In this document: one piece after another, positions 1 through 64,000 of the stretch
Layout: the number at the start of each line of letters is the position of its first letter
Numbering within the stretch: the stretch's first letter is position 1
DNA from: a virus
Taxonomy: Duplodnaviria > Heunggongvirae > Uroviricota > Caudoviricetes
Virus record (IMG/VR): IMGVR_UViG_3300035034_002381
Coordinates: 1 to 64,000 of that record
Strand: one strand, 5' to 3'
DNA: 64,000 nt
Translations under genes and position numbers: made by a program
Notes under the pieces: generated by a model
What the model saw: only the letters and a program-made list of their open reading frames with translations
The model's database searches: none
What the model was told of the DNA's origin: nothing

Positions 1-7224: not shown

Positions 7225-7425
7225 ATGGAAAGTTTTAAAAGTATACTCGAATCTAAAGATTCTGATAAACTCGCAAAAGAGATCAATAATGCAATCATTA
7301 AAATTGATGATTCTATGTCATACAAAGATTTTGCAGCTGCAGTTATCAAAATAATGAAAGAAGAATACGGAGAACACCTATATACAGAATTCTTAGGAAT
7401 TTTACAAAAAAATCTAAAGAAATGA
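7225..7425 (+). CDS. small hypothetical protein; N-terminus MESFKSILESKDSDKL is paralogous to the 47731 ORF
   Basis: 66 aa; conserved 16-aa N-terminus shared with MKSFKKVLENKEADKL. Confidence 0.45.
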   Translation: MESFKSILESKDSDKLAKEINNAIIKIDDSMSYKDFAAAVIKIMKEEYGEHLYTEFLGILQKNLKK

Positions 7426-7601
7426 AGACTTTTAAAGAATTTATAAACGAATCGGAATATATGGTGGTGAATGGAAAGAAAACGCCGAGATAACAGCTAG
7501 ACAATTATCTTCTGGGTTGGTTATTAGCATTGAACCTACAAAAATAAAAGTATTAGTTAGTACATCATCAGAACTAGATATCGATGTTTTAATGTCTAAC
7601 A

Positions 7602-7790
7602 ATGATAAAATTGAATATAGAAGTTATAGACGACTCGCCGTATACAAAACCAGGATCTACACAAAGTTTTATTAGAATAAAACTGAATGGAAAAACTATA
7701 TATGAAGATAAAGGAGCTAATTATGCCGACGCACCAAGTGACGAGATTATTAGAGCTTATGAAGAGGTGTATAAAATTAGATCCAAATAG
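7602..7790 (+). CDS. small hypothetical protein
   Basis: 62-aa ORF. Confidence 0.3.
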   Translation: MIKLNIEVIDDSPYTKPGSTQSFIRIKLNGKTIYEDKGANYADAPSDEIIRAYEEVYKIRSK

Positions 7791-8026
7791 GGAATACGTT
7801 TGCTTCTATACACAATAATTCAAAATATAAGACTTGAAAATGAAAAGATTTTTTAGAGTTGCTAGTATTACATCATTAATTGTTCTGTGTCTATTCACAT
7901 TTTTAATGCACGCGTTTCCATGGGAATGGTCAACTGATATTAGATTATATTGCATATTCACAATGGTTTCTTCATCGATTGTCGCGTATTTCGTAAGCCG
8001 TTAATAAAATTTAACATATAGATAAC

Positions 8027-8056
8027 AGTGGGACTTTTATAGTCCCACTTTTTTTG
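8027..8056 (+). terminator. rho-independent terminator (AGTGGGACT-TTTA-TAGTCCCACT plus T-run)
   Basis: Hairpin then TTTTTTT. Confidence 0.7.
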
Positions 8057-8273
8057 TTTATATTTATACTGAATTTAAAAACTCAAAATAAATGTCAAGA
8101 GAAAATATGGATTATATGGGCGATGCAGTCTACGCAGAATACACGGGATGGTCAATTGATTTACGAGTCAATGATCATCGGAATCCTGTCGCTGTCGTTT
8201 TAGAAGAACTAGTCTTACAAAATTTAGTCGATTTTGCTAGACGAAAAGGTCTTAAAATCAAATAAATTATGAA

Positions 8274-8636
8274 ATGAAAGTAATTTATTCTGCAGTTTTT
8301 GTTGATAAGTCTACCCTTATAAAAAAATTTAAACCGGTATTTGATAACATTCATGCTCATCACATGACTATTGAATTTAGACCAGAATCAACAGATAATC
8401 TGGATATTGACAAAAATTACAAATTGAAAATTATCGGTAGATTAATTACAGACAAAGTTGATGTTCTTCTTGTTGATGATGGAGGCATCAGTAAAAATGA
8501 ATTCCCACACATTACAATTTCTATAGCTGATGGTGTTAGGCCTTTCGAAAGTAATACCGAAATCAAAAATAATTATTCCAAAATAACTAAACTTCGTGGA
8601 GAAATAACAGGCAAAATCGGAGTTTTCACCGCATAA
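8274..8636 (+). CDS. hypothetical protein
   Basis: 120-aa ORF. Confidence 0.45.
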   Translation: MKVIYSAVFVDKSTLIKKFKPVFDNIHAHHMTIEFRPESTDNLDIDKNYKLKIIGRLITDKVDVLLVDDGGISKNEFPHITISIADGVRPFESNTEIKNNYSKITKLRGEITGKIGVFTA

Positions 8637-8645
8637 ATCTTAACT

Positions 8646-8870
8646 ATGAAAAAGGTAACATTTCTAATTTTAATATTGTTCAACATTAATTTATGGGCAC
8701 AAGAACAACCAGATACAGTTTATGTTCTGAAAAGTTTTACAGTCAAAGGTGTGAGAGCTGATCCTAAAACACCGATCACACAAAAAACAATAGACAAGAA
8801 ATTTATTGAACGCAATTATTTTGGTCAAGAAATTCCTATTCTTTTAAATACCACACCATCAATAAATTAG
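8646..8870 (+). CDS. short secreted protein resembling the N-terminus (signal peptide plus start of plug region) of a Bacteroidetes TonB-dependent receptor; probable truncated host-derived fragment
   Basis: MKKVTFLILILFNINLWAQ signal, then TVKGVRADPKTPITQKTIDKKFIERNYFGQEIPILLNTTPSIN, then stop at 74 aa. Confidence 0.4.
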   Translation: MKKVTFLILILFNINLWAQEQPDTVYVLKSFTVKGVRADPKTPITQKTIDKKFIERNYFGQEIPILLNTTPSIN

Positions 8871-9119
8871 GTATGGAAAAATCTCAAGACTTTGAACCAA
8901 CCGAACCAGAAGAAATGTATTAAAATAATTGAAAATAACTCTTCCAGATTAAAACTTTTTGATTACTTTTGTATATATACTGTATATTTAAACAAACAAT
9001 AATGAAAACACAAATCAACATAACTACCAGTTATTCTTTAAGAAGCTTATGTACGTCGCTGAGACTATATGAGACAGGGTATCTATGTTGATCAAACATA
9101 TTTTTGATTACAAACTAAA

Positions 9120-9151
9120 CCCTGTCTATTTAATTAGACAGGGTTTTTTTA
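9120..9151 (+). terminator. rho-independent terminator (CCCTGTCTA-TTTA-ATTAGACAGGG plus TTTTTTT)
   Basis: Hairpin then T-run, immediately before tRNA block. Confidence 0.7.
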
Positions 9152-9154
9152 TTT

Positions 9155-9245
9155 GGAAGATAAAGCAGCTGCATTGGAGCGGCGACTAGCCTTGAAAACT
9201 AGGTCTCGGAGAAATCTGGGTGGGGTTCGAGTCCTCTGTCTTCCT
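9155..9245 (+). tRNA. tRNA-Ser (TGA), class II
   Basis: Acceptor GGAAGAT/GTCTTCC, anticodon loop CTTGAAA, long variable arm, T-arm GGGG-TTCGAGT-CCTC. Confidence 0.6.
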
Positions 9246-9277
9246 CAAAGTTTTAGTTCATTGACATATTAATATTA

Positions 9278-9361
9278 GAGGATGCGGTAATGGTGGTTAT
9301 TACAGTATCTTGGAAAGGTACCGATCGTTTATTCGGTCAGGGTTCGACTCCCTCATCCTCT
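9278..9361 (+). tRNA. tRNA-Ser (GGA), class II
   Basis: Perfect acceptor GAGGATG/CATCCTC, anticodon stem GTATC/GGTAC with loop TTGGAAA, variable hairpin CCGATCG...CGGTC, T-arm AGGG-TTCGACT-CCCT. Confidence 0.65.
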
Positions 9362-9397
9362 GCTATGTTCTTCTTAGAATAACTAATTTATGTAAAT

Positions 9398-9414
9398 GTG
9401 AGTTCGAATCTCAT
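9398..9414 (+). other. isolated T-arm-like hairpin GTGAG-TTCGAAT-CTCAT preceded by CTTAGAATA motif
   Basis: Seen in sequence. Confidence 0.3.
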
Positions 9415-9492
9415 CAAATGCTTTTAGCATCTGTAGCCAAATGGTTAGGCAATATACTTGAAATATATAACAAACGATTAGAAGAACAACAT

Positions 9493-9565
9493 GCTTCCAT
9501 AGTATAAAGGTTCATTATTCCTGTTTTGTAATCAGGCGATATCGGTTCGATTCCGATTGGGAGCT
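9493..9565 (+). tRNA. tRNA-Thr (TGT)
   Basis: Acceptor GCTTCCA/TGGGAGC, anticodon stem CCTGT/TCAGG (one mismatch) with loop TTTGTAA, T-arm ATCGG-TTCGATT-CCGAT. Confidence 0.65.
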
Positions 9566-9714
9566 CAATGAATATGATGTTTATTTAGATCCTAAAAATG
9601 ATTATCTTATTGGTATAGATAGTAAAAAAATTGAAAAGGTCGAAGAATTGTATAATGTGCGTAATAATAGACAAGGATAATTTATCTTGGAATGATATTC
9701 AAAATAAAATAAAT

Positions 9715-9795
9715 GTTTCAGTGGTGGAATGGTAGACACGTCGGTCTTAGGAACCGATGCCGAAAGGCGTGAGAGTTCGAGTCTCTCCTGGAATA
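9715..9795 (+). tRNA. tRNA-Leu (TAG), class II
   Basis: Acceptor GTTTCAG/CTGGAAT, anticodon stem TCGGT/ACCGA with loop CTTAGGA, variable arm TGCCGAAAGGCGT, T-arm GAGAG-TTCGAGT-CTCTC. Confidence 0.75.
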
Positions 9796-9796
9796 C

Positions 9797-9876
9797 ACTC
9801 TGGTGGATTAGGTAAATTGGTACAGCTAAACGGCTTAGACCCGTATCCCTTCTGGGTTCGAATCCCAGTCAGAGTA
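9797..9876 (+). tRNA. atypical 80-nt tRNA (family member A), anticodon loop CTTAGAC (TAG)
   Basis: Acceptor ACTCTGG/TCAGAGT, extended D-region GTGGATTAGGTAAATTGGTACAGCTAA, stem ACGG/CCGT, T-arm CTGGG-TTCGAAT-CCCAG. Confidence 0.55.
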
Positions 9877-9881
9877 CAAAT

Positions 9882-9961
9882 GCTCCTGTGGTTTATGTAA
9901 ATTGGCACAGCTAAGCGGCTTAAACCCGCAACCTTTATGGGTTCGAGTCCCATCAGGAGTA
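9882..9961 (+). tRNA. atypical 80-nt tRNA (family member B), anticodon loop CTTAAAC (TAA)
   Basis: Acceptor GCTCCTG/CAGGAGT, D-region GTTTATGTAAATTGGCACAGCTAA, stem GCGG/CCGC, T-arm ATGGG-TTCGAGT-CCCAT. Confidence 0.55.
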
Positions 9962-10056
9962 CAAAAGTTTATCAACGTCTTGAGTCAAGTTGGATGATGA
10001 CAAAAAGGCTAACGGCAGAAGTGAATCCATCGCACTGTGTTACATAAACTTTATCT

Positions 10057-10129
10057 GGCCAGGATTCTCAATTGGACGGGACTCTGTCTTCTAAACAGAT
10101 GTTTGTGGGTTCGAATCCCATCTTGGTCT
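10057..10129 (+). tRNA. tRNA-Arg (TCT)
   Basis: Acceptor GGCCAGG/CTTGGTC, anticodon stem TCTGT/ACAGA with loop CTTCTAA, T-arm GTGGG-TTCGAAT-CCCAT. Confidence 0.65.
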
Positions 10130-10135
10130 CTAAAC

Positions 10136-10209
10136 GCAGGTATACCTAAGTGGTTTAAAGGAGCGGATTGCAAACCCGTTATTCATTGGTTCGAATCCAA
10201 TTACCTGCT
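10136..10209 (+). tRNA. tRNA-Cys (GCA)
   Basis: Perfect acceptor GCAGGTA/TACCTGC, anticodon loop TTGCAAA, T-arm ATTGG-TTCGAAT-CCAAT. Confidence 0.7.
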
Positions 10210-10214
10210 CACTT

Positions 10215-10297
10215 GGAAGGTAACTTGATGGTGATAGAGGTAGTTTGCTAAACTACTGGCCGTTTACTCGGTCGAGGTTCGATTCCTCTGCCTTCCG
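10215..10297 (+). tRNA. tRNA-Ser (GCT), class II
   Basis: Acceptor GGAAGGT/GCCTTCC, anticodon stem GTAGT/ACTAC with loop TTGCTAA, variable hairpin GGCCG...CGGTC, T-arm GAGG-TTCGATT-CCTC. Confidence 0.65.
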
Positions 10298-10301
10298 CTA
10301 T

Positions 10302-10379
10302 GCTCCTGTGGATTATGTAAAAGCACAGCTAACACCTTGAGGAGGTGATCCTTTGTGGGTTCGAGTCCCGCCAGGAGTA
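10302..10379 (+). tRNA. atypical 78-nt tRNA (family member C), anticodon loop TTGAGGA (GAG)
   Basis: Acceptor GCTCCTG/CAGGAGT, D-region GATTATGTAAAAGCACAGCTAA, stem CACC/GGTG, T-arm GTGGG-TTCGAGT-CCCGC. Confidence 0.55.
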
Positions 10380-10419
10380 CAAAGAAGCAAAGAGTTAGTT
10401 AGGTTAGACTGGCTTGTTA

Positions 10420-10470
10420 TGTGGTGAAATTGGTAAACGCGAGCGCTTTGGTGCTTAGTAACCTTAACAC
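10420..10470 (+). other. partial tRNA-like paralog (GTGGTGAAATTGGTAAACGC D-region shared with the 10788 element; no T-arm)
   Basis: Sequence similarity only. Confidence 0.25.
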
Positions 10471-10479
10471 TTCTTATTT

Positions 10480-10553
10480 GCTGAGTTAGTATAGTCGGTT
10501 TATTACGATACCCTGGTACGGTATTAACACCAGTTCGATTCTGGTACTCAGCT
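10480..10553 (+). tRNA. tRNA-Thr (GGT)
   Basis: Perfect acceptor GCTGAGT/ACTCAGC, anticodon stem ATACC/GGTAT with loop CTGGTAC, T-arm ACCAG-TTCGATT-CTGGT. Confidence 0.75.
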
Positions 10554-10565
10554 CATGAAAAATAT

Positions 10566-10645
10566 GCCTCTGTGGATTATGTAAATTGGCACAGCTAACG
10601 GTTTCAAACTCCGATCTTTTATGGGTTCGAATCCCATCAGAGGCA
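10566..10645 (+). tRNA. atypical 80-nt tRNA (family member D), anticodon loop TTCAAAC (CAA)
   Basis: Perfect acceptor GCCTCTG/CAGAGGC, D-region GATTATGTAAATTGGCACAGCTAA, stem CGG(T)/(T)CCG, T-arm ATGGG-TTCGAAT-CCCAT. Confidence 0.55.
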
Positions 10646-10661
10646 CAAGTAGGAGAAATTT

Positions 10662-10746
10662 AGTCCAGTGGCGAAACAGGTATACGCACAAGATTTAAGC
10701 TCTTGCTTCCATTGAGGAATTGCGGGTTCGATTCCCGCCTGGATTA
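10662..10746 (+). tRNA. tRNA-Leu (TAA), class II
   Basis: Acceptor AGTCCAG/CTGGATT, anticodon stem CAAGA/TCTTG with loop TTTAAGC, variable hairpin TTCC-ATTGA-GGAA, T-arm GCGGG-TTCGATT-CCCGC. Confidence 0.7.
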
Positions 10747-10750
10747 CTAA

Positions 10751-10785
10751 GTTAGTACGGGTTCGATCCCCGTCTTGGCTACTAA
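10751..10785 (+). other. isolated T-arm-like hairpin ACGGG-TTCGATC-CCCGT (tRNA fragment)
   Basis: Seen in sequence. Confidence 0.3.
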
Positions 10786-10787
10786 AT

Positions 10788-10899
10788 TTGACCGTGGTGA
10801 AATTGGTAAACACACCCTTAAATCAGGGAGTATGAGAATATGTACTTGAAGCTGACGCAGAACATCATACATATGTAGGTTCGAATCCTATCGGTCGAA
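10788..10899 (+). ncRNA. 112-nt tRNA-like RNA with a ~44-nt insertion: a 7-bp hairpin ATATGTA...TACATAT between the anticodon-arm-like region and the T-arm
   Basis: Acceptor TTGACCG/CGGTCGA, D-region GTGAAATTGGTAAACAC, CCCT-TAAATC-AGGG, inserted hairpin 10838-10874, T-arm GTAGG-TTCGAAT-CCTAT. Confidence 0.45.
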
Positions 10900-10904
10900 C
10901 AAAT

Positions 10905-10978
<74 letters not shown>

Positions 10979-10984
10979 CTATCT

Positions 10985-11014
10985 AAAACTTTATTCAATT
11001 TCCATAATATAATG
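10985..11014 (+). promoter_or_regulatory. promoter-like motif AAAACTTTATTCAAT-N5-CATAATATAAT; same motif at 21071-21099
   Basis: Two near-identical copies, each about 30 nt upstream of an ATG. Confidence 0.45.
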
Positions 11015-11261
11015 TGTAACTAAACTTTATAGAAATGGAAAAAATACTAATGTCTGAAATTTTGACTTATGACAACTTCGACGACGGTTTACCTGAAGAA
11101 TATGAATTTGTCGATTCTGAACAAACATATTTTGATGGTGAAAAAGGCTTTGTTAATATCGAAGCTATTATCAGAAGAGAATCAGACTCACAATTTTTAA
11201 AGTAAAATACACCGATTATGGAAAAGGTGAAAATGATCTTATGGAAAGTGTGGGCGAACCT

Positions 11262-11327
11262 GTAACTCAAAAATCCAAAACAATTTTCTACTATGTAACT
11301 CAAAAATCCAAAACAATTTTCTACTAT
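11262..11327 (+). repeat. perfect tandem direct repeat, 2 x 33 bp (GTAACTCAAAAATCCAAAACAATTTTCTACTAT); second copy ends in the ATG of the 11326 ORF
   Basis: Exact duplication seen in sequence. Confidence 0.9.
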
Positions 11328-11598
11328 GAATAGTATGACCTTTTTATTAGGCATTACGTATGTTATCGGATACTTTTTAAGTATCATAATCCTAAAAAGA
11401 TTTCACCATATTTTGGATATTCCAGATTATAATTCATATCCAAAATATAATGAATATTCAAGCAATGCACAAGCATACACAATGTGGTCAATTGTATGGC
11501 CGTTATTTTGGGTCTTAAAAATCATAGTTCTTCTTTTCGAAAAACTTATTAATTTAACTAAATATATACTAAATGGAAACTCAAGCTCAAGAAAGTAA
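11326..11598 (+). CDS. small putative membrane protein
   Basis: 90 aa with hydrophobic segments; start codon embedded in tandem repeat. Confidence 0.35.
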   Translation: MNSMTFLLGITYVIGYFLSIIILKRFHHILDIPDYNSYPKYNEYSSNAQAYTMWSIVWPLFWVLKIIVLLFEKLINLTKYILNGNSSSRK

Positions 11599-12508
11599 TA
11601 GAATAATCAAAGAAATTCATTCTTCTTTTTATTCAATGGATCAAGAAACTGATACATATCTTCAACGCCAAATTCAAGCTGCGTATGACGAATCTATCAA
11701 AGGCTCTTTAGAGAAGACTATCAAAAAATATGGTTTTAATAATGCCAAAAACTCTGACATTTTTGATAAAGCATTACTTGAAAGTCGGGAAGAATTAAAT
11801 GATGTCTTAAACGAATGTTCAGTGACATATCCAGGTAAAAAGTTTATTACTGATGAACAAATAGCACAGCTTTGTATCAAATATAATTTATTACTAACAA
11901 CACCAGATAGATTTATTGGTGAAATACCAGAACGTAATATCCAAGAGTTGAACGACTTTAATCCAAAAGGTAGCGAAAAAAAGGCGTTTTTTGATCCCAA
12001 AGTTTTTTATAAATTATATAACTTTATAAGAGAATATGAAGAGAAGCATTATTATATGAATAAAAATCTAAAAAAATCTATTGCAATGATTTATCGATCA
12101 TTTATGAATCATAGTAACATGGATTCAATACTTTTTCCAGATAATAATAAATATATTGTTCATGGTGTCAATGAAGATAAATCAATCACCACAACTGAAT
12201 TAGGTATTCAAACAGCAAAGAAAATATCTGAAGAATTATCTAAGAAAGAAAGAAATTCTGTACCTATTTTACCGTTGTTTTCACAAACTATGATAGCAGC
12301 GACATCTGATTTACTTGATATTCCTAAACTAGGATTGATCAAGAATAAAAGAAATGAACTTGTTTTAGGTCTTAATTCAAAACAATTTAAAGAAAATTTT
12401 CTACCTGATCCAATTGTACTACATAAAGTAAAACGTGGTGCTATTATTATAACTGCTTGGGGCTTGGAATCTCAAGATGAACTAGTATTCAATCCTATTA
12501 TTAATTGA
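11573..12508 (+). CDS. hypothetical protein
   Basis: 311-aa ORF. Confidence 0.55.
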   Translation: METQAQESNRIIKEIHSSFYSMDQETDTYLQRQIQAAYDESIKGSLEKTIKKYGFNNAKNSDIFDKALLESREELNDVLNECSVTYPGKKFITDEQIAQLCIKYNLLLTTPDRFIGEIPERNIQELNDFNPKGSEKKAFFDPKVFYKLYNFIREYEEKHYYMNKNLKKSIAMIYRSFMNHSNMDSILFPDNNKYIVHGVNEDKSITTTELGIQTAKKISEELSKKERNSVPILPLFSQTMIAATSDLLDIPKLGLIKNKRNELVLGLNSKQFKENFLPDPIVLHKVKRGAIIITAWGLESQDELVFNPIIN

Positions 12509-12512
12509 TAAT

Positions 12513-12695
12513 ATGGAATATACGTGTATAAAGGTAGTAACTATTACAGAAGGTAATTTACCCCCTAGGATAGTAGTTGAATTGAAATCTGGAAATATTA
12601 AAATCGAAATAGAAATAAATGAAGACTTTGAAAAGGTCCCTGAAGATCTATTGAAACTTAAACCGGGCGAAACGTATTCGCTTTTAATAAATTAA
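12513..12695 (+). CDS. small hypothetical protein
   Basis: 60 aa, tightly packed after previous gene. Confidence 0.35.
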   Translation: MEYTCIKVVTITEGNLPPRIVVELKSGNIKIEIEINEDFEKVPEDLLKLKPGETYSLLIN

Positions 12696-12712
12696 TAAAA
12701 ACAAAACCCCTT

Positions 12713-14710
12713 ATGAAAAAACTATTACTATTATTAATGCTATTTTCTTCTGTGAATTTATTTTCACAAGAAAATTATTTGATCCTTGATACCATTGGTA
12801 TGGATCAATACGAAAAACAAATTTTTGAGGAAAAAGTAAATTCCCCAGAATCTAACGAAGAGATTTCATGTTTAACCTTATTTGCTGGATCCAGACATGA
12901 ATTTAATTCAAAGTTAAAATCAATTAACGAATCAAAAAGCAATGTTGATATTAACGAAACTATTAGAATTCCCGTTGTTTATCATATTATGCACATTACC
13001 AAATTTGGTCTTGGTGGAGTTCCTTTCGAATCAGGACTAATTAGCAAACAACAAGTGTGGTCTGCTTTGGATGATCATATTAAAGGATTCCAAGCATATG
13101 TTGGGACTCGTCAAGAAACGGGATATGATACTAATATAGAATTTTATTTAGCAAACCTGGATGAAGAAGGAAATTTATTTGACGGTGTTATTTATTATGA
13201 TATGGACACAGTCCCCTGGGTAACTACTGAGGAAAGAGAACAATTTTTTAATTTCGGAATGTTTGGTATTGGACTTGATGATTTCTTAATCAAAAATAAC
13301 ATTTCATTAGACCCTGATAGATATCTAAATGTTTACATTACTCCAGAGATTTCTGGTAATGATGGAGGTAATGGGATCCAAGGATATGCATTTTTTCCAG
13401 GTGGTACTCAAGCACTTTGGGGACAAACAAATTTATCAAATATAGTAGGATTACCTTCAGTAAACTATTATGATGCTGATTTTGATGGTATAATGGACGA
13501 AGGAGTGGGGCCTTTACTTAAACCCAGTGCTCAAGAAAATGATACCCATCCACACGAAACCGGACATAATTTCCGTCTTTATCATACATTCCAAGGACAA
13601 AGTTGTGCAATTGAAGGTAATTGTGATACCCAAGGAGATGGAATCTGTGATACGGAGCCAACCCCACGTAATACCCAATGTAATTATAATGGGTGTCCGA
13701 CTCCTACCCCCGTTTCTAATAAGAATTATATGTCATATTCAGAATGCAGGTTTGAATTTACCGAAGACCAAAACCATGAAATGCGATCTTCTTTCACTGA
13801 AGATCTACCATTACTTGTTAGCAGTATTGATTCGGGATTATGTTATATTCCAAGACAAACCCAAGTTGAAATGATCATCCCACAATCAAACGATATAACA
13901 GGATGTCCCGATTCTCCTTTCCTTTCTTTTACTGTAAGAAACCTAGGTCCTGAAGTTGATTCAACAGGAATCCCGGTTATGTTAACAAATCTTGTTATAG
14001 CTTATGGAAATGATTTGTCTAACGTTGACACGTTTGAATTTAATTTAAATTTAGGTCCTTTCCAATATGATGATTTAGTTTTACCTTCTGTAGATAATCA
14101 AAGTTCAAATAGAAAGATCAAATTACTTTCTGTTAACGGATTTCCGGTAGAAGATTCAAGCACTCTTTCTACTAATCTTCCAGTAGGACCTAATGAATTA
14201 ATTGTAGTTTGCCAACCAAACTGTTCATCAATACAAGATAATTATTGGAAAGTTACAAATTTAAATACTGGAACTATTGCATTCCAAAGTGAATATTATC
14301 CTGTTAATTATTCAGGACCTCCTATCGAAACAAGGATCTGTTTACCTGGAGGCAATTATCAATTTTCATTAATTGATGAATCTGAAAATGGTTGGAATGG
14401 TACTTTTTGTAATCCCGATTTTTTCGATGAACCATTTATGGAAGTTTATTACAATGGATCCTTATGTCAATCTATACAAGGTGATGAATTTAATAGTTCT
14501 GAGTGGTCATTTACAAATTGTAACACTAGTACTCAGGGACTGATTGAAAATGAAGAAGAACCTGTTTTAGAATATGAGTACTATACTCAACAAATGGAAA
14601 GAGTAGAATTTGAAGATATTGTTACAAACCAATTCTTTATAATTTATACTTATGAAAAATCTGAAAGTTCTAGAGAGTTGATCGATAGAGATTGGATCAT
14701 AAAACAGTAA
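12713..14710 (+). CDS. secreted zinc metallopeptidase, metzincin-like (HExxHxxxxxH; M43/pappalysin-like), Cys-rich
   Basis: Bacteroidetes-type signal peptide MKKLLLLLMLFSSVNLFSQ; motif HETGHNFRLYH; many Cys in the region around it. Confidence 0.55.
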   Translation: MKKLLLLLMLFSSVNLFSQENYLILDTIGMDQYEKQIFEEKVNSPESNEEISCLTLFAGSRHEFNSKLKSINESKSNVDINETIRIPVVYHIMHITKFGLGGVPFESGLISKQQVWSALDDHIKGFQAYVGTRQETGYDTNIEFYLANLDEEGNLFDGVIYYDMDTVPWVTTEEREQFFNFGMFGIGLDDFLIKNNISLDPDRYLNVYITPEISGNDGGNGIQGYAFFPGGTQALWGQTNLSNIVGLPSVNYYDADFDGIMDEGVGPLLKPSAQENDTHPHETGHNFRLYHTFQGQSCAIEGNCDTQGDGICDTEPTPRNTQCNYNGCPTPTPVSNKNYMSYSECRFEFTEDQNHEMRSSFTEDLPLLVSSIDSGLCYIPRQTQVEMIIPQSNDITGCPDSPFLSFTVRNLGPEVDSTGIPVMLTNLVIAYGNDLSNVDTFEFNLNLGPFQYDDLVLPSVDNQSSNRKIKLLSVNGFPVEDSSTLSTNLPVGPNELIVVCQPNCSSIQDNYWKVTNLNTGTIAFQSEYYPVNYSGPPIETRICLPGGNYQFSLIDESENGWNGTFCNPDFFDEPFMEVYYNGSLCQSIQGDEFNSSEWSFTNCNTSTQGLIENEEEPVLEYEYYTQQMERVEFEDIVTNQFFIIYTYEKSESSRELIDRDWIIKQ

Positions 14711-14868
14711 ACAAACAATGTGGGTGTATAGAAATGTACACTCACATTCTAACTAAATTTTTATGTAGCAGATGATGAAGTAGCTAAGAATCAAAAATTA
14801 CGAAAATGGCTTGTGTTACCCAAATGGTAAACTGACTTTTCGGGGATTTCTTAAATCAAAAATAAAAC

Positions 14869-15075
14869 ATGGAAAAAGTAAGAATCGTTCAAGATGAAAG
14901 TAGTCATTGGTACATAATCCCTAATAAAAAATTGGAAGATTTTTATGAAGATTCTGTAAACATTGAAATGTGTGATAATGGGAATTTTGATAGAAAATGG
15001 GCGCAATATGCTACAGGCGGCAGCCCTAATAATATTCAATTATATGCAAATTTAGAAGTTTATTTTTCTATGTGA
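14869..15075 (+). CDS. small hypothetical protein
   Basis: 68 aa. Confidence 0.35.
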   Translation: MEKVRIVQDESSHWYIIPNKKLEDFYEDSVNIEMCDNGNFDRKWAQYATGGSPNNIQLYANLEVYFSM

Positions 15076-15110
15076 ATTATTTTGATTATATTTAAACAAA
15101 TAAAATTGGT

Positions 15111-15422
15111 ATGGAAAGAAATGAATTTTTAGAACTTGATGGTTTAGCAGCAGAAACTGAAACACATGAATGGTTTTGGGACAAAAGTTCTACACTACTT
15201 GCTCACAAAAAATCTATAACTTCTAACGGTAGAGAAGACGATTCACTCGACGTTAAATGTATGGTTTGTAGGAATAAAGAAACTGGTGAGTATGACAGAG
15301 TTGTATTAAACAACAAAAACGAACCTATTTATGATACTAAAAGTTTAGAAAGTCTAGGTTTTTGGATTGATAAACATAAAGTAATTAAAAGATACCAAGA
15401 TCATGACAAAATTTCAAAGTAA
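15111..15422 (+). CDS. hypothetical protein
   Basis: 103 aa. Confidence 0.4.
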   Translation: MERNEFLELDGLAAETETHEWFWDKSSTLLAHKKSITSNGREDDSLDVKCMVCRNKETGEYDRVVLNNKNEPIYDTKSLESLGFWIDKHKVIKRYQDHDKISK

Positions 15423-15603
15423 TTCAATAGGAACTGTAATGATACCCGACGGTACGTATTTAGGTACAGTCACTGGTTTTAGAGTTAAACTTAAAAGAGG
15501 CGGAACGATTTTAGAGTTTGAAGTCAAAGACAATAGTAATCAAAGTAATCTTCCTGTTAATATCATAGTTAATGGTATGCGGGCAAAAGTAATACAAACA
15601 TGA
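15403..15603 (+). CDS. small hypothetical protein
   Basis: 66 aa; overlaps neighbours by a few nt (operon-like). Confidence 0.35.
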   Translation: MTKFQSNSIGTVMIPDGTYLGTVTGFRVKLKRGGTILEFEVKDNSNQSNLPVNIIVNGMRAKVIQT

Positions 15604-16139
15604 AAAACTGGAGATCAGTTGCTGATAAAGGTACAAAATTTGATTTAGTTGAATATACCAAAAAATTTCTTGGTGATTATAATCATAGCGATGTACATAT
15701 TTATGTAGGTTGCGATAGTCAAAATATTCGCAAGTCAAAATGGACTGGTTATGTTACTTGTGTAGCATTTCATATAGGTACAATTGACGGCGATGAATTT
15801 TATGGTAGAGGTGTTCACTTGATTTTTCAAACTGAAAAGTACAAAAAAATCAATGATAACTGGACTCGACTTTGGAAAGAAGTTGAAAAATCTATGGAAG
15901 CAGCAGAAACTTTAAGACAAGCTGGTATTTTAATTCACCAAGTAGATCTTGATTTTAACCAGGATGAACTTCATGATTCTAATAGACTAGTTTCGGCAGG
16001 TGTTGGATTATTTGTGGGTTTAGGTTATAAAGTTGCATCAAAACCTGATGAATTAATTGCATCCCGAGCGGCTGATCATATTATTCATCATACTTCTTGG
16101 AAGAATGTAAAAAGTCTAAATGTAAAAAGTCTAAACTAA
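15600..16139 (+). CDS. hypothetical protein
   Basis: 179 aa; ATGA overlap with previous ORF. Confidence 0.5.
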   Translation: MKNWRSVADKGTKFDLVEYTKKFLGDYNHSDVHIYVGCDSQNIRKSKWTGYVTCVAFHIGTIDGDEFYGRGVHLIFQTEKYKKINDNWTRLWKEVEKSMEAAETLRQAGILIHQVDLDFNQDELHDSNRLVSAGVGLFVGLGYKVASKPDELIASRAADHIIHHTSWKNVKSLNVKSLN

Positions 16140-16355
16140 TGGAGGAAAGAGATATTCGCATTTACATTTATGATCCAGGAAGTTTGAAAAAATTCCACCA
16201 AATCATAAACACAAACATAAAAGTATTGAGTCTGCAGAAGAACTAATAAAAAGGCTACAAGAAAACCCTAAATTTAGATTTGACAGGAGACAATTTGTGA
16301 TTACGGAATACACTGGAGTTTACCAATCATCAATAATCAAAATCATAAATCCTTT

Positions 16356-16688
16356 ATGAAAAAATGGGATGATATAAGAAACTCGATGTCTGGAAATTCA
16401 GATATTATAGAAGTTTGGAAGAAAGTTGTAGATAAACACCAAAATGAAGAAATTGAGTGGATTGAAAACCTTAGAAAACAAGGTTATAAAGCATCTCATC
16501 CTAATGACGGTTGGGTAGACAGAGAAAATAACAAAATACATCTGGTTTATCCACAATTCAACGATGGAATTGGTGTGAATGATAAACTAATGATTGGTAG
16601 TCCAAACAGTGATAATAATCGACCTGTGCGAATAACCGGCATTGATGAATTTGCAATGACATATTATTTATTTGAAGACTTAGAATAA
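16356..16688 (+). CDS. hypothetical protein
   Basis: 110 aa. Confidence 0.45.
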   Translation: MKKWDDIRNSMSGNSDIIEVWKKVVDKHQNEEIEWIENLRKQGYKASHPNDGWVDRENNKIHLVYPQFNDGIGVNDKLMIGSPNSDNNRPVRITGIDEFAMTYYLFEDLE

Positions 16689-16712
16689 CCATAACATATT
16701 ATCCTTTTCTTA

Positions 16713-16747
16713 ATGACCAAGATTCTAAGAATCTTGGTCATTTTTTA
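16713..16747 (+). terminator. rho-independent terminator (ATGACCAAGATTC-TAA-GAATCTTGGTCAT plus TTTTTT)
   Basis: 13-bp perfect hairpin then T-run. Confidence 0.75.
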
Positions 16748-17058
16748 TGAGAAAAATCTATATATATAAACTAATAATATGTATGGACACAGAATCACAT
16801 AGCTCGTTTAGCGAATCTTTACAAGATAGAAATTACTATCTAGTCAAAGATTACTTACATGAACTAGGATTTTTGCCCTCACAATATTATATTAAAGATT
16901 ATCAGAATTCAATTGAAGTTGATTTTGATGATAATCAAGCCGTCTTTTATATTATAGAAGATATCAAAAAGACAAAATACATAGAGCATTTTGATGTTGA
17001 TTATAAAAAGCCGGCGAATTCAAGAAGACATACTGCAGTGTTTAATTTCACTCAGTAA
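16747..17058 (+). CDS. hypothetical protein
   Basis: 103 aa. Confidence 0.4.
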   Translation: MRKIYIYKLIICMDTESHSSFSESLQDRNYYLVKDYLHELGFLPSQYYIKDYQNSIEVDFDDNQAVFYIIEDIKKTKYIEHFDVDYKKPANSRRHTAVFNFTQ

Positions 17059-17119
17059 AAAATGAGAATAAAAAAAATCATTTTATCCTTGATATATAAA
17101 AAAACAAATATAGAAAAAG

Positions 17120-19195
17120 ATGAACAAAGATTCTAATGTATTATTAATACTTGAAAGATCTTCATCAAATCTAGATGTTAACAAGGAATCGGGTGATTAT
17201 ATTCTCGAAGGTATTTTTGCTCAATTTGGAGTTGAAAACAATAACAAAAGGATTTATGAGGAAAAAGAGTATTTACCACATCTCGAATACTTAAAAAAGA
17301 AAATTTCAGAAAATCGATTGATGGGAGAACTTGATCACCCAGAAAAATTTGAAATTGCTTTAGACAAAGTATCTCACGTAATTGAGAATATTGAATATGA
17401 TCAAGCAAAACGCCAGATTAAAGGGCGTGTACGTATTTTAGATACGCCATCCGGAAAAATCGCAAAGAGTCTAATCGACTCTAATATTCCTATTAGTATT
17501 TCATCACGAGCTGCTGGTTCTGTGAGTGAAAATAAAACTGTTTCTATTAAGAGAATTTTTACTTATGATTTAGTTGCTGATCCAGGTTTTGAAGATGCAC
17601 AATTATCAAGAATAAATGAATCATTTGGTTTAGACAACGAAAATAATCTACAAATTTTTGATGCTTCTAGATGGGACAACAATTTTTCGTTTGATGAAAA
17701 AGAAAAAGAAAAGCCTGTTGAGGCAATAAAAGAAAATAAAGAAAATACTACAGATATGAAAGAATTTGTGACAATTGAAAGCATGGAACGCTATTCATTA
17801 ATGGTCAAAGAAGAAATTGCTAAAATCAATACACGATTAGAAACTCTGAATGAGAGTAATGCTAATTCTGATGAAACAGCAGAACTTAGAAAAACCGTTG
17901 ATAATTTAGTAGGGTATGTTAATGAAATGGCTACCGAAATTAATCAAAACAGAGAATACATGTCATATACTGCTGAAATGCTTGACGAAAGTATTTCTTG
18001 GTCAGAAAATGAGATCGGTAATCAAGTTACTAAATTAATTGAATATACTGAATCTGAATTGGCTGTTCATCTTGATGGTTTAATTGAACACAATAACTAT
18101 CTTGCAGAAAAATTAAACACGACTATTGGATACGTTAATGAAGAATTGGCTCCAATTTTAGATGAGTCTATTAATCACAATGATTATTTAGTTGAACAAA
18201 TTGCTAATAACCGAAAATATACTGAGTATCTTGCTGAAAATGCTGTAGACTCAACAAATTTTGATTCGTTAGTAGAATATACTGAACATGTATATGAAAA
18301 TGCTGCTGGAAAATTTGAAGGTAAAATTAATGAATCTGCAACTGCTGAGGATGTAATTAAAAAACATAAACTTAAAACACATCACGATGTTGCTAAGTTT
18401 ATAGGAGATTTTTATGATTTACCAGATACAATTAAAGGATCTACCGATAAATTCACATTTAAAGACGTTGAGGACAACGTAATTAAAGTTGATGGTAAAG
18501 CAGGAACAGTAGACGGTAAAAAATTATCTCTGGCGGGATTGGTTGATCTTATGTCAGGTGGTGATTTTGATCTTCTTATTGAAAATCAAGCTAATAAAAT
18601 TAACGAAAATAAAAACGTATCAACAGATATTGAAAATCGATACATGAGTATCAATGAAAAAATTGACGCGGCTCTTGAGCAGATCAAGAAAACAAAGACT
18701 GAAGAAATCACAGAGTCTAAACGTCATCCTTTCACCAAACTACTCAACGAAAGTAATAGAGCTGCTTTCACTGAGTTAGGAAAAACCGAAAAAGAAAAGG
18801 TTTCAAAAGCTCTAAATGAAAACGGTATTTTAAGTACTGTAAAACTTAACGAAAAATTCACTTCATTGTTAGAAGGTAATTTCGAAATTGTTGAAGAGCC
18901 TAAATGGTTATCTGAAGCACCAGACAAGTATAAAGCTATTTTTGAAAGTTTGAATGAGGAAACTCAGGATAAACTTAGAGCTCAAGCTTCATGGTACGAA
19001 GGTAAACTTAAATCTCCTTATCAAATCGAAAATTTCTGGGCAACTAGAGGACTGAACGAAGACGTTGAGTTGAAGAATCTGAAAGACGATGCTGATGTAA
19101 AACTTATTAAAGAAAGTAATGATAGATCTAAAGATCTGGGTTATTCTTCTGATCGAGTTGCTGCAATTAAACAAGGTCTGAAAAGATTCAAATAA
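17120..19195 (+). CDS. prohead maturation protease (HK97/S78-like N-terminal domain) fused to a scaffolding-like coiled-coil region
   Basis: N-terminal ~150 aa with GELDHPE and ISISSRAAGS resembling the S78 His and Ser motifs; remaining ~540 aa acidic, helical and repeat-rich; immediately upstream of capsid gene. Confidence 0.55.
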   Translation: MNKDSNVLLILERSSSNLDVNKESGDYILEGIFAQFGVENNNKRIYEEKEYLPHLEYLKKKISENRLMGELDHPEKFEIALDKVSHVIENIEYDQAKRQIKGRVRILDTPSGKIAKSLIDSNIPISISSRAAGSVSENKTVSIKRIFTYDLVADPGFEDAQLSRINESFGLDNENNLQIFDASRWDNNFSFDEKEKEKPVEAIKENKENTTDMKEFVTIESMERYSLMVKEEIAKINTRLETLNESNANSDETAELRKTVDNLVGYVNEMATEINQNREYMSYTAEMLDESISWSENEIGNQVTKLIEYTESELAVHLDGLIEHNNYLAEKLNTTIGYVNEELAPILDESINHNDYLVEQIANNRKYTEYLAENAVDSTNFDSLVEYTEHVYENAAGKFEGKINESATAEDVIKKHKLKTHHDVAKFIGDFYDLPDTIKGSTDKFTFKDVEDNVIKVDGKAGTVDGKKLSLAGLVDLMSGGDFDLLIENQANKINENKNVSTDIENRYMSINEKIDAALEQIKKTKTEEITESKRHPFTKLLNESNRAAFTELGKTEKEKVSKALNENGILSTVKLNEKFTSLLEGNFEIVEEPKWLSEAPDKYKAIFESLNEETQDKLRAQASWYEGKLKSPYQIENFWATRGLNEDVELKNLKDDADVKLIKESNDRSKDLGYSSDRVAAIKQGLKRFK

Positions 19196-19213
19196 AAAAT
19201 AATTTCATAATAA

Positions 19214-21007
19214 ATGAAACTTTTAAACGAACAAAAGATCTATGATGAGTGGGCTCCTATGCTAGAGGAGGAAACTTCAATCAAAGATTCTTCAAAATTG
19301 GGATGGATGACTAAATATTGTCACTACCATTCATTAAATGAAGCATTCACTGCACCTGCAGCTGGATTGCTTAACACGCCAGGTATGGGTAATGTAACTC
19401 CTGCTGGAGCTGCTGCCGGTGGTGCTAATGCATTCTACGGAAGTACTACTACTGGTTCAGGAGATAAATTCCCTTCATTATTGCCACTATCTATTCAGGT
19501 AGCTGCAAGAACTGTAGGATTTGATATCGTTCCTGTTATTCCTATGAACGGACCTTCGGGGGTTCTTACATACATGGATTATGTCTATGCTGGTGGAAAA
19601 GGAGCATTCGGAGCACCTCCAGGTGCTGCAGGTGCTGCAAACCCAGGTCTTAACGCTTACGCTGACAAGCCGTTAGTATTCAAAATCCAACTTGTTGGAG
19701 ATGAGAAAACTGCTTTCGATGCTGCTGCTGCGGGTGATGAATTCTTATTTGCTTCTGGTGCACTTGCTGCAACTGGAAACACACTACGTGTTGCTAAAAT
19801 CGGTCCTTCTAGAATCGACGGTCACTCTATTTTTAGAGTAATTGGAGAATCTGGTGATGCTGATGCGACTGGCGGTGCAGCTGCTGCTGTAGCGACAACT
19901 CTTACATCGCCACAATCTATCACATTGGCTTCTGTATTTACAGGAACTGCTGCGATGATTACTGCGGCTGGTGCTTTAGTTGATGCTGCTGATTCAGTAG
20001 TTAATCGTCCAGAACTTGTTAAAGCTCTTGAAGATCACGTTCAAGGTTTTGCTGGTGCAGGTCCAAACGATGATGAAGCATGGTCAGGAAATGCGACTGA
20101 TGGTACTGTATCTTACGAACCAATGCGAAGAGGTGTAGGTGAAGAGCAGTACTTCAGAACTATGGGACTTCAAGCTTTCACGAAATTCATTGAAGCTGAA
20201 ACTTTCCAAGTTGCTGCTAATGTTACTACAGAACAAATTCAAGATTTACAACGTCAGTATGGAATCGATGTGATTGCAATGATCGAGAACTCATTAGTAA
20301 ATGATATCTCTCAATCTATTAACAAGCACATTCTTTCTAGAGCTTTCGCTCTTGGATGGGGTGCAAACCTTACATTCAGAGATGTTGAAGGTGCAAACCT
20401 TAACCTTGAATTGGTAAACACTGGAACTGGTGTTACTGCAACTCCTGCTTACATTGATAAGACTGGAGTAGGTACTGCATCTGTATATCCTGCTTTCCAA
20501 GAATTTGCTGGAGCTGCTGCTGCTGCATCATTGGAAAACCAAGCAACATTCCAACGAAGAGTATATTCTAAAGTACTTGCTGCTGGAAACGTTGTTACTC
20601 AAAGAGGACGTAGAGGACCTGCAAACTTCATTGTTACTAACCTTCAGTTAGCGACAGCGTTGCAAGATTCTGCACAATTCTCTTGGGCACCAATGGCAAA
20701 CACCATTAACCAAAACAACGGTTCGCTTTACCCAGTGGGTACTGTAGCCGGAATGACTGTTTATGTAGATCCTAACATGGGATTCTCTGATAACAGAATT
20801 CTTGTTGGACGTAAAGGTGCTGATGAAGAACCAGGACTTAAATTCATGCCTTACTTAATGGCTGAATCAATCCAAACAATTGCTGAAGGTACAATGGCTC
20901 CGAAAGTTGCCGTAAAATCACGTTATGCTTTAGTTGAAGCTGGACACCACCCAGAAACAATGTACTTTACTATTGCAGTAAATGTACCTGTAGGTGGATT
21001 AGTATAA
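19214..21007 (+). CDS. major capsid protein (putative)
   Basis: 597 aa, Ala/Gly/Thr-rich, directly follows protease-scaffold, followed by strong terminator. Confidence 0.6.
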   Translation: MKLLNEQKIYDEWAPMLEEETSIKDSSKLGWMTKYCHYHSLNEAFTAPAAGLLNTPGMGNVTPAGAAAGGANAFYGSTTTGSGDKFPSLLPLSIQVAARTVGFDIVPVIPMNGPSGVLTYMDYVYAGGKGAFGAPPGAAGAANPGLNAYADKPLVFKIQLVGDEKTAFDAAAAGDEFLFASGALAATGNTLRVAKIGPSRIDGHSIFRVIGESGDADATGGAAAAVATTLTSPQSITLASVFTGTAAMITAAGALVDAADSVVNRPELVKALEDHVQGFAGAGPNDDEAWSGNATDGTVSYEPMRRGVGEEQYFRTMGLQAFTKFIEAETFQVAANVTTEQIQDLQRQYGIDVIAMIENSLVNDISQSINKHILSRAFALGWGANLTFRDVEGANLNLELVNTGTGVTATPAYIDKTGVGTASVYPAFQEFAGAAAAASLENQATFQRRVYSKVLAAGNVVTQRGRRGPANFIVTNLQLATALQDSAQFSWAPMANTINQNNGSLYPVGTVAGMTVYVDPNMGFSDNRILVGRKGADEEPGLKFMPYLMAESIQTIAEGTMAPKVAVKSRYALVEAGHHPETMYFTIAVNVPVGGLV

Positions 21008-21032
21008 GAAATATCTTAAACTATATAAATAC

Positions 21033-21067
21033 CGAGAGGGGATCGAAAGATTCCCTCTTTTTTTTTG
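21033..21067 (+). terminator. rho-independent terminator (GAGAGGGGA-TCGAAAG-ATTCCCTCTC plus TTTTTTTTT)
   Basis: Strong hairpin then 9 T. Confidence 0.8.
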
Positions 21068-21070
21068 CAT

Positions 21071-21099
21071 AAAACTTTATTCAATATTGTATATATAAT
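21071..21099 (+). promoter_or_regulatory. promoter-like motif AAAACTTTATTCAAT-N6-TATATAAT (copy 2)
   Basis: Matches 10985-11014. Confidence 0.45.
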
Positions 21100-21116
21100 A
21101 TACAATTATTAGAGCC

Positions 21117-22802
21117 ATGAACACTTCAGTCAAAGATATTATAAAAAACGTAAAATCCACCAAAGGTTTAGCAGTAAAAATATCAAATTCAGAAAGTCTA
21201 AATAAAGAACTTTTAGAATTAACCAAATACCTACCAACAGACTCTAGTATATCTGAGCGCATTTATAATATCTTAAATAATATTGATGTACAAAGTCTTT
21301 GTATTTGTGGTGACACATTACCATTCATTAAAATTTCCAAAGGTTACAAAACTTCGTGTGGTAATAAAGAATGTAAGTCGCGAACACGGAGTAATATTAA
21401 TAAAGAATCCAGTAAGAAAATAGACTGGGGCGAATCGATCAATAAACAACAAAAAACCAATTTACAAAAATACGGTTATGTTTCTAATCTTGCATCACCT
21501 AAAGAACGAGAAAAACATAAAGTTATTCTTAAAGAATTGACTGGATATGAACACCCATTACAGAATCCTGAATCTAAAAAGAAAAGACATAACACTTGTA
21601 TAAAAAATCATGGTACATTAAATTTCATCCATTCAAATAAATCAATACAAACGTTACAAGCAAAATATAATACCACTGCCACTAATTGTGCTCAAATACC
21701 CGAAATTCAAGATAGATCTGCCAAAACCCAATCTATAAATGCTGATAAAGCTTTATATCAAAAAATTGATAAAATAAATAAAACTATAATAGATCTTAAT
21801 AAAACAAATGCTAATATTGAGTGTGTGGGTTGTGGTCGTATTATGAATATACATCGGCAAGCACTCAATTATTATATTCGAAATTCTATTGACAATTGTT
21901 GGTCTTGCAACCCTGATTTTTCACCATTTGCCAGTAACAAAGAAAAGATGATTGTTACATGGCTCACTGATATAGGTATCACAAATATTGACACAAATCG
22001 CCGGAGATTTGGTGGTAAAGAAATAGATATTTTCTTAAATGATTATAACCTAGGAATTGAATTCAATGGCACATATTGGCATAGTGAATTACACAAAGAA
22101 AAAAATTACCATTTAAATAAAAAAACATATATTGAGAACTTGGGTTTCAAGTTGATTAATGTTTGGGAAGATGATTGGGAAGATGATATAAAACGTAATA
22201 TAATTCAAAGCAGAATTAAAAATTTAATAAACCTAAATCACCGCAAAATATATGGGCGTAAATGTCAGATAGTTCAAATATCTAACAAAGAAGCTAAAGA
22301 ATTTTATACCAATAATCATATTCAAGGTCATGCTATATCAGAAATTAACTACGCATTAGTATATGATAATGAAATTGTTTCAGTCATGAGCTTTTCTAGT
22401 AAAAATAGATTTTTCATTAAGAAAAATAGGGATAATGAAATAGAGTTGACTAGATTTGCAAATTTGATAGGTGTAAGTGTTTTAGGTGGTTTCTCTAAAC
22501 TATTCAAACATTTTTTGAAAAATAATGACCATGATACCATTATTTCATTTGCAGAATTTGATTGGACTGATGAGACTAATAATGTTTATCTTATGAATGG
22601 TTTTAAATTTTTAGGGAATTCTGGACCATCGTATTCATGGGTTGTTAATGGAAAACGGTTTTCTAGATTTAACTTTTCTAAGCAAAAATTAATCAAAGAA
22701 GGTTATGATAAGAATAAAACAGAAGTCGAAATAATGCACGAAAGAAAATATTATCGAGCTTGGAATAGTGGTAACTTAAAATTTATTTATAATAAATTAT
22801 AA
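21117..22802 (+). CDS. free-standing homing-endonuclease-like protein (Zn-ribbon motifs plus Vsr/PD-(D/E)xK-like core)
   Basis: CxxC...CxxxC pairs (CICGD...CGNKEC; CVGCGR...CWSC); segment GGKEIDIFLNDYNLGIEFNGTYWHSE resembles Vsr/DUF559-type nuclease core; inserted after capsid gene and flanked by a duplicated capsid 3' end. Confidence 0.45.
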   Translation: MNTSVKDIIKNVKSTKGLAVKISNSESLNKELLELTKYLPTDSSISERIYNILNNIDVQSLCICGDTLPFIKISKGYKTSCGNKECKSRTRSNINKESSKKIDWGESINKQQKTNLQKYGYVSNLASPKEREKHKVILKELTGYEHPLQNPESKKKRHNTCIKNHGTLNFIHSNKSIQTLQAKYNTTATNCAQIPEIQDRSAKTQSINADKALYQKIDKINKTIIDLNKTNANIECVGCGRIMNIHRQALNYYIRNSIDNCWSCNPDFSPFASNKEKMIVTWLTDIGITNIDTNRRRFGGKEIDIFLNDYNLGIEFNGTYWHSELHKEKNYHLNKKTYIENLGFKLINVWEDDWEDDIKRNIIQSRIKNLINLNHRKIYGRKCQIVQISNKEAKEFYTNNHIQGHAISEINYALVYDNEIVSVMSFSSKNRFFIKKNRDNEIELTRFANLIGVSVLGGFSKLFKHFLKNNDHDTIISFAEFDWTDETNNVYLMNGFKFLGNSGPSYSWVVNGKRFSRFNFSKQKLIKEGYDKNKTEVEIMHERKYYRAWNSGNLKFIYNKL

Positions 22803-22863
22803 TATATACAACATATATACTTGTTGAGGCGGGTCACCACCCAGAAACAATGTTCCCTCTTTT

Positions 22864-22918
22864 TATGTTTAAAACTTATATTAATCTTAGATATATAAAC
22901 TACATATAATCAAATAAT
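22864..22918 (+). promoter_or_regulatory. second copy of promoter-like element ATGTTTAAAACTTATATTAATCTTAGATATATAAAC...TATAAT
   Basis: Near-identical to 6523-6576. Confidence 0.5.
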
Positions 22919-22966
22919 ATGAAGACATTTAATGAATACGAACAAATCAATGAATCTGGTAATTAA
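22919..22966 (+). pseudogene. decayed member of the MK-x-F-x-EF family (MKTFNEYEQINESGN then stop; reading continues in another frame)
   Basis: Start-region paralogy to 6577 copy including upstream promoter element; premature stop after 15 codons. Confidence 0.35.
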
Positions 22967-23235
22967 AACTGCACAAAAAATTCAAATAGATCTTAAGAAA
23001 TTTCTTGAAGATGTAGTAATACCAGCATCTAATGGATATGTTAGAAATGAAGGTGATGCAGCTTTATTGTTATACGATATACTTGCACAAAAATATGATA
23101 TTACAACATAGACGCTATGAATGACGACGAAAAAATATAGTTTAAGTTCCAAATTATAGATTTAGTTAAGAAAAATCCCAACAATGAAAAACTGGGTGAA
23201 AAGATTAGATCTTTTACTAAAAATATGATATAAAG

Positions 23236-23484
23236 ATGAAAAACATAAAAGATTTTGGTGAGTTTAAATTAAATGAAAAAAGAAATGAGGCACTGAAAAA
23301 GGTTAAAACATCTTCGACTGTGCTAGATAATTTTGTTATGGATGTATTAAAAACTCAAAAGCTTTATCAAAACGAAATTCCTAAGCTACTTGCTAATGAT
23401 AAAGAATTAATAACTGAATTCAAAGAAGGTCGACAAGCATTTAATGATCTTCGAATATTAAATGATATGCTTGCAAAGAAATAA
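23236..23484 (+). CDS. small protein with capsid-targeting-like N-terminus MKNIKDFGEFKLNE
   Basis: 82 aa; family N-terminus. Confidence 0.55.
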   Translation: MKNIKDFGEFKLNEKRNEALKKVKTSSTVLDNFVMDVLKTQKLYQNEIPKLLANDKELITEFKEGRQAFNDLRILNDMLAKK

Positions 23485-23492
23485 ATAATACA

Positions 23493-23702
23493 ATGAAAAA
23501 CTTAAAAACATTTGAACAGTTTGTAACTGATAAGCTAATGGAAGGTGCAATGTCTGATATACATCTTATGGCTAAAAATTCTAAAACTATAGAAAATTTT
23601 ATAAAAGCTTTTTATAAAAAATACGATAATAAAGTCAAGAAGGGAAAAAGCACTGATGAATGGATAATCAGTCTATATAATGATATGGAATCAAAAACAT
23701 AA
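23493..23702 (+). CDS. small protein with capsid-targeting-like N-terminus MKNLKTFEQFVTDKLME
   Basis: 69 aa; family N-terminus. Confidence 0.55.
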   Translation: MKNLKTFEQFVTDKLMEGAMSDIHLMAKNSKTIENFIKAFYKKYDNKVKKGKSTDEWIISLYNDMESKT

Positions 23703-23711
23703 ATACCACTA

Positions 23712-24743
23712 ATGAAAAATTTAAAAACATTTGAACAATTTGAACTAGAAAATCTTAATGAGAAAGTGGGTTATAATCAAATTTCACACAAAAATAAAAG
23801 TTTTGTAGTTTATAATCATAAAGGAATTGAAGATTTATCTAAAAAATATAAAATTGTCAACCTAAAGAATTCTGTAGGACCTGATATAGAATTTCCTGCA
23901 ATAGCAGAATTAGATAATAATAAACCTTTTATTAGAAACATCTATAGACATGAGCTTGATAAATTAGAAAAAGGAATCTTTTTCGAATCCCATAATTTAG
24001 ACAAAGATGCTAAACTTTTTGAATCTGGAGCGATAACTAAAATTTTGACAGATGCAGGATTTATCAGTTTTGAAGACTCTGATGAATATGATTATGATAT
24101 AGGAATAGGTGGAGTAATTAACACTGTTGATCCAGGTATAGCTAAAGATATAGCAGATGAATTAAATGATAATGGTATATCTGCGAAAGCAAAAAGAGAT
24201 ACTGTAATTGTTGAATCTGTGAATGAGGGAATTTACGCTGATAAACTCGCAAAAGGATTATGGGATGGTGACATGGATTTTTCCGATTTAAGTAAAAGTG
24301 AACAAGACTTAATCGACAAGTTCGTCAAAAGAAATCTTGGTATCTTTAAAGACGAAAGATTTGAGATTCCCTTTCCTGATGAAGCTGCTGACACTGGAGA
24401 GTTTTGGGATGAAATTCAAAAAGATAAAGATTACTCAAAATTTGCAAAGGCTGTTAAAAAAGCAAGTTTGGGTGAAATTGAGTTTGTGAACGAATCTATT
24501 AATCAGATTCCTGGAGAAATACAATTTAATGTTGAACCACATACGTTTCTTAAAGATCCTAGAGAACTAGACAAAGCAGTAGCTGAAGTTGATAAATATT
24601 TAGCGGGCGGTAAAGAAAACATTGGCGGATTTATGATAGATCGATATTTAAAAGATTCTTTTGATCTTGATGCGTTTATTGACTCTGTGCATTTACATTA
24701 CCCTAGACCAATGATTCCTGAAATTCAATCCAAGAATCTATGA
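23712..24743 (+). CDS. acidic protein with capsid-targeting-like N-terminus MKNLKTFEQFELENLNE
   Basis: 343 aa; family N-terminus. Confidence 0.6.
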   Translation: MKNLKTFEQFELENLNEKVGYNQISHKNKSFVVYNHKGIEDLSKKYKIVNLKNSVGPDIEFPAIAELDNNKPFIRNIYRHELDKLEKGIFFESHNLDKDAKLFESGAITKILTDAGFISFEDSDEYDYDIGIGGVINTVDPGIAKDIADELNDNGISAKAKRDTVIVESVNEGIYADKLAKGLWDGDMDFSDLSKSEQDLIDKFVKRNLGIFKDERFEIPFPDEAADTGEFWDEIQKDKDYSKFAKAVKKASLGEIEFVNESINQIPGEIQFNVEPHTFLKDPRELDKAVAEVDKYLAGGKENIGGFMIDRYLKDSFDLDAFIDSVHLHYPRPMIPEIQSKNL

Positions 24744-24937
24744 ATGAAGCTAGTCATAAAAATGATTTTCTTGATTTTTTCCGAGTTCCTGATTCTAAAA
24801 GGTTAAAATTTGCAATTTATAAATTTGATGGTAATGACGATATGGATGATTTATTTGATGATCTTAAACCTTATGCATCGACAGTTGATGAGGTTAGAAA
24901 CTATTATGAAATAGCAACAAAAACACGCGATAATTAA
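24740..24937 (+). CDS. small acidic hypothetical protein
   Basis: 65 aa; ATGA overlap. Confidence 0.4.
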   Translation: MNEASHKNDFLDFFRVPDSKRLKFAIYKFDGNDDMDDLFDDLKPYASTVDEVRNYYEIATKTRDN

Positions 24938-25806
24938 TGAACTTTAAAACATATTCACATCTGAAGGAAATTCTTCATGAAAGTGAAAATTATCAAGAAG
25001 TAATACATGAAGCTTTTGAATGGATTGAGGATGATTCTATTTTTGAGGCATACGCGTGGGCTTTTATTAAAAGCCCTGTTAAAGTGACTAAAATGTTTAC
25101 TAATCAAAATAAGCTTACAAAATCTTTAATTAGTCAGGCTGTTATTGATATTGATCTACAGAATCGTAAAGAAGCTGCTAAAAAAATATCTGACCCACAG
25201 AAAGCCAAAAACCAGAGAGAAAAACTCCAACAAGCTCATGACATAAAGAAAAAGGGTTTATCCGATAAAATCAGTGGTATAAAACAAAGAATTGATGATT
25301 TAGCTGGTAGTGATTCTAAACTTCAAGAATTGGCTTCAAATTTAAAAACTAAATCTGGATTAGCTGCTGCAGAGAAATTAATTAAGGCAGCTGATGGGGC
25401 AGAACAGAAAGAATTACAAATTAAGATTAGAAAAAGTAAAGAAAAACTTTCGAGACAAGAAAACATTTTTAAAGAATATGAGTCTAATCTTTCTACTGAG
25501 GATAAAGCTAAAGGTCAAGAACAAGCTAAAACTGCTAAATCTGAAGACGATGGAAAATCTGATTCTACTAAAAAGGATGCAGAGTCTTCTATTGAGGAAA
25601 AAATCGAGGCGGAAAAGGATGCAATTAACGATTTAGTTAGAGAATTTAATGGGAAGAAAAAGAAAATTGCAGAAGCTAGAAAAAGATCGCATATTACACA
25701 AGCAAAATTTGATGAGTTAATGAAAAATCTCATGAAAGAAGGTCACCAAGAAAAAATTGATGTTCATAAAAAGAACATTATAGATTTAAAAAAGAATAGC
25801 AAATAA
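24937..25806 (+). CDS. Lys/Glu-rich coiled-coil hypothetical protein
   Basis: 289 aa; N-terminus MNFKTYSHLKEILHE weakly family-like. Confidence 0.5.
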   Translation: MNFKTYSHLKEILHESENYQEVIHEAFEWIEDDSIFEAYAWAFIKSPVKVTKMFTNQNKLTKSLISQAVIDIDLQNRKEAAKKISDPQKAKNQREKLQQAHDIKKKGLSDKISGIKQRIDDLAGSDSKLQELASNLKTKSGLAAAEKLIKAADGAEQKELQIKIRKSKEKLSRQENIFKEYESNLSTEDKAKGQEQAKTAKSEDDGKSDSTKKDAESSIEEKIEAEKDAINDLVREFNGKKKKIAEARKRSHITQAKFDELMKNLMKEGHQEKIDVHKKNIIDLKKNSK

Positions 25807-26081
25807 TGAAAAAGGCAAGAACATTTACAGAATTTAATGAGTCTATATCAAACGAAGAAGAACTAAATGAAGCAGTCGATGTATTTATCGCAATTGCTGA
25901 AGCTTTAGACGTAAGTTTAGATGTCGCAAAAATGATAGTAGCTTTGGCAGGAGTCACCGGAACAGTAACTTTCGCAGCAGCAATGACAAAAATCCAAGAT
26001 GTATTGGCAAAGAAAAATCCTAAATTATCTAAGAAATTAGGTGATATTACAAAAGGAGCAAATAACGCGAGAACACAATAG
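25806..26081 (+). CDS. small protein with N-terminus MKKARTFTEFNESISNEEELNE
   Basis: 91 aa; family-like N-terminus. Confidence 0.5.
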   Translation: MKKARTFTEFNESISNEEELNEAVDVFIAIAEALDVSLDVAKMIVALAGVTGTVTFAAAMTKIQDVLAKKNPKLSKKLGDITKGANNARTQ

Positions 26082-26085
26082 AAAT

Positions 26086-26505
26086 ATGGATGATATTAGC
26101 AATGGAGGTGGAATTCTCCAAAAAACAAAGATACTTACAGTAACAAATAAGATTGGTTATGCCAAGAATTCTGAGGGTGTGACTTCTGTATTTGCTAATA
26201 CTGATATTGGAGCAGGCGATCTTATCGAGGTTGCGACCCTTCTAGAAGTTTCAGATATGGTGATGACAAATAGAGAAATTGCTGATCATGTTTTTACAGT
26301 AAATCCAGAAAGTAAACAATATGCGATCGGTTTAGGATTTGCTTGTTTATATCAACATAACGATAAACCTAACGCCGAGTGGAATATACCTAGCGATAAA
26401 AAGGAAATCAGATTTACTGCTAAAGACGACATAAAAAAATCTGAAGAAATCACAATTTCATACGGAAAGAATTATTTCCTAAGTAGAGAAAAGAAAGAGG
26501 AATAA
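26086..26505 (+). CDS. SET-domain protein (putative lysine methyltransferase, vSET-sized)
   Basis: About 139 aa; LYQHNDKPNAEW resembles the NHSCxPN pseudoknot region; EEITISYGKNYF resembles the ELxxDYG C-terminal SET motif. Start taken at internal ATG 26086 after the stop of the preceding gene. Confidence 0.5.
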   Translation: MDDISNGGGILQKTKILTVTNKIGYAKNSEGVTSVFANTDIGAGDLIEVATLLEVSDMVMTNREIADHVFTVNPESKQYAIGLGFACLYQHNDKPNAEWNIPSDKKEIRFTAKDDIKKSEEITISYGKNYFLSREKKEE

Positions 26506-26562
26506 ATTTTGGAATAAGCTAAAACATTTGAGGCTTTCATGAATATAAACTAAAAGATATTC

Positions 26563-26973
26563 ATGAAAGCCTTTACTTATGTTATAGATATTGATGACAC
26601 TATCAATATTACCGATAGAGATGAAAATAATATAGGACTGTATTCTCAGTCTCGGCCGATACTTAAAGTTATCAATAAAATTCGAAGACTTAAAAAAGAA
26701 GGCCACAAAATCATACTTTTTACTGCTAGAGGTATGCGTACATTTAATAATGATGTCAAAAAAATCGAAGATTTTCATAGAGAAACACTCGTTAAATGGT
26801 TAAATGACCATGAAGTCCCTTATGACGAACTACAGTTCGGTAAACCATGGGGCCCCCATGTAATATATGTCGATGATCGTGCTGTTACTATTAACCAATT
26901 TGTTTTGGGTGGTCCCGAAAATCACAGAAGTTATACACACATTAACAAAACAGTTATAAATGATGAATTATAA
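26563..26973 (+). CDS. HAD-superfamily phosphatase
   Basis: DxDxT motif YVIDIDDTI near N-terminus; 136 aa. Confidence 0.5.
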   Translation: MKAFTYVIDIDDTINITDRDENNIGLYSQSRPILKVINKIRRLKKEGHKIILFTARGMRTFNNDVKKIEDFHRETLVKWLNDHEVPYDELQFGKPWGPHVIYVDDRAVTINQFVLGGPENHRSYTHINKTVINDEL

Positions 26974-28660
26974 AGTAATTATTCCCGCGGCAGGGAAGGC
27001 ATCAAGACTCAAGCCTTTATCTTCTTCAATGTCAAAATCAATGGTGCCAGTAAATGGTAAACCAATAATTTCATATATTCTTGATCAACTGTTTGAACTA
27101 GGAAATCCATTTCAAATAGTTATTGTTGAAAATGAGCTCGGTGATATTCAAGATTTTGTTAAAAACGCATATCCAAATTATTATGAAGAATCCCGTATTC
27201 TTTTTGCAACTCAAAAAGAAAGGTTAGGTCCTTTGCATGCTATTGAAATTGGTGCAAATAGGTTTCCGGAAAATGATAACATGCCAATTATGGTTTGGCT
27301 CGGAGATACAATCTGTTTGGAAATGGGTGAGTTGCCAGTTAATGAATCTTTATTAATTACATCGCCTGTCGCCGATTATAAAAGATGGTGTTTAGTAGAT
27401 AACGAGAATGTCTTCTATGATAAACCAGATAACAAACCAAGCACTAACCAAGCTTTAATAGGTATATATTATTTCCATGATTTTAAGGCCTTCTACGAGG
27501 CCCTAGATAAGGGAATGCAAGCTCCTATGATTAAAGATGAACATCAAATATCGGCTTTATTAGAAGCATATAAAAAACAACATATATTCAAAATCAGAAA
27601 AACTGATGAATGGTTTGATTGTGGTGAGTTACATACATTTTATGAATCTAAAGCAAGACTTCTTGGAAGATCTGCCAGGTCATTTAATAGTCTAGAAGTA
27701 AATACATTCCATAACACAATTACTAAATCTTCATTAACATTCGAAGGTAAACTGAAAATTGAGAATGAAAAAAATTGGTATTTAGGTTTACCTGAGAATA
27801 TTCAGATTCTCACACCTAGAGTATTAAAATCAAATTCAGGTACGCTAGTTATGTCGCAAGAACCTGGAACACCTCTTAATGAAATGTGGCTTTATGAGGA
27901 TTTGACTGATGATACATGGAAAAGAATAATTGATAAAACGTTACTTATACACAATAAAATTTTCTATCAATCTAGATATATTCCTAAATCTTCTAAATTA
28001 GATAGATTTGCTGCAAGAAAGGAAATGTATCTGACTAAAAATATTGACAGATTGACAGAAATTTCATTCCTGCCTTTTGCACAGAAAAATATAAAAATGA
28101 TTCGAGATTTTGTGCGGGTTACTGGTGAATTATTAATTGAAGATGAAGGTCGTTGGTCGCCACATTTTCATGGAGATTCTCACATGGGTAATATTTTATT
28201 TGAACCTTTACAGGGAAGTATGAAATTTTTGGATCCACGTGGAAAGTTTGGAAATATCGTAGGCATTGAGGGCGATATGTATTATGATATGGCTAAAATT
28301 GCGCAAGATTTTCTTTTACGCTATCCTGAAATTTTATCTGGTCATTATCATTTTAGTGGAGATAATTTTGACCAGCTTGAATTTTATAGAAATGACGAGA
28401 GATCTAAAACTATGCTAAAACATTTCAGAAAAAGAATTGGTGAATATGGTTATATTCCTAATCTTGTTTTAATGTTAGCAACTGTGCTTATCATAACTTG
28501 TATACCTTTTCATAAAGACGATCCAGAAAGACAAAAAGCATTTTGGTATATGGCAGTAAATGTTATTAAAGAAAGAGGGTGGAATATCCAACTCGAAGAT
28601 CATCTCAAAAAACAAAAATTACAATTATCAGACAAGATACATAATCTATACAACTTATAA
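26960..28660 (+). CDS. bifunctional sugar/alcohol-phosphate nucleotidyltransferase (LicC/RmlA-like N-terminus) plus choline/aminoglycoside-kinase-like domain (LicA-like C-terminus)
   Basis: N-terminus KVIIPAAGKASRLKPLS...MVPVNGKPIISYILDQL (GxGxR nucleotidyltransferase motif); C-terminus HFHGDSHMGNILFEP and IEGDMYYDMAKIAQDF (kinase-fold catalytic motifs). Confidence 0.6.
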   Translation: MMNYKVIIPAAGKASRLKPLSSSMSKSMVPVNGKPIISYILDQLFELGNPFQIVIVENELGDIQDFVKNAYPNYYEESRILFATQKERLGPLHAIEIGANRFPENDNMPIMVWLGDTICLEMGELPVNESLLITSPVADYKRWCLVDNENVFYDKPDNKPSTNQALIGIYYFHDFKAFYEALDKGMQAPMIKDEHQISALLEAYKKQHIFKIRKTDEWFDCGELHTFYESKARLLGRSARSFNSLEVNTFHNTITKSSLTFEGKLKIENEKNWYLGLPENIQILTPRVLKSNSGTLVMSQEPGTPLNEMWLYEDLTDDTWKRIIDKTLLIHNKIFYQSRYIPKSSKLDRFAARKEMYLTKNIDRLTEISFLPFAQKNIKMIRDFVRVTGELLIEDEGRWSPHFHGDSHMGNILFEPLQGSMKFLDPRGKFGNIVGIEGDMYYDMAKIAQDFLLRYPEILSGHYHFSGDNFDQLEFYRNDERSKTMLKHFRKRIGEYGYIPNLVLMLATVLIITCIPFHKDDPERQKAFWYMAVNVIKERGWNIQLEDHLKKQKLQLSDKIHNLYNL

Positions 28661-28670
28661 AAAACATACT

Positions 28671-28949
28671 ATGAGCAAAGATTTAGAAAAAGCTAGTGAG
28701 ACACTAGAAGAAACATTGACAGATATCCAAAAGGTGGCAGCTGCTAATTTTTATGATATTGTACAAATTAGTTTAGCCGATAAAGAAGGTAAAGTAGTTG
28801 GTAAAGCTTCTATGAAATATGAAGATATTTTAGCAATGACTAAGATGCATACACAAGATTCTTCACACGTTGTAGGAATGTTATTTCATGCAGTCGAATC
28901 AGAAACTCGTAACAAATTACGAGAAGAAAAAGAAAATGAAGCCAAATGA
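28671..28949 (+). CDS. hypothetical protein
   Basis: Internal ATG of listed ORF 28560..28949 chosen to avoid overlap with upstream gene. Confidence 0.4.
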   Translation: MSKDLEKASETLEETLTDIQKVAAANFYDIVQISLADKEGKVVGKASMKYEDILAMTKMHTQDSSHVVGMLFHAVESETRNKLREEKENEAK

Positions 28950-29134
28950 TTTTTAAAGTAAGAGTAGAAGAAAAGAGCATAGAAGATGTTATAGAACTTA
29001 TTGAAACAGGAGAAGGGAAAAAAGGTCTCCAATTTGATCTATATAATGAAAAACCATATTTTTCACATGTAGAAATTTTCGTTAATACTGATGATTTCTA
29101 CACATTAAAGGATTATTTAAATGAACAAACCTAA
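28946..29134 (+). CDS. small hypothetical protein
   Basis: 62 aa; ATGA overlap. Confidence 0.35.
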   Translation: MIFKVRVEEKSIEDVIELIETGEGKKGLQFDLYNEKPYFSHVEIFVNTDDFYTLKDYLNEQT

Positions 29135-31064
29135 GACTATATGTCTTGTTATGATTGTAAAAAATGAGGCAAAAAATTTACCTCGTTGTTTTTCTACGAT
29201 CAAACATATTATTGATTATTGGGTAATTGTTGATACTGGTTCAACTGATAACACACAGGAAGTTATACAGAAAGAGTTAGCCGATATTCCTGGTGTATTA
29301 ATGGAAAGACCGTGGGTCAATTTTGGTCATAATAGATCCGAATCTTTGGCTTTTGCTAAAAACAGAGCAGATTATCTTTTGCTTTGTGATGCTGATGAAC
29401 AAATTATACCTACACACAATTTTGACAAATCTGAGTTGACTCTTGATCAATATCATTTAAGATATAATGGGAGCTTAGATTATATGGTTCCTTATCTTAT
29501 TAAGTCTAATTTGGCTTGGAGATTTGTAGGAGTTACCCATGAATTTTTGACAGCAAGTGACACAAAATCTTCAGGTGAGATTAAAAGCCTTTCAATTAAA
29601 GATTGGGGAGATGGTGGAGCAAAATCTGATAAATTTGAAAGAGACATTAAATTGCTCGAACAAGGTTTGATTGATGAACCGAAGAATGTTAGGTATATGT
29701 TTTATCTAGCAAATTCTTATAAGAATACTAAGGATTTTGATAACGCAATCAAATGGTATAAAAAACGTATCGATGCAGGGGGTTGGATAGAAGAAGTTAC
29801 ATGTTCATATGAATATATGGGAGGATGTTATCAGCAGAAAAATGACCACGGGAATGCGATTAAAACATGGATAGATGGTTATGAATTTAATCCTTCTCGT
29901 GCTGAGTGTTTATATGAGGCAGGTAAATTACTTCGTGAAGAAAATAAGAATAGAATAGCTTACGAATTTTTACAAAAGGCTAAAGAAATTCCATATCCTA
30001 CTAACGATAGATTATTTATCAAAAGAGATGTTTATGAATATTTGATAGATTATGAACTGACTATTTGTGCATATTATGTTAAACCAGAATATGATATGAC
30101 CGAGACATTTAAAAGGCTAATCTTTTGGCCAAGTCATTTACAACAAAACATTATACAAAATTTTAAGTTTTGGGCTAAAGATTTGAATACACTTATAGGT
30201 CAAGAGGAAAGTATGATCTTGGCTAAAGATTTGATTAGTAATGATTTGGTTGAGGGTTTTACACCTAGTTCCCCATCAATTCTTTTTCATAAAAATCGCA
30301 AGTACATAAATGTGCGCCAAGTATCATATAAAATTGACGAAAATGGTAAGTATTTAGATCGTGCAAGTGGAGGTCATTGTAAACATGTGAATACAATTAA
30401 CACAATGTATTGGACTGATGGACCCTCATATGACACGGAAAATTTTAAACCCAATGATATTTCTACTAAACATGTGAATGGTATTGAAGATCTAAAACTA
30501 TATACACACAATGGAGTAATCAAATACACTGGGACAAAATGGTTGGATTATAACAAAATTTCTATAGTTATTGGTGAGTATACTAAAGAAGGTCTAGATA
30601 ATTATGCTATTCTAGAGTCTCCAGAAGGAAGGAATGTTGAAAAAAATTGGGTACCGTTTGGATTAGATAATGAAGAACTTTTTGTATATGATTGGAATCC
30701 AATAAAAATTGGAAGAATCAAAAATAATAAACTAGTAATCAAAAATTTAAAAACTAGTTTTCCTAACTTGCGTGGATCAGCTCCTGGTAAACTTATTGGA
30801 GATCATATCTATTTTTTATGTCATTTTGTAGAATATTCTACACCAAGAATTTACTATCATATCTTCATTAAAATGCATAAAGATAATTGGGAAAAAATCG
30901 AGATTTCTAAACCGTTTGTTTTTGAAAAACCACAAATAGAATATTCAGTAGGATTTGATTATAATATTAAGACTGATGATATACATATTGCATATAGTGT
31001 AAATGATTCGAATGCAAGAATCAAATCTTATTCACAAACACAATTTCAAAAACTTTTTACTTAA
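29121..31064 (+). CDS. family 2 glycosyltransferase with TPR-like middle region and extra C-terminal domain
   Basis: TICLVMIVKNEAKNLPRCFSTIKHIIDYWVIVDTGSTDNT is typical of GT2 N-terminal DXD fold. Confidence 0.6.
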   Translation: MNKPKTICLVMIVKNEAKNLPRCFSTIKHIIDYWVIVDTGSTDNTQEVIQKELADIPGVLMERPWVNFGHNRSESLAFAKNRADYLLLCDADEQIIPTHNFDKSELTLDQYHLRYNGSLDYMVPYLIKSNLAWRFVGVTHEFLTASDTKSSGEIKSLSIKDWGDGGAKSDKFERDIKLLEQGLIDEPKNVRYMFYLANSYKNTKDFDNAIKWYKKRIDAGGWIEEVTCSYEYMGGCYQQKNDHGNAIKTWIDGYEFNPSRAECLYEAGKLLREENKNRIAYEFLQKAKEIPYPTNDRLFIKRDVYEYLIDYELTICAYYVKPEYDMTETFKRLIFWPSHLQQNIIQNFKFWAKDLNTLIGQEESMILAKDLISNDLVEGFTPSSPSILFHKNRKYINVRQVSYKIDENGKYLDRASGGHCKHVNTINTMYWTDGPSYDTENFKPNDISTKHVNGIEDLKLYTHNGVIKYTGTKWLDYNKISIVIGEYTKEGLDNYAILESPEGRNVEKNWVPFGLDNEELFVYDWNPIKIGRIKNNKLVIKNLKTSFPNLRGSAPGKLIGDHIYFLCHFVEYSTPRIYYHIFIKMHKDNWEKIEISKPFVFEKPQIEYSVGFDYNIKTDDIHIAYSVNDSNARIKSYSQTQFQKLFT

Positions 31065-32362
31065 TGTACATTATAAAAAACAATAAACTTGAATCTACTG
31101 ATAATATCGATTTATTTTTTAATGAGATAAATGTTGGACAACATATTGCTAAATATGGATATTTCGAAAGTGACCTTATTAATTGGTTAAAGCTTACATA
31201 TAAAAATAATGATAAAATCTTTTTAGATTTAGGAGCGCACATAGGTTCATATTCAATAGAATTAGCAGAAAATTTTCATTCAGTTCATTCATTTGAACCT
31301 AATCCAACAGTCTATAATCATTTATGTGCTAATGTTGCATTAAAGAGATTATCAAATAGGGTATTTCCACACAGAGTTGCATTATCGGATAATAAATCTA
31401 AACAGCCATATTATGAGAGATCCAAAGATGGTGGAGGTAATGGAATTGAAGTTGTAAGAGAGAACGATAAGCACTCATTCTTTGTAGAATCTAAATGTTT
31501 AGATGATTATTCTTTCGATAAAGAAATCGGTTTGATTAAAATTGATATCGAAGGTCATGAGTATAAAGCTATTTTGGGTGCATATGAAACTTTGAAAAAC
31601 TCATATTTCCCACCTATAATTTTCGAATCTTGGGCGCAAAATACACACCCAGAATATTCACAAGAAATACTTTTAGAAATTCGTGATAAAACATTTGATG
31701 TATTAAAGGATTATGGATACACTGTTAAATCCATAAGTGGATATAATGAAATGTTTATTGCTGTTCAAGAGCGTGAAAAATCTCAAGAAGATATTATTGT
31801 TGAAGGTCTTTTGACAGATAAGTTAGACGTATGGCTTAACTCACCTGGAGGGACTCGAAGCAATTATATAGCCGATGTTCTAGAAAAAAGTAATTTAAGA
31901 GTGAGAAACGAATCCTGGTATAAGTATGGTTGTCATTGGACTTCTCCTTTATTTGAAAGGGAATTTAAAACTACAAGATTGTTTTGCTACACTAGCGATA
32001 TCGGACTCGCATTGACAAGTCAGTTAAATGCCAATACTATTGATAAACTGAATTTTGCAGATTTTTATAATGAACCATGGGATTTATATCGATGGATACA
32101 AAATATTAAAAAACAAGTGATTAACTGGTCGGATCCTGGCGTATTCTTTTTAAATACCGACTATTTAAATGATAAAGATATTCAGTCTGAATTTAAAACT
32201 CTTACTGGAGATAGTTTAGACATATCAGATTTCAGACTTGACCGTAAATCTAAAAAATTACATCCTGCATTAATACAATACATGGATGAGATTAATGAGA
32301 TTAATGAGTTATTAGCAAAATTACCTAATGCCGGTTTTGGCGGAGAAGTTGATGAAGGTTAA
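31064..32362 (+). CDS. FkbM-family SAM-dependent methyltransferase, two-domain
   Basis: FLDLGAHIGSYSIELAE (FkbM glycine-rich motif) in N-terminal domain. Confidence 0.5.
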   Translation: MYIIKNNKLESTDNIDLFFNEINVGQHIAKYGYFESDLINWLKLTYKNNDKIFLDLGAHIGSYSIELAENFHSVHSFEPNPTVYNHLCANVALKRLSNRVFPHRVALSDNKSKQPYYERSKDGGGNGIEVVRENDKHSFFVESKCLDDYSFDKEIGLIKIDIEGHEYKAILGAYETLKNSYFPPIIFESWAQNTHPEYSQEILLEIRDKTFDVLKDYGYTVKSISGYNEMFIAVQEREKSQEDIIVEGLLTDKLDVWLNSPGGTRSNYIADVLEKSNLRVRNESWYKYGCHWTSPLFEREFKTTRLFCYTSDIGLALTSQLNANTIDKLNFADFYNEPWDLYRWIQNIKKQVINWSDPGVFFLNTDYLNDKDIQSEFKTLTGDSLDISDFRLDRKSKKLHPALIQYMDEINEINELLAKLPNAGFGGEVDEG

Positions 32363-32816
32363 AAATATGAAATTAGAAATTGATTTTAGTTTGAGCGATT
32401 TAAAAAATAATTGGAAACCAAAAATTAAGATTTGGTTATCATGGGAGTACTAAAGGTGATAAGATAGAATTTGAAATGTATTTTGATGAATATCACAGTG
32501 AATGGACTTCTTTTAAAGATAAAGCGTTTAAAGGATTTGTTCTTAAAAAAATAGATAGAATATTAGACGAAAATTGTTAAAAGTCAAATATTTTGATTAT
32601 ATTTATCCTAAATTAATAACAATGGAATATAAATATAATGAGCTGGAAAAACTTCTTATTCTTATGGGTAAAAAATATCCAAATGACCATGATCTTGGCA
32701 ATCAAGCGCGTAAACTTATTCAAAAGATCAAAGAAAAATAAATTCAATCCAATAGCTGATTGGAGGCCGTTAACTGAGGAAGAATTAAAGTCAAATCTTT
32801 TTAAACCACCCTTTTA

Positions 32817-33455
32817 ATGAACATATTTGTTCTTGACGAAAATGTCAAAAAATGTGCCGAATATCATTGTGATAAACATGTTGTCAAAATGATTACTGAG
32901 CATAATCAAATTTTGGGTTCGATTTCTTATTTACGTAGAGGTATTTCTAAAAAATCGGAAATAACTGATGAATTTATTCAACAACATTTCCAAAATTTTC
33001 CTAGAAAAAAATTAGCAATTGATATGGATTCATTACCCATTGCTGATCATTCGCCACTTATCAAAAAATTATGGAATTTTGTAAAACCCGCAGAATTGTC
33101 TTGGCCGTACGGTATTGGTTATAAAAATCATCCATGTACACAATGGGCTAATGCGTCTAAAGAAAATTATGATTGGCTATGCTCACTCAATCTTGAATTG
33201 TGTAAAGAATATACTAAACGATATAATCGTCGACATGCTGGTGAGGATATTACTCAATGGTATATTGAAAACGCACCATATCTACCGAATTCTGGCATGA
33301 CTCCATTTGTTTTAGCTATGCCTGATGATTGTAAATCTGATGATCCAGTTGAATCTTATCGAATTTACTACATTTATCATAAATATAAATTTGCCAAATG
33401 GAAAACAAAAGTTCCAAATTGGTATATAAACGTTATAAAACATCAAGAAATATGA
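32817..33455 (+). CDS. hypothetical protein
   Basis: 212 aa. Confidence 0.5.
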   Translation: MNIFVLDENVKKCAEYHCDKHVVKMITEHNQILGSISYLRRGISKKSEITDEFIQQHFQNFPRKKLAIDMDSLPIADHSPLIKKLWNFVKPAELSWPYGIGYKNHPCTQWANASKENYDWLCSLNLELCKEYTKRYNRRHAGEDITQWYIENAPYLPNSGMTPFVLAMPDDCKSDDPVESYRIYYIYHKYKFAKWKTKVPNWYINVIKHQEI

Positions 33456-34009
33456 CAATCAAACACAGAATAACTGATTCTGAAAATACCCATGTTATGC
33501 TCGACATAGAAACTTTGGGTACTGGTGCTAATGCAATCATTTTACAGATTGCAATGGTCAAATTTGGTCTTAACGATCAAAATGGTGAAACAATGAAAAC
33601 TATAGTTAATGTTTTTCCTTGTATCAAAGAACAACATGATGAAGGTAGAACAATGACTTTCGATACAGTTAACTGGTGGCTTGGTCCAGATCATGTGAGC
33701 ATATTAGCAAATCTGCGGAAACAGGAAACATCCAATTTGGTAGATGTTAGATCTCAAATAGCTAAGCACATGGAAGAATTTAGGAAATCGGGAGTTCATC
33801 TGTGGGCAAGGTCACCCAAATTTGACATCAAGATTTTAGAAGATTTTTTAGGAACAGATGTGCCAGAACATTCCCGAAGGCACCAAAGAGATGTTAGAGA
33901 ATATGAATTTATTTCGGGCGATCGCCCAGGTGCATCCCATGATGCAGAAGATGATTGTATTCAACAAATTATATTAGTCACTAATGTTATTCAAAGACTT
34001 TTTATATGA
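33452..34009 (+). CDS. DEDDh 3'-5' exonuclease (DnaQ/oligoribonuclease-like)
   Basis: Exo I motif VMLDIETLG; C-terminal HDAEDD (H-x4-D); start at internal ATG with 4-nt overlap. Confidence 0.55.
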   Translation: MTIKHRITDSENTHVMLDIETLGTGANAIILQIAMVKFGLNDQNGETMKTIVNVFPCIKEQHDEGRTMTFDTVNWWLGPDHVSILANLRKQETSNLVDVRSQIAKHMEEFRKSGVHLWARSPKFDIKILEDFLGTDVPEHSRRHQRDVREYEFISGDRPGASHDAEDDCIQQIILVTNVIQRLFI

Positions 34010-34122
34010 TAACCTCGATAGTAGAAATTATTAAAGAATCTCTAATTGGTAAATCAGTTATAGTTGCCGAGTATTACCCGGATAACAATGAGGGAAATTA
34101 CAAATTCTAAAATAAAGTTAAC

Positions 34123-35022
34123 ATGATATCAGAAGAAAAATTTCCCGATGGACAAATTAATTTTAAAGCAAATACAGAGGACATCAAAAGTCTTTTAACA
34201 CCACCATACATTTTATCAAATGATAATGCGATAAATTTTACAATTGATCTAAGTAACTGGGATAAATTTCAAACTTTGTTGGCAGCCAATGCAAAATTTA
34301 GACAAACGCACAAACAAATTAATTTACATATAGGTTATCTTTTTGGTTCAAGAAGTGACCGTAAATTTGAACATGACGGAATTAACTATTTTCGTGATGT
34401 AATTGCTAAAACAATCAATGATCAAAATTTCAACAAAGTTACTGTATTTGATCCACACTCACTTGCAGTAGAAAATGCAATTAATAATTGTGAGAGTATT
34501 CATCCGTTCCCACAAATCAATCACCATTTTTTAAATATGGTTGGAAATTTAGATTTATCTGAATATGAAATTGTTATAGCGTCTCCAGACCTTGGGGCAT
34601 ACAAAAAAGTCTTTGGAATTTTTGCTAAATTTTCCGAAAAATATCCAAACATACATTTTAATTTTATTTCCGCAAATAAAATTCGTAGTCTGTCTGGTGA
34701 TATTTCTATGGTTTTAAATCCACCATATAAAGAATTTGACAAATCAAAAAAACGAATTCTATATTTAATTGATGATATTTGTGATGGCGGGAGGACCTTT
34801 ATAGAATTTGCTAAACTTCTTAACGAAGATTTTGAGAAAAAGTATCTATATGTATCACATGGAATATTTTCTAAAGGTCTTGATCCATTATTAGAACATT
34901 TCGATAAAATTTTTACTACAAACAGTATTTCGAATACTTATATCAAATATCTAACAAACGATAATACCATTCTAAATTCTAACATTCTTTTTACCACATT
35001 TATTTCGCAACGCAATGAATAA
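34123..35022 (+). CDS. ribose-phosphate pyrophosphokinase (Prs) homolog; could be an Adps-type enzyme
   Basis: 299 aa; PRPP-binding loop ILYLIDDICDGGRTF; VTVFDPHS resembles Prs DLHA region. Confidence 0.55.
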   Translation: MISEEKFPDGQINFKANTEDIKSLLTPPYILSNDNAINFTIDLSNWDKFQTLLAANAKFRQTHKQINLHIGYLFGSRSDRKFEHDGINYFRDVIAKTINDQNFNKVTVFDPHSLAVENAINNCESIHPFPQINHHFLNMVGNLDLSEYEIVIASPDLGAYKKVFGIFAKFSEKYPNIHFNFISANKIRSLSGDISMVLNPPYKEFDKSKKRILYLIDDICDGGRTFIEFAKLLNEDFEKKYLYVSHGIFSKGLDPLLEHFDKIFTTNSISNTYIKYLTNDNTILNSNILFTTFISQRNE

Positions 35023-35989
35023 AAAAGCAACAATTCTTCTTGGACTGCCATTAGCAGGCAAGTCGACTTATATAGGAAACAGAATAGAATATGGTGATTG
35101 GTCAGACACAGGATTAGTTTTAGTATCTGCAGATGATCTTAAAGAAAATCATGAAGATTATGATCCCGACCATGCGTATAAAATTCATGAGTGGTCAGTT
35201 AAAGAGGCCGAAAGGCAAATGAAAGAATACTCAGAATTTGGATCAAAACACATTATCATGGACGGTGGTGGCATTAACAATTCATATACTCGTAGAATTA
35301 TGTCTGATCTACGTTTAAAAGGTTATGAAATTGAACTTATACATATTAAAACGCCGCTCCAAGTTTGTCTTCTTAGAAATGAGAAGCGGGTCCGCAAAGT
35401 TCCAGTGCATGATATTGTAACAAAGGCAGCTCGAGAACGTAAACAATATGAGATACTTAAAGATGTTGTAGATAGTGTTACTATAGTTCCATATTTCACA
35501 AACAAACATATTTTTATAGATATGGATGGAGTTATTGCGGGACAGTCTGTCTTGCCAGAATTTGAAGGAAAAATAGATTTTGTTAATAGCGAAATTTTTA
35601 CTATTTTACCACCTGTTCATCAAGTTATTGATAAACTTAATAGTCTTGATTCTGAAAAACATACACTTTATATTTTATCAGCAACACCGAATTCATATTC
35701 GTATACTGAAAAACATGATTGGTTAGATAAACATTTTAACATACCAAGAGAACGCAGATTTTTTGTAAATGCTGGAAAGCATAAAGCAGAAATGTTAGAA
35801 AATCTAAGAATAAAACTCAAAACTGATAAACGTGATGTCACTCTGATTGAAGATACGCACTCGACACTTAAAGATGTTAGAGACCTTAGAATGAATCCAA
35901 TACATGTATCTGAATTTTTATCAAATGATTTTTTGCGAGATGAAGAATTATATGACTATAAATATTACGAAAACCCAAATAATAAATAA
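35015..35989 (+). CDS. P-loop nucleotide kinase fused to HAD/NT5C-like phosphatase domain (PNKP-like architecture)
   Basis: Walker A GLPLAGKST at N-terminus; C-terminal FIDMDGVIAG (DxDGV) HAD motif. Confidence 0.5.
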   Translation: MNKKATILLGLPLAGKSTYIGNRIEYGDWSDTGLVLVSADDLKENHEDYDPDHAYKIHEWSVKEAERQMKEYSEFGSKHIIMDGGGINNSYTRRIMSDLRLKGYEIELIHIKTPLQVCLLRNEKRVRKVPVHDIVTKAARERKQYEILKDVVDSVTIVPYFTNKHIFIDMDGVIAGQSVLPEFEGKIDFVNSEIFTILPPVHQVIDKLNSLDSEKHTLYILSATPNSYSYTEKHDWLDKHFNIPRERRFFVNAGKHKAEMLENLRIKLKTDKRDVTLIEDTHSTLKDVRDLRMNPIHVSEFLSNDFLRDEELYDYKYYENPNNK

Positions 35990-35995
35990 AAAGAT

Positions 35996-37714
35996 ATGAG
36001 AAAAATGAACGCTTTCTTAGCAACCGATGGTTATAAAACAGGCCATCACATAATGTATCCTGAAGGAACTATTGAGGTATATGATAATTTAACACCCCGC
36101 AGTTTTAAATACGCAATCAACAATGTCGAGTATGTTATTGCTGTGGGTCAAAAAATGGCAGTCACAGAAATCAACGATATGTTTAACGAAACATTTTTTA
36201 GACATGAAGATGTTGAAAGACTTGCCTTTCATTTATTTAGACAAGGATTACCTGAACAAAAAGCTAAAGAAACCGCAAGAAATAAAATTAAAGCCGAAGT
36301 ATGTAGTGAAATCAAAAAGGAGTTTTCGTTATATCTAGATATGAAATATGATGTTTCGCATATTGAAAGACTTTGGGATTTAGGATATCTTCCTGTAAAA
36401 ATAAAAGCTTTACCAGAAGGTGTAAAGGTCCCAATAAAGGTTCCTGTACTTACAATTGTAAATACTTTGCCAGATTTTTTCTGGTTACCTAATTTCTTGG
36501 AGACTATTATTTCTAATTTGTTATGGAAACCTATGACATCTGCAACTATTGCGTACGAGTTCAAGAAAACTTTGACTAAATGGGCAATGAAAACTGATAG
36601 CAAAAATGTTTCTATTGTAGAATTTCAGGCACATGATTTTTCAATGCGAGGAATGGATTCTATTTATGCTGCTGCTTCATCAGGTTTAGGTCATGCATCA
36701 TCATTCCTTGGAAGTGATACAATACCAGTAATTCATGCAGCAAGATATTATTATGGTGATCAAGGTCCTATTATACATTCTGTAAATGCTACAGAACACA
36801 GTGTCATGTGTGCTGGAGAAAAAGATAGTGAAATTGAAACATTCAGACGATTATTGCGTCTTTTCCCGACAGGAATCTTATCAGTAGTTTCTGATACTTG
36901 GGATTTATGGAAAGTGATAGTAAAATATCTTCCTGAATTAAAGGACGAAATTCTAAAAAGAGCAGGAAAACTGGTTATTAGACCTGACTCTGGAAATCCT
37001 GTTGATATTATTTGTGGTTTTGATCATAATAGATTTGATACACACGAAGAAGCAGAAAAATATTATAGAACTTATGGAATAAAAGATCCAAAATACTATG
37101 TAAAAAACGAATTCTTTACTGTAATTTCACATTCAGGCAACAATTTTAAATATGCAGATTTAGAAGAGACTCCTGCTGATAAAGGAGTCGTGCAATTATT
37201 ATGGGAAATCTTTGGAGGGCAAATAAATGAAGATGGATTCAAAGTTTTAAATGAACACATTGGCGCAATTTATGGTGATAGTATTAATTTCGAAAGAGCA
37301 AATCAGATTTGTGAGAGACTAGCCAGCAAAGGATTTGCGACTACAAACGTTGTACTTGGAATAGGATCCTTCACATATCAGTATAACACTCGTGATAACC
37401 ATGGATTTGCCGTTAAAGCTACTCATATAACTATTCAACATCCTGATGGAAAAATGGAAGAAAGAGACATATTCAAAGACCCACTAACATCGGTAGGTAC
37501 AAATAAAACTAGTGCTAAAGGATTTATTCAAGTACTTAAAGAAAATGGAGAGTATATTATGAGAGATCAGGTTAGTAGAGAACAAGAAGAAAATTCTTTA
37601 CTTACAATGATTTATTTAGATGGTAAAGTTCTTTCCGAAGACACACTCAAAAGTATTCGTAGAAATGTGAATAACGAATTGGCTGTTGAATTAGGATTAT
37701 ATGAAGTAGCATAA
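35996..37714 (+). CDS. nicotinamide phosphoribosyltransferase (NAMPT/NadV) homolog; could be Namat-type
   Basis: N-terminus NAFLATDGYKTGHH; VIRPDSGNPVD and IYGDSIN match NAMPT conserved segments. Confidence 0.65.
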   Translation: MRKMNAFLATDGYKTGHHIMYPEGTIEVYDNLTPRSFKYAINNVEYVIAVGQKMAVTEINDMFNETFFRHEDVERLAFHLFRQGLPEQKAKETARNKIKAEVCSEIKKEFSLYLDMKYDVSHIERLWDLGYLPVKIKALPEGVKVPIKVPVLTIVNTLPDFFWLPNFLETIISNLLWKPMTSATIAYEFKKTLTKWAMKTDSKNVSIVEFQAHDFSMRGMDSIYAAASSGLGHASSFLGSDTIPVIHAARYYYGDQGPIIHSVNATEHSVMCAGEKDSEIETFRRLLRLFPTGILSVVSDTWDLWKVIVKYLPELKDEILKRAGKLVIRPDSGNPVDIICGFDHNRFDTHEEAEKYYRTYGIKDPKYYVKNEFFTVISHSGNNFKYADLEETPADKGVVQLLWEIFGGQINEDGFKVLNEHIGAIYGDSINFERANQICERLASKGFATTNVVLGIGSFTYQYNTRDNHGFAVKATHITIQHPDGKMEERDIFKDPLTSVGTNKTSAKGFIQVLKENGEYIMRDQVSREQEENSLLTMIYLDGKVLSEDTLKSIRRNVNNELAVELGLYEVA

Positions 37715-37790
37715 TGGAACAAGTTACATAATTTTCTAAAATAAACTGATTCTATTAAAACTTTTCAAGTCTAGATTAATATAAAATATA

Positions 37791-39107
37791 ATGAAAAGAT
37801 CTGGTATTAAAGTAGCGGTATTTCCCATGGGTTCAATTATCCGATTTAGGAAAGATGGAATCAAAAGATCGTTTGGTCGTTTAGAATATTATAATTTGAT
37901 TTGGGCGTTGGCCAGAAATCCAAGTATTTCGGAAATTTGGCTTTTACAAGTTTCTGATTGGGAACAATTGACTGATGATGAAAAAATTGATTTTGATCCT
38001 AGAAAAGTTATTCGTAACATTTATGCGGAATTTAAAGTAGACAAACCTAATAGTAAAAAACAAGAATCTTACGCTGATCTTTGGAACAAAATTTCTCATC
38101 TTAAGCAACCTGATTTTGCAATTGTATTTTCTACACAAGGTCTTACTAGAATTTCTATACCAAATATTATACCTAAAGTAAAAAATCCTGAAGAAAAAGC
38201 TAAATGTTTAGAAATGACAATACGCTATTGTTCTTCACAAATGTATTATCTAAACAATTCAGAAATTCCATATTTTTTGGTAGTTAATGATGGCAGATTT
38301 TTGTATACTAATACACATACAAAATATCTGGATATGTTTAATTTACCCAAAGAAATCATGGGATTTTACAAAAATGATGATTATATACTTCATCATTATG
38401 ATAAAATGCCGGATGATGGTGGCAAAATGACTACTGATGTTGTTAAGTTATCATACAGTAAAATGATTTGGCTTAATAATATCAGTGAAAAAATCATAGA
38501 CCCTGCCAACATAGAGAAAACTGAAAAGTTTTCTATTGTAGCTATGCAGGCAGCTTATGGTAAAGATAAACATGATCCTAGATATTCTATTCTAAAGGAG
38601 TGGTTTTTAGACGTAGATGGAAATGAAGATGTTTCGATTTATGGTAAATGGGGAGAATCTTATGTTAAAGATTATCAACATTTTAAAGGCTTAAAGCCAC
38701 ATACTGAAATTGATGAAATTTTCAAGAAAACTAGGTACACATTATTGATTCCAACAGAACCTTTATGGGTAACTACGAAAATATGTGAGATGTTGAAATT
38801 GGGTGTTGTCCCGTTTTTGCATCCTAGTTATGATGAAAAAAATCTATCATTTGGAGAGGATTCATTTTTTAGAGTAAAAAATCCGGAAGATTTAAAAAAG
38901 AAGATTTCATTTTTAGAAAAAAATCCAGATAAAAGAATCAAGCTCATACAAAAGGCTCAAGAAAAATATATGGAAGGTGTCACAAACGGAACTTGTGTCG
39001 TCGACGCAATTAATCCATATCTTCAACGGGCTAATATTGATGTAGAATTGCAACATGGATTTAGTGATGAACTAATTCGTAAGCGCAAAGTTAAAAAATT
39101 ATTTTAA
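37791..39107 (+). CDS. hypothetical protein (possible GT-B-like glycosyltransferase C-terminal half)
   Basis: 438 aa; C-terminus ...EMLKLGVVPFLHP faintly GT-B like. Confidence 0.45.
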   Translation: MKRSGIKVAVFPMGSIIRFRKDGIKRSFGRLEYYNLIWALARNPSISEIWLLQVSDWEQLTDDEKIDFDPRKVIRNIYAEFKVDKPNSKKQESYADLWNKISHLKQPDFAIVFSTQGLTRISIPNIIPKVKNPEEKAKCLEMTIRYCSSQMYYLNNSEIPYFLVVNDGRFLYTNTHTKYLDMFNLPKEIMGFYKNDDYILHHYDKMPDDGGKMTTDVVKLSYSKMIWLNNISEKIIDPANIEKTEKFSIVAMQAAYGKDKHDPRYSILKEWFLDVDGNEDVSIYGKWGESYVKDYQHFKGLKPHTEIDEIFKKTRYTLLIPTEPLWVTTKICEMLKLGVVPFLHPSYDEKNLSFGEDSFFRVKNPEDLKKKISFLEKNPDKRIKLIQKAQEKYMEGVTNGTCVVDAINPYLQRANIDVELQHGFSDELIRKRKVKKLF

Positions 39108-39110
39108 ATT

Positions 39111-40319
39111 ATGAAGAATAAATTTTCTAAGGATGGACATTGGAGATTCGGTACTATAGTTCCATTAATCGGGGGAATGACCATATCCAACCAACAAGCA
39201 ACCGGAGATAATCCGGACTTTTTAATATCTTATCCAGCGTTTGCAGGCAATGATTCTCATTGTGTTAATCATTTTAAAGATACCCCATATTATGTAGTCG
39301 ACCCAGAAACTAATGAATTACCTGAAGACGATACTTTTCAAAATGTAGATTTTGTGTCTGCAGTGTGCCCATGTGCAGGACTTTCTATGTTAAATACTTC
39401 TAAGAAAAGAGGATCTGATGCAGAAATGAATAATTGGATGTATAAATCTGCAGAATTAGTTTTAGAACAAATTAAACCCAAAGTTTTTTGGGGGGAGAAT
39501 GCACCAGGTCTATATACAAAATCTGGTGAAGGTGTAGTCAAAAAATTGAGAGAAATTGCTGAAAAGAATGGTTATGTACTTTCATTAGTCAAAACTAATA
39601 CCTTTTTACATGGTATACCACAACATAGAACTAGAACTTTTTACTTTTTTTGGCAAGGTAAACATGCGCCAATACTGAATTATACCGAGCGGGATGCACC
39701 AACTCTTAAAGAATATCTAGATCAAATTCCTGAAAATGCTTCTATGCAAGATGAAAAATTCGGCTTAGAAAGTATGAATAGTCTTTGGTTTAAATTCTTA
39801 AAAGATCAAAACATAAAAATTTCAGATGTACAAAAAAGTACGTGTAAATCAATTATGGATTATTGTGTAGCCGAAAAATTGATGCCGAAAATGGTTGATT
39901 GGGGTGAAGAAAATGGATATGATAAAATGGTCAGGACTGCTAAGCATATTCTACATAAACAATCTATGGGTAAAGGTTGGTGGGACGCTACACCATTAGT
40001 ACCAACAGATACTATTAATGCGCTGATTAGTAAGAATGCTGGAATTGTCCACCCGAACGGAGAAAGACCAATTAATACCCGAGAAGCTTTATGGTTAATG
40101 GGATTACCACATGATTTTACTATGGTCGATTATGACAATAGAAAAAATAGCAATCACATTTGCCAAAACGTACCGGTAACCACTGCAAAAGACTGGACAT
40201 TCGAAGTGATGAAATTTATCAATAAAGATATTGAAAAAATTGCAACGCCGTTTCTAAAACAAAACAATATCAAACAAAGAATAGATTTACAAGAAAATAA
40301 ATCCAAAGCACTTTTTTAA
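39111..40319 (+). CDS. DNA (cytosine-5)-methyltransferase-like protein
   Basis: VPLIGGM (motif I-like), VCPCAGLS (PC catalytic motif IV), GENAPGL (ENV motif VI). Confidence 0.55.
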   Translation: MKNKFSKDGHWRFGTIVPLIGGMTISNQQATGDNPDFLISYPAFAGNDSHCVNHFKDTPYYVVDPETNELPEDDTFQNVDFVSAVCPCAGLSMLNTSKKRGSDAEMNNWMYKSAELVLEQIKPKVFWGENAPGLYTKSGEGVVKKLREIAEKNGYVLSLVKTNTFLHGIPQHRTRTFYFFWQGKHAPILNYTERDAPTLKEYLDQIPENASMQDEKFGLESMNSLWFKFLKDQNIKISDVQKSTCKSIMDYCVAEKLMPKMVDWGEENGYDKMVRTAKHILHKQSMGKGWWDATPLVPTDTINALISKNAGIVHPNGERPINTREALWLMGLPHDFTMVDYDNRKNSNHICQNVPVTTAKDWTFEVMKFINKDIEKIATPFLKQNNIKQRIDLQENKSKALF

Positions 40320-40321
40320 AT

Positions 40322-41761
40322 ATGAAACCTTTATTTGTAATAGAAGACGAAATACAAAATAAGTCTAATATATTCGAACTAATTAATCCACAAAAATTAG
40401 ATCCGAATAAAAAGACTATATTAATAATCACATACAAAAATTTTGCTGGTGATTTTGACTATATTTATGGATTTAATCACAAGATTATTGAATTATTAAA
40501 AGATCAATATAATATTGTATTTGCTGGAAAGGAAATTAAAAAGAATGTCATCGATATAGATAATTTCTATTTAATTGATATGAAAGGTTATACGAGTTTA
40601 AATCAGAATAGATTTAAGCGCAAAAAAGAAGATCCTAACAGTAACCAAATTAACAGAAATATTTTATGGGAAGAATTTGAATCTGCGTTCGGTGATTTAG
40701 AAATTGATTTAATTTTTTATGCGACACCAGAGTATGCGATTTTACCTCATGGTAAATCTTATCATAAAGATTTCAAAGAAATACAAAACGAAATTCATGA
40801 TTATGTAGGCGCAGATACTAAAAAGATTCAGCGTATTAACGAAATTATGTACGATATCTATGAAAATTATGATACCCATGCATCTATTTTAATGTTTTCT
40901 GCCTGGCATAAAAATGTCATGATGAACTTGCCGGTTTTTCTAAAAGAAAGAAATTCGTTTAAAGTCATTGCATTTTCTATTGATCCTGCAAATACTTATC
41001 GATATTTGGAACACCATGGAATAGAATGTACCAATTTTTATTTTGAAGAAGATAAACGTGGTACTCGCAATTTCGAAAAATTTCCAATAGCACATCTTCA
41101 ACATTTAATTTTTGAAAACAACGAAAATCCTACAGAAAAATATAGTTTAGAAAAAACTACAGATTTTTTCTTTATGGGAACGATTATTCAAGAAAAGGGA
41201 AGTAGAATGCAGATGTGGTATGAATTTTTATCAGATTTAAAATTAGACGATAAATCTAATTTTTGGATCCCAATTAAACATAATGGAATTTACCGAACTA
41301 AAAAACAAGAAACTAGTGGTCATACCAAAAAGGGTTTACAGATTATTGATGAAAAATTCACAGACATTAAAAATGCTATCATAAATCATCCCAATTTTTC
41401 TGGACATTTATTACCATCAGAAGTCAAAAAACATATTGTAGCTTATAAATATTCATTAGTATTGCGATGTGTTTCTATTTATGATAGTCTAAATTTTAGA
41501 CCTATTTATTATGTTTATTTAAACATTCTTCCATTTTTAGATCATATGTATGATCCAGATTATTTACAGATTCCTAAGAAATTTCAAGACAAATTAGCAG
41601 TATCTAATTCACGAGATATCGAGGATAGAATCAAATATTATAATCAAAATCCAAAAGAAAGAATTCAGTTATTAAAAGAAATGAGAGAGTTTTTTGAAAT
41701 AGACGAGTTTTTAGAAGATTGGAAAAACATAACACTAAAACATATAGATCATGCTAAATAA
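40322..41761 (+). CDS. hypothetical protein
   Basis: 479 aa. Confidence 0.5.
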   Translation: MKPLFVIEDEIQNKSNIFELINPQKLDPNKKTILIITYKNFAGDFDYIYGFNHKIIELLKDQYNIVFAGKEIKKNVIDIDNFYLIDMKGYTSLNQNRFKRKKEDPNSNQINRNILWEEFESAFGDLEIDLIFYATPEYAILPHGKSYHKDFKEIQNEIHDYVGADTKKIQRINEIMYDIYENYDTHASILMFSAWHKNVMMNLPVFLKERNSFKVIAFSIDPANTYRYLEHHGIECTNFYFEEDKRGTRNFEKFPIAHLQHLIFENNENPTEKYSLEKTTDFFFMGTIIQEKGSRMQMWYEFLSDLKLDDKSNFWIPIKHNGIYRTKKQETSGHTKKGLQIIDEKFTDIKNAIINHPNFSGHLLPSEVKKHIVAYKYSLVLRCVSIYDSLNFRPIYYVYLNILPFLDHMYDPDYLQIPKKFQDKLAVSNSRDIEDRIKYYNQNPKERIQLLKEMREFFEIDEFLEDWKNITLKHIDHAK

Positions 41762-42398
41762 GATATTTAAAAGTTTGAGTAATTCTGAAAATGAAGCATT
41801 ATGTGTACAAAGAACTAATCTTTTATTCGAAGCATTAGATATTATAGAAAAACATAATGGGAAAGCTTGGTTAGATTGTGGTACTTTGTTAGGTGCGTAT
41901 AGAGATGGTGAATATATTCCATGGGACGTCGATGTAGATTTAGGAATTAATATCGAGGATGTTACTGAGGAAATGCTAAATGATTTCAGAGATAAATATA
42001 ATATACGACACGATAATGGAAACTTAGATCAATACAAATTTTGCTCATTTTATAAGAGAGATGAAAATGGTGATAATTACAAATTTAGAAGATGTAATTT
42101 ATGGATTGATTTACATATGTACTATCCAAATTATGATGGTACAAGAACTATGACAATTACTACAGGAAAAATTAGAGCACCTAAAAAAATCTTTCCAGCA
42201 CCTGCTGAATGTATCGAGAATTTAGAACAAATTGAATGGCAAGGTAGAAAAGTAAATATTCCTAGTAAAACTGTAAAATATTTAGAACAATGGTATGGAT
42301 ATGATTGGGACGTACCTAACGATAAATGGAAAATGTCTCCGAGTTGGTACGATAATCCAACAAATGACAAAATTATTCAAGGTAAAACCCTCTTTTAA
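41751..42398 (+). CDS. LicD-family phosphotransferase (CDP-alcohol phospho-group transferase, fukutin-like)
   Basis: LDCGTLLGAYRDGEYIPWDVDVDLGI matches LicD signature. Confidence 0.6.
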   Translation: MLNKIFKSLSNSENEALCVQRTNLLFEALDIIEKHNGKAWLDCGTLLGAYRDGEYIPWDVDVDLGINIEDVTEEMLNDFRDKYNIRHDNGNLDQYKFCSFYKRDENGDNYKFRRCNLWIDLHMYYPNYDGTRTMTITTGKIRAPKKIFPAPAECIENLEQIEWQGRKVNIPSKTVKYLEQWYGYDWDVPNDKWKMSPSWYDNPTNDKIIQGKTLF

Positions 42399-42416
42399 AC
42401 AAAATAAACAAAACAA

Positions 42417-43178
42417 ATGCATATATTAAATGAATATTTTGACAAGATTTATATTACCAACCTCGACTCGGCCAAAGATAGATATGAAAGATTATCTAAA
42501 GAACTGGATTCATTTGGCGTTGTTTATGAAAGATTCAAAGCATTGACTCCAGATGATGCAAGAAAGGTATTTGCTGAAAAAGGCCTAAAGATTCCTAAAA
42601 GTAATAGTGGAGCTCTTGGTTGCGCAACTTCACATTATATATGCTGTCAACAGGCTGCGAAAAATGGACTTAAAAGAATTTTGATTCTTGAAGATGATGC
42701 AAGAATAACCGATATAGATTTTAATCAAGAGACTCAAAATTTAGTTGAACAAATAAGAAAAACCGACTGGTTTTATCTAAAGCTTGGTTATAATATCACT
42801 AACCAGATGTTAGACGAAAATTTTGAGTTTCATAGAGTTTCAGAAAATTTGTTTAATCTTTCAAAAAGTTCTATGACCACCGCTATAGCTTTCAATATCG
42901 AAAAAATCGTAGAGGATGAGAATGCTTCCACAGTTTTTATTTCTGATCACGCATTAGAAAATAGTAAATTGAATATTCATATTGACCATAGATTGTTTAT
43001 GATGTGTAACGAATTCGGAATTCTACAATGCCATTATTATCCAGCAATATTTACTCAGACTGATGGGTATTCATACATAGGAAAAGAAGAAAGGAAATTC
43101 TCTAATATTGATAAAAGAACAAACAGAATATTCAAAGAGCATATACAATCTTCTAGCTCAACAAAAAAATTATTTTAA
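42417..43178 (+). CDS. family 25 glycosyltransferase-like (Lic2B/LgtB type)
   Basis: KIYITNLDSAKDRYERL..., GALGCATSHY, ILILEDDARI. Confidence 0.5.
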   Translation: MHILNEYFDKIYITNLDSAKDRYERLSKELDSFGVVYERFKALTPDDARKVFAEKGLKIPKSNSGALGCATSHYICCQQAAKNGLKRILILEDDARITDIDFNQETQNLVEQIRKTDWFYLKLGYNITNQMLDENFEFHRVSENLFNLSKSSMTTAIAFNIEKIVEDENASTVFISDHALENSKLNIHIDHRLFMMCNEFGILQCHYYPAIFTQTDGYSYIGKEERKFSNIDKRTNRIFKEHIQSSSSTKKLF

Positions 43179-43196
43179 ACAAAGAAAATAGAAAAT

Positions 43197-43976
43197 ATGG
43201 AATTTTTAAATATACTACAATCGGAATTACAATCGGGATTTATTTACATACCTAATAGAGGCAATGCTGGGGATGTTGTCATTCAACAATCTACTATTAA
43301 ATTTTTTGAAAAAAATAATCTAAACTTCGAATTAGGAAAAAACACTACAACTTATGTTGGGGAAAATCTAGTTTATGGTGGGGGTGGAAATTTGATTGGA
43401 AAATACCAACCGGCTAAAAAATTCATAAAATTAAATGCGGAAAAAAATCATATAATGATATTACCGCATACAATTAAGAACAGCGAAAAGTCTTTAAATA
43501 TGCTGAATAAGGATTCTATTGTTTTTTGCAGAGAAAGAATATCTCATGAATATGTTAGTAAATTTATTGAAAAATGTTATTTACATAAAGATATGGCTTT
43601 TCATCTAGATTTAGAATCTTATAAAAAGGAATCTAAATATGAAGTAGGAAATATATTTAGAATGGATGTCGAATCTTCTAATAACGTTAAAAAAATTCCA
43701 TCTAATAATGTGGATATATCCAGTGTTTTTAATCGTAGAAATCAGCATACAAATTTAGAAGTAGCTCAAGCTGTATTTGATGATTTTGTTAATTATATAG
43801 CAGATTTCGAAATTGTAAACACAGATAGATTACATATTGCAATTATTGCTGCAATATTGGGAAAAAATGTTAATCTTTATCCTAACTCATATTATAAAAA
43901 TAAAGCCGTATATGACTATACATTATCGTTAGAATATCCCAACGTCAATTTTATCGATGAAGTAAAATATAGATGA
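43197..43976 (+). CDS. polysaccharide pyruvyl-transferase-like protein
   Basis: IPNRGNAGDVVI resembles the GxxNxGDxxI pyruvyl-transferase motif. Confidence 0.4.
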   Translation: MEFLNILQSELQSGFIYIPNRGNAGDVVIQQSTIKFFEKNNLNFELGKNTTTYVGENLVYGGGGNLIGKYQPAKKFIKLNAEKNHIMILPHTIKNSEKSLNMLNKDSIVFCRERISHEYVSKFIEKCYLHKDMAFHLDLESYKKESKYEVGNIFRMDVESSNNVKKIPSNNVDISSVFNRRNQHTNLEVAQAVFDDFVNYIADFEIVNTDRLHIAIIAAILGKNVNLYPNSYYKNKAVYDYTLSLEYPNVNFIDEVKYR

Positions 43977-44030
43977 TGCATTTTAAAACTTTTTATTAAT
44001 GTATTAATATAAACTTTAATATACTTTTTT

Positions 44031-44603
44031 ATGAAAACAATTATTATTGAAGGATGTGATAGAGTAGGAAAAGATACAGTTTGTAATGGAATAAAACTGA
44101 CTGCGGACTGTTTACTTTATCGACATTGGCTTAAACCTAAAGGTCAAACTAATGATGAAAGAGTTAATTATCAAAAGACAACATTTAAAAAGGAATTTGA
44201 TTTACGTAAATCTTTTTTGGATGATTGGTATCTTAATGATAATGATAAAAATTCTGATTTAATTCTTTGGAACAGAAGTCATATTGGAGAATATGTTTAT
44301 GGAAAACTATATCGAGACTATGATCCAAATTGGATTTATAATCTGGAAAATCTTTATAATTTTTCTGATAATAACATTTATTTGGTAATGTTATATGCAG
44401 ATCCAGATTTTTTGTGTGAGAATGATGATGGACATTCATTCAGTTCTGATATTGAAGGTAAAACGCAAGAAATCAATTTATTCCACGAAGCAGTGGATAA
44501 AAGTCTAATACCAAATAAAATAAAAATAAAAGTAAATGACGGAAAACGTTACCGAGACAGAAAAGAAATTAGAAAAGAAATTTTTGATCGAATCTTCAAT
44601 TAA
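44031..44603 (+). CDS. dNMP kinase (thymidylate-kinase-like P-loop)
   Basis: IIIEGCDRVGKDT Walker A at N-terminus; 190 aa. Confidence 0.55.
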   Translation: MKTIIIEGCDRVGKDTVCNGIKLTADCLLYRHWLKPKGQTNDERVNYQKTTFKKEFDLRKSFLDDWYLNDNDKNSDLILWNRSHIGEYVYGKLYRDYDPNWIYNLENLYNFSDNNIYLVMLYADPDFLCENDDGHSFSSDIEGKTQEINLFHEAVDKSLIPNKIKIKVNDGKRYRDRKEIRKEIFDRIFN

Positions 44604-44649
44604 TCAAAGATTCCAAGAACTTATTGAGCAGATTGAGATATCTGCAGAA

Positions 44650-45468
44650 ATGAATGGTACAGTTAATCCACGAGATTTACTGGTTAAAGAATCACTACTT
44701 ACAGGATTTTCTATTGATCCAAGATATCCATGTATAGATTTCGAAGCAAGAAAATTCAACTATAAATATTTTGCTGCTGAGGTTGCATGGTATTTATTAA
44801 AAGATAATACAACAGAATTTATTTCTAAGTTTTCCAATTTCTGGAATAATATTACAAATCCAGATGGAACTATTAATTCTAATTATGGAAAAATTCTATT
44901 AACACAAATAAACAATACTATCACACCAATAGCATGGGTAGTAAATTCTTTAAGAAAAGATAAAAATTCTAGACAAGCAATTGCATATATTGGAAGTAAG
45001 GATTTTCAATATGAAGGAAATAAAGATTTTGTGTGTACTCAATATATTTTGTTTTTTATTCGAAACGATGAACTTCATATGAAAGTTCAAATGAGATCAA
45101 ACGATATTTTTTATGGATTATCTTATGATGCTCCTTGGTTTTCGTTAGTTCATCAAAATACATTTCTTGAACTAAAAGAATTATATCCAGAATTAAAAAT
45201 TGGAAAGTATTTTCATTTTTCTGATAACTCACATTTTTATCAAAGACATTTTAGTAAAGCTCAAGAAGTCTTACAAGAAGAGGTTAAGCTTGGTCCTAAA
45301 ATTGTTCTTGAGAAACCTTTATGGAGAACTTATGAAAATGGTAATTGCGTTATTACTGAAACGGCTAGTAATTATATAGATTTTTTCAATAAAAATTTAG
45401 GTGATTTATCCGAGTATAAAAACGAACAATTTAAAGAAGTTCTCAAAAAAATCGTAAAAATTAACTAA
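44650..45468 (+). CDS. thymidylate synthase / dCMP hydroxymethylase family pyrimidine-modifying enzyme
   Basis: SRQAIAYIGS, FVCTQYILFF (catalytic Cys position), MRSNDIFYGLSYDAPWFSLV parallel ThyA core motifs; start set at internal ATG (first ATG 44536 would overlap kinase gene). Confidence 0.55.
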   Translation: MNGTVNPRDLLVKESLLTGFSIDPRYPCIDFEARKFNYKYFAAEVAWYLLKDNTTEFISKFSNFWNNITNPDGTINSNYGKILLTQINNTITPIAWVVNSLRKDKNSRQAIAYIGSKDFQYEGNKDFVCTQYILFFIRNDELHMKVQMRSNDIFYGLSYDAPWFSLVHQNTFLELKELYPELKIGKYFHFSDNSHFYQRHFSKAQEVLQEEVKLGPKIVLEKPLWRTYENGNCVITETASNYIDFFNKNLGDLSEYKNEQFKEVLKKIVKIN

Positions 45469-45532
45469 ACAAAAATTTTATAGTACCAATATTTTTTATT
45501 ATATTTGTACTGTAATTAAAAACAACACATAC

Positions 45533-46681
45533 ATGAATAATCAAAAAACAATCCAGGCGATTGAGGATAAATTCTCCGCCGCAATTGAACCGCTGAAAAA
45601 GCAAACTGTTCGTAAAGAAATTAATTTTAGAGACATTGAAATCAATGATTCTAAATTATATTTTCAAGATACACCACTTTCAAAAATTGCACAAAGAAAA
45701 ATTTTGAATGAGTTGCAAGTCAAAAGTGGATTTATCAATTATTCTGAAAAATTGGAAGATCGTGACTGGGAAATGATTTCTAAAAAACTTAAAGATGCAC
45801 AAGGTGATCGGGTTGTTTATGGAAATTTTGAAACCGACTCAGAAAACAAAGAAATTATCCAAAACGTTTTTGGTAAAAAACAAGACAAACCTGCTGCCGA
45901 TCCTGGAGATTATGATTTTTTCATAAACTCAATTACAGAGTCTTTAGGAAAATCTGAAATTGAATATGATTTGGGATCATTTAATTTTGATCAATACCGA
46001 AGAATTTTTGATTTATCCCTGCTAAACAGAGAATCAAGTATTGATATCTTTAAGGATGGAAAAGATATTTGGGATGGCGGTCATTCATTCACATTCAATA
46101 CTTCACAATTTTCTACTTCACCATTTTTCGAAAGATTGGTTTGTACTAATGGAATGAGAAGTCGCCAAAACATGTTTAGCTCTTCAATTAACCAAAGTAA
46201 ATTCAATGTTAAGAAAATATCCAGATTGATTGAAAAAAATATTTTGGATGGTACGGAATCTTTGAATGAAGCAATCATGATTCAAGCTAATCACTTGATC
46301 AAAAACAACATCTCAATTAATGAATTTGATATTTTCCGCAAGAAATTCATTACATCCGACGAAGAAAAACAACACCTTTTCGAAAAAATTCGTAATCAAT
46401 ATTTTGATGATAAGCCTTTCTATAAAGCTTATGGAGAAAATATTGCGGAAAAATCGAAAAAATGGAGATCAACCGCAAATTCAGGAATCAATGCATATCA
46501 ATTTTTTAATATGCTTACCTGGTTAGGTTCTCACCAAAAAGAAACTGGATTGTCTGACACAGTTTCTAGAGATATCCAACTAAGCGCCTCTAATCTGTTT
46601 TTCAAAGAAAATCTTGATTTGGAAGATGTGGCTGGAAATGTTAACGTGGATTATCCTGTTAATGATATTGCGTTCGCATAA
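45533..46681 (+). CDS. hypothetical protein
   Basis: 382 aa. Confidence 0.5.
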   Translation: MNNQKTIQAIEDKFSAAIEPLKKQTVRKEINFRDIEINDSKLYFQDTPLSKIAQRKILNELQVKSGFINYSEKLEDRDWEMISKKLKDAQGDRVVYGNFETDSENKEIIQNVFGKKQDKPAADPGDYDFFINSITESLGKSEIEYDLGSFNFDQYRRIFDLSLLNRESSIDIFKDGKDIWDGGHSFTFNTSQFSTSPFFERLVCTNGMRSRQNMFSSSINQSKFNVKKISRLIEKNILDGTESLNEAIMIQANHLIKNNISINEFDIFRKKFITSDEEKQHLFEKIRNQYFDDKPFYKAYGENIAEKSKKWRSTANSGINAYQFFNMLTWLGSHQKETGLSDTVSRDIQLSASNLFFKENLDLEDVAGNVNVDYPVNDIAFA

Positions 46682-46717
46682 GATTTTCTTTTCATAATTA
46701 ATCCATTCTGTGGATTA

Positions 46718-46751
46718 AAGCCCGAGCAAATTAATGCTCGGGCTTTTTTAT
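46718..46751 (+). terminator. rho-independent terminator (AAAGCCCGAGC-AAATTAAT-GCTCGGGCTTT plus TTTTA)
   Basis: 11-bp hairpin; second hairpin TTAATCCA-TTCTG-TGGATTAA just upstream. Confidence 0.7.
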
Positions 46752-46796
46752 GTTGTTTAAAAATTGATATATAATCTATAAAGAAAATAACATATA

Positions 46797-47360
46797 ATGA
46801 AAAATTTAAAATCTTACGAAAATTTTGAGAATCAACTTTTAGAAAATGGGTGGAGTGGTGAACATCTCGACGCAAATTTTAAACTTGATGGAAATGAAGT
46901 AATTGTGACTTTTGATAAAGCCATGACTTCAGCAGTCAAAAAAGTTCTTGCTGGAAAGAACGATCCTCTACTTGATACAGTAGAGGATGAGATCAGAATT
47001 CAATTAGGTAGAGAAATTGACTGGGATCAAGATGTTGAACCATCTAAATCAGGTATAGGAATGAGATTTGTGCTTGAACATATTCAACTTTTTGAAGGAA
47101 AAGCTTCGCCTGGTGGTGAAATAGAAATTAAAGAACTACAAGATTTGGTAGATGATTTACCTAAAACTGTAATTACACAAAACGCAGAGTACGACAGATT
47201 CGACAGAAATTTTAATTTTGAATTTACAATTAGTGGTGATAATTGGCAGATATATTATGACAAATTGGCCAAGTCACCATATTTATTAAATCTGGATAGT
47301 GGAACGGATAAAGAAATAGTTAATCCACTGGAATTACAAAAATTACTTAAATCATTTTAA
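46797..47360 (+). CDS. protein with capsid-targeting-like N-terminus MKNLKSYENFENQLLE
   Basis: 187 aa; family N-terminus. Confidence 0.55.
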   Translation: MKNLKSYENFENQLLENGWSGEHLDANFKLDGNEVIVTFDKAMTSAVKKVLAGKNDPLLDTVEDEIRIQLGREIDWDQDVEPSKSGIGMRFVLEHIQLFEGKASPGGEIEIKELQDLVDDLPKTVITQNAEYDRFDRNFNFEFTISGDNWQIYYDKLAKSPYLLNLDSGTDKEIVNPLELQKLLKSF

Positions 47361-47361
47361 A

Positions 47362-47640
47362 ATGGAAAATGTAGACATGGGATTATGGGCAGTGAATGTA
47401 ACTGTTTATCAAGAAGATTCAAAAGGCAAAGAAAAGGGTGTTAGACATCCTTATCTAGTAAATGCAGCAAGCGCAAAGCATGCGATTGAAATTGTTGAAG
47501 AAGATTATAAAGGTTCACCACAAAAATGGAAAATATCAGCAATTAAAAAATCTAATGTTGTTGATGTATTAAACTATTCTGGTGTACAGAACCTCACGAA
47601 AAATACACAGCTTGATACTAGTTTAATGTTAAATGATTAA
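47362..47640 (+). CDS. hypothetical protein
   Basis: 92 aa. Confidence 0.45.
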   Translation: MENVDMGLWAVNVTVYQEDSKGKEKGVRHPYLVNAASAKHAIEIVEEDYKGSPQKWKISAIKKSNVVDVLNYSGVQNLTKNTQLDTSLMLND

Positions 47641-47730
47641 TATATATTATATTAACAAGTATAACTGAGGTCATTCTAGGCCATCTAGATTTAACACAGA
47701 AGGTCATAGATATAAAATTTAATACACAAA

Positions 47731-47925
47731 ATGAAAAGTTTCAAAAAAGTCTTAGAAAACAAAGAAGCTGATAAGCTATATACTTTAAAACTGGACTTGA
47801 TCAGTTGGTGGAAAGAAAATTCAAGTAAACCAAATGTTATAAAAAAGAGAAAAAACATTCAAGGTAAAATTGATCAAGTAGTAAAATTATTAGATGAAGT
47901 TGTAGATGAAACTTATGAAAAGTAA
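47731..47925 (+). CDS. small protein, N-terminus MKSFKKVLENKEADKL paralogous to the 7225 ORF
   Basis: 64 aa. Confidence 0.45.
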   Translation: MKSFKKVLENKEADKLYTLKLDLISWWKENSSKPNVIKKRKNIQGKIDQVVKLLDEVVDETYEK

Positions 47926-47930
47926 ATTAA

Positions 47931-48263
47931 ATGGACACACAACAGTTTAACGAAATTGAAGAGATTAATCAGATTAAAGTTATTCCAAATGGTTGGCGAG
48001 AAGTTACAATTGAGTACGGAATTAAAAAGTATGGGACCAGTGCATCACTACTTTTTTGCTGGAGAGTAGAAAATACTAATTTAATTTTCGAGGCGCCATT
48101 AAATCAAGTTTATGAAGATTGTCAAGGTAAGTATGAAGAACATTTTATCAAAGTTTTGGAAGTCTTCTGGAAAGACTTCGTTGAGTGGAAATCACAAGGA
48201 TTCCCAAAACCCTGGATGCGAAAACACAAAGAGCAATTCGGAAAATACATATACACTTATTAA
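47931..48263 (+). CDS. hypothetical protein
   Basis: 110 aa. Confidence 0.45.
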   Translation: MDTQQFNEIEEINQIKVIPNGWREVTIEYGIKKYGTSASLLFCWRVENTNLIFEAPLNQVYEDCQGKYEEHFIKVLEVFWKDFVEWKSQGFPKPWMRKHKEQFGKYIYTY

Positions 48264-48273
48264 AATTAAACAA

Positions 48274-48876
48274 ATGCAAGGACAATTATACCAATGGCAA
48301 AAAGGTGAATACATTGAACAATATTCTAAAGCTATCGATGTAGAAGAAGAAGGCGAGATGTCATTTCTGATTTTTGAAGATGGTAGAAGAATTAACATCG
48401 AACTTATTGAAGAATTTCTTATACCAGTAAATTCAGAAGACGAAGGTTATATTATCAGAGAAGAAGTTATAGATGATTTAGTAGAAATGAAAGGTAAAGA
48501 CGGTGGGATATATACTGTTCCTGGACCAGATCATGGTAAGCGTCGGATCACGAAAAAACCTAAAACCAAACAAGCCAAACCCATCATCACATCGACACCT
48601 AAACAACAAATTAAAGAGGAACCTAAAAATCTTTATCCTAATGATCCTATAATAGCACTCTTAGAAAAATCAAAAAAGGTCACCAAACCTATTAATATAA
48701 CATTACGTTTAGATATTATTACACAAGGTACATACGATCTGATTATTGACAATTTTGAAGATAGTGAAGAAAGCATTGTTGAATATTTGATTTCTTCTAT
48801 CGATAAAAAGGAATTAGTGGAAAGTATAAAGGTTCAACTTAAAGGTTCGTATTCGAAAACACCAATCACAGTATGA
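48274..48876 (+). CDS. hypothetical protein
   Basis: Internal ATG of ORF 48112..48876 chosen to avoid overlap. Confidence 0.45.
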   Translation: MQGQLYQWQKGEYIEQYSKAIDVEEEGEMSFLIFEDGRRINIELIEEFLIPVNSEDEGYIIREEVIDDLVEMKGKDGGIYTVPGPDHGKRRITKKPKTKQAKPIITSTPKQQIKEEPKNLYPNDPIIALLEKSKKVTKPINITLRLDIITQGTYDLIIDNFEDSEESIVEYLISSIDKKELVESIKVQLKGSYSKTPITV

Positions 48877-49403
48877 AAGATAAAAATTTAAAATATGAAT
48901 CGAAGAGATTTAACGTTGTTAAAAAACAGGGTAGAGTTAAAATAGATTATAAAAAAATGACAGTTGGCGTTTTACCATATACTATTAAAGATGGACTCCT
49001 AGACAAAATTGGTATTCTGCATGAATGGAATCCTACAAGACAAGATGATTTTTGTCACACGATAATCACTGGTACTGTAGACCCAGAAGATACTGATTAT
49101 CTTTTTGCGGCAAAAAGAGAATTACTTGAGGAAGGTGGCATTAAAGATACTAATGACGATAATTGGATATTTTTAGGTTCATTTTACGTTTCAAAAGGCA
49201 GTAATGAAATGTGTCACACCTTTGCAGTAGATGTTACAGATCTAGAAATTGGTGAAGCAGTAGGAGATGGTTCTGATGCTGAAGAAAAATCTGAATTTTC
49301 TTTAATGGATTCAGGAAATGCAATTACAATTACTAATGAAAGTTTAGTCTTAGCCTCATTTCTAAGACTGTTTGACTTCTTTTATCAAAAGAATAATGGG
49401 TAA
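48873..49403 (+). CDS. Nudix hydrolase
   Basis: Nudix box GTVDPEDTDYLFAAKRELLEEGGI (G-x5-E-x7-REL-x-EE-GG). Confidence 0.65.
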   Translation: MKDKNLKYESKRFNVVKKQGRVKIDYKKMTVGVLPYTIKDGLLDKIGILHEWNPTRQDDFCHTIITGTVDPEDTDYLFAAKRELLEEGGIKDTNDDNWIFLGSFYVSKGSNEMCHTFAVDVTDLEIGEAVGDGSDAEEKSEFSLMDSGNAITITNESLVLASFLRLFDFFYQKNNG

Positions 49404-49746
49404 TTATATCAATTCATATTTACATGAGAAATTGGATAATAAAATTCAATTAATACATGTTACCACACCTGAAATAGCTAAACAAATAAAAATTGAAGGT
49501 TTTATATCCAGGGGATATATAAATCATAAGTATTATTCAAATTTAGGAAATAACGGAATATATTTTTACGATAATAGAAGACAGGCACAATTTTATGCGG
49601 GACATTTAATGAGTAAAATTAATTCAAAAAAGTGGCACTTATATTTTGTGAAATATTGCGTGGATATACAATGCACAATAGTAAAATTGAAGATGGAATA
49701 TTTATCAAAACTGAAGATTTACCAAAAATTAAAATTAATGGTGTGA
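49372..49746 (+). CDS. hypothetical protein
   Basis: 124 aa. Confidence 0.4.
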   Translation: MTSFIKRIMGNYINSYLHEKLDNKIQLIHVTTPEIAKQIKIEGFISRGYINHKYYSNLGNNGIYFYDNRRQAQFYAGHLMSKINSKKWHLYFVKYCVDIQCTIVKLKMEYLSKLKIYQKLKLMV

Positions 49747-49796
49747 CCATAGAATCATATAGCGAAATTTATTGATACCAATTAAAACAAAATTAG

Positions 49797-50012
49797 ATGA
49801 ACAGAAAAGATCGTAGAAATGCAGAAAGAAGCATGGGTTTATTAAAAGAGAATAGTAAAAAATCTTGGAGTGCCAGAAAAGAAATCTATGACAGAAAACG
49901 TAAGATTGGTAAAAAAATTCATAATGAGAATGTAGAACGTATCCATAATCAACAATTAGAAGAAGAGGATAGAAAGTACACCCAGCGAATGATTGATAAT
50001 ACAGAAGTCTAA
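49797..50012 (+). CDS. small basic hypothetical protein
   Basis: 71 aa. Confidence 0.35.
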   Translation: MNRKDRRNAERSMGLLKENSKKSWSARKEIYDRKRKIGKKIHNENVERIHNQQLEEEDRKYTQRMIDNTEV

Positions 50013-50015
50013 AAT

Positions 50016-50456
50016 ATGCAACTTAAAGATAAAAAAATTTATGTAACAACATTAAAAAAATCTAAACTTAGAAATAAATTTCTAAACTTCAGATTTTACT
50101 ATTTCATATCAGTCCCAGATATTATCAAGGAGTTAGGTGAAGACCCAGAAAATCTTACTGATCGAGGTATTTTTCTAGTTAATAATAAGATTGTTGAAGA
50201 TATTCATAATTGTTTAAAAAGAAAAAAGTATATGGCCATCATATATTCGAATCCTGATTTAAATTATGAAGCAATTAAGAATCTACAAGAAAAATACGCT
50301 GAACATGAAAATATTCTCAGCATATCATTCTTAGATTATAAAAATAAACCAGAAAATGTGGATCTTTGGCAATTATTCGAAGAAGTCATATTCTTTCCAG
50401 AAATGACAAAGAAAAAAATCATTGAATGTAAATCTATTCAAATAGAAGATATATAA
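50016..50456 (+). CDS. hypothetical protein
   Basis: 146 aa. Confidence 0.45.
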   Translation: MQLKDKKIYVTTLKKSKLRNKFLNFRFYYFISVPDIIKELGEDPENLTDRGIFLVNNKIVEDIHNCLKRKKYMAIIYSNPDLNYEAIKNLQEKYAEHENILSISFLDYKNKPENVDLWQLFEEVIFFPEMTKKKIIECKSIQIEDI

Positions 50457-50462
50457 TTCATA

Positions 50463-51734
50463 ATGGCAATAAACTTTCCAATACCTACAGTCGTAGGACA
50501 GATTTATACAAGCGGTGCAAATTCATGGGAGTGGACAGGTCAAGCTTGGAAGGGACTTGGTACTGTTTTACCTGGACCTACAGGCCCTCCTGGGCCTAGC
50601 GAGTACATTCCGCCACCTAGAATTCCTACTATAGAATTAGGAGTTAGAAAGGCTATAAGAGAACTTGGTGAATTTGATAGCATTATGTACAGAATTCCTG
50701 AGATAGATTTTTATACAGAATTTCAAGCTTATAATCCTAAAATATTTCTATTCAGAAAAAACTTTAATAACAAGAGAAAATATGAAACAGATCCAAATGG
50801 TATAGGCACTACTATAAGAACTAATAGAAATGGATCATTCGGACGACCTAAACATATATTTGAATCTAGGAATCCAAATATTGTTAAACAGGCGGCAAAA
50901 AGATTTACTATTTTTGAATGTGATACTAATTTTACTCCATCTTGGGGCGATTCTTTTCCAGAACAAATCCAATTAGTCAATAGTGATTTTACAACGGCAG
51001 TAAATGTTGATGAATGGTTGGTTGATGGTGGAGTACTTGTTACAGGCACTGGAATATTTGTTGATAATAAGGAGACTTTTGAAACACCCGCTATTTCATT
51101 ACCAGCGTACGTAGATAATAACTCTAGAACTAAATTTTCTATACCTATAAAATTTTCAAGTATTCAAGATACAATTGAAATTATAGTTGAAGATGCAAAT
51201 TCTAACGAGATTTCTAGATATCAGATAGTTGAAGTGTTACTAGATACCTTTTATATACCGCTGTTTAATACTGGTGTGAATAATCCTGCCTTTGATATGT
51301 CAGAAATTAAGATTTATCTTAACGCTGATGGTGGATCTTTTGTAATTGAAAAGATTGGTCAACATCCTGATTTTCAAATAGGTAATGTTCCAGATACAAA
51401 TATGTATCAATGGAAAGATATGTTATTATTACCTGAACTAATTCCGTCCGATGCGTTCACTGTATCTAATCCAACATATAATTCAGGAGAACCCTCAAAC
51501 ACACAATTTTTCGATTCAAGCAAAATTGTGTGTGATTGGTATACTAGAGATCCTGGAGTTAGATGGTTATCTACATCAAGTAATGGTTCAAAACAATTTT
51601 TTAAATTTGCGATCGGAATAGAATATCAAAACAAATTATATTATGGACCAAAATCACCAGAGACTCTAGTATGTGAGTATAAAAGAGCTGACGGAATTGA
51701 TGATAATGCTCCTATAGCATTAAATATAAAATAA
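50463..51734 (+). CDS. tail fiber / tail-associated structural protein
   Basis: N-terminus MAINFPIPTVVGQIYTSGANSWEWTGQAWKG, a motif I recognise from tail-fiber N-termini, then collagen-like GPTGPPGPS. Confidence 0.55.
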   Translation: MAINFPIPTVVGQIYTSGANSWEWTGQAWKGLGTVLPGPTGPPGPSEYIPPPRIPTIELGVRKAIRELGEFDSIMYRIPEIDFYTEFQAYNPKIFLFRKNFNNKRKYETDPNGIGTTIRTNRNGSFGRPKHIFESRNPNIVKQAAKRFTIFECDTNFTPSWGDSFPEQIQLVNSDFTTAVNVDEWLVDGGVLVTGTGIFVDNKETFETPAISLPAYVDNNSRTKFSIPIKFSSIQDTIEIIVEDANSNEISRYQIVEVLLDTFYIPLFNTGVNNPAFDMSEIKIYLNADGGSFVIEKIGQHPDFQIGNVPDTNMYQWKDMLLLPELIPSDAFTVSNPTYNSGEPSNTQFFDSSKIVCDWYTRDPGVRWLSTSSNGSKQFFKFAIGIEYQNKLYYGPKSPETLVCEYKRADGIDDNAPIALNIK

Positions 51735-52052
51735 GAAATTAAAAATATTGGGTGGTTATTATATAGAACAAAAATATTGACCTATTACTATACGAAGCAA
51801 AACTTATTGGTTCGTTATTATACCGCCCAAAACTATTGAATAGTGTCTGTCACTTAAAGACACTTCCAAAATTGGGAAGCTTGAACCGAGTTAATTCTTT
51901 TTTTCCTCGAGAAAATTTCTTTTTAGAAAATTTTAGTCTTTCTTTCTTTTCTTTGCCAGGTTCCATACCCGAACTAAAGGAAGTATCATGTTTTTCTTCT
52001 GGCATATGATTTATGATTAATTTAAGATATATATCTTAAATACACAGATTTA

Positions 52053-53924
52053 ATGGCAAACCCAAATTTTTCAGCCACCAGAAATATAACTAATGAGGTC
52101 GACCTTAATTCTCAAGAAGCACAAAATACTCTTGATAATTCTTCTGACCCAAGTGCACCAAGTTCACTTAATGAATCCAGATTAACCAATGATTCAAATA
52201 TTGGTAAAGGTGGTCCATATTCAAATCCAGGTAGAGCAAGTGGCGGGTGGCCTAATTTCAGAAGACCAGGCGAAGAGCCCGACGATATTGCAGCAATTGG
52301 TGCCGACAGTCTTATCGGAATGCCCTTTCCCGATGATGAAGGTGGTAACGGCTATACCATAACTGCGTTAAAAAGAGGACCAGATTCTACAGGAAACTTG
52401 AACGGTTTCGCCGATCCAAGAACATTTATTGATCGACCAGGTGAACAACCTTGGTATAATACTGATGGTGTAAATGCCAGAGAACCATTAACATCCGAAA
52501 TTATTAAATGGGCTCAAAACGGCCAAGGCAGTAGTGAAGGTGGCGGTCGGAACAAAAGGCCATATAAATACACTGATTTTGTTTTCGCGAAATATTGGAA
52601 CAAAATTCCAAATAACTATATGATGACTTTACGTAGGTTTCCATATCCTGTATTTGATAATTTGCAATTTCCTGGAGAGAATGGTGGTGAAGATGTATCT
52701 CCACAAAAATACTACGCGCCTATAGCACAGGCTATAACTTATATGGGAGATGAAACTGAAAACAAACTTTCGAATATAGTTTCGTTTGATGCGGGATTAC
52801 CTCATAGCGAATTAAAGGCGGAAGTCCATGAGATAACTGGTCAAAATCCAGGGGCTGGGTCTGGTCCAGGAGGCGGATTAGCTAGGGTTTTAGGAATACT
52901 TTCTGGTGAAGCAAATGCACAGACAATCATTCGAAATGGAGAAGCAGTAGATCCTTATACAAATGGACCATATATGAATAGAGTACAAGGTCCATTAAAT
53001 AGAATAGATTCAGTTAATCGAAGAGATCCAGGCCTAACGTTTGATCAAAAATTTGAATTAAAGTTTCATTATGTAGCTAGACCGATTGGTGGATCTAATA
53101 CCAAGGCAGTAATGTTAGATATATTGGCTAATTTACTTACGTTAACATATGCTGAAGCCTCATTTTGGGGAGGATCACATAGATTTACAGGCGGAAGGCC
53201 TGCTTATCCGTTTTTAGGTGGTGCTGCTGGAACAAACGCTTTATTCCAAGGTGATATGGGCGGGTTTTATGATGCACTAACAAATCAAATTGCTGACGCG
53301 GGAGCAAATATTTCCAGTATATTCGATTCATTATTGTCTGGAGATCCAATCGAAGGTCTTAAAAATTTAGCTGCTGGTGGTGCCAAATTAGGAATTTCTG
53401 CTCTAATGGCAGGTAAAAGGCCGATGGCTTGGCAATTACCTGCTTTACTTACGGGTAATCCAGTGGGAGAATGGCATCTGACTGTGGGTAATCCATTAAA
53501 TCCAATTATGGAAATTGGTAATTTGGTATGTACAAATATTAAAATAGAGTTTGGTGATGAGATGGGTCCTGATGACTTTCCACTTGAAATGACCGCTACA
53601 ATTTCACTTGATCATGGAATGCCTAGAGATAAAGCTTCGATTGAATCTATGTTTAACCGCGGAGGTGGGAAAATTTATTATGTACCGGATGAATACCAGT
53701 TTGGTACTGGGAAAAATAGTCTTAATGGTACTTCTGTGGATGCGGCCTCATCTCGAGATGCTACAGAACAAGGACAAACTGTTCATCAACGAACTTCTTC
53801 ACAGAGAAATGTAGAAGAAATCGATAGATTAATTACTAACGGAAAAAGAGATGTATCAGCAGTCTCTAAAAATTTATTAGAAACAGCCAAAATGGTTACT
53901 GGTTATGGGACTAATCAAGTCTAA
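52053..53924 (+). CDS. Gly-rich virion structural protein (function unassigned)
   Basis: 623 aa; first gene of tail/baseplate block after long intergenic region. Confidence 0.5.
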   Translation: MANPNFSATRNITNEVDLNSQEAQNTLDNSSDPSAPSSLNESRLTNDSNIGKGGPYSNPGRASGGWPNFRRPGEEPDDIAAIGADSLIGMPFPDDEGGNGYTITALKRGPDSTGNLNGFADPRTFIDRPGEQPWYNTDGVNAREPLTSEIIKWAQNGQGSSEGGGRNKRPYKYTDFVFAKYWNKIPNNYMMTLRRFPYPVFDNLQFPGENGGEDVSPQKYYAPIAQAITYMGDETENKLSNIVSFDAGLPHSELKAEVHEITGQNPGAGSGPGGGLARVLGILSGEANAQTIIRNGEAVDPYTNGPYMNRVQGPLNRIDSVNRRDPGLTFDQKFELKFHYVARPIGGSNTKAVMLDILANLLTLTYAEASFWGGSHRFTGGRPAYPFLGGAAGTNALFQGDMGGFYDALTNQIADAGANISSIFDSLLSGDPIEGLKNLAAGGAKLGISALMAGKRPMAWQLPALLTGNPVGEWHLTVGNPLNPIMEIGNLVCTNIKIEFGDEMGPDDFPLEMTATISLDHGMPRDKASIESMFNRGGGKIYYVPDEYQFGTGKNSLNGTSVDAASSRDATEQGQTVHQRTSSQRNVEEIDRLITNGKRDVSAVSKNLLETAKMVTGYGTNQV

Positions 53925-54637
53925 TGAAATTAGAAAAAACTATAGATAATAAGAGGGTTTTTGAAAAACCTAATGGCGATCAAGTAATTGATTTGACTCA
54001 ACAAAATTATAATCCGGCGAATTTTACAAAAATCATAGATTATATCATAGTAAGTCAAGATTTGGCTATGCGCCCGGATTTAATTTCTATTGCAGCTTAT
54101 CGAGATATATCCGCGACTGATCTTATAATGAAACAGAATGCCATATCTAATCCTTTTTCGATTGATGAAGGTGAAATAATTTTTATTCAAGAAAGGAGAG
54201 AAATAAATCGCCAGTTTAAAGATGTTGGTCGAATAGCAGATAAAAATAGAGTACGTACACAATATATTGATTCTGATAAAGCACCTGGAATCGATGACAA
54301 TTTAGAAAAATTCAATATTAGACAAAAACCTAAACCTGGCATCAATAAACCAGTAGCTTTACCACCTAATTTTGCTAATTTTGGAGATGAAGAAATTAAA
54401 TTTAGAGGTGGAAAAGTCGTATTTGGAGAAGATATTACAGACAATAAAGAAGTTTGTGAGGAAGAAACATTATCAAAATCAGAGTTTTTGAAAAGACTTT
54501 CCAAAAATAGAATGACGAATACAAATAGAAGATCGATTGAGACTGCACAATCAACTTTTAGAACAGATCAGAACAATATTGATAACCCACCAAATAATGG
54601 AAATTTTAGAAATGGTGGTACTGAAGGAGGTAGATAA
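53924..54637 (+). CDS. hypothetical structural-module protein
   Basis: 237 aa; ATGA overlap. Confidence 0.45.
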   Translation: MKLEKTIDNKRVFEKPNGDQVIDLTQQNYNPANFTKIIDYIIVSQDLAMRPDLISIAAYRDISATDLIMKQNAISNPFSIDEGEIIFIQERREINRQFKDVGRIADKNRVRTQYIDSDKAPGIDDNLEKFNIRQKPKPGINKPVALPPNFANFGDEEIKFRGGKVVFGEDITDNKEVCEEETLSKSEFLKRLSKNRMTNTNRRSIETAQSTFRTDQNNIDNPPNNGNFRNGGTEGGR

Positions 54638-56094
54638 TGGCACAAGAAGAAAAAAGTATAATACGTTCATTATTAGAACCAACAATTGCTTTAGATGAAC
54701 TTTCATTTGCGGATGTCGAAGAAGGTACAAATTCGGGTAATTTTAGAGGAGATAAAGTCCAAAAAACAATAGGTAATTTATTTCCTATGATAGTTATTAA
54801 CGACTATATTATTTCTGAGGAAGAGCTTGAAAGAATGACAATCGACACTACTGGATTTATTCCATTAATTACGATAAAAATGGTTTTGTCTCAAACGTCA
54901 ACATTTGTATCCAAAGCAATGCCCAAAGATGGTGATTTAATGAATGTCTTTGTACGAGCAAGATCAAACGAATTTAAACCTATACGCAATGATTATCTAA
55001 TCACAAACGTTTCAACATCTAAAAGTGTAACTCCTGACGGACATGGAATGTCTATTATTATAGGAGGCGAATTATTTATACCCAATTTATATGATGAAAG
55101 AATAGTTGCTAAGAATGGTTCTTCGTATGAGGCTATAAAAGAAATTGCGCAAGACTTAGGTTTAGGATTTGCGTCAAACGAATCTTTTACAGCTGACGAA
55201 CAAACATGGTTATGTGGTAACAATTCATATTATAATTTTATCCATCATATTACAGATTCTTCTTGGAAAAATGAAAATTCTTTTTTCCAATGCTTTATTG
55301 ATATCTATTATCATTTAAATTTTGTGAATGTGAACAATCAATTCAGTGATCAAGTTAGAATAGATGACGCGCTGGTCGATACGTTATTTTCACAAGATAC
55401 ATTAGAAGGAGAAGAAATAGCATTGACTATTGACCGTAAAGTATTCACAAATATTACTGATAAACAGGGAACACCCATGTGGATTAAGAAATATGCTATG
55501 ATTAACCAATCATCTGATTTGGCCAAAAAATATGGTTATAAAATGCATTGTGAGTTTTTTGAACAAAATACATTAGAGAAATGGGATATTTTTTCAGAAC
55601 CATTAATTGTAGAAAGTTCAGAAAATAACAAAATTCTATTAAAAGGTAGACCTAATGAGGATTTTTATAAAACTCAGATTAAAAAGAGATGGGCAGGTCT
55701 GCAATATTCATTACCCGAACATAATGTACATGATAAATATTTGTATGCACAAATTAATAATCTTATGAACAATACTGAGCTGAAAAAATTACAGCTCAAA
55801 ATTGAAGTACCTAGAGCAAATTTCAATATTTATCGGGGAGAGCGGGTGCCTTGTGTACTTATTTCAGTTGGTGATCCTAGGAAAACTCCGTATTTACAAG
55901 GAGAACAAGAATTGTCCGAAGGCGGAGATTTGTCATCACCGACTGCACCTGTTCTTGATAAATTTTTAAGCGGATACTATATGATTCAGGGTATGGTATT
56001 TTCTTACAAAACAAGAAATCCTGATTTACCGGAAGATCGAGCATTTTTCTCGGAGGATATTATACTTTCTAGAAGGGTTTGGCCTGTACCGTGA
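54637..56094 (+). CDS. hypothetical structural-module protein
   Basis: 485 aa; ATGG overlap. Confidence 0.5.
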   Translation: MAQEEKSIIRSLLEPTIALDELSFADVEEGTNSGNFRGDKVQKTIGNLFPMIVINDYIISEEELERMTIDTTGFIPLITIKMVLSQTSTFVSKAMPKDGDLMNVFVRARSNEFKPIRNDYLITNVSTSKSVTPDGHGMSIIIGGELFIPNLYDERIVAKNGSSYEAIKEIAQDLGLGFASNESFTADEQTWLCGNNSYYNFIHHITDSSWKNENSFFQCFIDIYYHLNFVNVNNQFSDQVRIDDALVDTLFSQDTLEGEEIALTIDRKVFTNITDKQGTPMWIKKYAMINQSSDLAKKYGYKMHCEFFEQNTLEKWDIFSEPLIVESSENNKILLKGRPNEDFYKTQIKKRWAGLQYSLPEHNVHDKYLYAQINNLMNNTELKKLQLKIEVPRANFNIYRGERVPCVLISVGDPRKTPYLQGEQELSEGGDLSSPTAPVLDKFLSGYYMIQGMVFSYKTRNPDLPEDRAFFSEDIILSRRVWPVP

Positions 56095-56104
56095 TATATA
56101 ACTT

Positions 56105-59023
56105 ATGTCAGCAAATACTAAATATCTAAAAAGAAAGCATGTTTCTAAATTTTTGCAATCTGCACAATTTTTAGGAAAAAGAGGTGTCCTACATAATGAT
56201 TATGACGAACCTACATACGTTGGGTTCTGGGTAGAATTTGATTTTGTTGGCCCTTCATTAGATGATCCTGCGCTGATTAATTATAATCGGATGCCTAATG
56301 GACTTTTAGGTACTGAAAATGGTACATATTCGGCTGAAAAATATCTTAGAAGCATCAACGAGGATCGTAAGGCTGATATGATTAATGCGTTTAATAAACT
56401 TCTTCGAGATATTTCTAAAGAAACTCCGGATGCAATAGCATCAATATCGGGTTTGGATTCTCTGTATAAATTAGATCCGACAAAAAGTTGGAGAGCATCA
56501 GAAGCTGAAATTACATTGAATTTTGAAGAATCTATAGATAATCGCATCAACGCACTGTTTGATCTTTATCGCCAGGGTGCATTCGATGCGTCATTTATGC
56601 GTTGGGCATTACCGGATATTCATAGGTTTTTTAAAATGAATATTTATGTTACAGAGTTTAGAGCTTTCCATGTACCAAGAGGTAATAACGAAAGAGCAAC
56701 ACTAGAAGAAAATGAAGACTTTATAGATATAGGAGATCAAAATAGATCAGGTAAAAGTTTTTTGAATCAACAAGTTGATGGATACAAAACACAATTCAAT
56801 AATATCAGTGATTCAATTAATGAAAGAACTGCTACAGGACCTGATGGTAAAAGTCGTCTAGCAAGTGAAGTGAGTTCAGGATCATTTTTCAGTGCACAAA
56901 CGTCTGATGATATTTCAACTAACGATTATTTTTTGAAGGTTCTCGATAAGAATCTCACGATATTAAAATTTGAACTTGGTGACTGTGAAATTGTTTTACC
57001 TGAACTTGCACCTTCGTGGACACAAGAAATATCAAATCAAATTCATGGAGAATCTTTAACAGCAGCAATGAAGATAAAAATTGGTAATATTTGTGAGGTT
57101 AATGAATATTCAGCTTTAGGTGCTAGCTTATTTCAAGGTTTAGATAATTTAAGTGATTACGTTTTATCCTGTAAATTCAAAACACAGAAAACTGATATTG
57201 ATAAATATTTCGAAATTTTAGGTGATAGTTCTAAATCTACTGCGGACAGTGTCTATTCTGACGTTAATTATCCTTATGGTAAAGGACATTTAACAAACAG
57301 TGATAATGAAATTTTTAAAGGCATAGGCGAAAGATTGTTAGAAAATTCATTTACATTATTAGAATCTACTATACAAAATGCAGTGAGTGAAGAAGTTAAT
57401 GGTGTGTTTTTAGGAAATGTTTATAATTTTTCTGCTGCAAGTGCATTCAGAAGCTTATCAGCTGATCCAAGAGCAATTGGTGCATCACTTTCACAGATTA
57501 TTAATAACGCAAATGGGTCTGAGAATGGTGGAGAAATTCTAAACAACATTAACCTAGAAATCACAAGGGCACCAGACTTAATCAAAAATAATCCTAAACT
57601 TGAATTAAATTTTTCAGAAACTAGAGATCAGAATCCTGGAAGCGCAGATATTGAATCTGTTGACCCACAGGAACAAGACCCGGGAAATTCTGGCTTGACA
57701 CAAGTCGAAATTAATGAGTCTTCACCAGGTAACATTGGATTATTAAGCACACCCACCAATCCAGGTAATCCAGGATCAATAGATTTAAGAATACCAGAAA
57801 AAGCTCAGGCAAATCAAGAAAATGTAGATTTAAATTCTCCAGATTCTCCACAAGCCTCTCCACAAAACGCAGATCTAAATTTTACAGAGCCTCAGAATCA
57901 GAGTACAGGAAATATAGAATTAACACAAGTACCAAACTCTGAAGCTGACACGGGTAACATCGGATTATCCGATGTTCCAGTAAATGACATAAGTGAGCTT
58001 GGAAATCAAGATCTAAACTTTAGAGAGACTACAGACGAAAATCCAGGTAATGTTGATTTAGACGAAATTAGTATATCAGAAGGAAATTTAAGTAATGTTG
58101 GTTTAGACATTAATGAAGTGCAATCAGATACAGAAGATAATGTTGATTTAAATTATCCACCAATAAATGATGCTGATCAAAATAATGTACAACTCACACA
58201 AGTCGAGTCCTCTAATGATCAACCTAATAATGTTGGAATAGATTTTTCTGAATCTACTGATACAAATTTAGATAATCTCGAATTGAATTATCCATCAAAA
58301 TCTACAACCAAAGAAGAAAACGTGGGTTTAGATAATGTAGAAATAAAATCAGACAGACCTACAAATGTTGGTTTGGAAATTGATGAAAACATTAATGAAA
58401 CTGACAAAAACGTAGATCTCAATTATGTTAATAACAAATCTAGTGTTGACGAAAATATCAATTTATCTGAGGTCGAATTAAAATCAAAAAGACCACAATC
58501 TGTTGATTTAAAATTTAATACTAATCCTGAAGCTGAAAATGATAACGTAGACTTAGATTATCCTAAGAAGATTAATAAGGAAAATGAACCAGTTGAAAAT
58601 ATTTCATTATCCGAAGTTAATGATCCTAAAAATACTGTAAATAACGTTGACATTAATTATATAGAACAAAAGAAAAAGGAAAGACCTACAAAAATAGAAA
58701 TAGATGGTGATTATCTTAGAAAGGAAGCGCTAGGTAAAATTGAATTAAAAGGACAAGAATCAACAGGAAAAATTGACACGAAAGTAAATGTCAGTTATCC
58801 ACAAAAAGATAAGAATGAGCCTGGCAATTCCGGTATTGAATATGAATACACAACCGAGAAGGATGTTATAGGAAATACACAAGAAGAATCACCAGAAAAT
58901 GAGACTAATTTAGATAACAAAAACGCAGGTTTAAAATATAGAGATCATAAAACTTTTCCAAAAGAAGGAACAGAAATTCAGTCAACAAAACCTATTAAAA
59001 AGCCTAAGCGCAAAAACGAATAA
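56105..59023 (+). CDS. large structural protein with ~400-aa C-terminal degenerate tandem repeats (NVDLNY / NVGL units)
   Basis: 972 aa; acidic repeat region about 57600-58900. Confidence 0.5.
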   Translation: MSANTKYLKRKHVSKFLQSAQFLGKRGVLHNDYDEPTYVGFWVEFDFVGPSLDDPALINYNRMPNGLLGTENGTYSAEKYLRSINEDRKADMINAFNKLLRDISKETPDAIASISGLDSLYKLDPTKSWRASEAEITLNFEESIDNRINALFDLYRQGAFDASFMRWALPDIHRFFKMNIYVTEFRAFHVPRGNNERATLEENEDFIDIGDQNRSGKSFLNQQVDGYKTQFNNISDSINERTATGPDGKSRLASEVSSGSFFSAQTSDDISTNDYFLKVLDKNLTILKFELGDCEIVLPELAPSWTQEISNQIHGESLTAAMKIKIGNICEVNEYSALGASLFQGLDNLSDYVLSCKFKTQKTDIDKYFEILGDSSKSTADSVYSDVNYPYGKGHLTNSDNEIFKGIGERLLENSFTLLESTIQNAVSEEVNGVFLGNVYNFSAASAFRSLSADPRAIGASLSQIINNANGSENGGEILNNINLEITRAPDLIKNNPKLELNFSETRDQNPGSADIESVDPQEQDPGNSGLTQVEINESSPGNIGLLSTPTNPGNPGSIDLRIPEKAQANQENVDLNSPDSPQASPQNADLNFTEPQNQSTGNIELTQVPNSEADTGNIGLSDVPVNDISELGNQDLNFRETTDENPGNVDLDEISISEGNLSNVGLDINEVQSDTEDNVDLNYPPINDADQNNVQLTQVESSNDQPNNVGIDFSESTDTNLDNLELNYPSKSTTKEENVGLDNVEIKSDRPTNVGLEIDENINETDKNVDLNYVNNKSSVDENINLSEVELKSKRPQSVDLKFNTNPEAENDNVDLDYPKKINKENEPVENISLSEVNDPKNTVNNVDINYIEQKKKERPTKIEIDGDYLRKEALGKIELKGQESTGKIDTKVNVSYPQKDKNEPGNSGIEYEYTTEKDVIGNTQEESPENETNLDNKNAGLKYRDHKTFPKEGTEIQSTKPIKKPKRKNE

Positions 59024-59025
59024 AT

Positions 59026-59817
59026 ATGAGTACTAAAAACCAAGAAAAAAGATTATTATCCCAAGATCTTAAAGAGAAAAATTGGATTGGTGAAGTAGTA
59101 GAAAACGATGATCCCGAAATAGAATTCAGATGTAAAATAAAAGTCTTTGGACTATTTGATGATTTAGAAACAGATTCTATTCCCTGGGCATTTCCTGCTA
59201 ATCAAGGAATTTTTGCGTCTGAAGCGGGTGGTGCAGGTAGTGGTTCAGTTCCAAAAATCGGTACTTTACTCAAGGTGACTTTTGAAAATGGAGATATATA
59301 TTCTCCTATGTATCATGCAATACAAAATATTAACCCAGCACTTAAAGAAGAGATTAGAGATGATTATCTTGGATCACATGTGATTGCATATGATGAAGAT
59401 GCAGATTTAAAGATTTTATACCAACCTGATACCGGAATAAAAATCCATCTCAGAGATTCCCATGTTACAATTAATCCTGATGAAAGCATTACAATAGAAC
59501 ATAGGGATTCTTTAAGTATCATAGAACTTGTAGGCGATACAGTGAATGTAGTTACACAGAATAGAATAGAAATGACAGCAGATACGGATATTATTGCGAC
59601 TGCACCACAAGCTACTATTAATGGTACACAAAGAACTACGTTAGGTCCATTAGGTAATTTTGGTGCAGTAGGTTCTGAACCTTTATGGGCATTTCTAAAA
59701 AGTTTAGCAGCCGTAGTTGATGCTAAATGGCCTCCAACACCAGGTATTAATGCTGCAGCTGCAGCGGCAGGAGAAGTAGCAAGTACATCACTCAACAATA
59801 AAGTCTCAGTTCCGTAA
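59026..59817 (+). CDS. baseplate hub/spike protein, gpV / gp5 N-terminal OB-fold like
   Basis: GEVVENDDPEIEFRCKIKVFGLFDD...IPWAFPANQGIFASEAGGAGSGSVPKIGTLLKVTFENGDIYSPMY matches the gpV/VgrG N-terminal pattern. Confidence 0.6.
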   Translation: MSTKNQEKRLLSQDLKEKNWIGEVVENDDPEIEFRCKIKVFGLFDDLETDSIPWAFPANQGIFASEAGGAGSGSVPKIGTLLKVTFENGDIYSPMYHAIQNINPALKEEIRDDYLGSHVIAYDEDADLKILYQPDTGIKIHLRDSHVTINPDESITIEHRDSLSIIELVGDTVNVVTQNRIEMTADTDIIATAPQATINGTQRTTLGPLGNFGAVGSEPLWAFLKSLAAVVDAKWPPTPGINAAAAAAGEVASTSLNNKVSVP

Positions 59818-59827
59818 AAAATAAAAA

Positions 59828-62587
59828 ATGTCATTAGAACAAGCAACTTCAGAACTCAACAGATTATTAAACACTATACCAAATAGATCGGAAGAGATTC
59901 AAAATTTTATTGAGTTACAAAAAGAATCTTTCAGAAACATTGATGGTGAATTATTTCCTAAGACAGGATTTGAAGAATTATCTTCCGCTGAGTTATTAAA
60001 TATTATAGATCAAACTTATCCTGGGTTCAAAGAAAACTTTCAAGAAATATTCGATACAATTGTACCTGTCACAATTAACGAATTTGACTCTGATGTCTAT
60101 AGCGAAAAGGAAATTCTTGAAGTAATTGAAGATTGGAAGAAAGAATGTGCTATTAGATCGTTAGGTCAAGAAAATTTTTCTAAAGAAGAGATTATAGACT
60201 CTGTTAAAGAGTGTCGGCAACAAGTAGAAAATCCTATCATTCCGTTCACAAGACAAGAAATTATTAAGGCTGCATGTGAAAAAATTATAGAAGAATCGGA
60301 AGTAAATCCAGAAGCAGTCATTCCAGGAAACCCCGATATTGAAGATGTTATTGGTGTCGACACAATAGAACCTGAACTAGGAGTCCAAGAATTAGACAAT
60401 TTACTAGAAGCAATCAAGGATCCGACTGATGTGATAATTATCGGAAATACTTTAGACACAATCCTAGAAATTTTAGTAAAAGTTGGTGATCAAATCTCAT
60501 GTGCCACACCGTTATTTAGAACAGAATCTGGAATAATACCCGGAGGATTTGACTCAGGAGTTGTAAAAGAAATATTTGTGACTGTCGGAGATTCAATACA
60601 AAACACAGAATTAATTCACATAAATGTTCTTTCAAAAAGTAAGTTAGAAAAATCTTTTGCTGAATCTAAAGAACAGATATCAGAAATTCAACAAGCTGTG
60701 GCTCTAAAGGAACAACAATATCAAGCTGAAAAGAAATGGTATTTTTTAAGATTAGAAGAAGCTTGGTTATCAGGTCGCTATGAATCATATGAATATTATT
60801 TTTCTGGTTTTACTGAAGCATTACAAAGAAGAGATACAGAAAATCAAAGATTACAGGATTTAACACAAGAAATTACTGATATCGAAGATCAAATCAATAC
60901 ATTATTTCAGGGTTATGAAACTACATTTGGAACTGGATCATTACCATTAGCAACAAGACAAAATTTAAGAAGTTTAATAGATCTTAGAAATGTTATTTAT
61001 ATTCAGATTCAGGGTGCCGTTTCCATTATAAACCAAGCGAATGGTGAAATCTTACAATTAAGAAATGAACAATACATTTTTGCTGCTACTGAGGCTGATA
61101 TTAATGCGGAAATCACGTCCGAAACTTCTATTATTGACGATTCTATTTTTTCTGTAGATATTCAAGGTAATCCAGCACCGAATGGAAATTTTATTGTTAA
61201 TCCAATTTTTGATGGTGGTACCCAAGTTCAATTCTTTATTCCTTCACAAGAAACAGTGAATGCGTATCCATCATCAAGAACTTTGGCAAAAGGAGTTCAA
61301 CAAAGAATCGAAGAATTCACAAATGAATTAGGAATCAATAATACTATTTCTAGATATATGGACGATGACGATTATTCGTTTAGTTATAATTTATCGTTTA
61401 CACGATTCCCTATAGATATTGATGGAGATGACGATGACGCATGGATCGAAGCTGAAATTATATCTAGAGATAATAGGCGAGATAGATTGTCGGGACCCTT
61501 TCATAATTTACGAGTAGGATTTTATTTGTTTGTTACAGAATCTAGTGATACATTAAAATCTACACCAGCATGGAATATTGAAGTTAAGGAAAAGGAAAAC
61601 TTATTAAGACTAAATATTGATAGTGCTATTAATAATGCTGAAAATAGAATTCGAGATTATTCTAAACAATATGGCCACATTGCTATAAAACTTCAGGACG
61701 CGTTTTTAGAAATACCTGGCACTAGTACTTTAGATTCATTTAGAATTTCTCTAGAAAATAAAGGGGCTGAACGACAAGCAGCCGAAGAATTAGTCTCAAC
61801 TATTAGAGGTGGATTAGAATCAGCAGAAGAAAAAATTCAACAATTAGAAGAAACTCTGAATTCAATAGATAATAAGACTTGCGAATATTATAAGATTTAT
61901 TCCACAGAACTCAGAAATGATATTAATTTTAAATTATGTATTTGGCCACAAGCTACATCTTTAAACGGTAATGGTGGTAGTGAAAATGGAGTACCATTAG
62001 TAAATGAGGAAATTAATTATAGATCTAATCCAAGATCATTAGAAGAATCTCCACCAATAACTGATCTAGAATGGTGGAAAAAATTCTGTAATTTAGCAAC
62101 AATATTTAATTTAGTACCCATTTATTGGCCTATTGGATTATTAATTCCTAATCCTAGTGGTATACTCAAAATTCCTTTACCAGTTATTTGGAGACCTATA
62201 TTTGTATTACAGACTCCATTAGCATTGATTGTAATTGGAATTGCACAAGCCGGAGTATTACCTGGACCATTTGTTTTTGTACTAAATCCTAATGCGTTTA
62301 GTTTGGGGCCAGTAAGTTTAAATTCTTGTTGGTTTACTGGTGCAGTCAGACCATTCAAAAAAATTAAAAATAAACCAGGATCTCAAATTTTACCTATTGC
62401 ACCAATTATACAAATAGGATTGAACAAAATTGACATAAATCCGAGTGCTACTTCTTTGATTCCATTTATTAAGGATGATCTGCCACCATACGAAAGACTT
62501 TCTTTAAATAACATTCTATTTTTGTTATTCTTGAATAGTTGGTGTAGTGCTGGCAAGAAAAGCCAAGGATTTTTTACTAACCCCTAA
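59828..62587 (+). CDS. large baseplate-associated protein with Pro/Gly-rich hydrophobic C-terminus
   Basis: 919 aa immediately after spike gene. Confidence 0.5.
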   Translation: MSLEQATSELNRLLNTIPNRSEEIQNFIELQKESFRNIDGELFPKTGFEELSSAELLNIIDQTYPGFKENFQEIFDTIVPVTINEFDSDVYSEKEILEVIEDWKKECAIRSLGQENFSKEEIIDSVKECRQQVENPIIPFTRQEIIKAACEKIIEESEVNPEAVIPGNPDIEDVIGVDTIEPELGVQELDNLLEAIKDPTDVIIIGNTLDTILEILVKVGDQISCATPLFRTESGIIPGGFDSGVVKEIFVTVGDSIQNTELIHINVLSKSKLEKSFAESKEQISEIQQAVALKEQQYQAEKKWYFLRLEEAWLSGRYESYEYYFSGFTEALQRRDTENQRLQDLTQEITDIEDQINTLFQGYETTFGTGSLPLATRQNLRSLIDLRNVIYIQIQGAVSIINQANGEILQLRNEQYIFAATEADINAEITSETSIIDDSIFSVDIQGNPAPNGNFIVNPIFDGGTQVQFFIPSQETVNAYPSSRTLAKGVQQRIEEFTNELGINNTISRYMDDDDYSFSYNLSFTRFPIDIDGDDDDAWIEAEIISRDNRRDRLSGPFHNLRVGFYLFVTESSDTLKSTPAWNIEVKEKENLLRLNIDSAINNAENRIRDYSKQYGHIAIKLQDAFLEIPGTSTLDSFRISLENKGAERQAAEELVSTIRGGLESAEEKIQQLEETLNSIDNKTCEYYKIYSTELRNDINFKLCIWPQATSLNGNGGSENGVPLVNEEINYRSNPRSLEESPPITDLEWWKKFCNLATIFNLVPIYWPIGLLIPNPSGILKIPLPVIWRPIFVLQTPLALIVIGIAQAGVLPGPFVFVLNPNAFSLGPVSLNSCWFTGAVRPFKKIKNKPGSQILPIAPIIQIGLNKIDINPSATSLIPFIKDDLPPYERLSLNNILFLLFLNSWCSAGKKSQGFFTNP

Positions 62588-62634
62588 TTGATATATACTA
62601 AATAAACAATTATCAATTTTTTAAAAATAACAAA

Positions 62635-63840
62635 ATGAATAACATTACTGAACAAGGAGATCCAGATTTTGACTGGGCAACATATGAATCGGAAGATTTT
62701 AAAGGTTATAACAAGGATATCCAAAAAATCTATCCAGAGTCTAGAGTTTTATGTAGAAAAGACTATGCTTTAGATTTATACGAGTTAATGCTGGATTATC
62801 CAGTCAAAATTAAAGATGTCCAAGATGGAGATATAGTACAAATAACCTCTATTGAACCTGTCGAGGAATACACAGTATTAGTTACGACATATAATGGATT
62901 ATCTTTACGAGTAGATTTAACTAAAGAAAAAAGGTTCTGCGGGTTTTACGATTTAACACCCGAAGATTTATGGGAAGTTTTACAATCACCAGAAAATCAA
63001 ACAGAAATATTGGAGTCTGAACCAGTGTATATCGAAATTAAGAATACATCACAAGGGATAATTGGAAGCTTATCTAAAGCTCGAGATCATAAAGTTCAAC
63101 ATGATTTTCTTGAAGAAATTAAAAGCCCTTCTAGTGCATATCAAGCAAAGGTTGTTGGATTAAATAAGGGTGGATTTTTTGTAAAGGTTCAAGGTATTGA
63201 CGCATTTCTACCAGGTGGATTAGCTGCGGCAAATAAAATTACGAATTTTGAATCTTATTTAGGTAAAGAAATACCTGTAATGATTGAAGATTACTTGAAG
63301 GATAATGATACATTCATTGTTAGTAACAAAAAATATTTAGATCATATTTTACCAGGTAAAATTGCAAATTTATCCTTAGATAAGGAATATAAAGGTACAG
63401 TTACTGGTACTGCAAAGTTTGGTATTTTTATTGAATTTGATGAAATTTTTACTGGACTGATCCATGTTTCTAAAATGATTAAAGAAACCAAAGAACTTTT
63501 TAAGAACAGGGAAATTAAAGCAGGAGATGAAATGTATTTCTGGATCAAAGAAATCACTGATACTAACAAGATTATTTTGTCTGAAGAAAATCCTATGCTT
63601 AAAAAGATTGCGTTTGATCAATTCAAAGAAAGTAGTGTAGGAATGATTAAAGAAGGTAAAGTTATCTCAAACAAACCCTTTGGGACATTAGTCAAAATGG
63701 AAAAAGATATCATAGGATTAATTTCTAAAAAGGAATTAAAAACAAAAAATATTTTTCCTGAAGTAGGTGGAACTATTATGGTGACTGTGGATGATATCAA
63801 GAAAAATAAAATTTATCTTTCATTACCTAATGAAGCCTAA
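62635..63840 (+). CDS. multi-S1-domain RNA-binding protein (ribosomal protein S1-like repeats)
   Basis: Repeated S1-like segments: YQAKVVGLNKGGFFVKVQGIDAFLPGG, KGTVTGTAKFGIFIEFDEIFTGLIHVSKM, GKVISNKPFGTLVKMEKDIIGLISKKEL. Confidence 0.5.
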   Translation: MNNITEQGDPDFDWATYESEDFKGYNKDIQKIYPESRVLCRKDYALDLYELMLDYPVKIKDVQDGDIVQITSIEPVEEYTVLVTTYNGLSLRVDLTKEKRFCGFYDLTPEDLWEVLQSPENQTEILESEPVYIEIKNTSQGIIGSLSKARDHKVQHDFLEEIKSPSSAYQAKVVGLNKGGFFVKVQGIDAFLPGGLAAANKITNFESYLGKEIPVMIEDYLKDNDTFIVSNKKYLDHILPGKIANLSLDKEYKGTVTGTAKFGIFIEFDEIFTGLIHVSKMIKETKELFKNREIKAGDEMYFWIKEITDTNKIILSEENPMLKKIAFDQFKESSVGMIKEGKVISNKPFGTLVKMEKDIIGLISKKELKTKNIFPEVGGTIMVTVDDIKKNKIYLSLPNEA

Positions 63841-63844
63841 ACAT

Positions 63845-64000
63845 TATACACAGAATGAAATTTTAGAAGGTTCTAGAATAGGAATCGAGTTTGAGTTTTA
63901 TACCAAAATTTCACCAAATAAAGTAGGAAAAATGCTTTCTGAAAAATTAGGTAAAAACGTGGTAGTACCAAAATCTATTACCGAACTTGAGAAAAAAGAA
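63845..64000 (+). CDS. partial ORF running off the window end
   Basis: Open frame ...EILEGSRIGIEFEFYTKISPNKVGKMLSEKLGKNVVVPKSITELEKKE with no stop before 64000. Confidence 0.25.

Follow-up and report, generated by a model that had tools for sequence, protein, structure and literature searches.

What do the sugar- and phospho-alcohol-handling enzymes of this locus decorate? The window, i.e., the whole stretch of 64,000 nucleotides analysed here, belongs to a very large tailed phage. Its gp23-type capsid protein is approx. 40-43% identical to those of Lak megaphages, and the phage also encodes a prohead protease and 21 tRNAs. An earlier note on this DNA had read positions 26563-43976 as one glycan decoration island, acting on virion glycans, host surface receptors or sugars attached to hypermodified DNA bases. 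Among the three targets offered, the last is the one that the evidence favours, and we consider that the island is probably, in the main, a DNA cytosine hypermodification gene set, responsible for 5-hydroxymethylcytosine (5hmC) and DNA glycosylation, with accessory genes that may tailor the glycan.

Gene content and boundaries of the locus

The genes named in the earlier note are all genuine plus-strand open reading frames with correct starts, and HMM annotation, the check that the note had proposed, bore out all seven of its domain calls (Table 1). The span is, however, not one functional block, as it is interrupted by the genes at 32817-37714 (denV, exonuclease and NARP1-like NAD salvage), which the note had counted as island content and which are insertions unrelated to the modification module. 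The two GT-B proteins, the C5 methyltransferase, the kinase and the thymidylate synthase (TS) homologue had been overlooked, and the last two, which are functionally linked, lie at 44031-45468, just beyond the note's end at 43976. From 37791 to 45468 eight genes are tightly packed (intergenic gaps of -20 to +54 nt), with GT25, LicD and the pyruvyl transferase all inside this run.

Table 1. Genes of the putative modification locus and of the interrupting segment.
Coordinates	Strand	Predicted product	Matches
26563..26973	+	HAD-superfamily sugar-phosphate phosphatase, AfhF-like	HMM and homologues; TIGR01689 (EcbF/BcbF capsule phosphatase) 3e-28; HAD-IIIA 1e-5; DxDxT motif
26960..28660	+	Sugar-1-phosphate nucleotidylyltransferase (N-terminal) + APH/ChoK-fold kinase (C-terminal), AfhE-like	NTP_transferase PF00483, residues 5-233, 6e-17; C-terminal kinase motifs
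29121..31064	+	GT2 glycosyltransferase with TPR repeats, accessory	PF00535 4e-11
31064..32362	+	FkbM-family SAM methyltransferase	PF05050 1e-15; TIGR01444 2e-23
32817-37714		denV, exonuclease, PRS-like gene, P-loop kinase, NAMPT
37791..39107	+	GT-B1, T4 beta-glucosyltransferase-like, candidate DNA 5hmC glycosyltransferase
39111..40319	+	C5-cytosine DNA methyltransferase, catalytic motifs complete	PF00145 8e-24
40322..41761	+	GT-B2, T4 beta-glucosyltransferase-like, distant paralogue of 37791
41751..42398	+	LicD-family phospho-alcohol (CDP-alcohol dependent) transferase, tailoring candidate	PF04991 1e-16; FKRP 6kaj 1e-8; motif PWDVDVDLG (DxD)
42417..43178	+	GT25-family GT-A glycosyltransferase, accessory	PF01755 2e-17
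43197..43976	+	Polysaccharide pyruvyl-transferase family protein, accessory	PF04230 (PS_pyruv_trans) 4e-13
44031..44603	+	P-loop TMP-kinase-like nucleotide kinase, presumed 5hm-dCMP kinase	PF02223, weak
44536..45468	+	Thymidylate-synthase-superfamily enzyme, dCMP-hydroxymethylase type	PF00303 6e-18

A conserved core with a probable role in cytosine hydroxymethylation and glycosylation

The TS homologue, whose start gene callers place at 44584, has T4 dCMP hydroxymethylase (1b5d, 1.4e-14) as its top PDB match. Twelve active-site positions were compared (W80, Y94, D143, C146, T147, M165, R166, S167, N168, D169, G173 and D177), and all 12 are identical to T4 gp42; the set is unlike that of ThyA and unlike the D169N 5-hydroxycytosine (5hoC) synthase, the rule separating the latter from dCMP hydroxymethylase being taken from PMC13326640. 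Because the cytosine-specific Asp177 and the complete T4 gp42 active site are present, the enzyme is predicted not to be a dTMP synthase. In every relative showing both genes, the kinase gene immediately precedes the TS gene; the kinase's own PF02223 match, at the P-loop, is weak (8e-3), while its orthologue in the related contig L016 has a precomputed Thymidylate_kin match and that in L014 matches a Bas47 TMPK-like gene (5e-8).

For both GT-B proteins the top structural match is T4 DNA beta-glucosyltransferase, and 40322 has no Pfam match. The C5 methyltransferase between them can be aligned to M.HaeIII and 3g7u, with its PLIGG, PC, ENAP, QxRxR and QNV motifs kept across 18 family members. 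If cytosine were fully replaced by 5hmC, this intact and conserved enzyme would lack its substrate, which counts against replacement, as does the finding that neither a dCTPase nor any other way to exclude dC was seen in the window. The only such candidate seen in the window is a NUDIX gene at 48873.

The seven core genes (GT-B1, GT-B2, C5 methyltransferase, HAD, fusion, kinase and TS) travel together in relatives. Among 20 non-redundant related contigs, GT-B2 occurs in 18, GT-B1 in 17, the C5 methyltransferase in 16, the TS homologue in 13, the HAD phosphatase and the fusion in 12 each, and the kinase in 11. They are contiguous in L014, L016, L027, L028, L031 and L035, where the HAD gene also stands directly upstream of the fusion gene; the two are invariably paired, and in the window they overlap by 14 nt. 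Between the C5 methyltransferase and the kinase-TS pair there is a variable slot, with an exchangeable content of LicD, GT25, methyltransferases and small cytidylyltransferases.

At the level of sequence, a core pre-replicative 5hmC and DNA-glycosylation cluster is well supported. By homology, the TS homologue would convert dCMP to 5-hydroxymethyl-dCMP, and the adjacent kinase would phosphorylate it for incorporation of 5hmC at replication. Following the logic of AfhE/AfhF, the kinase domain of 26960 would phosphorylate a host sugar omega-phosphate at C1, the distal phosphate would be lost to the HAD phosphatase, and the N-terminal domain of 26960 would then form the NDP-sugar, whose sugar both GT-B enzymes, again by homology, would move onto 5hmC in DNA. 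No sugar isomerase is encoded.

The accessory genes and their acceptor

Judging from gene placement, GT25 would add a further sugar to the DNA-bound glycan, while LicD, drawing on a CDP-alcohol, may tailor it with a phospho-alcohol, and the pyruvyl transferase, drawing on PEP, with a pyruvate ketal; GT2-TPR and FkbM may join this layer. Counting against this layer, the window encodes no cytidylyltransferase for the LicD donor, and in the literature searched, LicD, CDP-glycerol and pyruvylation have no tie to DNA modification. A rival reading is a division of labour, which we regard as possible although rather unlikely: the seven-gene core modifies DNA, while LicD, GT25, the pyruvyl transferase, GT2-TPR and FkbM serve a non-DNA acceptor, which might be virion proteins (glycosylation of capsid or tail) or, in the cytoplasm, the precursor of a glycan destined for the host envelope, and sit in the module merely because the site tolerates insertion.

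The identities of several accessory proteins speak for such a division, since the Pfam definitions of pyruvyl transferases, LicD and GT25 place them with the classical enzymes of polysaccharides, LPS or teichoic acids, and GT2-TPR resembles SunS-type peptide glycosyltransferases (2e-10; also phrog_13126, 2e-27), with a C-terminal part of approx. 320 aa that had no match to anything searched. The pyruvyl transferase is found in none of the 20 relatives, the window phage alone having it among them, and its homologues in phages are confined to Rhizobium Kleczkowskaviridae, adjoining gyrase, a sugar epimerase and ParB. According to Pyle et al. (bioRxiv 10.1101/2023.12.21.572611), approx. 65% of phage contigs with glycosyltransferases have no neighbouring base-modification enzyme. 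GT2-TPR and FkbM are, in addition, set apart from the operon by unrelated genes, which argues against a DNA-glycan role for these two. FkbM, possibly a sugar O-methyltransferase with a C-terminal part of approx. 200 aa lacking an assigned domain, has a 1-nt overlap with the GT2 stop. FkbM genes also occur upstream of the module in L014, and L014 and L031 each have a GT2-TPR orthologue (44% identical) 3 kb downstream of TS.

Against a separate acceptor stands the integration of LicD, which overlaps GT-B2 by 11 nt in the unbroken eight-gene run ending in kinase-TS. LicD matches the Mf1 cholinephosphotransferase (4e-20) and, among 50,697 phage records, gave one marginal tblastn match only; its close homologues with usable context all lie within the module (4/4), and a distant LicD occupies another position of it, upstream of HAD, in L035. 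Most LicD contexts were found using LicD as the query and relatives may share synteny by descent, therefore gene placement is weaker evidence than it appears. GT25 genes lie inside the same module in L014, L021, L031, L035 and JGI 3300072015. In GC3 the accessory genes match their neighbours, therefore recent insertion is not indicated. Surface-glycan machinery is absent from the island, which counts toward a DNA target: no island enzyme has a candidate membrane-spanning segment, no flippase, polymerase or transporter families are among the island HMM matches, and lipid-carrier enzymes are likewise missing. The sole hydrophobic stretch flagged lies within the kinase domain of the fusion and is conserved across the family.

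The predicted sugar-activating pair and known systems

In the earlier note, the 26960 fusion was a LicC/LicA-type enzyme that yields CDP-choline-type donors, from which LicD passes the phospho-alcohol on to a glycan. We find this improbable, even though several observations are compatible with it: the nucleotidyltransferase domain matches S. pneumoniae LicC (1jyk, 7e-6, second-best among solved structures), the kinase fold is that of the APH/choline-kinase superfamily, the fusion is the window's sole nucleotidyltransferase, LicD stands directly upstream of HAD and fusion in L035/L036, and L056 combines all three. The C-terminal part of approx. 330 aa carries HGDxxxxN...DPRG, of which HGD..N and DPRG are invariant in the fusion family; searched alone, it had no Pfam match, Choline_kinase included. 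A six-sequence family profile matches APH(2'')-Id, OspG and ribulosamine kinase (2e-4 to 1e-2), and the L016 orthologue has precomputed APH and Fructosamin_kin matches.

What speaks against a LicA/LicC pair feeding LicD is full-length homology, HAD pairing and the context in relatives. The fusion aligns over its full length with the Bas47/Mosigvirus "UDP-arabinose biosynthesis" enzyme of AfhE type (24%, 1e-17) and with ORF047 of Enterococcus phage 9183 (28%, 1e-45), in NCBIfam it best matches RmlA/GlmU/GalU-type sugar-1-P enzymes, and its obligatory HAD partner, which matches phrog_1238 (5e-22), the phage 9183 HAD (41%, 6e-27) and the Bas47 phosphatase (29%), has no role in the Lic pathway. 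Relatives with the fusion also have T4-BGT-like glycosyltransferases and a TS of the dCMP-hydroxymethylase type and mostly lack LicD, which only 1 of the 12 has. Conversely, 4 of the 5 LicD-bearing arrangements of relatives, those of L010 type among them, encode their own small CTP_transf_like gene with no fusion seen, these contigs being short (5-10 kb). No LicB-like transporter is encoded. By sequence, 26960 and 26563 are full-length homologues of the AfhE/AfhF-type NDP-sugar pair, not a demonstrable LicC/LicA pair.

Similarly improbable is a post-replicative route, in which the C5 methyltransferase writes 5mC at specific motifs, an unrecognised oxidase converts it to 5hmC, glycosyltransferases act at those sites only and the TS homologue merely supplies nucleotides: the intact, conserved methyltransferase between two glycosyltransferases, a weak match of GT25 to the TET-associated PF20691 (TAGT, 8e-4) and the MT-5mYOX-GT clusters established in phages are in its favour, but no TET/JBP or other 2OG-dioxygenase domain occurs in window ORFs of at least 100 aa, the TS homologue has the hydroxymethylase active site, and GT-B enzymes are found chiefly alongside TS-type pre-replicative pathways.

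Several known systems resemble the locus. The arabinosyl-5-hydroxycytosine clusters of RB69, DLP3, HY126 and Bas46/47 (Afh genes; PMC13326640) likewise combine a TS-superfamily dCMP-modifying enzyme and an adjacent TMP-kinase-like gene with GT-B DNA glycosyltransferases, a HAD phosphatase and a bifunctional nucleotidyltransferase/kinase of full-length homology; in RB69-like phages the AfhE/AfhF-type homologues serve NDP-sugar synthesis for DNA arabinosylation (PMC13326640). With the T4 system (gp42, gp1, alpha- and beta-glucosyltransferases) the locus shares the hydroxymethylase active-site residues, two GT-B enzymes and the pre-replicative logic. T4, unlike this phage, draws on host UDP-glucose without sugar-activation genes and has neither a C5 methyltransferase nor the LicD/GT25/pyruvyl-transferase layer; its kinase is gp1-like rather than TMPK-like, and its gp56-type dCTPase is not seen in the window.

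In the MT-5mYOX-GT clusters, which make multi-sugar glycans on 5hmC (bioRxiv 10.1101/2023.12.21.572611), a C5 methyltransferase also adjoins the glycosyltransferases and kinase, phosphatase, nucleotidyltransferase and T4-BGT-like GT-B genes are combined, whereas the window has a TS homologue and no 5mYOX/TET. Contig 53 of that study gave heptosyl-5hmC experimentally with HAD-APH, a cytidylyltransferase and GT-B, i.e., a HAD-APH fusion and a separate nucleotidyltransferase, as against the nucleotidyltransferase-kinase fusion and separate HAD here; the study makes no mention of LicD and pyruvyl transferase. The Lic1 phosphocholine pathway and LicD/FKRP share with the window a LicD-family protein with an FKRP-type DxD motif and the LicC and LicA superfamily folds, but here LicB, a choline-kinase family match and fusion-LicD co-variation are missing, and the context is a DNA-modification operon instead of a surface-glycan locus. 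Enterococcus phage 9183 (Denvervirus), an 86-kb siphophage of a Gram-positive host, has an uncharacterised TS-dUTPase-HAD-NTase/kinase-GT row, four genes of which are homologous to those here and keep their order (TS 31%, HAD 41%, fusion 28%, GT-B 25% identity); its TS has the same RSND...D active site, and the phage has no C5 methyltransferase, LicD, GT25 or pyruvyl transferase.

The core cluster is of a known kind. What is new is the accessory set, possibly a means of tailoring the glycan on DNA: through LicD or the pyruvyl transferase, phospho-alcohol or pyruvate, groups so far unreported on DNA, could be attached. If this reading is true, the modification would likely serve to shield the phage's DNA against defences based on restriction, CRISPR or glycosylases.

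The core module and its relatives

Homologues of two GT-B glycosyltransferases (GT-B1 and GT-B2) and of LicD were gathered and their contigs fetched, IMG/VR was scanned with a GT-B2 family alignment, and the matches of the window proteins were then placed on every locus; with near-duplicates removed, 20 related loci remain, of which several are short. Single-sequence scans of IMG/VR with LicD or with the nucleotidyltransferase-kinase fusion found no relatives, and alignment-based scans were required. GT-B2 is present in 18 of the 20 loci, GT-B1 in 17, a C5-cytosine DNA methyltransferase (C5-MT) in 16, a thymidylate-synthase (TS) homologue in 13, the HAD phosphatase and the fusion in 12 each, and a nucleotide kinase in 11, and the compared gene content shows a conserved co-localisation of these seven core genes. 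In one relative (L016) they are contiguous in the order C5-MT, GT-B1, HAD, fusion, GT-B2, kinase, TS, and in two others (L014 and L031) the order is HAD, fusion, GT-B2, GT-B1, GT25, C5-MT, methyltransferases, kinase, TS, GT2. In a further locus (L017) the module is set in a T4-like replication region, with DNA polymerase on one side and UvsX on the other, which is the same kind of site as that of the Mosigvirus arabinose cluster.

In the window, the HAD-fusion pair stands apart from the remaining module by three blocks, namely the GT2-TPR and FkbM genes, a denV-like glycosylase with an exonuclease, and a PRS-like, P-loop kinase and NAMPT trio. The stretch 37791-45468 is a run of eight genes spaced -20 to +54 nt apart; gene spacing is the sole basis for the operon boundaries, because scanning 26-46 kb for sigma-70 promoters and terminators gave the same result as shuffles.

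Features of the window discussed in the text (a single figure is a gene start)
Feature	Position	Assignment
tRNA array	229-10979	21 tRNA genes
Major capsid protein	19214-21007	gp23-type
SET-domain protein	26041-26505	PF00856 5e-11, putative lysine methyltransferase
HAD phosphatase	26563	HAD
Fusion (566 aa)	26960	NTP_transferase + C-terminal kinase-like domain
GT2-TPR	29121	GT2 + TPR
FkbM	31064	FkbM methyltransferase
denV-like pyrimidine-dimer DNA glycosylase, then exonuclease	32817-34009	PF03013 2e-10; Rv2179c-like 3'-5' exonuclease
PRS-like, P-loop kinase, NAMPT-type	34123-37714	TIGR01251 2e-14 (below cutoff); Zeta_toxin/AAA_33, NT5C-like C-terminus; NF006629 505 bits (above cutoff)
GT-B1	37791-39107	weak Glyco_trans_1_2 match only
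C5-MT	39111-40319	between the GT-B genes; PF00145 8e-24, all catalytic motifs conserved
GT-B2	40322-41761	no Pfam match
LicD	41751	PF04991 1e-16
GT25	42417	GT25
Pyruvyl transferase	43197	pyruvyl transferase
Nucleotide kinase	44031-44603	directly upstream of TS; P-loop, weak Thymidylate_kin match, TMP-kinase type
TS homologue	44536-45468 (gene callers' start 44584)	best solved relative T4 dCMP hydroxymethylase, 1.4e-14
NUDIX hydrolase	48873-49403	3.4 kb downstream of the TS gene

The replicon is a tailed phage, and all long ORFs of the window lie on the + strand (GC 32%). The major capsid protein is 40-43% identical to those of Lak megaphages and of an uncultured 462-kb phage (LR756500), and together with an encoded T4-type prohead protease and baseplate spike OB domain it rules out a giant eukaryotic virus as the replicon. 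The Lak phages are recoded, whereas the ORFs here are intact under table 11 and their gaps are tRNA arrays, so that distortion by a Lak-like stop-codon recoding is also ruled out. The tRNA genes include duplicates for Met, Tyr, Ile, Val, Thr, Arg and Ser and three for Leu, with no suppressor tRNA among the 21. An identical protein look-up located the window on ENA ERZ27315366 contig k141_21517 (64,373 bp), and near-identical contigs occur in further ENA, Logan and JGI samples; megablast of 26-46 kb of the window against 50,697 phage records gave zero matches.

Two neighbours of the module deserve mention in their own right. The SET-domain gene directly upstream of the HAD gene is an unusual find for a phage. 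Homologues of the PRS-like gene occur in 1,139 phage records; this gene and the NAMPT-type phosphoribosyltransferase, with the P-loop kinase that they flank, resemble the NARP1 (Adps + Namat) counter-defence pair for NAD+ reconstitution with an extra gene.

Predicted hydroxymethylation, sugar activation and glycosyl transfer

The TS homologue has both the catalytic C146 and D177, the dCMP-specific replacement of Asn177, in the numbering of E. coli ThyA, from which it differs at the ThyA residues L143, H147, Q165, C168 and N177; the motif comparison with T4 gp42 is independent of ThyA. At the residues lining the substrate C5, as given in PMC13326640, it equals T4 gp42 in twelve of twelve, and the comparison establishes a dCMP-hydroxymethylase-type active site. 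A 5-hydroxy-dCMP (5hoC) synthase, which in Mosigvirus has the diagnostic D169N, was considered and ruled out, as that signature is absent and position 169 is Asp. Because D169 is kept and the twelve residues equal those of T4 gp42, the homologue belongs to the hydroxymethylase branch and not to the 5hoC (RB69/DLP3) branch. The adjacent kinase is probably a dedicated nucleotide kinase beside the TS homologue, as in pre-replicative clusters; its orthologues match a TMPK-like gene of the Mosigvirus Bas47 (5e-8) and have a precomputed Thymidylate_kin match.

No dCTPase or other dC-excluding function was recognised in the 64-kb window. The NUDIX hydrolase is possibly a dCTP-pyrophosphatase analogue for the pathway, and in L014 a 242-aa protein weakly similar to it (13385-14113) comes right after the C5-MT.

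Regarding the sugar donor, the alignment of the fusion with the Bas47 protein annotated for UDP-arabinose biosynthesis spans the full length (24% identity, 1e-17); the fusion also aligns with ORF047 of Enterococcus phage 9183 (28%, 1e-45), and HAD is 29% and 41% identical to the adjoining phosphatases of Bas47 and 9183, respectively. In the work on phage HY126 cited in PMC13326640, the homologous AfhE is described as a sugar-5-phosphate 1-kinase and UDP-sugar pyrophosphorylase, and AfhF as a phosphatase that takes the distal phosphate off the 1,5-bisphosphate. Sequence or structure comparison identifies an AfhE/AfhF-like pair, and its full-length homology and conserved catalytic motifs point to an NDP-sugar supply of this type. 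The kinase domain of the fusion is the weakest of the domain calls: it has invariant HGDxxxxN and DPRG motifs, but by itself gave no Pfam match and no PDB sequence match. A six-member family profile weakly reached APH(2'')-Id, OspG and ribulosamine kinase (2e-4 to 1e-2), and one fusion orthologue has precomputed APH and Fructosamin_kin matches.

An arabinose-5-phosphate isomerase (SIS) was found neither in the window nor in 29 related loci (phmmer with the Bas47 isomerase as query), and the window has no SIS Pfam match; since this enzyme is missing from the window and from every relative, we infer that a host sugar omega-phosphate is the substrate. An RB69 gp50-like enzyme and RB69 GT1 were likewise not found in the window or its relatives. 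In L014 (ENA ERZ19537466 scaffold_63), a RuBisCO-large-subunit-like gene of 409 aa (3872-5101) lies 1.5 kb upstream of HAD-fusion, adjoined by two FkbM genes and a stand-alone NTP_transferase; its product may act on pentose-1,5-bisphosphate intermediates.

AlphaFold models of GT-B1 and GT-B2 are confident (pLDDT 85 and 92), the best viral model match of GT-B2 is annotated as a DNA beta-glucosyltransferase, and both predicted models show T4-BGT-like folds. They would be the DNA glycosyltransferases, acting on the 5-substituent, that pre-replicative clusters carry. The GT-B2 family is small, with 130 of 1.84 billion protein representatives at E<=1e-3.

The C5-MT is common to the window module and to the MT-5mYOX-GT clusters of Pyle et al. 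(bioRxiv 10.1101/2023.12.21.572611), but those clusters carry a dioxygenase, whereas among the window + strand ORFs of at least 100 aa there was no Pfam match to a 5-methylpyrimidine dioxygenase (TET/JBP). An intact C5-MT is at odds with a module expected to leave no cytosine unsubstituted at C5. The options are incomplete replacement, host DNA as the target, or chemistry on 5hmC, and the C5-methyltransferase-fold enzyme may join a chemistry on 5hmC beyond simple methylation.

The accessory slot and the Lic1 pathway

The earlier note read the genes from HAD to the pyruvyl transferase as a phospho-alcohol and glycan decoration island in which the fusion would make CDP-choline-type donors, as in the Lic1 pathway, and LicD would transfer the phospho-alcohol. 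The genes it named are present at the starts it gave and its domain calls hold, with LicD, GT25, pyruvyl-transferase, FkbM and GT2 membership confirmed by sequence or structure comparison; sugars on DNA bases, among the targets that it listed, also survive. The fusion-LicD pairing is not supported, the boundaries are wrong, and five genes that it left unnamed (the TS homologue, the kinase, GT-B1, GT-B2 and C5-MT) change the reading.

LicD has the family features expected of the Lic1 pathway, including an FKRP match (1e-8) with the FKRP-type DxD motif, and a CDP-alcohol donor is therefore the family expectation. The fusion is compatible in its folds with LicC (1jyk, 7e-6) and the APH/ChoK superfamily, but its best family matches favour sugar-1-phosphate enzymes and its full-length orthologues are AfhE-type. 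It occurs in 12 of the 20 relatives and LicD in four, with both in only one (L035), so that the kinase/cytidylyltransferase does not co-occur with LicD as the Lic1 pathway would lead one to expect; loci of the L010 type have LicD with another cytidylyltransferase. The HAD phosphatase has a place in the AfhE/AfhF scheme and none in the Lic1 pathway. A hydrophobicity scan of the island proteins and searches for transporter families found no LicB choline permease or membrane component, the sole hydrophobic stretch flagged being a family-conserved segment inside the fusion's kinase domain. A surface-polysaccharide conversion system is argued against, because the island has no flippase, polymerase or transporter and its enzymes have no candidate membrane-spanning segment.

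LicD, GT25 and the pyruvyl transferase fill the slot from GT-B2 to the kinase-TS pair. In L010, L019 and L020 the slot between C5-MT and kinase-TS holds LicD, a SAM methyltransferase, a small CTP_transf_like gene and a 160-aa protein; in JGI 3300072015 it holds GT25, LicD, a racemase-family (Asp_Glu_race) gene and CTP_transf_like, and in L014 TylF-type methyltransferases. As a candidate donor enzyme for LicD, the small CTP_transf_like gene of the L010-type relatives is ambiguous, with equal scores for heptose-1-P adenylyltransferase (7e-23) and TagD (5e-19), and the window has no dedicated cytidylyltransferase. L035 and L036 have a more divergent LicD immediately upstream of HAD. Each of the four close LicD homologues whose context is usable lies inside the module, in a sample retrieved through LicD and biased accordingly, and tblastn of the window LicD gave one marginal match in 50,697 phage records. 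The accessory genes equal their neighbours in GC3.

The pyruvyl transferase is absent from the 20 related loci, and its only phage homologues (about 31% identity) are in Rhizobium Kleczkowskaviridae. In Rhizobium phage RHph_Y65 (2485-9864) the homologue lies among gyrase A/B, a nucleotide-sugar epimerase, and ParB-like and DprA-like genes, a context that hints at a further sugar pathway associated with DNA in that family. Neither Pfam nor PDB had a match to the C-terminal domain of GT2-TPR or of FkbM, and the context of the GT2 homologue in Tunturi_5 was uninformative. Another locus, L056 (Ga0115011_10000272, 2546-20032), has two GT4 genes (one matching 'GT4-conflict'), GT2, an epimerase, a B12-radical-SAM enzyme, LicD, a PEP-mutase::cytidylyltransferase fusion, an NTase-APH fusion and HAD; within 20 kb neither a TS nor a C5-MT was found, and the cluster is a phosphonate-tailoring locus with three families in common with the window island.

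Proposed pathway and meaning

To put the parts in order, 5hm-dCMP would be made and phosphorylated and 5hmC would enter DNA, an NDP-sugar would be formed from a host sugar phosphate, the GT-B enzymes would glycosylate 5hmC, and the glycan would be extended by GT25 and tailored by LicD and the pyruvyl transferase. Judged by its sequences, the core is a hybrid of T4-type 5hmC synthesis and BGT-like transferases with RB69/DLP3-type sugar activation; D169N and the isomerase of the RB69/DLP3 type are both absent. The general class is already known, because in the databases mined by Pyle et al. GT-B genes were associated with homologues of thymidylate synthase, with methyltransferases and with APH phosphotransferases; their experiments also showed that heptose on 5hmC requires a HAD-APH enzyme, a cytidylyltransferase and a T4-BGT-like GT-B together. 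New are the fixed seven-gene architecture with C5-MT, its occurrence in a Lak-related huge phage, and the tailoring slot with LicD and pyruvyl transferase.

A related set of genes is present in the cultured 86-kb Enterococcus phage 9183 (7908-12860), with TMP kinase, a TS homologue, dUTPase, HAD, the NTase/kinase fusion and a GT-B homologue of GT-B1. Its TS gene, annotated in the record as an ordinary thymidylate synthase, has a T4 gp42-like active site (RSND...D); these genes, which form a row, predict glycosylated 5hmC DNA in that phage.

The placement of the accessory genes favours their action on a DNA-bound glycan. That LicD and the pyruvyl transferase act on the 5hmC-attached sugar in the phage's own DNA is a tentative proposal, which we consider possible rather than probable. 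If it is true, the result would be a teichoic-acid-like DNA decoration, in which glycosyl-5hmC bears a phospho-alcohol (possibly phosphocholine, glycerol-phosphate or ribitol-phosphate) and/or a pyruvate ketal. To our knowledge, no DNA modification of this class has been described, and the literature searched gave no relevant paper in which the modification of phage DNA is tied to LicD, CDP-glycerol or pyruvyl groups.

Sugar-decorated cytosines are a main phage escape from restriction, CRISPR and DNA-glycosylase defences, and new DNA chemistries have each supplied enzymes and substrates for epigenetic tools. The module described here is compact and rare, combining T4-type 5hmC synthesis, RB69-type sugar activation and a C5-MT in a way that current models do not account for. 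If the slot genes act on DNA, DNA glycans bearing phospho-alcohol, pyruvate or methyl groups are predicted, and this prediction of a new DNA chemistry is specific and cheap to test by heterologous reconstitution, with no need of a phage culture.

Follow-up and report, generated by a model that had tools for sequence, protein, structure and literature searches.

A probable T4-type cytosine hypermodification operon in a huge phage, with an unexpected C5-methyltransferase-fold member

The 64-kb stretch of IMGVR_UViG_3300035034_002381 analyzed here (the window) is part of the genome of a very large phage of the Lak/huge-phage capsid lineage. It encodes a cytosine-C5 methyltransferase (C5MT)-like protein, a nucleotide kinase and a thymidylate-synthase-fold enzyme, which raises the question which modified base, if any, these genes produce and how the neighboring sugar genes relate to it. 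A first-pass annotation had proposed 5-hydroxymethyl or 5-methyl pyrimidines, possibly elaborated by glycosyl and phospho-alcohol transferases nearby. Judged by sequence comparisons, the region is probably a T4-type cytosine hypermodification operon. The three open reading frames are real, as indicated by family matches for the methyltransferase-like and the synthase gene and by the P-loop and a profile reaching thymidylate kinase (TMK) structures for the kinase, and the transferases were likewise recovered (Table 1).

The genes from 37791 to 45468 are tightly packed, with overlaps or gaps of 2-54 nt. The unit is closed by a hairpin whose 12-bp stem contains 7 G-C pairs and leads into a T run; it is the sole strong terminator-like site on the + strand within 37600-46900. 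Whether the last gene before this hairpin belongs to the modification system is uncertain; its homologues were found downstream in three related loci (L003, L005, L019). The upstream sugar genes are set apart from the operon by intervening NAD-salvage genes.

Table 1. Features of the proposed modification region and its surroundings in the window.
Feature	Position	Strand	Evidence or remark
HAD/PNKP-type phosphatase	26563..26973	+	PF25109 HAD_PNKP, E 6.3e-5
Sugar nucleotidyltransferase, 566 aa, C-terminal extension	26960..28660	+	PF00483 NTP_transferase, E 6.2e-17
GT2-family glycosyltransferase with TPR repeats	29121..31064	+	PF00535, E 3.7e-11
FkbM-type methyltransferase	31064..32362	+	PF05050 Methyltransf_21, E 1.3e-15
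GT-B glycosyltransferase, T4 beta-GT-related	37791..39107	+	PF13524 (Glyco_trans_1_2), E 2.7e-6
C5-cytosine DNA methyltransferase-fold protein, 402 aa	39111..40319	+	PF00145, E 8.5e-24
Beta-GT-like paralogue, 479 aa	40322..41761	+	Weak Pfam Glyco_trans_1_2 match
LicD-family phosphotransferase	41751..42398	+	PF04991, E 9.8e-17
GT25-family (GT-A) glycosyltransferase	42417..43178	+	PF01755, E 1.9e-17
Polysaccharide pyruvyl transferase homologue	43197..43976	+	PF04230 (PS_pyruv_trans), E 3.6e-13
Thymidylate-kinase-like P-loop kinase, 190 aa	44031..44603	+	Weak PF02223
Thymidylate-synthase-fold predicted dCMP hydroxymethylase	44584 (or ATG 44536)..45468	+	PF00303, E 6.3e-18
382-aa protein, last gene before terminator	45533..46681	+	Weak DUF932 match only
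Intrinsic-terminator-like hairpin	46717..46746	+	Closes transcription unit
Nudix hydrolase	48873..49403	+	PF00293, E 1e-5

The synthase homologue matched the Thymidylat_synt family with 65 bits (cut-off 24.3, ORF 44536-45468), and its best solved relative was the dCMP hydroxymethylase of T4 (1b49, E 1.4e-14). The first-pass annotation had placed the gene at 44650-45468; the end was correct, but 44650 is an internal Met. Since homologues align with the long ORF from residue ~14-23 onward and the public gene call (P0121, 294 aa) uses a TTG start at 44584, the gene starts at 44584 or 44536, its 5' end overlapping the kinase stop. The catalytic-Cys region, described before as retained, is present as DFVCTQ. 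At the ThyA positions 58, 80, 94, 143, 146, 147, 165-169, 173 and 177 the enzyme carries E, W, Y, D, C, T, M, R, S, N, D, G and D, a signature identical to that of T4 gp42 and of gp044 of Enterococcus phage 9183. The full signature was found in 30 of 36 synthase genes from C5MT loci, and the specificity-defining residues were common to all 120 nearest homologues considered (120/120).

The diagnostic value of three of these positions was taken from PMC13326640: N177D stands for dCMP over dUMP, L143D/E for hydroxymethyl and not methyl transfer, and Asn at 169 was found in all tested 5-hydroxy-dCMP synthases. While E. coli ThyA has L143 and N177, and RB69 gp48 (a 5-hydroxy-dCMP synthase) has N at 169, the enzyme of the window keeps the catalytic Cys and D169 and carries Asp in place of both N177 and L143. 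Based on these residues, the product is predicted to be 5-hydroxymethyl-dCMP (5hm-dCMP) and not dTMP, 5-methyl-dCMP or 5-hydroxy-dCMP. That the synthase nevertheless makes one of these other nucleotides, or 5hm-dUMP, so that the DNA base would not be 5hmC, could be argued from its PF00303 membership, from NCBIfam matches comprising thymidylate synthase models only, every one below cut-off, and from the small number of residues that define specificity. This is very improbable, since Asp at position 177 excludes a dUMP preference, Asp at 143 fits hydroxymethylases, D169 is kept and all 13 positions equal T4 gp42. The active-site classification suggested by the first-pass annotation hence yields a predicted cytosine hydroxymethylase; its proposal of 5-hydroxymethyl pyrimidines stands in a 5hmC-based form, while the same residues speak against 5-methyl or thymine-type products.

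For the kinase, with the P-loop EGCDRVGKDT, the Pfam Thymidylate_kin match was sub-threshold (16.3 bits versus 27). PF02223 was matched by 21 of the 30 members of its family, and the profile of this family reached the TMK structures 2wwf (E 1.9e-5) and 2yof (E 4.9e-5). A comparison with the 'thymidylate kinase' RB69p045 gave an hhalign probability of 88%, but the single-sequence AF2 model reached a pLDDT of only 40. A kinase of the T4 gp1 type was ruled out (1dek, E 0.69 only). In every syntenic relative the kinase gene immediately precedes that of the synthase, and a 5hm-dCMP kinase is predicted. In the proposed pathway, the synthase homologue would convert dCMP to 5hm-dCMP with methylene-tetrahydrofolate, as suggested by its active-site signature; the thymidylate-kinase-like enzyme would phosphorylate this product, a host NDP kinase would complete 5hm-dCTP, and the phage polymerase would put it into DNA instead of dCTP. 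Since the 64-kb window lacks genes for a dCTPase, a dCMP deaminase and a DNA polymerase, a complete replacement of cytosine cannot be argued. It is speculative that the Nudix hydrolase clears dCTP; L100 encodes a homologue with 35% identity, 4 kb downstream of its synthase gene, and the 80 related IMG/VR loci contain none.

Among solved structures, the family profile of the first GT-B enzyme matched T4 beta-GT best (1bgt, E 2.2e-5, chain residues 86-348), and a homologue is gp048 of Enterococcus phage 9183; a DNA 5hmC glycosyltransferase is predicted. The 479-aa enzyme is a paralogue of it (hhalign between the family profiles: probability 98.1%, E 6.9e-14, C-terminal domains) and is syntenic in 15-17 related loci. 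The GT25 protein showed a weak likeness to TET-associated DNA glycosyltransferases (PF20691 TAGT, E 8.4e-4, below cut-off) and matched the glucosyltransferase family phrog_2835 (E 1.9e-13); in three relatives (L005, L010 and L012), GT25 genes adjoin the pair of GT-B and C5MT genes. After replication, these three enzymes would add sugars to the hydroxymethyl group, supplied as NDP-sugars by the upstream phosphatase and nucleotidyltransferase. For the phosphatase, a sugar-phosphate step before the nucleotidyltransferase is probable, and this gene pair also occurs in the relatives L005-L007. The 566-aa nucleotidyltransferase would act in NDP-sugar supply and resembles gp047 of phage 9183, a 544-aa NDP-sugar pyrophosphorylase-like protein. 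Its homologues precede the C5MT-like gene by 3-6 kb in 13 of 80 IMG/VR loci and also occur in L005 and L010.

LicD-family enzymes move a phospho-alcohol from a CDP-activated donor. The LicD match is clear (62 bits versus 22.6), the similarity to the cholinephosphotransferase model NF045866 lies under its cut-off (E 4.3e-20), and a LicD gene together with a cytidylyltransferase occupies the equivalent position in the P0003 contig. The pyruvyl transferase also exceeded its cut-off (50.5 versus 25.3 bits); as a homologue is absent from all 80 related IMG/VR loci, it is a lineage-specific addition. In this phage, both enzymes would probably extend the glycan. The GT2 protein showed weak TPR matches and similarity to phrog_13126 (E 1.9e-27); L005, L010 and L012 carry homologues of it downstream of their synthase genes. 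The FkbM-type protein, a candidate sugar O-methyltransferase by its family, adjoins the GT2 gene in L005 too. LicD, pyruvyl transferase, GT2-TPR and FkbM belong to the classic repertoire of polysaccharide synthesis, and the glycan they serve could be one not on DNA.

The DNA might be modified only by synthase, kinase and perhaps one glycosyltransferase, while LicD, pyruvyl transferase, GT25, GT2-TPR, FkbM and nucleotidyltransferase build another glycan, for example in virion protein glycosylation or host-surface change. Such families usually act in polysaccharide, teichoic-acid or LPS synthesis. Compared with the 80 related loci, the pyruvyl transferase occurs in this phage alone and LicD seldom elsewhere, the NAD-salvage genes separate the upstream sugar genes, and the literature consulted reports no phosphodiester-linked or pyruvylated DNA glycan. 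We nonetheless regard this division as rather unlikely, since LicD, GT25 and pyruvyl transferase lie inside the packed unit from GT-B/C5MT to kinase/synthase with no terminator between, and phage DNA glycosyltransferases are known to be repurposed LPS/teichoic-acid enzymes (bioRxiv 10.1101/2023.12.21.572611). Moreover, the cassette between C5MT-like gene and kinase varies among relatives (LicD, Exo_endo_phos, Methyltransf_24, or no gene at all), which resembles the diversification of one product. A core set of nucleotidyltransferase, GT-B pair, C5MT-like gene, kinase, synthase and GT2-TPR was found in related contigs of 75-238 kb, in some accompanied by GT25 and the FkbM-type gene. The beta-GT-family match and the recurrence of the gene set in related phages and in 9183 support the earlier expectation of modified-base DNA, here predicted to carry altered and probably glycosylated cytosines. 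Such a system would likely serve to shield phage DNA from host nucleases.

The C5MT-like gene had been regarded as a typical part of such a pathway, which does not hold: on fully 5hmC-substituted DNA it has no obvious substrate, since C5 is already occupied, and its motifs are atypical. It is an unexpected member of a 5hmC pathway. The protein matched the DNA_methylase family with 85 bits (cut-off 22), and its AF2 model (pLDDT 90.3) gave M.HhaI, M.HaeIII, DNMT1 and DIM2 as top Foldseek matches. The family-invariant motifs PL(I/V)GG, PC(A/S)GLS, ENAP, HGIPQxRxR and QNVP leave the catalytic motifs of true C5-MTases intact, including the motif X Asn, and the enzyme would act at C5 of DNA cytosines via the conserved Cys/Glu/Arg machinery. 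Since the adenine-binding residues, an aromatic one following strand 2 and an Asp following strand 3, are apparently conserved, AdoMet binding is plausible. We lean towards the view that it works as an AdoMet-type methyltransferase and covers cytosines left unreplaced.

On the cofactor side, however, invariant changes mark the family: Ala/Ser replaces Gln82 of M.HhaI, motif X reads QN instead of GN, motif I (FxGxG) has Leu in place of its first Gly, and strand 2 ends in Ser, not in the ribose-binding Glu of M.HhaI and CmoX. In M.HhaI, Q82A lowers methylation 16-fold and favors an extended cofactor (PMC3526304), and the phage C5-MTase homologue CmoX transfers a carboxymethyl group (PMC12783734). 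The Cys-C6 chemistry could thus install a larger or hydroxyl-bearing group or act on 5hmC, so that an acceptor for the adjacent beta-GT-like enzyme is made or edited in parallel to the pre-replicative synthase route. This would fit the near-absence of the family from cellular organisms, where 185,579 species genomes yielded 2 MAG contigs. In 51 of 87 loci, a beta-GT-like gene is found no more than 10 kb from the C5MT-like gene, typically 1-2.5 kb upstream of it. Of these 51 loci, 29 show no synthase homologue within 10 kb, and L045, the only one of them annotated in detail, showed no TET; 5mC cannot take a sugar. The motifs do not differ between loci that have a synthase gene and those that lack one. 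In the 'synthase-less' contigs, however, a synthase or TET gene could sit more than 10 kb off, and the two complete cultured genomes with this family, S-TIM5 and XG4, both have a cytosine-type synthase homologue nearby. As the catalytic motifs and plausible AdoMet binding also favor methylation, and no cofactor-making gene such as CmoA conservedly adjoins, we consider such a transfer of another group doubtful and retain the methyltransferase as preferred reading.

Among known systems, the CmoX/CmoA/CmoY 5-carboxymethylcytosine system of Synechococcus phage S-B43 shares a repurposed phage C5-MTase fold, with changes around the transferable group and a product serving as handle for hypermodification (PMC12783734). 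The CmoX structure 8yf3 was among the fold and sequence matches, but CmoX has an SPPC motif and Arg for M.HhaI N304, whereas the window family has CPCA and keeps the Asn, and CmoA and the amide ligase are absent here. Phage clusters of C5-MT, TET (5mYOX) and glycosyltransferases also place a C5-MT homologue beside DNA glycosyltransferases, some of their C5-MT clades having disrupted motifs and undetectable methylase activity (PMC8256090; bioRxiv 10.1101/2023.12.21.572611). Searches for a TET/JBP domain in the window and in one related locus found none, and their methyltransferase-then-TET logic does not apply here, since the hydroxymethyl group would come from the synthase homologue.

The arabinosyl-5-hydroxycytosine clusters of RB69/DLP3 (PMC13326640) share an N177D and L143D/E synthase, a Tmk-like gene (RB69p045), a long NDP-sugar nucleotidyltransferase and several DNA glycosyltransferases, but their D169N synthases perform a flavin-dependent C5 hydroxylation, and a C5-MTase-like gene is missing. 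The Enterococcus phages VPE25/9183 show the order Tmk, synthase with T4-type signature, NDP-sugar pyrophosphorylase-like gene and homologue of the window's GT-B. In VPE25/VFW, bisulfite-resistant cytosines were found by experiment, and the authors deduced glycosylation from the beta-glucosyltransferase gene (PMC4999554). In contrast to the window, this system has no C5-MTase-like gene, LicD or pyruvyl transferase, and the phage is an 86-kb siphovirus of Gram-positive hosts.

The logic is shared with the 5hmC pathway of phage T4 (gp42, the dNMP kinase gp1, alpha/beta-glucosyltransferases), with an identical synthase signature, T4 beta-GT as best solved relative of the window's glycosyltransferase family, and a modified nucleotide made before replication and then glycosylated on DNA. 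Contrary to T4, no gp56-type dCTPase was seen within the window, the kinase is thymidylate-kinase-like instead of gp1-like, and the phage belongs to the Lak/huge-phage capsid lineage. Furthermore, at least three glycosyltransferases are accompanied by LicD and a pyruvyl transferase, and the C5-MTase-fold gene is an integral, conserved member of the system.

The first-pass annotation had reported a ThyA-family gene with its catalytic-cysteine region, and this gene is indeed present. The reading frame 44536-45468 matched PF00303 with an E-value of 6.3e-18 (65.3 bits, cut-off 24.3), the cysteine lies in a DFVCTQ motif, and the PHROGs agree, as they do for the kinase and methyltransferase-like genes below. 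The start had to be revised, since position 44650 is an internal methionine; the public gene call begins at a TTG at 44584, which is also where the alignment with homologues sets in. The nearest solved structures were T4 dCMP hydroxymethylase (1b49, E 1.4e-14) and the CMP hydroxymethylase MilA, with true thymidylate synthases ranking behind.

For the classification of the active site as dUMP or dCMP type, the window protein was aligned with E. coli ThyA, T4 gp42, RB69 gp48, Xp15 gp36, S-TIM5 gp076 and 120 database homologues. At ThyA positions 58, 80, 94, 143, 146, 147, 165-169, 173 and 177 it carries E, W, Y, D, C, T, MRSND, G and D, a 13-position signature of the T4 dCMP hydroxymethylase type that is identical in T4 gp42 and in gp044 of Enterococcus phage 9183. 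The cysteine aligns with ThyA C146 (T4 C148), and this residue, the Asp at N177 (T4 D179), the Asp at L143 and the retained D169 are each shared by the window protein and all 120 homologues. The exchange N177D leads to dCMP selection, Asp at this position standing for cytosine specificity, while non-methyl products are associated with an acidic residue at L143 (PMC13326640); such a residue was taken as the criterion for water access and a hydroxymethyl product. A 5-hydroxy-dCMP synthase was rejected based on the retained D169, since D169N is the mark of the flavin-dependent enzymes of this kind (PMC13326640) and RB69 gp48 shows Asn in the same alignment. A canonical ThyA was likewise rejected: N177, L143 and H147 are replaced by D, D and T, and all NCBIfam thymidylate synthase models scored far below their cut-offs. 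Based on the signature shared with T4 gp42 and the retained D169, the homologue is predicted to be a dCMP hydroxymethylase, making 5hm-dCMP.

For the P-loop dNMP kinase annotated at 44031, the reading frame and the P-loop were borne out, while the match to thymidylate kinase remained below threshold (Pfam 16.3 bits, cut-off 27). As a single sequence the protein gave no match in a phmmer search of the PDB and an unusable AF2 model (pLDDT 39.8); thymidylate kinases are reached by family profiles only. The profile of the 30-member family, 21 members of which touch PF02223, matched 2wwf (1.9e-5) and 2yof (4.9e-5) as well as the vaccinia (2v54) and yeast (1tmk) structures, and T4 gp1 (1dek) marginally (E 0.69). 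By hhalign the family resembles RB69p045, the 'thymidylate kinase' of the RB69 hypermodification cluster, with a probability of 88%. Two motifs are invariant, EGxDRxGKD, which we take to be the P-loop, and NRSHxGE, presumably at the position of the thymidylate kinase DR(Y/H) motif. In all syntenic relatives the kinase gene immediately precedes the synthase gene, as it does at 14 of the 80 closest IMG/VR synthase loci and in Enterococcus phage 9183. Because of these profile matches, the motifs and the position, we infer a 5hm-dCMP kinase.

The gene at 37791-39107 as a single sequence found no match to solved structures, and a family profile was needed. In a 23-member alignment including gp048 of Enterococcus phage 9183, the best solved match was the T4 DNA beta-glucosyltransferase 1bgt (E 2.2e-5), with profile positions 142-401 aligned to chain residues 86-348 of 351. 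Judged by homology and synteny alone, this protein is predicted to be a DNA glycosyltransferase acting on 5hmC in duplex DNA. The 479-aa product of 40322-41761 is its paralogue (hhalign 98.1%); the profile of this protein found nothing in the PDB, and hhalign is its only tie to the family. The idea that glycosyl and phospho-alcohol transferases nearby elaborate the bases held for the genes and, as a prediction, for glycosylation, while the target of LicD (62.2 bits to the LicD Pfam family in two stretches, cut-off 22.6) may be DNA or some other glycan. The same two options apply to the pyruvyl transferase, and the location of both genes inside the operon raises the possibility of phospho-alcohol- or pyruvate-bearing DNA glycans. 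For the GT25 gene, a TET-associated glycosyltransferase (TAGT, PF20691) was considered and rejected, since the likeness is weak (19.8 bits, cut-off 27.5) and GT25 matches better.

Altogether, homology and synteny give good support to a pre-replicative route to 5hmC followed by glycosylation after replication, which is considered probable. The earlier proposal of modified, probably glycosylated cytosine DNA gains support on the same grounds.

All long reading frames lie on the + strand of this part of a large phage genome, which has a G+C content of ~31%. The exact proteins are also recorded on a 64,373-nt metagenomic contig. Since a megablast search of 37000-47000 against 50,697 phage records gave no match, relatives exist at the protein level only. 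Between 37791 and 45468, neighbouring genes either overlap or leave gaps of 2-54 nt, and within 37600-46900 only one strong terminator-like hairpin was found on the + strand. Based on this tight packing and the single terminator, 37791-46681 looks like one transcription unit. A scan for sigma-70 promoters gave fewer matches than in shuffled sequences and is uninformative in such AT-rich DNA. The coordinates are compiled in the following table, together with further observations in the surroundings. The tRNA array is dense, with duplicates among Met, Tyr, Ile, Val, Leu, Ser, Thr and Arg. In two relatives (L005 and L010), genes for TROVE (Ro60-like) proteins lie upstream of this modification cluster, and a contig with a related cluster (P0003) has a denV-type gene of the same family near it.

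Features of the window and of related loci
Feature	Position	Remark
tRNA genes	229-10979	21 genes
phrog_850 'RNA-binding protein'	4529-6472	647 aa, amid tRNA genes
Head protease and major capsid protein	17120-21007
Homing/HNH endonuclease	19214-22802 (region)	561 aa, directly after major capsid protein
SET-domain protein	26041-26505	PF00856, E 5.1e-11; phage-encoded, just upstream of sugar-nucleotide genes
denV-type pyrimidine-dimer DNA glycosylase homologue	32817-33455	PF03013, E 1.6e-10
PRPP-synthetase-like gene	34123-35022	NAD-salvage block (34123-37714), between sugar genes and base-modification operon
P-loop kinase with NT5C-like domain	35015-35989	NAD-salvage block
Nicotinamide phosphoribosyltransferase	35996-37714	NAD-salvage block
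HAD phosphatase, 566-aa nucleotidyltransferase, GT2-TPR protein, FkbM methyltransferase		upstream of operon
Beta-GT-like (GT-B) gene	37791-39107
C5-methyltransferase-fold gene	39111-40319	402 aa
479-aa paralogue of GT-B	40322-41761
LicD	41751-42398	between GT-B/paralogue genes and kinase
GT25 enzyme	42417-43178	between GT-B/paralogue genes and kinase
Polysaccharide pyruvyl transferase	43197-43976	between GT-B/paralogue genes and kinase
Kinase	44031-44603
Synthase homologue	44584 (or 44536)-45468
Terminator-like hairpin	46717-46746	+ strand
Tandem C5-methyltransferase-like paralogues, L003	4802-7191	same contig as L047, IMGVR_UViG_3300042691_053605
S-TIM5 gp076 (NC_019516)	5763-6599	annotated thymidylate synthase
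S-TIM5 gp080 (NC_019516)	8983-10200	annotated hypothetical
Xanthomonas phage Xp15 cluster	3321-7257
L100 cluster (PWLF01000036.1)	7992-16696	'Bacteroidales bacterium' MAG

The cytosine-5 methyltransferase-like gene annotated at 39111 was also recovered, with a match of its product to PF00145 (E 8.5e-24; 85 bits, cut-off 22). An AF2 model with 38 homologues reached a pLDDT of 90.3, and Foldseek returned a probability of 1.00 to M.HhaI and M.HaeIII at TM values of 0.57-0.71. These two, DNMT1 and DIM2 were the top structural matches, which also included the carboxymethyltransferase CmoX (8yf3). The catalytic motifs are invariant in the family, namely PC (IV), the Glu of ENV (VI; ENx here), QxRxR (VIII) and RE (IX), present in the window protein as CPCAGLS, GENAPGL, HGIPQHRTRTF and REALWLMGLP.

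At four cofactor-side positions, every member examined, including S-TIM5 gp080, differs from the canonical enzymes. Motif I reads (V/I)PL(I/V)GG (VPLIGG in the window), with an invariant Leu for the first Gly of FxGxG. The catalytic Cys is followed by Ala (Ser in 2 of 30 sequences) and never by the Gln of PCQ (M.HhaI Q82), and motif X is QNVP instead of GNxV, so that Asn is kept and an invariant Gln replaces Gly (M.HhaI G303-N304). The residue closing strand 2 (DSSP 37-40) is Ser, which by our mapping presumably occupies the site of the ribose-binding Glu in M.HhaI. In CmoX, the Glu at what we take to be this site is described in PMC12783734. The family profile aligns to M.HhaI and M.HaeIII from motif IV onward only. 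The nearest canonical phage methyltransferase, that of phiD12, shows GG, PCQG, ENVP and GNAVP. In M.HhaI, Q82, Y254 and N304 line the space around the transferable group, and Q82A lowers methylation ~16-fold while raising the activity with an extended AdoMet analogue (PMC3526304).

The protein has the fold and catalytic motifs of the C5-methyltransferases but does not fit simply into the 5hmC scheme: position C5 of 5hmC carries a substituent already, and 5mC cannot accept a sugar. On a conservative reading, it would be a genuine methyltransferase, though an atypical one, protecting cytosines that escape replacement. It is rather unlikely that it instead transfers a non-methyl group or generates the acceptor of the glycosyltransferase; this gains plausibility from CmoX and the Q82A data. 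In that case, the changes of Gln82 to Ala, of GN to QN and of the first motif-I Gly to Leu would allow the attachment of a larger or hydroxyl-carrying group, or the activation of 5hmC. Extended to a large phage-exclusive family of C5-transferases beyond methylation, which would supply the acceptor for the beta-GT-like enzyme and a glycan bearing a LicD-derived phospho-alcohol and a pyruvate ketal, the proposal is unlikely. The literature examined describes neither of these two decorations on DNA.

An identity with CmoX itself was rejected. This enzyme is recognized by an SPPC motif and an Arg at M.HhaI N304 (SpCmoX R350; PMC12783734), both of which are absent, the family having CPCA and Asn353. 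No CmoA (Cx-SAM synthase) domain was found among the reading frames scanned in the window, and the only other methyltransferase-fold gene near is of the FkbM type, 7 kb off. A post-replicative system of C5-methyltransferase, TET and glycosyltransferase was rejected as well, since none of the scanned reading frames of the window or of the related locus L045 matched TET_JBP (5mYOX), the scan covering all but some small or unannotated frames. In L003, the two tandem paralogues upstream of a kinase/synthase pair share 43% and 39% identity with the protein of the window.

Related contigs of 75-238 kb show the order nucleotidyltransferase, 479-aa-like protein, (GT25), GT-B, C5-methyltransferase-like protein, a variable slot, kinase, synthase and GT2-TPR protein, with an FkbM-type gene beyond the latter in L005-L007. 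The slot contains LicD, Exo_endo_phos or Methyltransf_24, or is empty, which suggests diversification of one product. Relatives of the C5-methyltransferase-like protein number 2,597 in the database at E<=1e-5, of which a subset was checked for the atypical motifs, and 127 IMG/VR stretches encode one. Across 185,579 species genomes they occurred on only two contigs, both from MAGs and one with kinase, synthase and Nudix genes alongside. This search of cellular genomes for relatives, made with restriction-enzyme partners in view, returned nothing beyond these two contigs, and the sole one long enough to judge (L100) has phage-like content. Binned as Bacteroidales, L100 encodes homologues of the C5-methyltransferase-like protein, the kinase, the synthase and the Nudix hydrolase; it probably stems from a phage, and a Bacteroidota host is hinted at for the phages of this group.

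Clustering of reading frames within 10 kb of the C5-methyltransferase-like gene was carried out for 87 loci (80 from IMG/VR, 6 others and the window, not dereplicated). A beta-GT-like gene was present in 51 and a synthase homologue in 35 of them; 22 had both, 29 the beta-GT-like gene only and 23 neither. Across phage lineages, close linkage is seen between the C5-methyltransferase-like and beta-GT-like genes, and the motifs of the C5-methyltransferase-like protein are alike with or without a nearby synthase gene. Outside the window, 30 of 36 synthase homologues carry the T4 signature. Two synthase homologues near C5-methyltransferase-like genes show Glu at L143 with N177, H147 and Q165 kept, which under the PMC13326640 criteria would be consistent with a dUMP hydroxymethylase.

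The 29 glycosyltransferase loci lacking a synthase within 10 kb include a T4-like replication module; the corresponding region of T4 has gene 42 next to beta-gt. The order in L045 is RNR, KdsA-like, GT2, HAD, APH-like kinase, nucleotidyltransferase, beta-GT-like, epimerase and C5-methyltransferase-like, followed by a probable GT8-like protein, a 249-aa protein of unknown function, WavE, DNA polymerase, UvsX and helicase, with no TET among its annotated frames. Downstream of the C5-methyltransferase-like gene in synthase-less loci, where a hidden oxygenase was sought, a 338-aa protein carries DDD and H..G..KKP motifs, which we take to be GT8-like. For the 249-aa protein, BLASTP gave T4 gp45 (E 0.067), and no PHROG was informative. 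None of the synthase-less contigs appeared among the best 80 of at least 546 IMG/VR synthase relatives.

If the probable 5hmC route is true, glycosylated 5hmC takes the place of cytosine in a huge-phage lineage whose capsid protein shares 40-43% identity with those of Lak megaphages and of a 462-kb uncultured phage. T4-type chemistry would then reach a very different virus group, and the phage DNA would behave differently in sequencing, restriction and CRISPR targeting. As a lead, the C5-methyltransferase-fold family is worth more: it has about 2,600 relatives, is near-absent from cellular genomes and, in many phage lineages, shows linkage to T4 beta-GT-like genes. Its substitutions fall where engineers mutate C5-methyltransferases for the transfer of larger groups. 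After the discovery of CmoX in 2025, it is a candidate for another natural non-methyl C5 transferase, which, if true, would be a potential tool for DNA labelling.

Among known phages, cyanophage S-TIM5 has Asp at ThyA N177 in gp076, the cytosine type, and an atypical C5-methyltransferase-like member in gp080, 3 kb away; this combination suggests that S-TIM5 DNA may carry modified cytosine. In Xp15, a synthase homologue with the T4 signature lies beside a NodU-type carbamoyltransferase and a dCMP deaminase, an arrangement linked to 5-carbamoyloxymethylcytosine (PMC8670742). VPE25-type Enterococcus phages carry homologous synthase and glycosyltransferase genes, as in the window; their cytosines are bisulfite-resistant, and glycosylation was inferred by the authors from the encoded beta-glucosyltransferase (PMC4999554). 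The reading of the C5-methyltransferase-like protein as a methyltransferase next to a synthase parallels rare contigs with both synthase and 5mYOX genes. As judged from its genes, the system would be a variant of the T4-type hypermodification pathway, into which the C5-methyltransferase-like protein does not fit simply.

Follow-up and report, generated by a model that had tools for sequence, protein, structure and literature searches.

A four-OB-domain, bS1-derived protein encoded in the virion gene block of a Lak/Mahaphage-like lineage, and its possible role in phage mRNA initiation

The genome fragment analysed here (64,000 nucleotides, hereafter the window) carries, downstream of its baseplate genes, a gene for a protein with several S1-like domains. 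This locus raises the question of what a tailed phage does with a relative of ribosomal protein S1 encoded among its virion genes: whether the protein works on the host ribosome, on RNA away from it, or in the particle itself.

The S1-like gene and its domain architecture

The open reading frame at 62635..63840 (plus strand) runs from ATG to TAA and encodes 401 aa. At least 329 homologous protein clusters of ~400 aa match it over their full length at 40-71% identity and share 36 invariant columns, and on this conservation of sequence the gene is genuine and no chance reading frame; minus-strand frames within it (63342-63800, TTG starts) were taken as chance products of AT-rich DNA. The family comprises at least 472 IMG/VR loci, on contigs of up to 425 kb. 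Pfam S1 (PF00575) matches three separate stretches (E=2.3e-21, 76.4 bits against a cut-off of 22), so that the domain count proposed in the sequence-only reading, for which an absence of S1 hits was the adverse outcome, came back with three; the peptide quoted there, KGTVTGTAKFGIFIEFDEIFTGLIHVSKM, corresponds to aa 253-281. Besides S1, Pfam gave only a sub-threshold match to GH3_M (19.1 bits against 23.6), and the PHROGs search returned no meaningful family (best E=0.014). The name 'RecJ-like exonuclease', which JGI gives to a few homologues, is unsupported by domain searches.

The AlphaFold2 model (mean pLDDT 86.9) contains four five-stranded OB units, at approximately aa 67-145, 169-230, 251-316 and 338-396, and otherwise only helices; the earlier claim of at least three S1-like OB repeats is thus borne out by Pfam, with a fourth unit visible in the structure model. 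That fourth unit, D1' (62833..63069, plus strand; aa 67-145), is a divergent N-terminal OB with a ~30-aa helical insertion at aa 99-128, too divergent for Pfam. Foldseek searches with a separate model of aa 1-150 gave weak matches (E>=0.013), all of S1/OB type (chlororibosome S1, E. coli bS1, aIF2-alpha, YabR and IF1), and a profile covering the first 150 aa had no relevant sequence match in the PDB; D1' as an OB1 is therefore not separable from a generic OB. It is the least conserved region across the family, and among 1.84 billion representatives the module occurs solely at the N-terminus of family members.

The three remaining units also lie on the plus strand. D2' (63139..63324; aa 169-230) is a bS1 domain-2-type OB, recognised by its alignment to bS1 and its signature GGFFVKVQGIDAFLPGG; it is the most conserved domain of the family, with G179, G180, F181, G187, F191, L192, P193 and G194 invariant. 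D3' (63385..63582; aa 251-316, best Pfam stretch aa 249-316) is a canonical RNA-binding S1 domain that keeps F262, F265, H277, D310 and K313, which we take from knowledge of the S1 fold to be the classical RNA-binding positions; H277, F265 and G263 are invariant. D4' (63646..63822; aa 338-396), delimited by the model and by alignment to Mycobacterium bS1, keeps these residues in part (F349, D387/388 and K392, with the His replaced), and G350, G361 and K392 are invariant in the family. The homologue in Lak-C1 stops after D3' and so has three OB domains, D4' being missing.

Two other classes of S1-domain protein were considered and set aside. Single-domain S1 regulators of the CvfD/GSP13/YabR type have ~120-140 aa, against 401 aa and four OB domains here, and models of the CvfD/GSP13 type reach 44.8 bits (cut-off 117) and 41.1 bits (cut-off 148). 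Models for ribonucleases with an S1 domain (PNPase, RNase R/II, RNase E) match through their terminal S1 portion alone; a nuclease or phosphorylase domain is absent from the Pfam and NCBIfam searches and from the model. A role in RNA turnover, also suggested in the sequence-only reading, was rejected because there is neither a nuclease domain nor a nuclease neighbour, and it has no specific support.

Resemblance to and departures from ribosomal protein bS1

Like bS1, the S1-like protein carries tandem S1/OB domains in the same order, and its chain is collinear with bS1 domains 1-4. HMMER aligns aa 136-397 with residues 93-362 (domains 2-4) of M. smegmatis bS1 and aa 145-301 with residues 85-242 of E. 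coli bS1. D2' aligns with E. coli bS1 105-171 (GGFTVELNGIRAFLPGS) and Flavobacterium bS1 136-200, and shares the bS1-specific domain-2 signature GGF..V..G..aFLPG (GGF.V...G..aFLPGS); D3' aligns with E. coli domains D3, D4 and D5, and D4' with domain 4 of Mycobacterium bS1 (291-362). The D3-type domains keep RNA-binding residues as in bS1, and the linker helix that follows OB1 can be aligned. The best Foldseek match in the PDB is ribosome-bound E. coli bS1 (9gut_B; E=5.7e-21, 381 columns of 401 residues), and the D1-D2 fragment of E. coli bS1 in 9guq_B gives a TM-score of 0.71 normalised to the target. M. smegmatis bS1 (8wi7_b, 479 aa) also has four OB domains, with domains 2-4 collinear, and is the best single-sequence match in the PDB, but it differs from the phage protein in its canonical OB1 and its C-terminal extension.

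The departures are equally marked. In NCBIfam the protein matches 30S S1 models best, with every score falling well short of its cut-off: the bS1 equivalog thresholds (TIGR00717, NF004952 and others) are not reached, with a best score of 85.8 bits against 524 and, for TIGR00717, 83.8 against 577, so that the protein scores 6-10 times below the curated bS1 cut-offs. Its 401 aa and four OB domains compare with ~557 aa in E. coli bS1 and with 584-714 aa and six domains in Bacteroidota bS1. Its OB1 is unlike that of bS1, being unalignable by sequence, carrying the helical insertion and having no evident lysine for the uS2 zinc pocket. The gene also sits in a phage virion gene block, unlike that of bS1. 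For D2'-D4', profile scores of 124 bits for Flavobacterium, 116 for E. coli and 97 for Mycobacterium are too similar to place these domains closer to Bacteroidota bS1 than to that of other phyla, and single-sequence scores give the reverse order of phyla. The Bacteroidota reference was 9zcd_A, with 114 query residues identical to the S1 of several Flavobacterium genomes; E. coli was represented by 6h4n_y and 9gut_B.

The extreme N-terminus gives a further point of contact. All 78 of the Bacteroidota bS1 proteins examined carry F[DN]W..[FY]E at the N-terminus, and the S1-like protein matches this motif at aa 12-18. The phage segment, DFDWATYE (62665..62688, plus strand; aa 11-18, helix predicted at aa 14-21), is nearest to the Bacteroidales type GDFDWEAYEKGD, and W14 reaches >=90% conservation in alignment A2, which covers the N-terminus. 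Of 66 family members, 29 have the strict motif and 54 a looser form, one subclade being without the segment altogether; the background rate is ~7e-4 per protein N-terminus. Aligned by hhalign with the Bacteroidota bS1 N-terminus and OB1, only the 16-residue motif matched (probability 23%, P=9e-4).

In E. coli, the helix that anchors S1 to uS2 carries Phe5 and Phe9, and a lysine in an OB1 loop, K43, enters the uS2 zinc pocket. Bacteroidota bS1 has an invariant counterpart of K43 within 'AKSEG'. No equivalent of this lysine was found in D1', the family alignment having no conserved Lys in the beta2-beta3 loop. The E. coli N-terminal helix is the main uS2 anchor (PMC10123108); contact of the Bacteroidota motif with uS2 is assumed.

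Locus, lineage and translation context

The gene occupies a fixed position after a baseplate-hub block, and in 61 of 61 loci with enough flank it is followed directly by a gene with amidoligase and pentapeptide-repeat domains and by a T4 gp13-like neck gene. Within the window the hub gene (gp5/Phage_base_V-like; 59026..59817, plus strand) is identified by PHROG matches to baseplate protein (4.9e-12) and hub (3.2e-10) and by Pfam Phage_base_V (2.7e-4). This agrees with the earlier placement of the S1-like gene downstream of baseplate genes; a hub lies upstream in 34 of 57 loci, and the upstream tail/baseplate block is collinear in relatives. Genes at the locus share one strand, with the hub upstream and the gp13-like neck gene and a baseplate wedge gene downstream. 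The partner gene (start at 63830..64000, plus strand; 466 aa in locus L001) overlaps the S1-like stop by 11 nt. As a single sequence it gave no match, and its identity came only from scanning twelve homologues, of which five matched Amidoligase_2 (best 1.8e-6) and eight Pentapeptide_4 (best 7.3e-8); its profile matches MfpA/McbG-like proteins. A RimK-like ATP-grasp gene lies ~4 kb downstream in the same phage. Promoter and terminator scans around the S1-like gene gave nothing above shuffled controls. The S1-like protein is probably made together with the tail, baseplate and neck proteins, since its gene lies within their block and in the same direction.

Members of the family occur in Lak megaphages and in huge phages whose accession series is attributed to Al-Shayeb et al., and the S1-like protein is 32-37% identical to Lak and LR7565xx proteins. 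Both it and the MCP are nearest to Lak phages and LR756500. With LR756500 the locus is fully syntenic, and in Lak-C1 only the S1-like gene itself is detectable at E<=1e-3, which possibly reflects divergence or the Lak genetic code. The gene is a core gene of a Lak/Mahaphage-like lineage. The Mahaphage clade, in the relevant passages of its description, includes Lak phages, and some members are predicted to infect Bacteroidetes (PMC7162821).

That a phage-encoded S1 protein might serve phage translation is an idea already published for huge phages (Al-Shayeb et al., Nature 2020, PMC7162821). In its passages on the subject, that paper correlates 'possible rpS1' proteins with missing Shine-Dalgarno sequences, describes the class only broadly ('up to six S1 domains ... 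in a few genomes') and leaves open whether the proteins act 'on or off the ribosome'. As characterised there, the class fits the S1-like protein, which is multi-S1, encoded by a huge phage and accompanied by SD-less genes; the two share lineage, in part the same family, an SD-less genome and the proposed role. What the present analysis adds to those passages is the four-OB architecture, together with the motif at the N-terminus, the constant position of the locus and its partner gene.

Other viral S1 proteins are known by sequence. A0A7S9STL2 (Virus NIOZ-UU157, 'S1 motif domain-containing protein', 380 aa) and A0A8D9CG03 and A0A6J5NIG6 ('30S ribosomal protein S1', uncultured phages) are full-length structural matches in UniProt/BFVD (E=1.4e-30 to 6.5e-24, 21-28% identity, 373-385 aa) and probably belong to the same family. 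Their names are automatic only, and we know of no functional study of them. The bS1 of the jumbo cyanophage PhiMa05 is likewise phage-encoded and has been proposed to replace the host protein; it groups with Vampirovibrio bS1 in trees and lies beside other ribosomal protein genes (PMC13157829), which points to recent capture. The S1-like family, in contrast, is old, highly diverged and phage-specific, with an N-terminal module of its own.

The S1-like leader (62588..62634, plus strand; 47 nt) is A/T-rich and lacks a Shine-Dalgarno sequence. Across the window, an SD core precedes 3 of 48 genes, against 11% of random 19-mers, and the stretch from -20 to -1 is rich in A and poor in G; 21 tRNA genes are present. 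The sequence-only reading had held S1 to be often poorly functional or absent in Bacteroidetes-type translation, which inverts the literature: there, Bacteroidetes translation is predicted to need a working S1 able to bind unstructured, A/U-rich leaders, and Firmicutes S1 is the one predicted to be non-functional (PMC3155529; PMC5397173). A long S1 of ~590-710 aa is encoded in 78 of 78 Bacteroidota genomes sampled. Because the host protein is functional in the literature and universally encoded in this sample, the phage is not supplying a missing S1; rather, its protein copies or competes with the host's main mRNA-recruitment protein.

Candidate roles of the S1-like protein

In cellular bS1 the N-terminal part provides the anchorage on uS2, at the 30S platform, and the canonical S1 domains catch single-stranded A/U-rich mRNA leaders. 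Bacteroidota ribosomes disregard Shine-Dalgarno sequences, the choice of start sites being attributed to bS1. From sequence, structure models and analogy, we give about an even chance to the S1-like protein being a four-OB phage bS1 that aids initiation on phage mRNAs by host ribosomes. The N-terminal motif, the divergent OB1 and the conserved bS1-type OB2 would match the anchoring part of bS1, and D3' and D4' would be the counterpart of its leader-catching domains. In an infected Bacteroidota cell, where ribosomes take no account of the Shine-Dalgarno sequence, the protein would dock on, or compete for, the bS1 site of the 30S subunit, and once docked would recruit or unfold A-rich, SD-less phage leaders, biasing initiation towards phage messages. 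Ribosome binding, RNA specificity, the timing of expression, the benefit to the phage and the Bacteroidota host are what we infer here. A role in phage-mRNA translation, as the sequence-only reading had it, thus remains plausible and the best-supported account, and agrees with the relevant passages of Al-Shayeb et al. (2020), although its premise about Bacteroidetes S1 was wrong.

This ribosomal reading is supported by the three Pfam S1 domains with the fourth modelled OB, by collinearity with bS1, by the signature and conservation of D2', and by the Bacteroidota-type N-terminal motif, given that the N-terminal helix anchors E. coli S1 to uS2. Domains 1-3 of E. coli S1 are enough to bind the 30S subunit and mRNA and to melt RNA (PMC3858243), so that four domains, or the three of the Lak homologue, would be a sufficient length; this, the SD-less A-rich leaders and the 21 tRNA genes also support it, as do the Lak/Mahaphage lineage and the correlation between rpS1 and missing SD sequences in the passages cited from Al-Shayeb et al. 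The same reading is weakened by scores far below every curated bS1 threshold; by an N-terminal 150 aa that is least conserved and has no sequence similarity to bS1 OB1; by the lack of a K43 equivalent in D1', the shortness of the motif match (P ~1e-3) and the subclade without the segment; and by D2'-D4' being not clearly nearer to Bacteroidota bS1 and the gene lying among virion rather than translation genes.

Free S1 and small S1-domain regulators (CvfD/GSP13/YabR) act on RNA off the ribosome. The phage protein may do likewise, as an RNA chaperone or mRNA-binder that, free in solution, protects, unfolds or regulates transcripts of the phage or the host and does not bind at the bS1 site, an alternative that we consider rather unlikely. 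Its appeal lies in a D1' that is the most variable part and not recognisable as OB1 by sequence, in a family-specific N-terminal module, in the sub-threshold NCBIfam matches to CvfD/GSP13-type regulators, and in the phrase 'on or off the ribosome' in the rpS1 passage of Al-Shayeb et al. (PMC7162821). Against it stand full-length collinearity with bS1, the Bacteroidota bS1-type N-terminal motif and the retention, as the most conserved domain, of a domain-2-type module, bS1 domain 2 having little RNA-binding role off the ribosome (PMC10123108).

Truncation relative to the host protein suggests another use of the bS1 site. Host Bacteroidota bS1 has six OB domains and the phage protein four, or three in Lak-C1. 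With an N-terminal motif that also resembles that of the host, the protein could be a decoy that shuts off host translation, filling the site or titrating host leaders without domains 5-6 so that host initiation is blocked or re-routed instead of phage initiation being boosted. We regard this as improbable: E. coli domains 1-3 keep S1 activities on the 30S subunit, so truncation need not mean inactivity, and the RNA-binding residues strictly conserved in D3' would be needless in a pure site-blocker. To a similar degree we doubt that the protein is virion-associated, as a structural OB-fold of the baseplate or neck or as cargo that enters with the DNA and acts early on host RNA or ribosomes. 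Its same-strand place inside the tail/baseplate/neck block in all 61 loci and the lack of a terminator between it and its neighbours suit such a role, but its sequence homology is to an RNA-binding ribosomal protein with conserved RNA-binding residues, its invariable partner resembles an enzyme (amidoligase) rather than a structural protein, and packaging is not demonstrated by gene position alone.

Very improbable is a targeting or cofactor subunit that brings the amidoligase/pentapeptide partner or another phage enzyme to RNA or the ribosome, for which the invariable, overlapping gene pair and the precedent of host S1 as cofactor of Q-beta replicase and T4 RegB (summarised in PMC13157829) can be cited, although being neighbours is weak evidence where phage genes are densely packed and co-directional. 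A two-gene ribosome-takeover unit, in which the S1-like protein would dock at the bS1/uS2 site and carry the amidoligase to the 30S platform for covalent modification of a ribosomal protein or other translation component, much like the extension of bS6 by RimK, the pair perhaps being packaged given its location within the virion genes, is a highly speculative extension to which we attach very little probability.

If the preferred reading, a phage bS1 that aids initiation, is true, an S1 surrogate would be a direct way to seize initiation in Bacteroidota, the dominant gut phylum, since ribosomes there pass over Shine-Dalgarno sequences and the selection of starts is ascribed to bS1. The minimal architecture of three to four OB domains, the host-like N-terminal motif, the phage-specific OB1 and the fixed partner gene offer experimental handles on a large and old family that belongs to the core genes of the largest phages known.

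Domain architecture and resemblance to ribosomal S1

The gene at 62635..63840 (+ strand) runs from ATG to TAA and encodes a 401-aa protein, the reading frame proposed by the sequence-only reading, whose quoted peptide lies at aa 253-281. Its S1 domains are confirmed by Pfam S1 (PF00575), which matches over three stretches (E=2.3e-21). The top NCBIfam hits belong without exception to 30S ribosomal protein S1 models, each far under its curated threshold (best 85.8 bits vs 524; TIGR00717 83.8 vs 577), and a PHROGs search returned no family. By curated thresholds this S1-like protein is not a bona fide bacterial ribosomal protein S1 (bS1), and its first OB domain (OB1) is, at the level of sequence, unalignable.

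An AlphaFold2 model built from a 66-homologue alignment (mean pLDDT 86.9) predicts that the chain begins with a short segment of helices (aa 14-21, 27-32 and 45-52), after which come four OB units: D1' (aa 67-145), with a helical insertion of ~30 aa between strands 3 and 4, D2' (aa 169-230), D3' (aa 251-316) and D4' (aa 338-396). The top Foldseek matches in the PDB are ribosome-bound E. coli bS1 chains, with 9gut_B aligning over 381 columns, almost the full protein (E=5.7e-21), and 9guq_B, a D1-D2 fragment of E. coli bS1, reaching a target-normalised TM of 0.71. By sequence, domains 2-4 of M. smegmatis bS1 (93-362) are collinear with aa 136-397, and E. coli bS1 85-242, from the final part of OB1 through the linker helix to domains 2 and 3, aligns with aa 145-301. 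The family profile best matches 9zcd_A, a 591-aa S1, from which a 114-residue query is 100% identical to the S1 of several Flavobacterium genomes. The bS1 domain-2 signature reads GGFFVKVQGIDAFLPGG in D2' and GGFTVELNGIRAFLPGS in E. coli bS1. D3' retains the residues at positions that, in the S1 fold, are classically RNA-binding (F262, F265, H277, D310, K313), with H277 and F265 invariant across the family; D4' retains such residues in part only. Mean top-residue frequency in the family is 0.70-0.74 for D2'-D4' and 0.41-0.46 for the N-terminus and D1'.

The N-terminal module and its motif

Searched by sequence against the PDB, aa 1-150 matched nothing relevant, and a separate model of this segment gave weak Foldseek matches (E>=0.013) to S1/OB proteins, namely chlororibosome S1, E. 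coli bS1, aIF2-alpha, YabR, Mycobacterium bS1 and IF1. A profile of the same residues matched 174 of 1.84 billion representative proteins. Of the best 150 of these 174, all have their best-matching stretch within residues 1 to ~230 except one protein of 963 aa, in which eight stretches repeat. Almost all of the 150 measure ~330-430 aa or less, the shorter ones being apparent fragments, and not one matches the ~590 aa of a cellular bS1. By the position and length of these matches, the module is specific to this phage family.

The bS1 genes fetched from Bacteroidota genomes yielded 78 distinct N-termini, every one of which features F[DN]W..[FY], e.g. ANFNWHNFEEG in Flavobacterium and GDFDWEAYEKGD in Paludibacter (Bacteroidales). 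The corresponding segment is DPDFDWATYESED in the window's protein, and NPDFDWEEYEAS and DPNFDWESYEAT in relatives. When the phage and Bacteroidota N-terminal alignments were compared with hhalign, the motif alone aligned, with modest statistics (P=9e-4, probability 23%). The strict motif occurs 52 times in the ORFs of the fetched phage loci (~500,000 residues), 44 of them at N-termini; most of these 44 are taken to be the S1-like genes themselves, and on that count the background is ~7e-4 per protein N-terminus. Of 66 family members, 29 have the strict form and 54 a looser one. One subclade (P0103, P0106, P0110, P0112, P0118 and P0120 in the family alignment, A1) starts ~25 residues later and is devoid of the motif segment; its members also give faint S1_2 (PF13509) matches.

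The main anchors of E. coli bS1 are its N-terminal helix, with Phe5/Phe9 stacked on uS2 Phe32, and OB1 Lys43, which enters the uS2 zinc pocket (PMC10123108). By analogy with that helix, the motif is suggestive of a host-like docking segment. The loop lysine never varies in Bacteroidota bS1, where it lies within AKSEG; an equivalent was sought in D1' and not found. Ribosome docking of the S1-like protein is plausible but unproven.

Relatives and gene neighborhood

At least 329 homologous clusters exist in the protein database; the 120 listed share 40-71% identity along the whole query or most of it, come from contigs of up to 202 kb, and are almost all 380-425 aa long, the few shorter ones being likely partial. 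In IMG/VR the gene is found at no fewer than 472 loci, on contigs of up to 425 kb. Strong GenBank phage matches (E<=1e-21) comprise 15 Lak megaphages of Prevotella as well as six genomes labelled 'uncultured phage' (462-735 kb), and four further records match weakly (E 8e-7 to 4e-6). The six (LR745206, LR756500-504) are presumably genomes of Al-Shayeb et al., although the accession is absent from that paper's main text. The homologue in Prevotella phage Lak-C1 (L008:14940-16100; MK250029.1 ~402.2-403.4 kb) features the motif as GSFNWTPYEDG, then D1', D2' and D3', and closes with an acidic/alanine-rich tail in place of a fourth OB domain; similarity between its neighboring genes and those of the window was not detectable.

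The window encodes a T4 gp21-type prohead protease (17120-19195) and a gp23-type major capsid protein (19214-21007), the latter matching LR756500 (42.7%) and Lak (~40%) most closely. LR756500 is also collinear with the window's locus across tail/baseplate genes, the S1-like gene, and neck and wedge genes. The Mahaphage clade holds the largest genomes of Al-Shayeb et al. together with Lak phages, and the five genomes >634 kb are, like Lak, predicted to replicate in Bacteroidetes (PMC7162821). We infer from sequence relationships that the window's phage is a member of this clade with a Bacteroidota host. The 48 long ORFs end in TAA (40), TGA (7) and TAG (1). TAG recoding is reported for Lak phages; in the window there is no sign of it, and the standard code leaves long ORFs uninterrupted. 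After the protease and capsid genes comes a block of auxiliary genes (the whole set spans 17120-22802 and 26960-40319), with a nucleotidyl transferase, glycosyltransferases, an FkbM methyltransferase, NAMPT/NAPRTase (35996-37714) and a C5 cytosine DNA methylase (39111-40319).

Of 80 IMG/VR loci compared, 61 extend >=6 kb downstream, and every one of these features the same two same-strand genes after the S1-like gene, a homologue of the 466-aa gene, usually beginning ~1.2 kb past the S1-like start and hence adjacent, and a T4 gp13-like neck gene. On the upstream side, 34 of 57 loci have a detectable baseplate hub. In the window's phage the 466-aa partner (63830-64000 and beyond, + strand; 4672-6072 in L001, the locus running past the window end) overlaps the S1-like stop codon by 11 nt. 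Among twelve homologues scanned, Amidoligase_2 was matched in five (best 1.8e-6) and a pentapeptide-repeat region in eight (best 7.3e-8); the 466-aa protein itself features the Amidoligase_2 motifs GIEFEF, N-terminally, and later IEFRYLGG, with the pentapeptide-repeat region at its C-terminus. No promoter or terminator signals around the S1-like gene exceeded shuffled controls. Upstream, a 919-aa gene between the hub and S1-like genes (59828-62587) has a very hydrophobic Pro/Ile/Leu-rich C-terminus, and the gene at its position ranges from 189 to ~1620 aa among relatives. A 972-aa gene (56105-59023) matches no family and is conserved in relatives in its N-terminal region alone; the C-terminal two thirds of its product consist of long degenerate 'N(V/I)(D/G)L(N/D)...' repeats rich in N/E/D/P.

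Just after the neck gene, a 116-aa gene (L001:8310-8660) matches DUF5661 (5.5e-16) and, marginally, IF2_N (1.2e-5; 25.4 bits vs a cut-off of 25.3). A 330-aa RimK-like ATP-grasp gene follows (L001:8911-9903, ~4 kb past the window end; PHROG 'ribosomal protein S6 glutaminyl transferase', E=8e-11; Dala_Dala_lig_C). Almost all related loci lack it at the corresponding site between their gp13-like and wedge genes, and it thus looks like an insertion in the window's phage. It may be relevant here because bS6, according to PMC13000453, helps sequester the anti-Shine-Dalgarno (SD) sequence in Bacteroidia.

Translation signals and proposed function

An AGGA/GGAG/GAGG core occurs within 19 nt upstream of the start in 3 of 48 long + strand window genes, against a background of 11% of random 19-mers, and positions -20 to -1 are rich in A and poor in G. 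This is the SD-independence known from Bacteroidetes (PMC3155529), and the window repeats the correlation between possible rpS1 genes and SD lack in huge phages (Al-Shayeb et al., PMC7162821). Two clusters of 21 tRNA genes (229-10979, + strand) include three tRNA-Met(CAT), two Tyr, two Ile(GAT) and two Arg(TCT).

The best-supported reading, to which we give roughly an even prospect of being correct, is that the protein is a phage-made shortened bS1 favoring initiation on SD-less phage mRNAs. Its N-terminal half would be placed at, or compete for, the bS1 site beside uS2, single-stranded A/U-rich leaders would be the ligands of D3' and D4', and SD-less phage mRNAs would be initiated preferentially. 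Domains 1-3 of E. coli S1 still bind the 30S subunit and mRNA and melt RNA (PMC3858243), so by analogy four OB domains, or the three of the Lak-C1 homologue, would be sufficient. Promotion of phage translation, as the sequence-only reading proposed, stands; its alternative of RNA turnover has no specific support. Its premise, that Bacteroidetes-type translation often has a poorly functional S1 or none, is contradicted by the literature, which predicts S1 to be functional and central there and non-functional in Firmicutes (PMC3155529; PMC5397173); every Bacteroidota genome sampled encodes a long S1. Among rivals, the divergent and variable D1' speaks for an RNA chaperone acting off the ribosome, and gene position is the only support for a virion-associated protein. 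A decoy blocking host initiation and a cofactor of the adjacent amidoligase are the remaining rivals to the shortened bS1.

Al-Shayeb et al. (2020, PMC7162821) described S1-like proteins of huge phages and linked them to SD-less genomes, and S1-domain proteins are hard to assign as true bS1 (Mizuno et al. 2019). Three UniProt/BFVD viral proteins of 373-385 aa are full-length structural matches and probably belong to the family; they bear automatic names, e.g. '30S ribosomal protein S1'. The bS1 of cyanophage PhiMa05 is different, being recently captured (PMC13157829). The S1-like gene is thus a further example of the known huge-phage proteins. In the literature examined we found no description of the family's four-OB architecture (three in Lak), its Bacteroidota-type N-terminal motif, its family-specific OB1, its core-gene status at a fixed virion-block position or its invariable amidoligase/pentapeptide partner. 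These features leave the category of the gene unchanged, and help the design of experiments.
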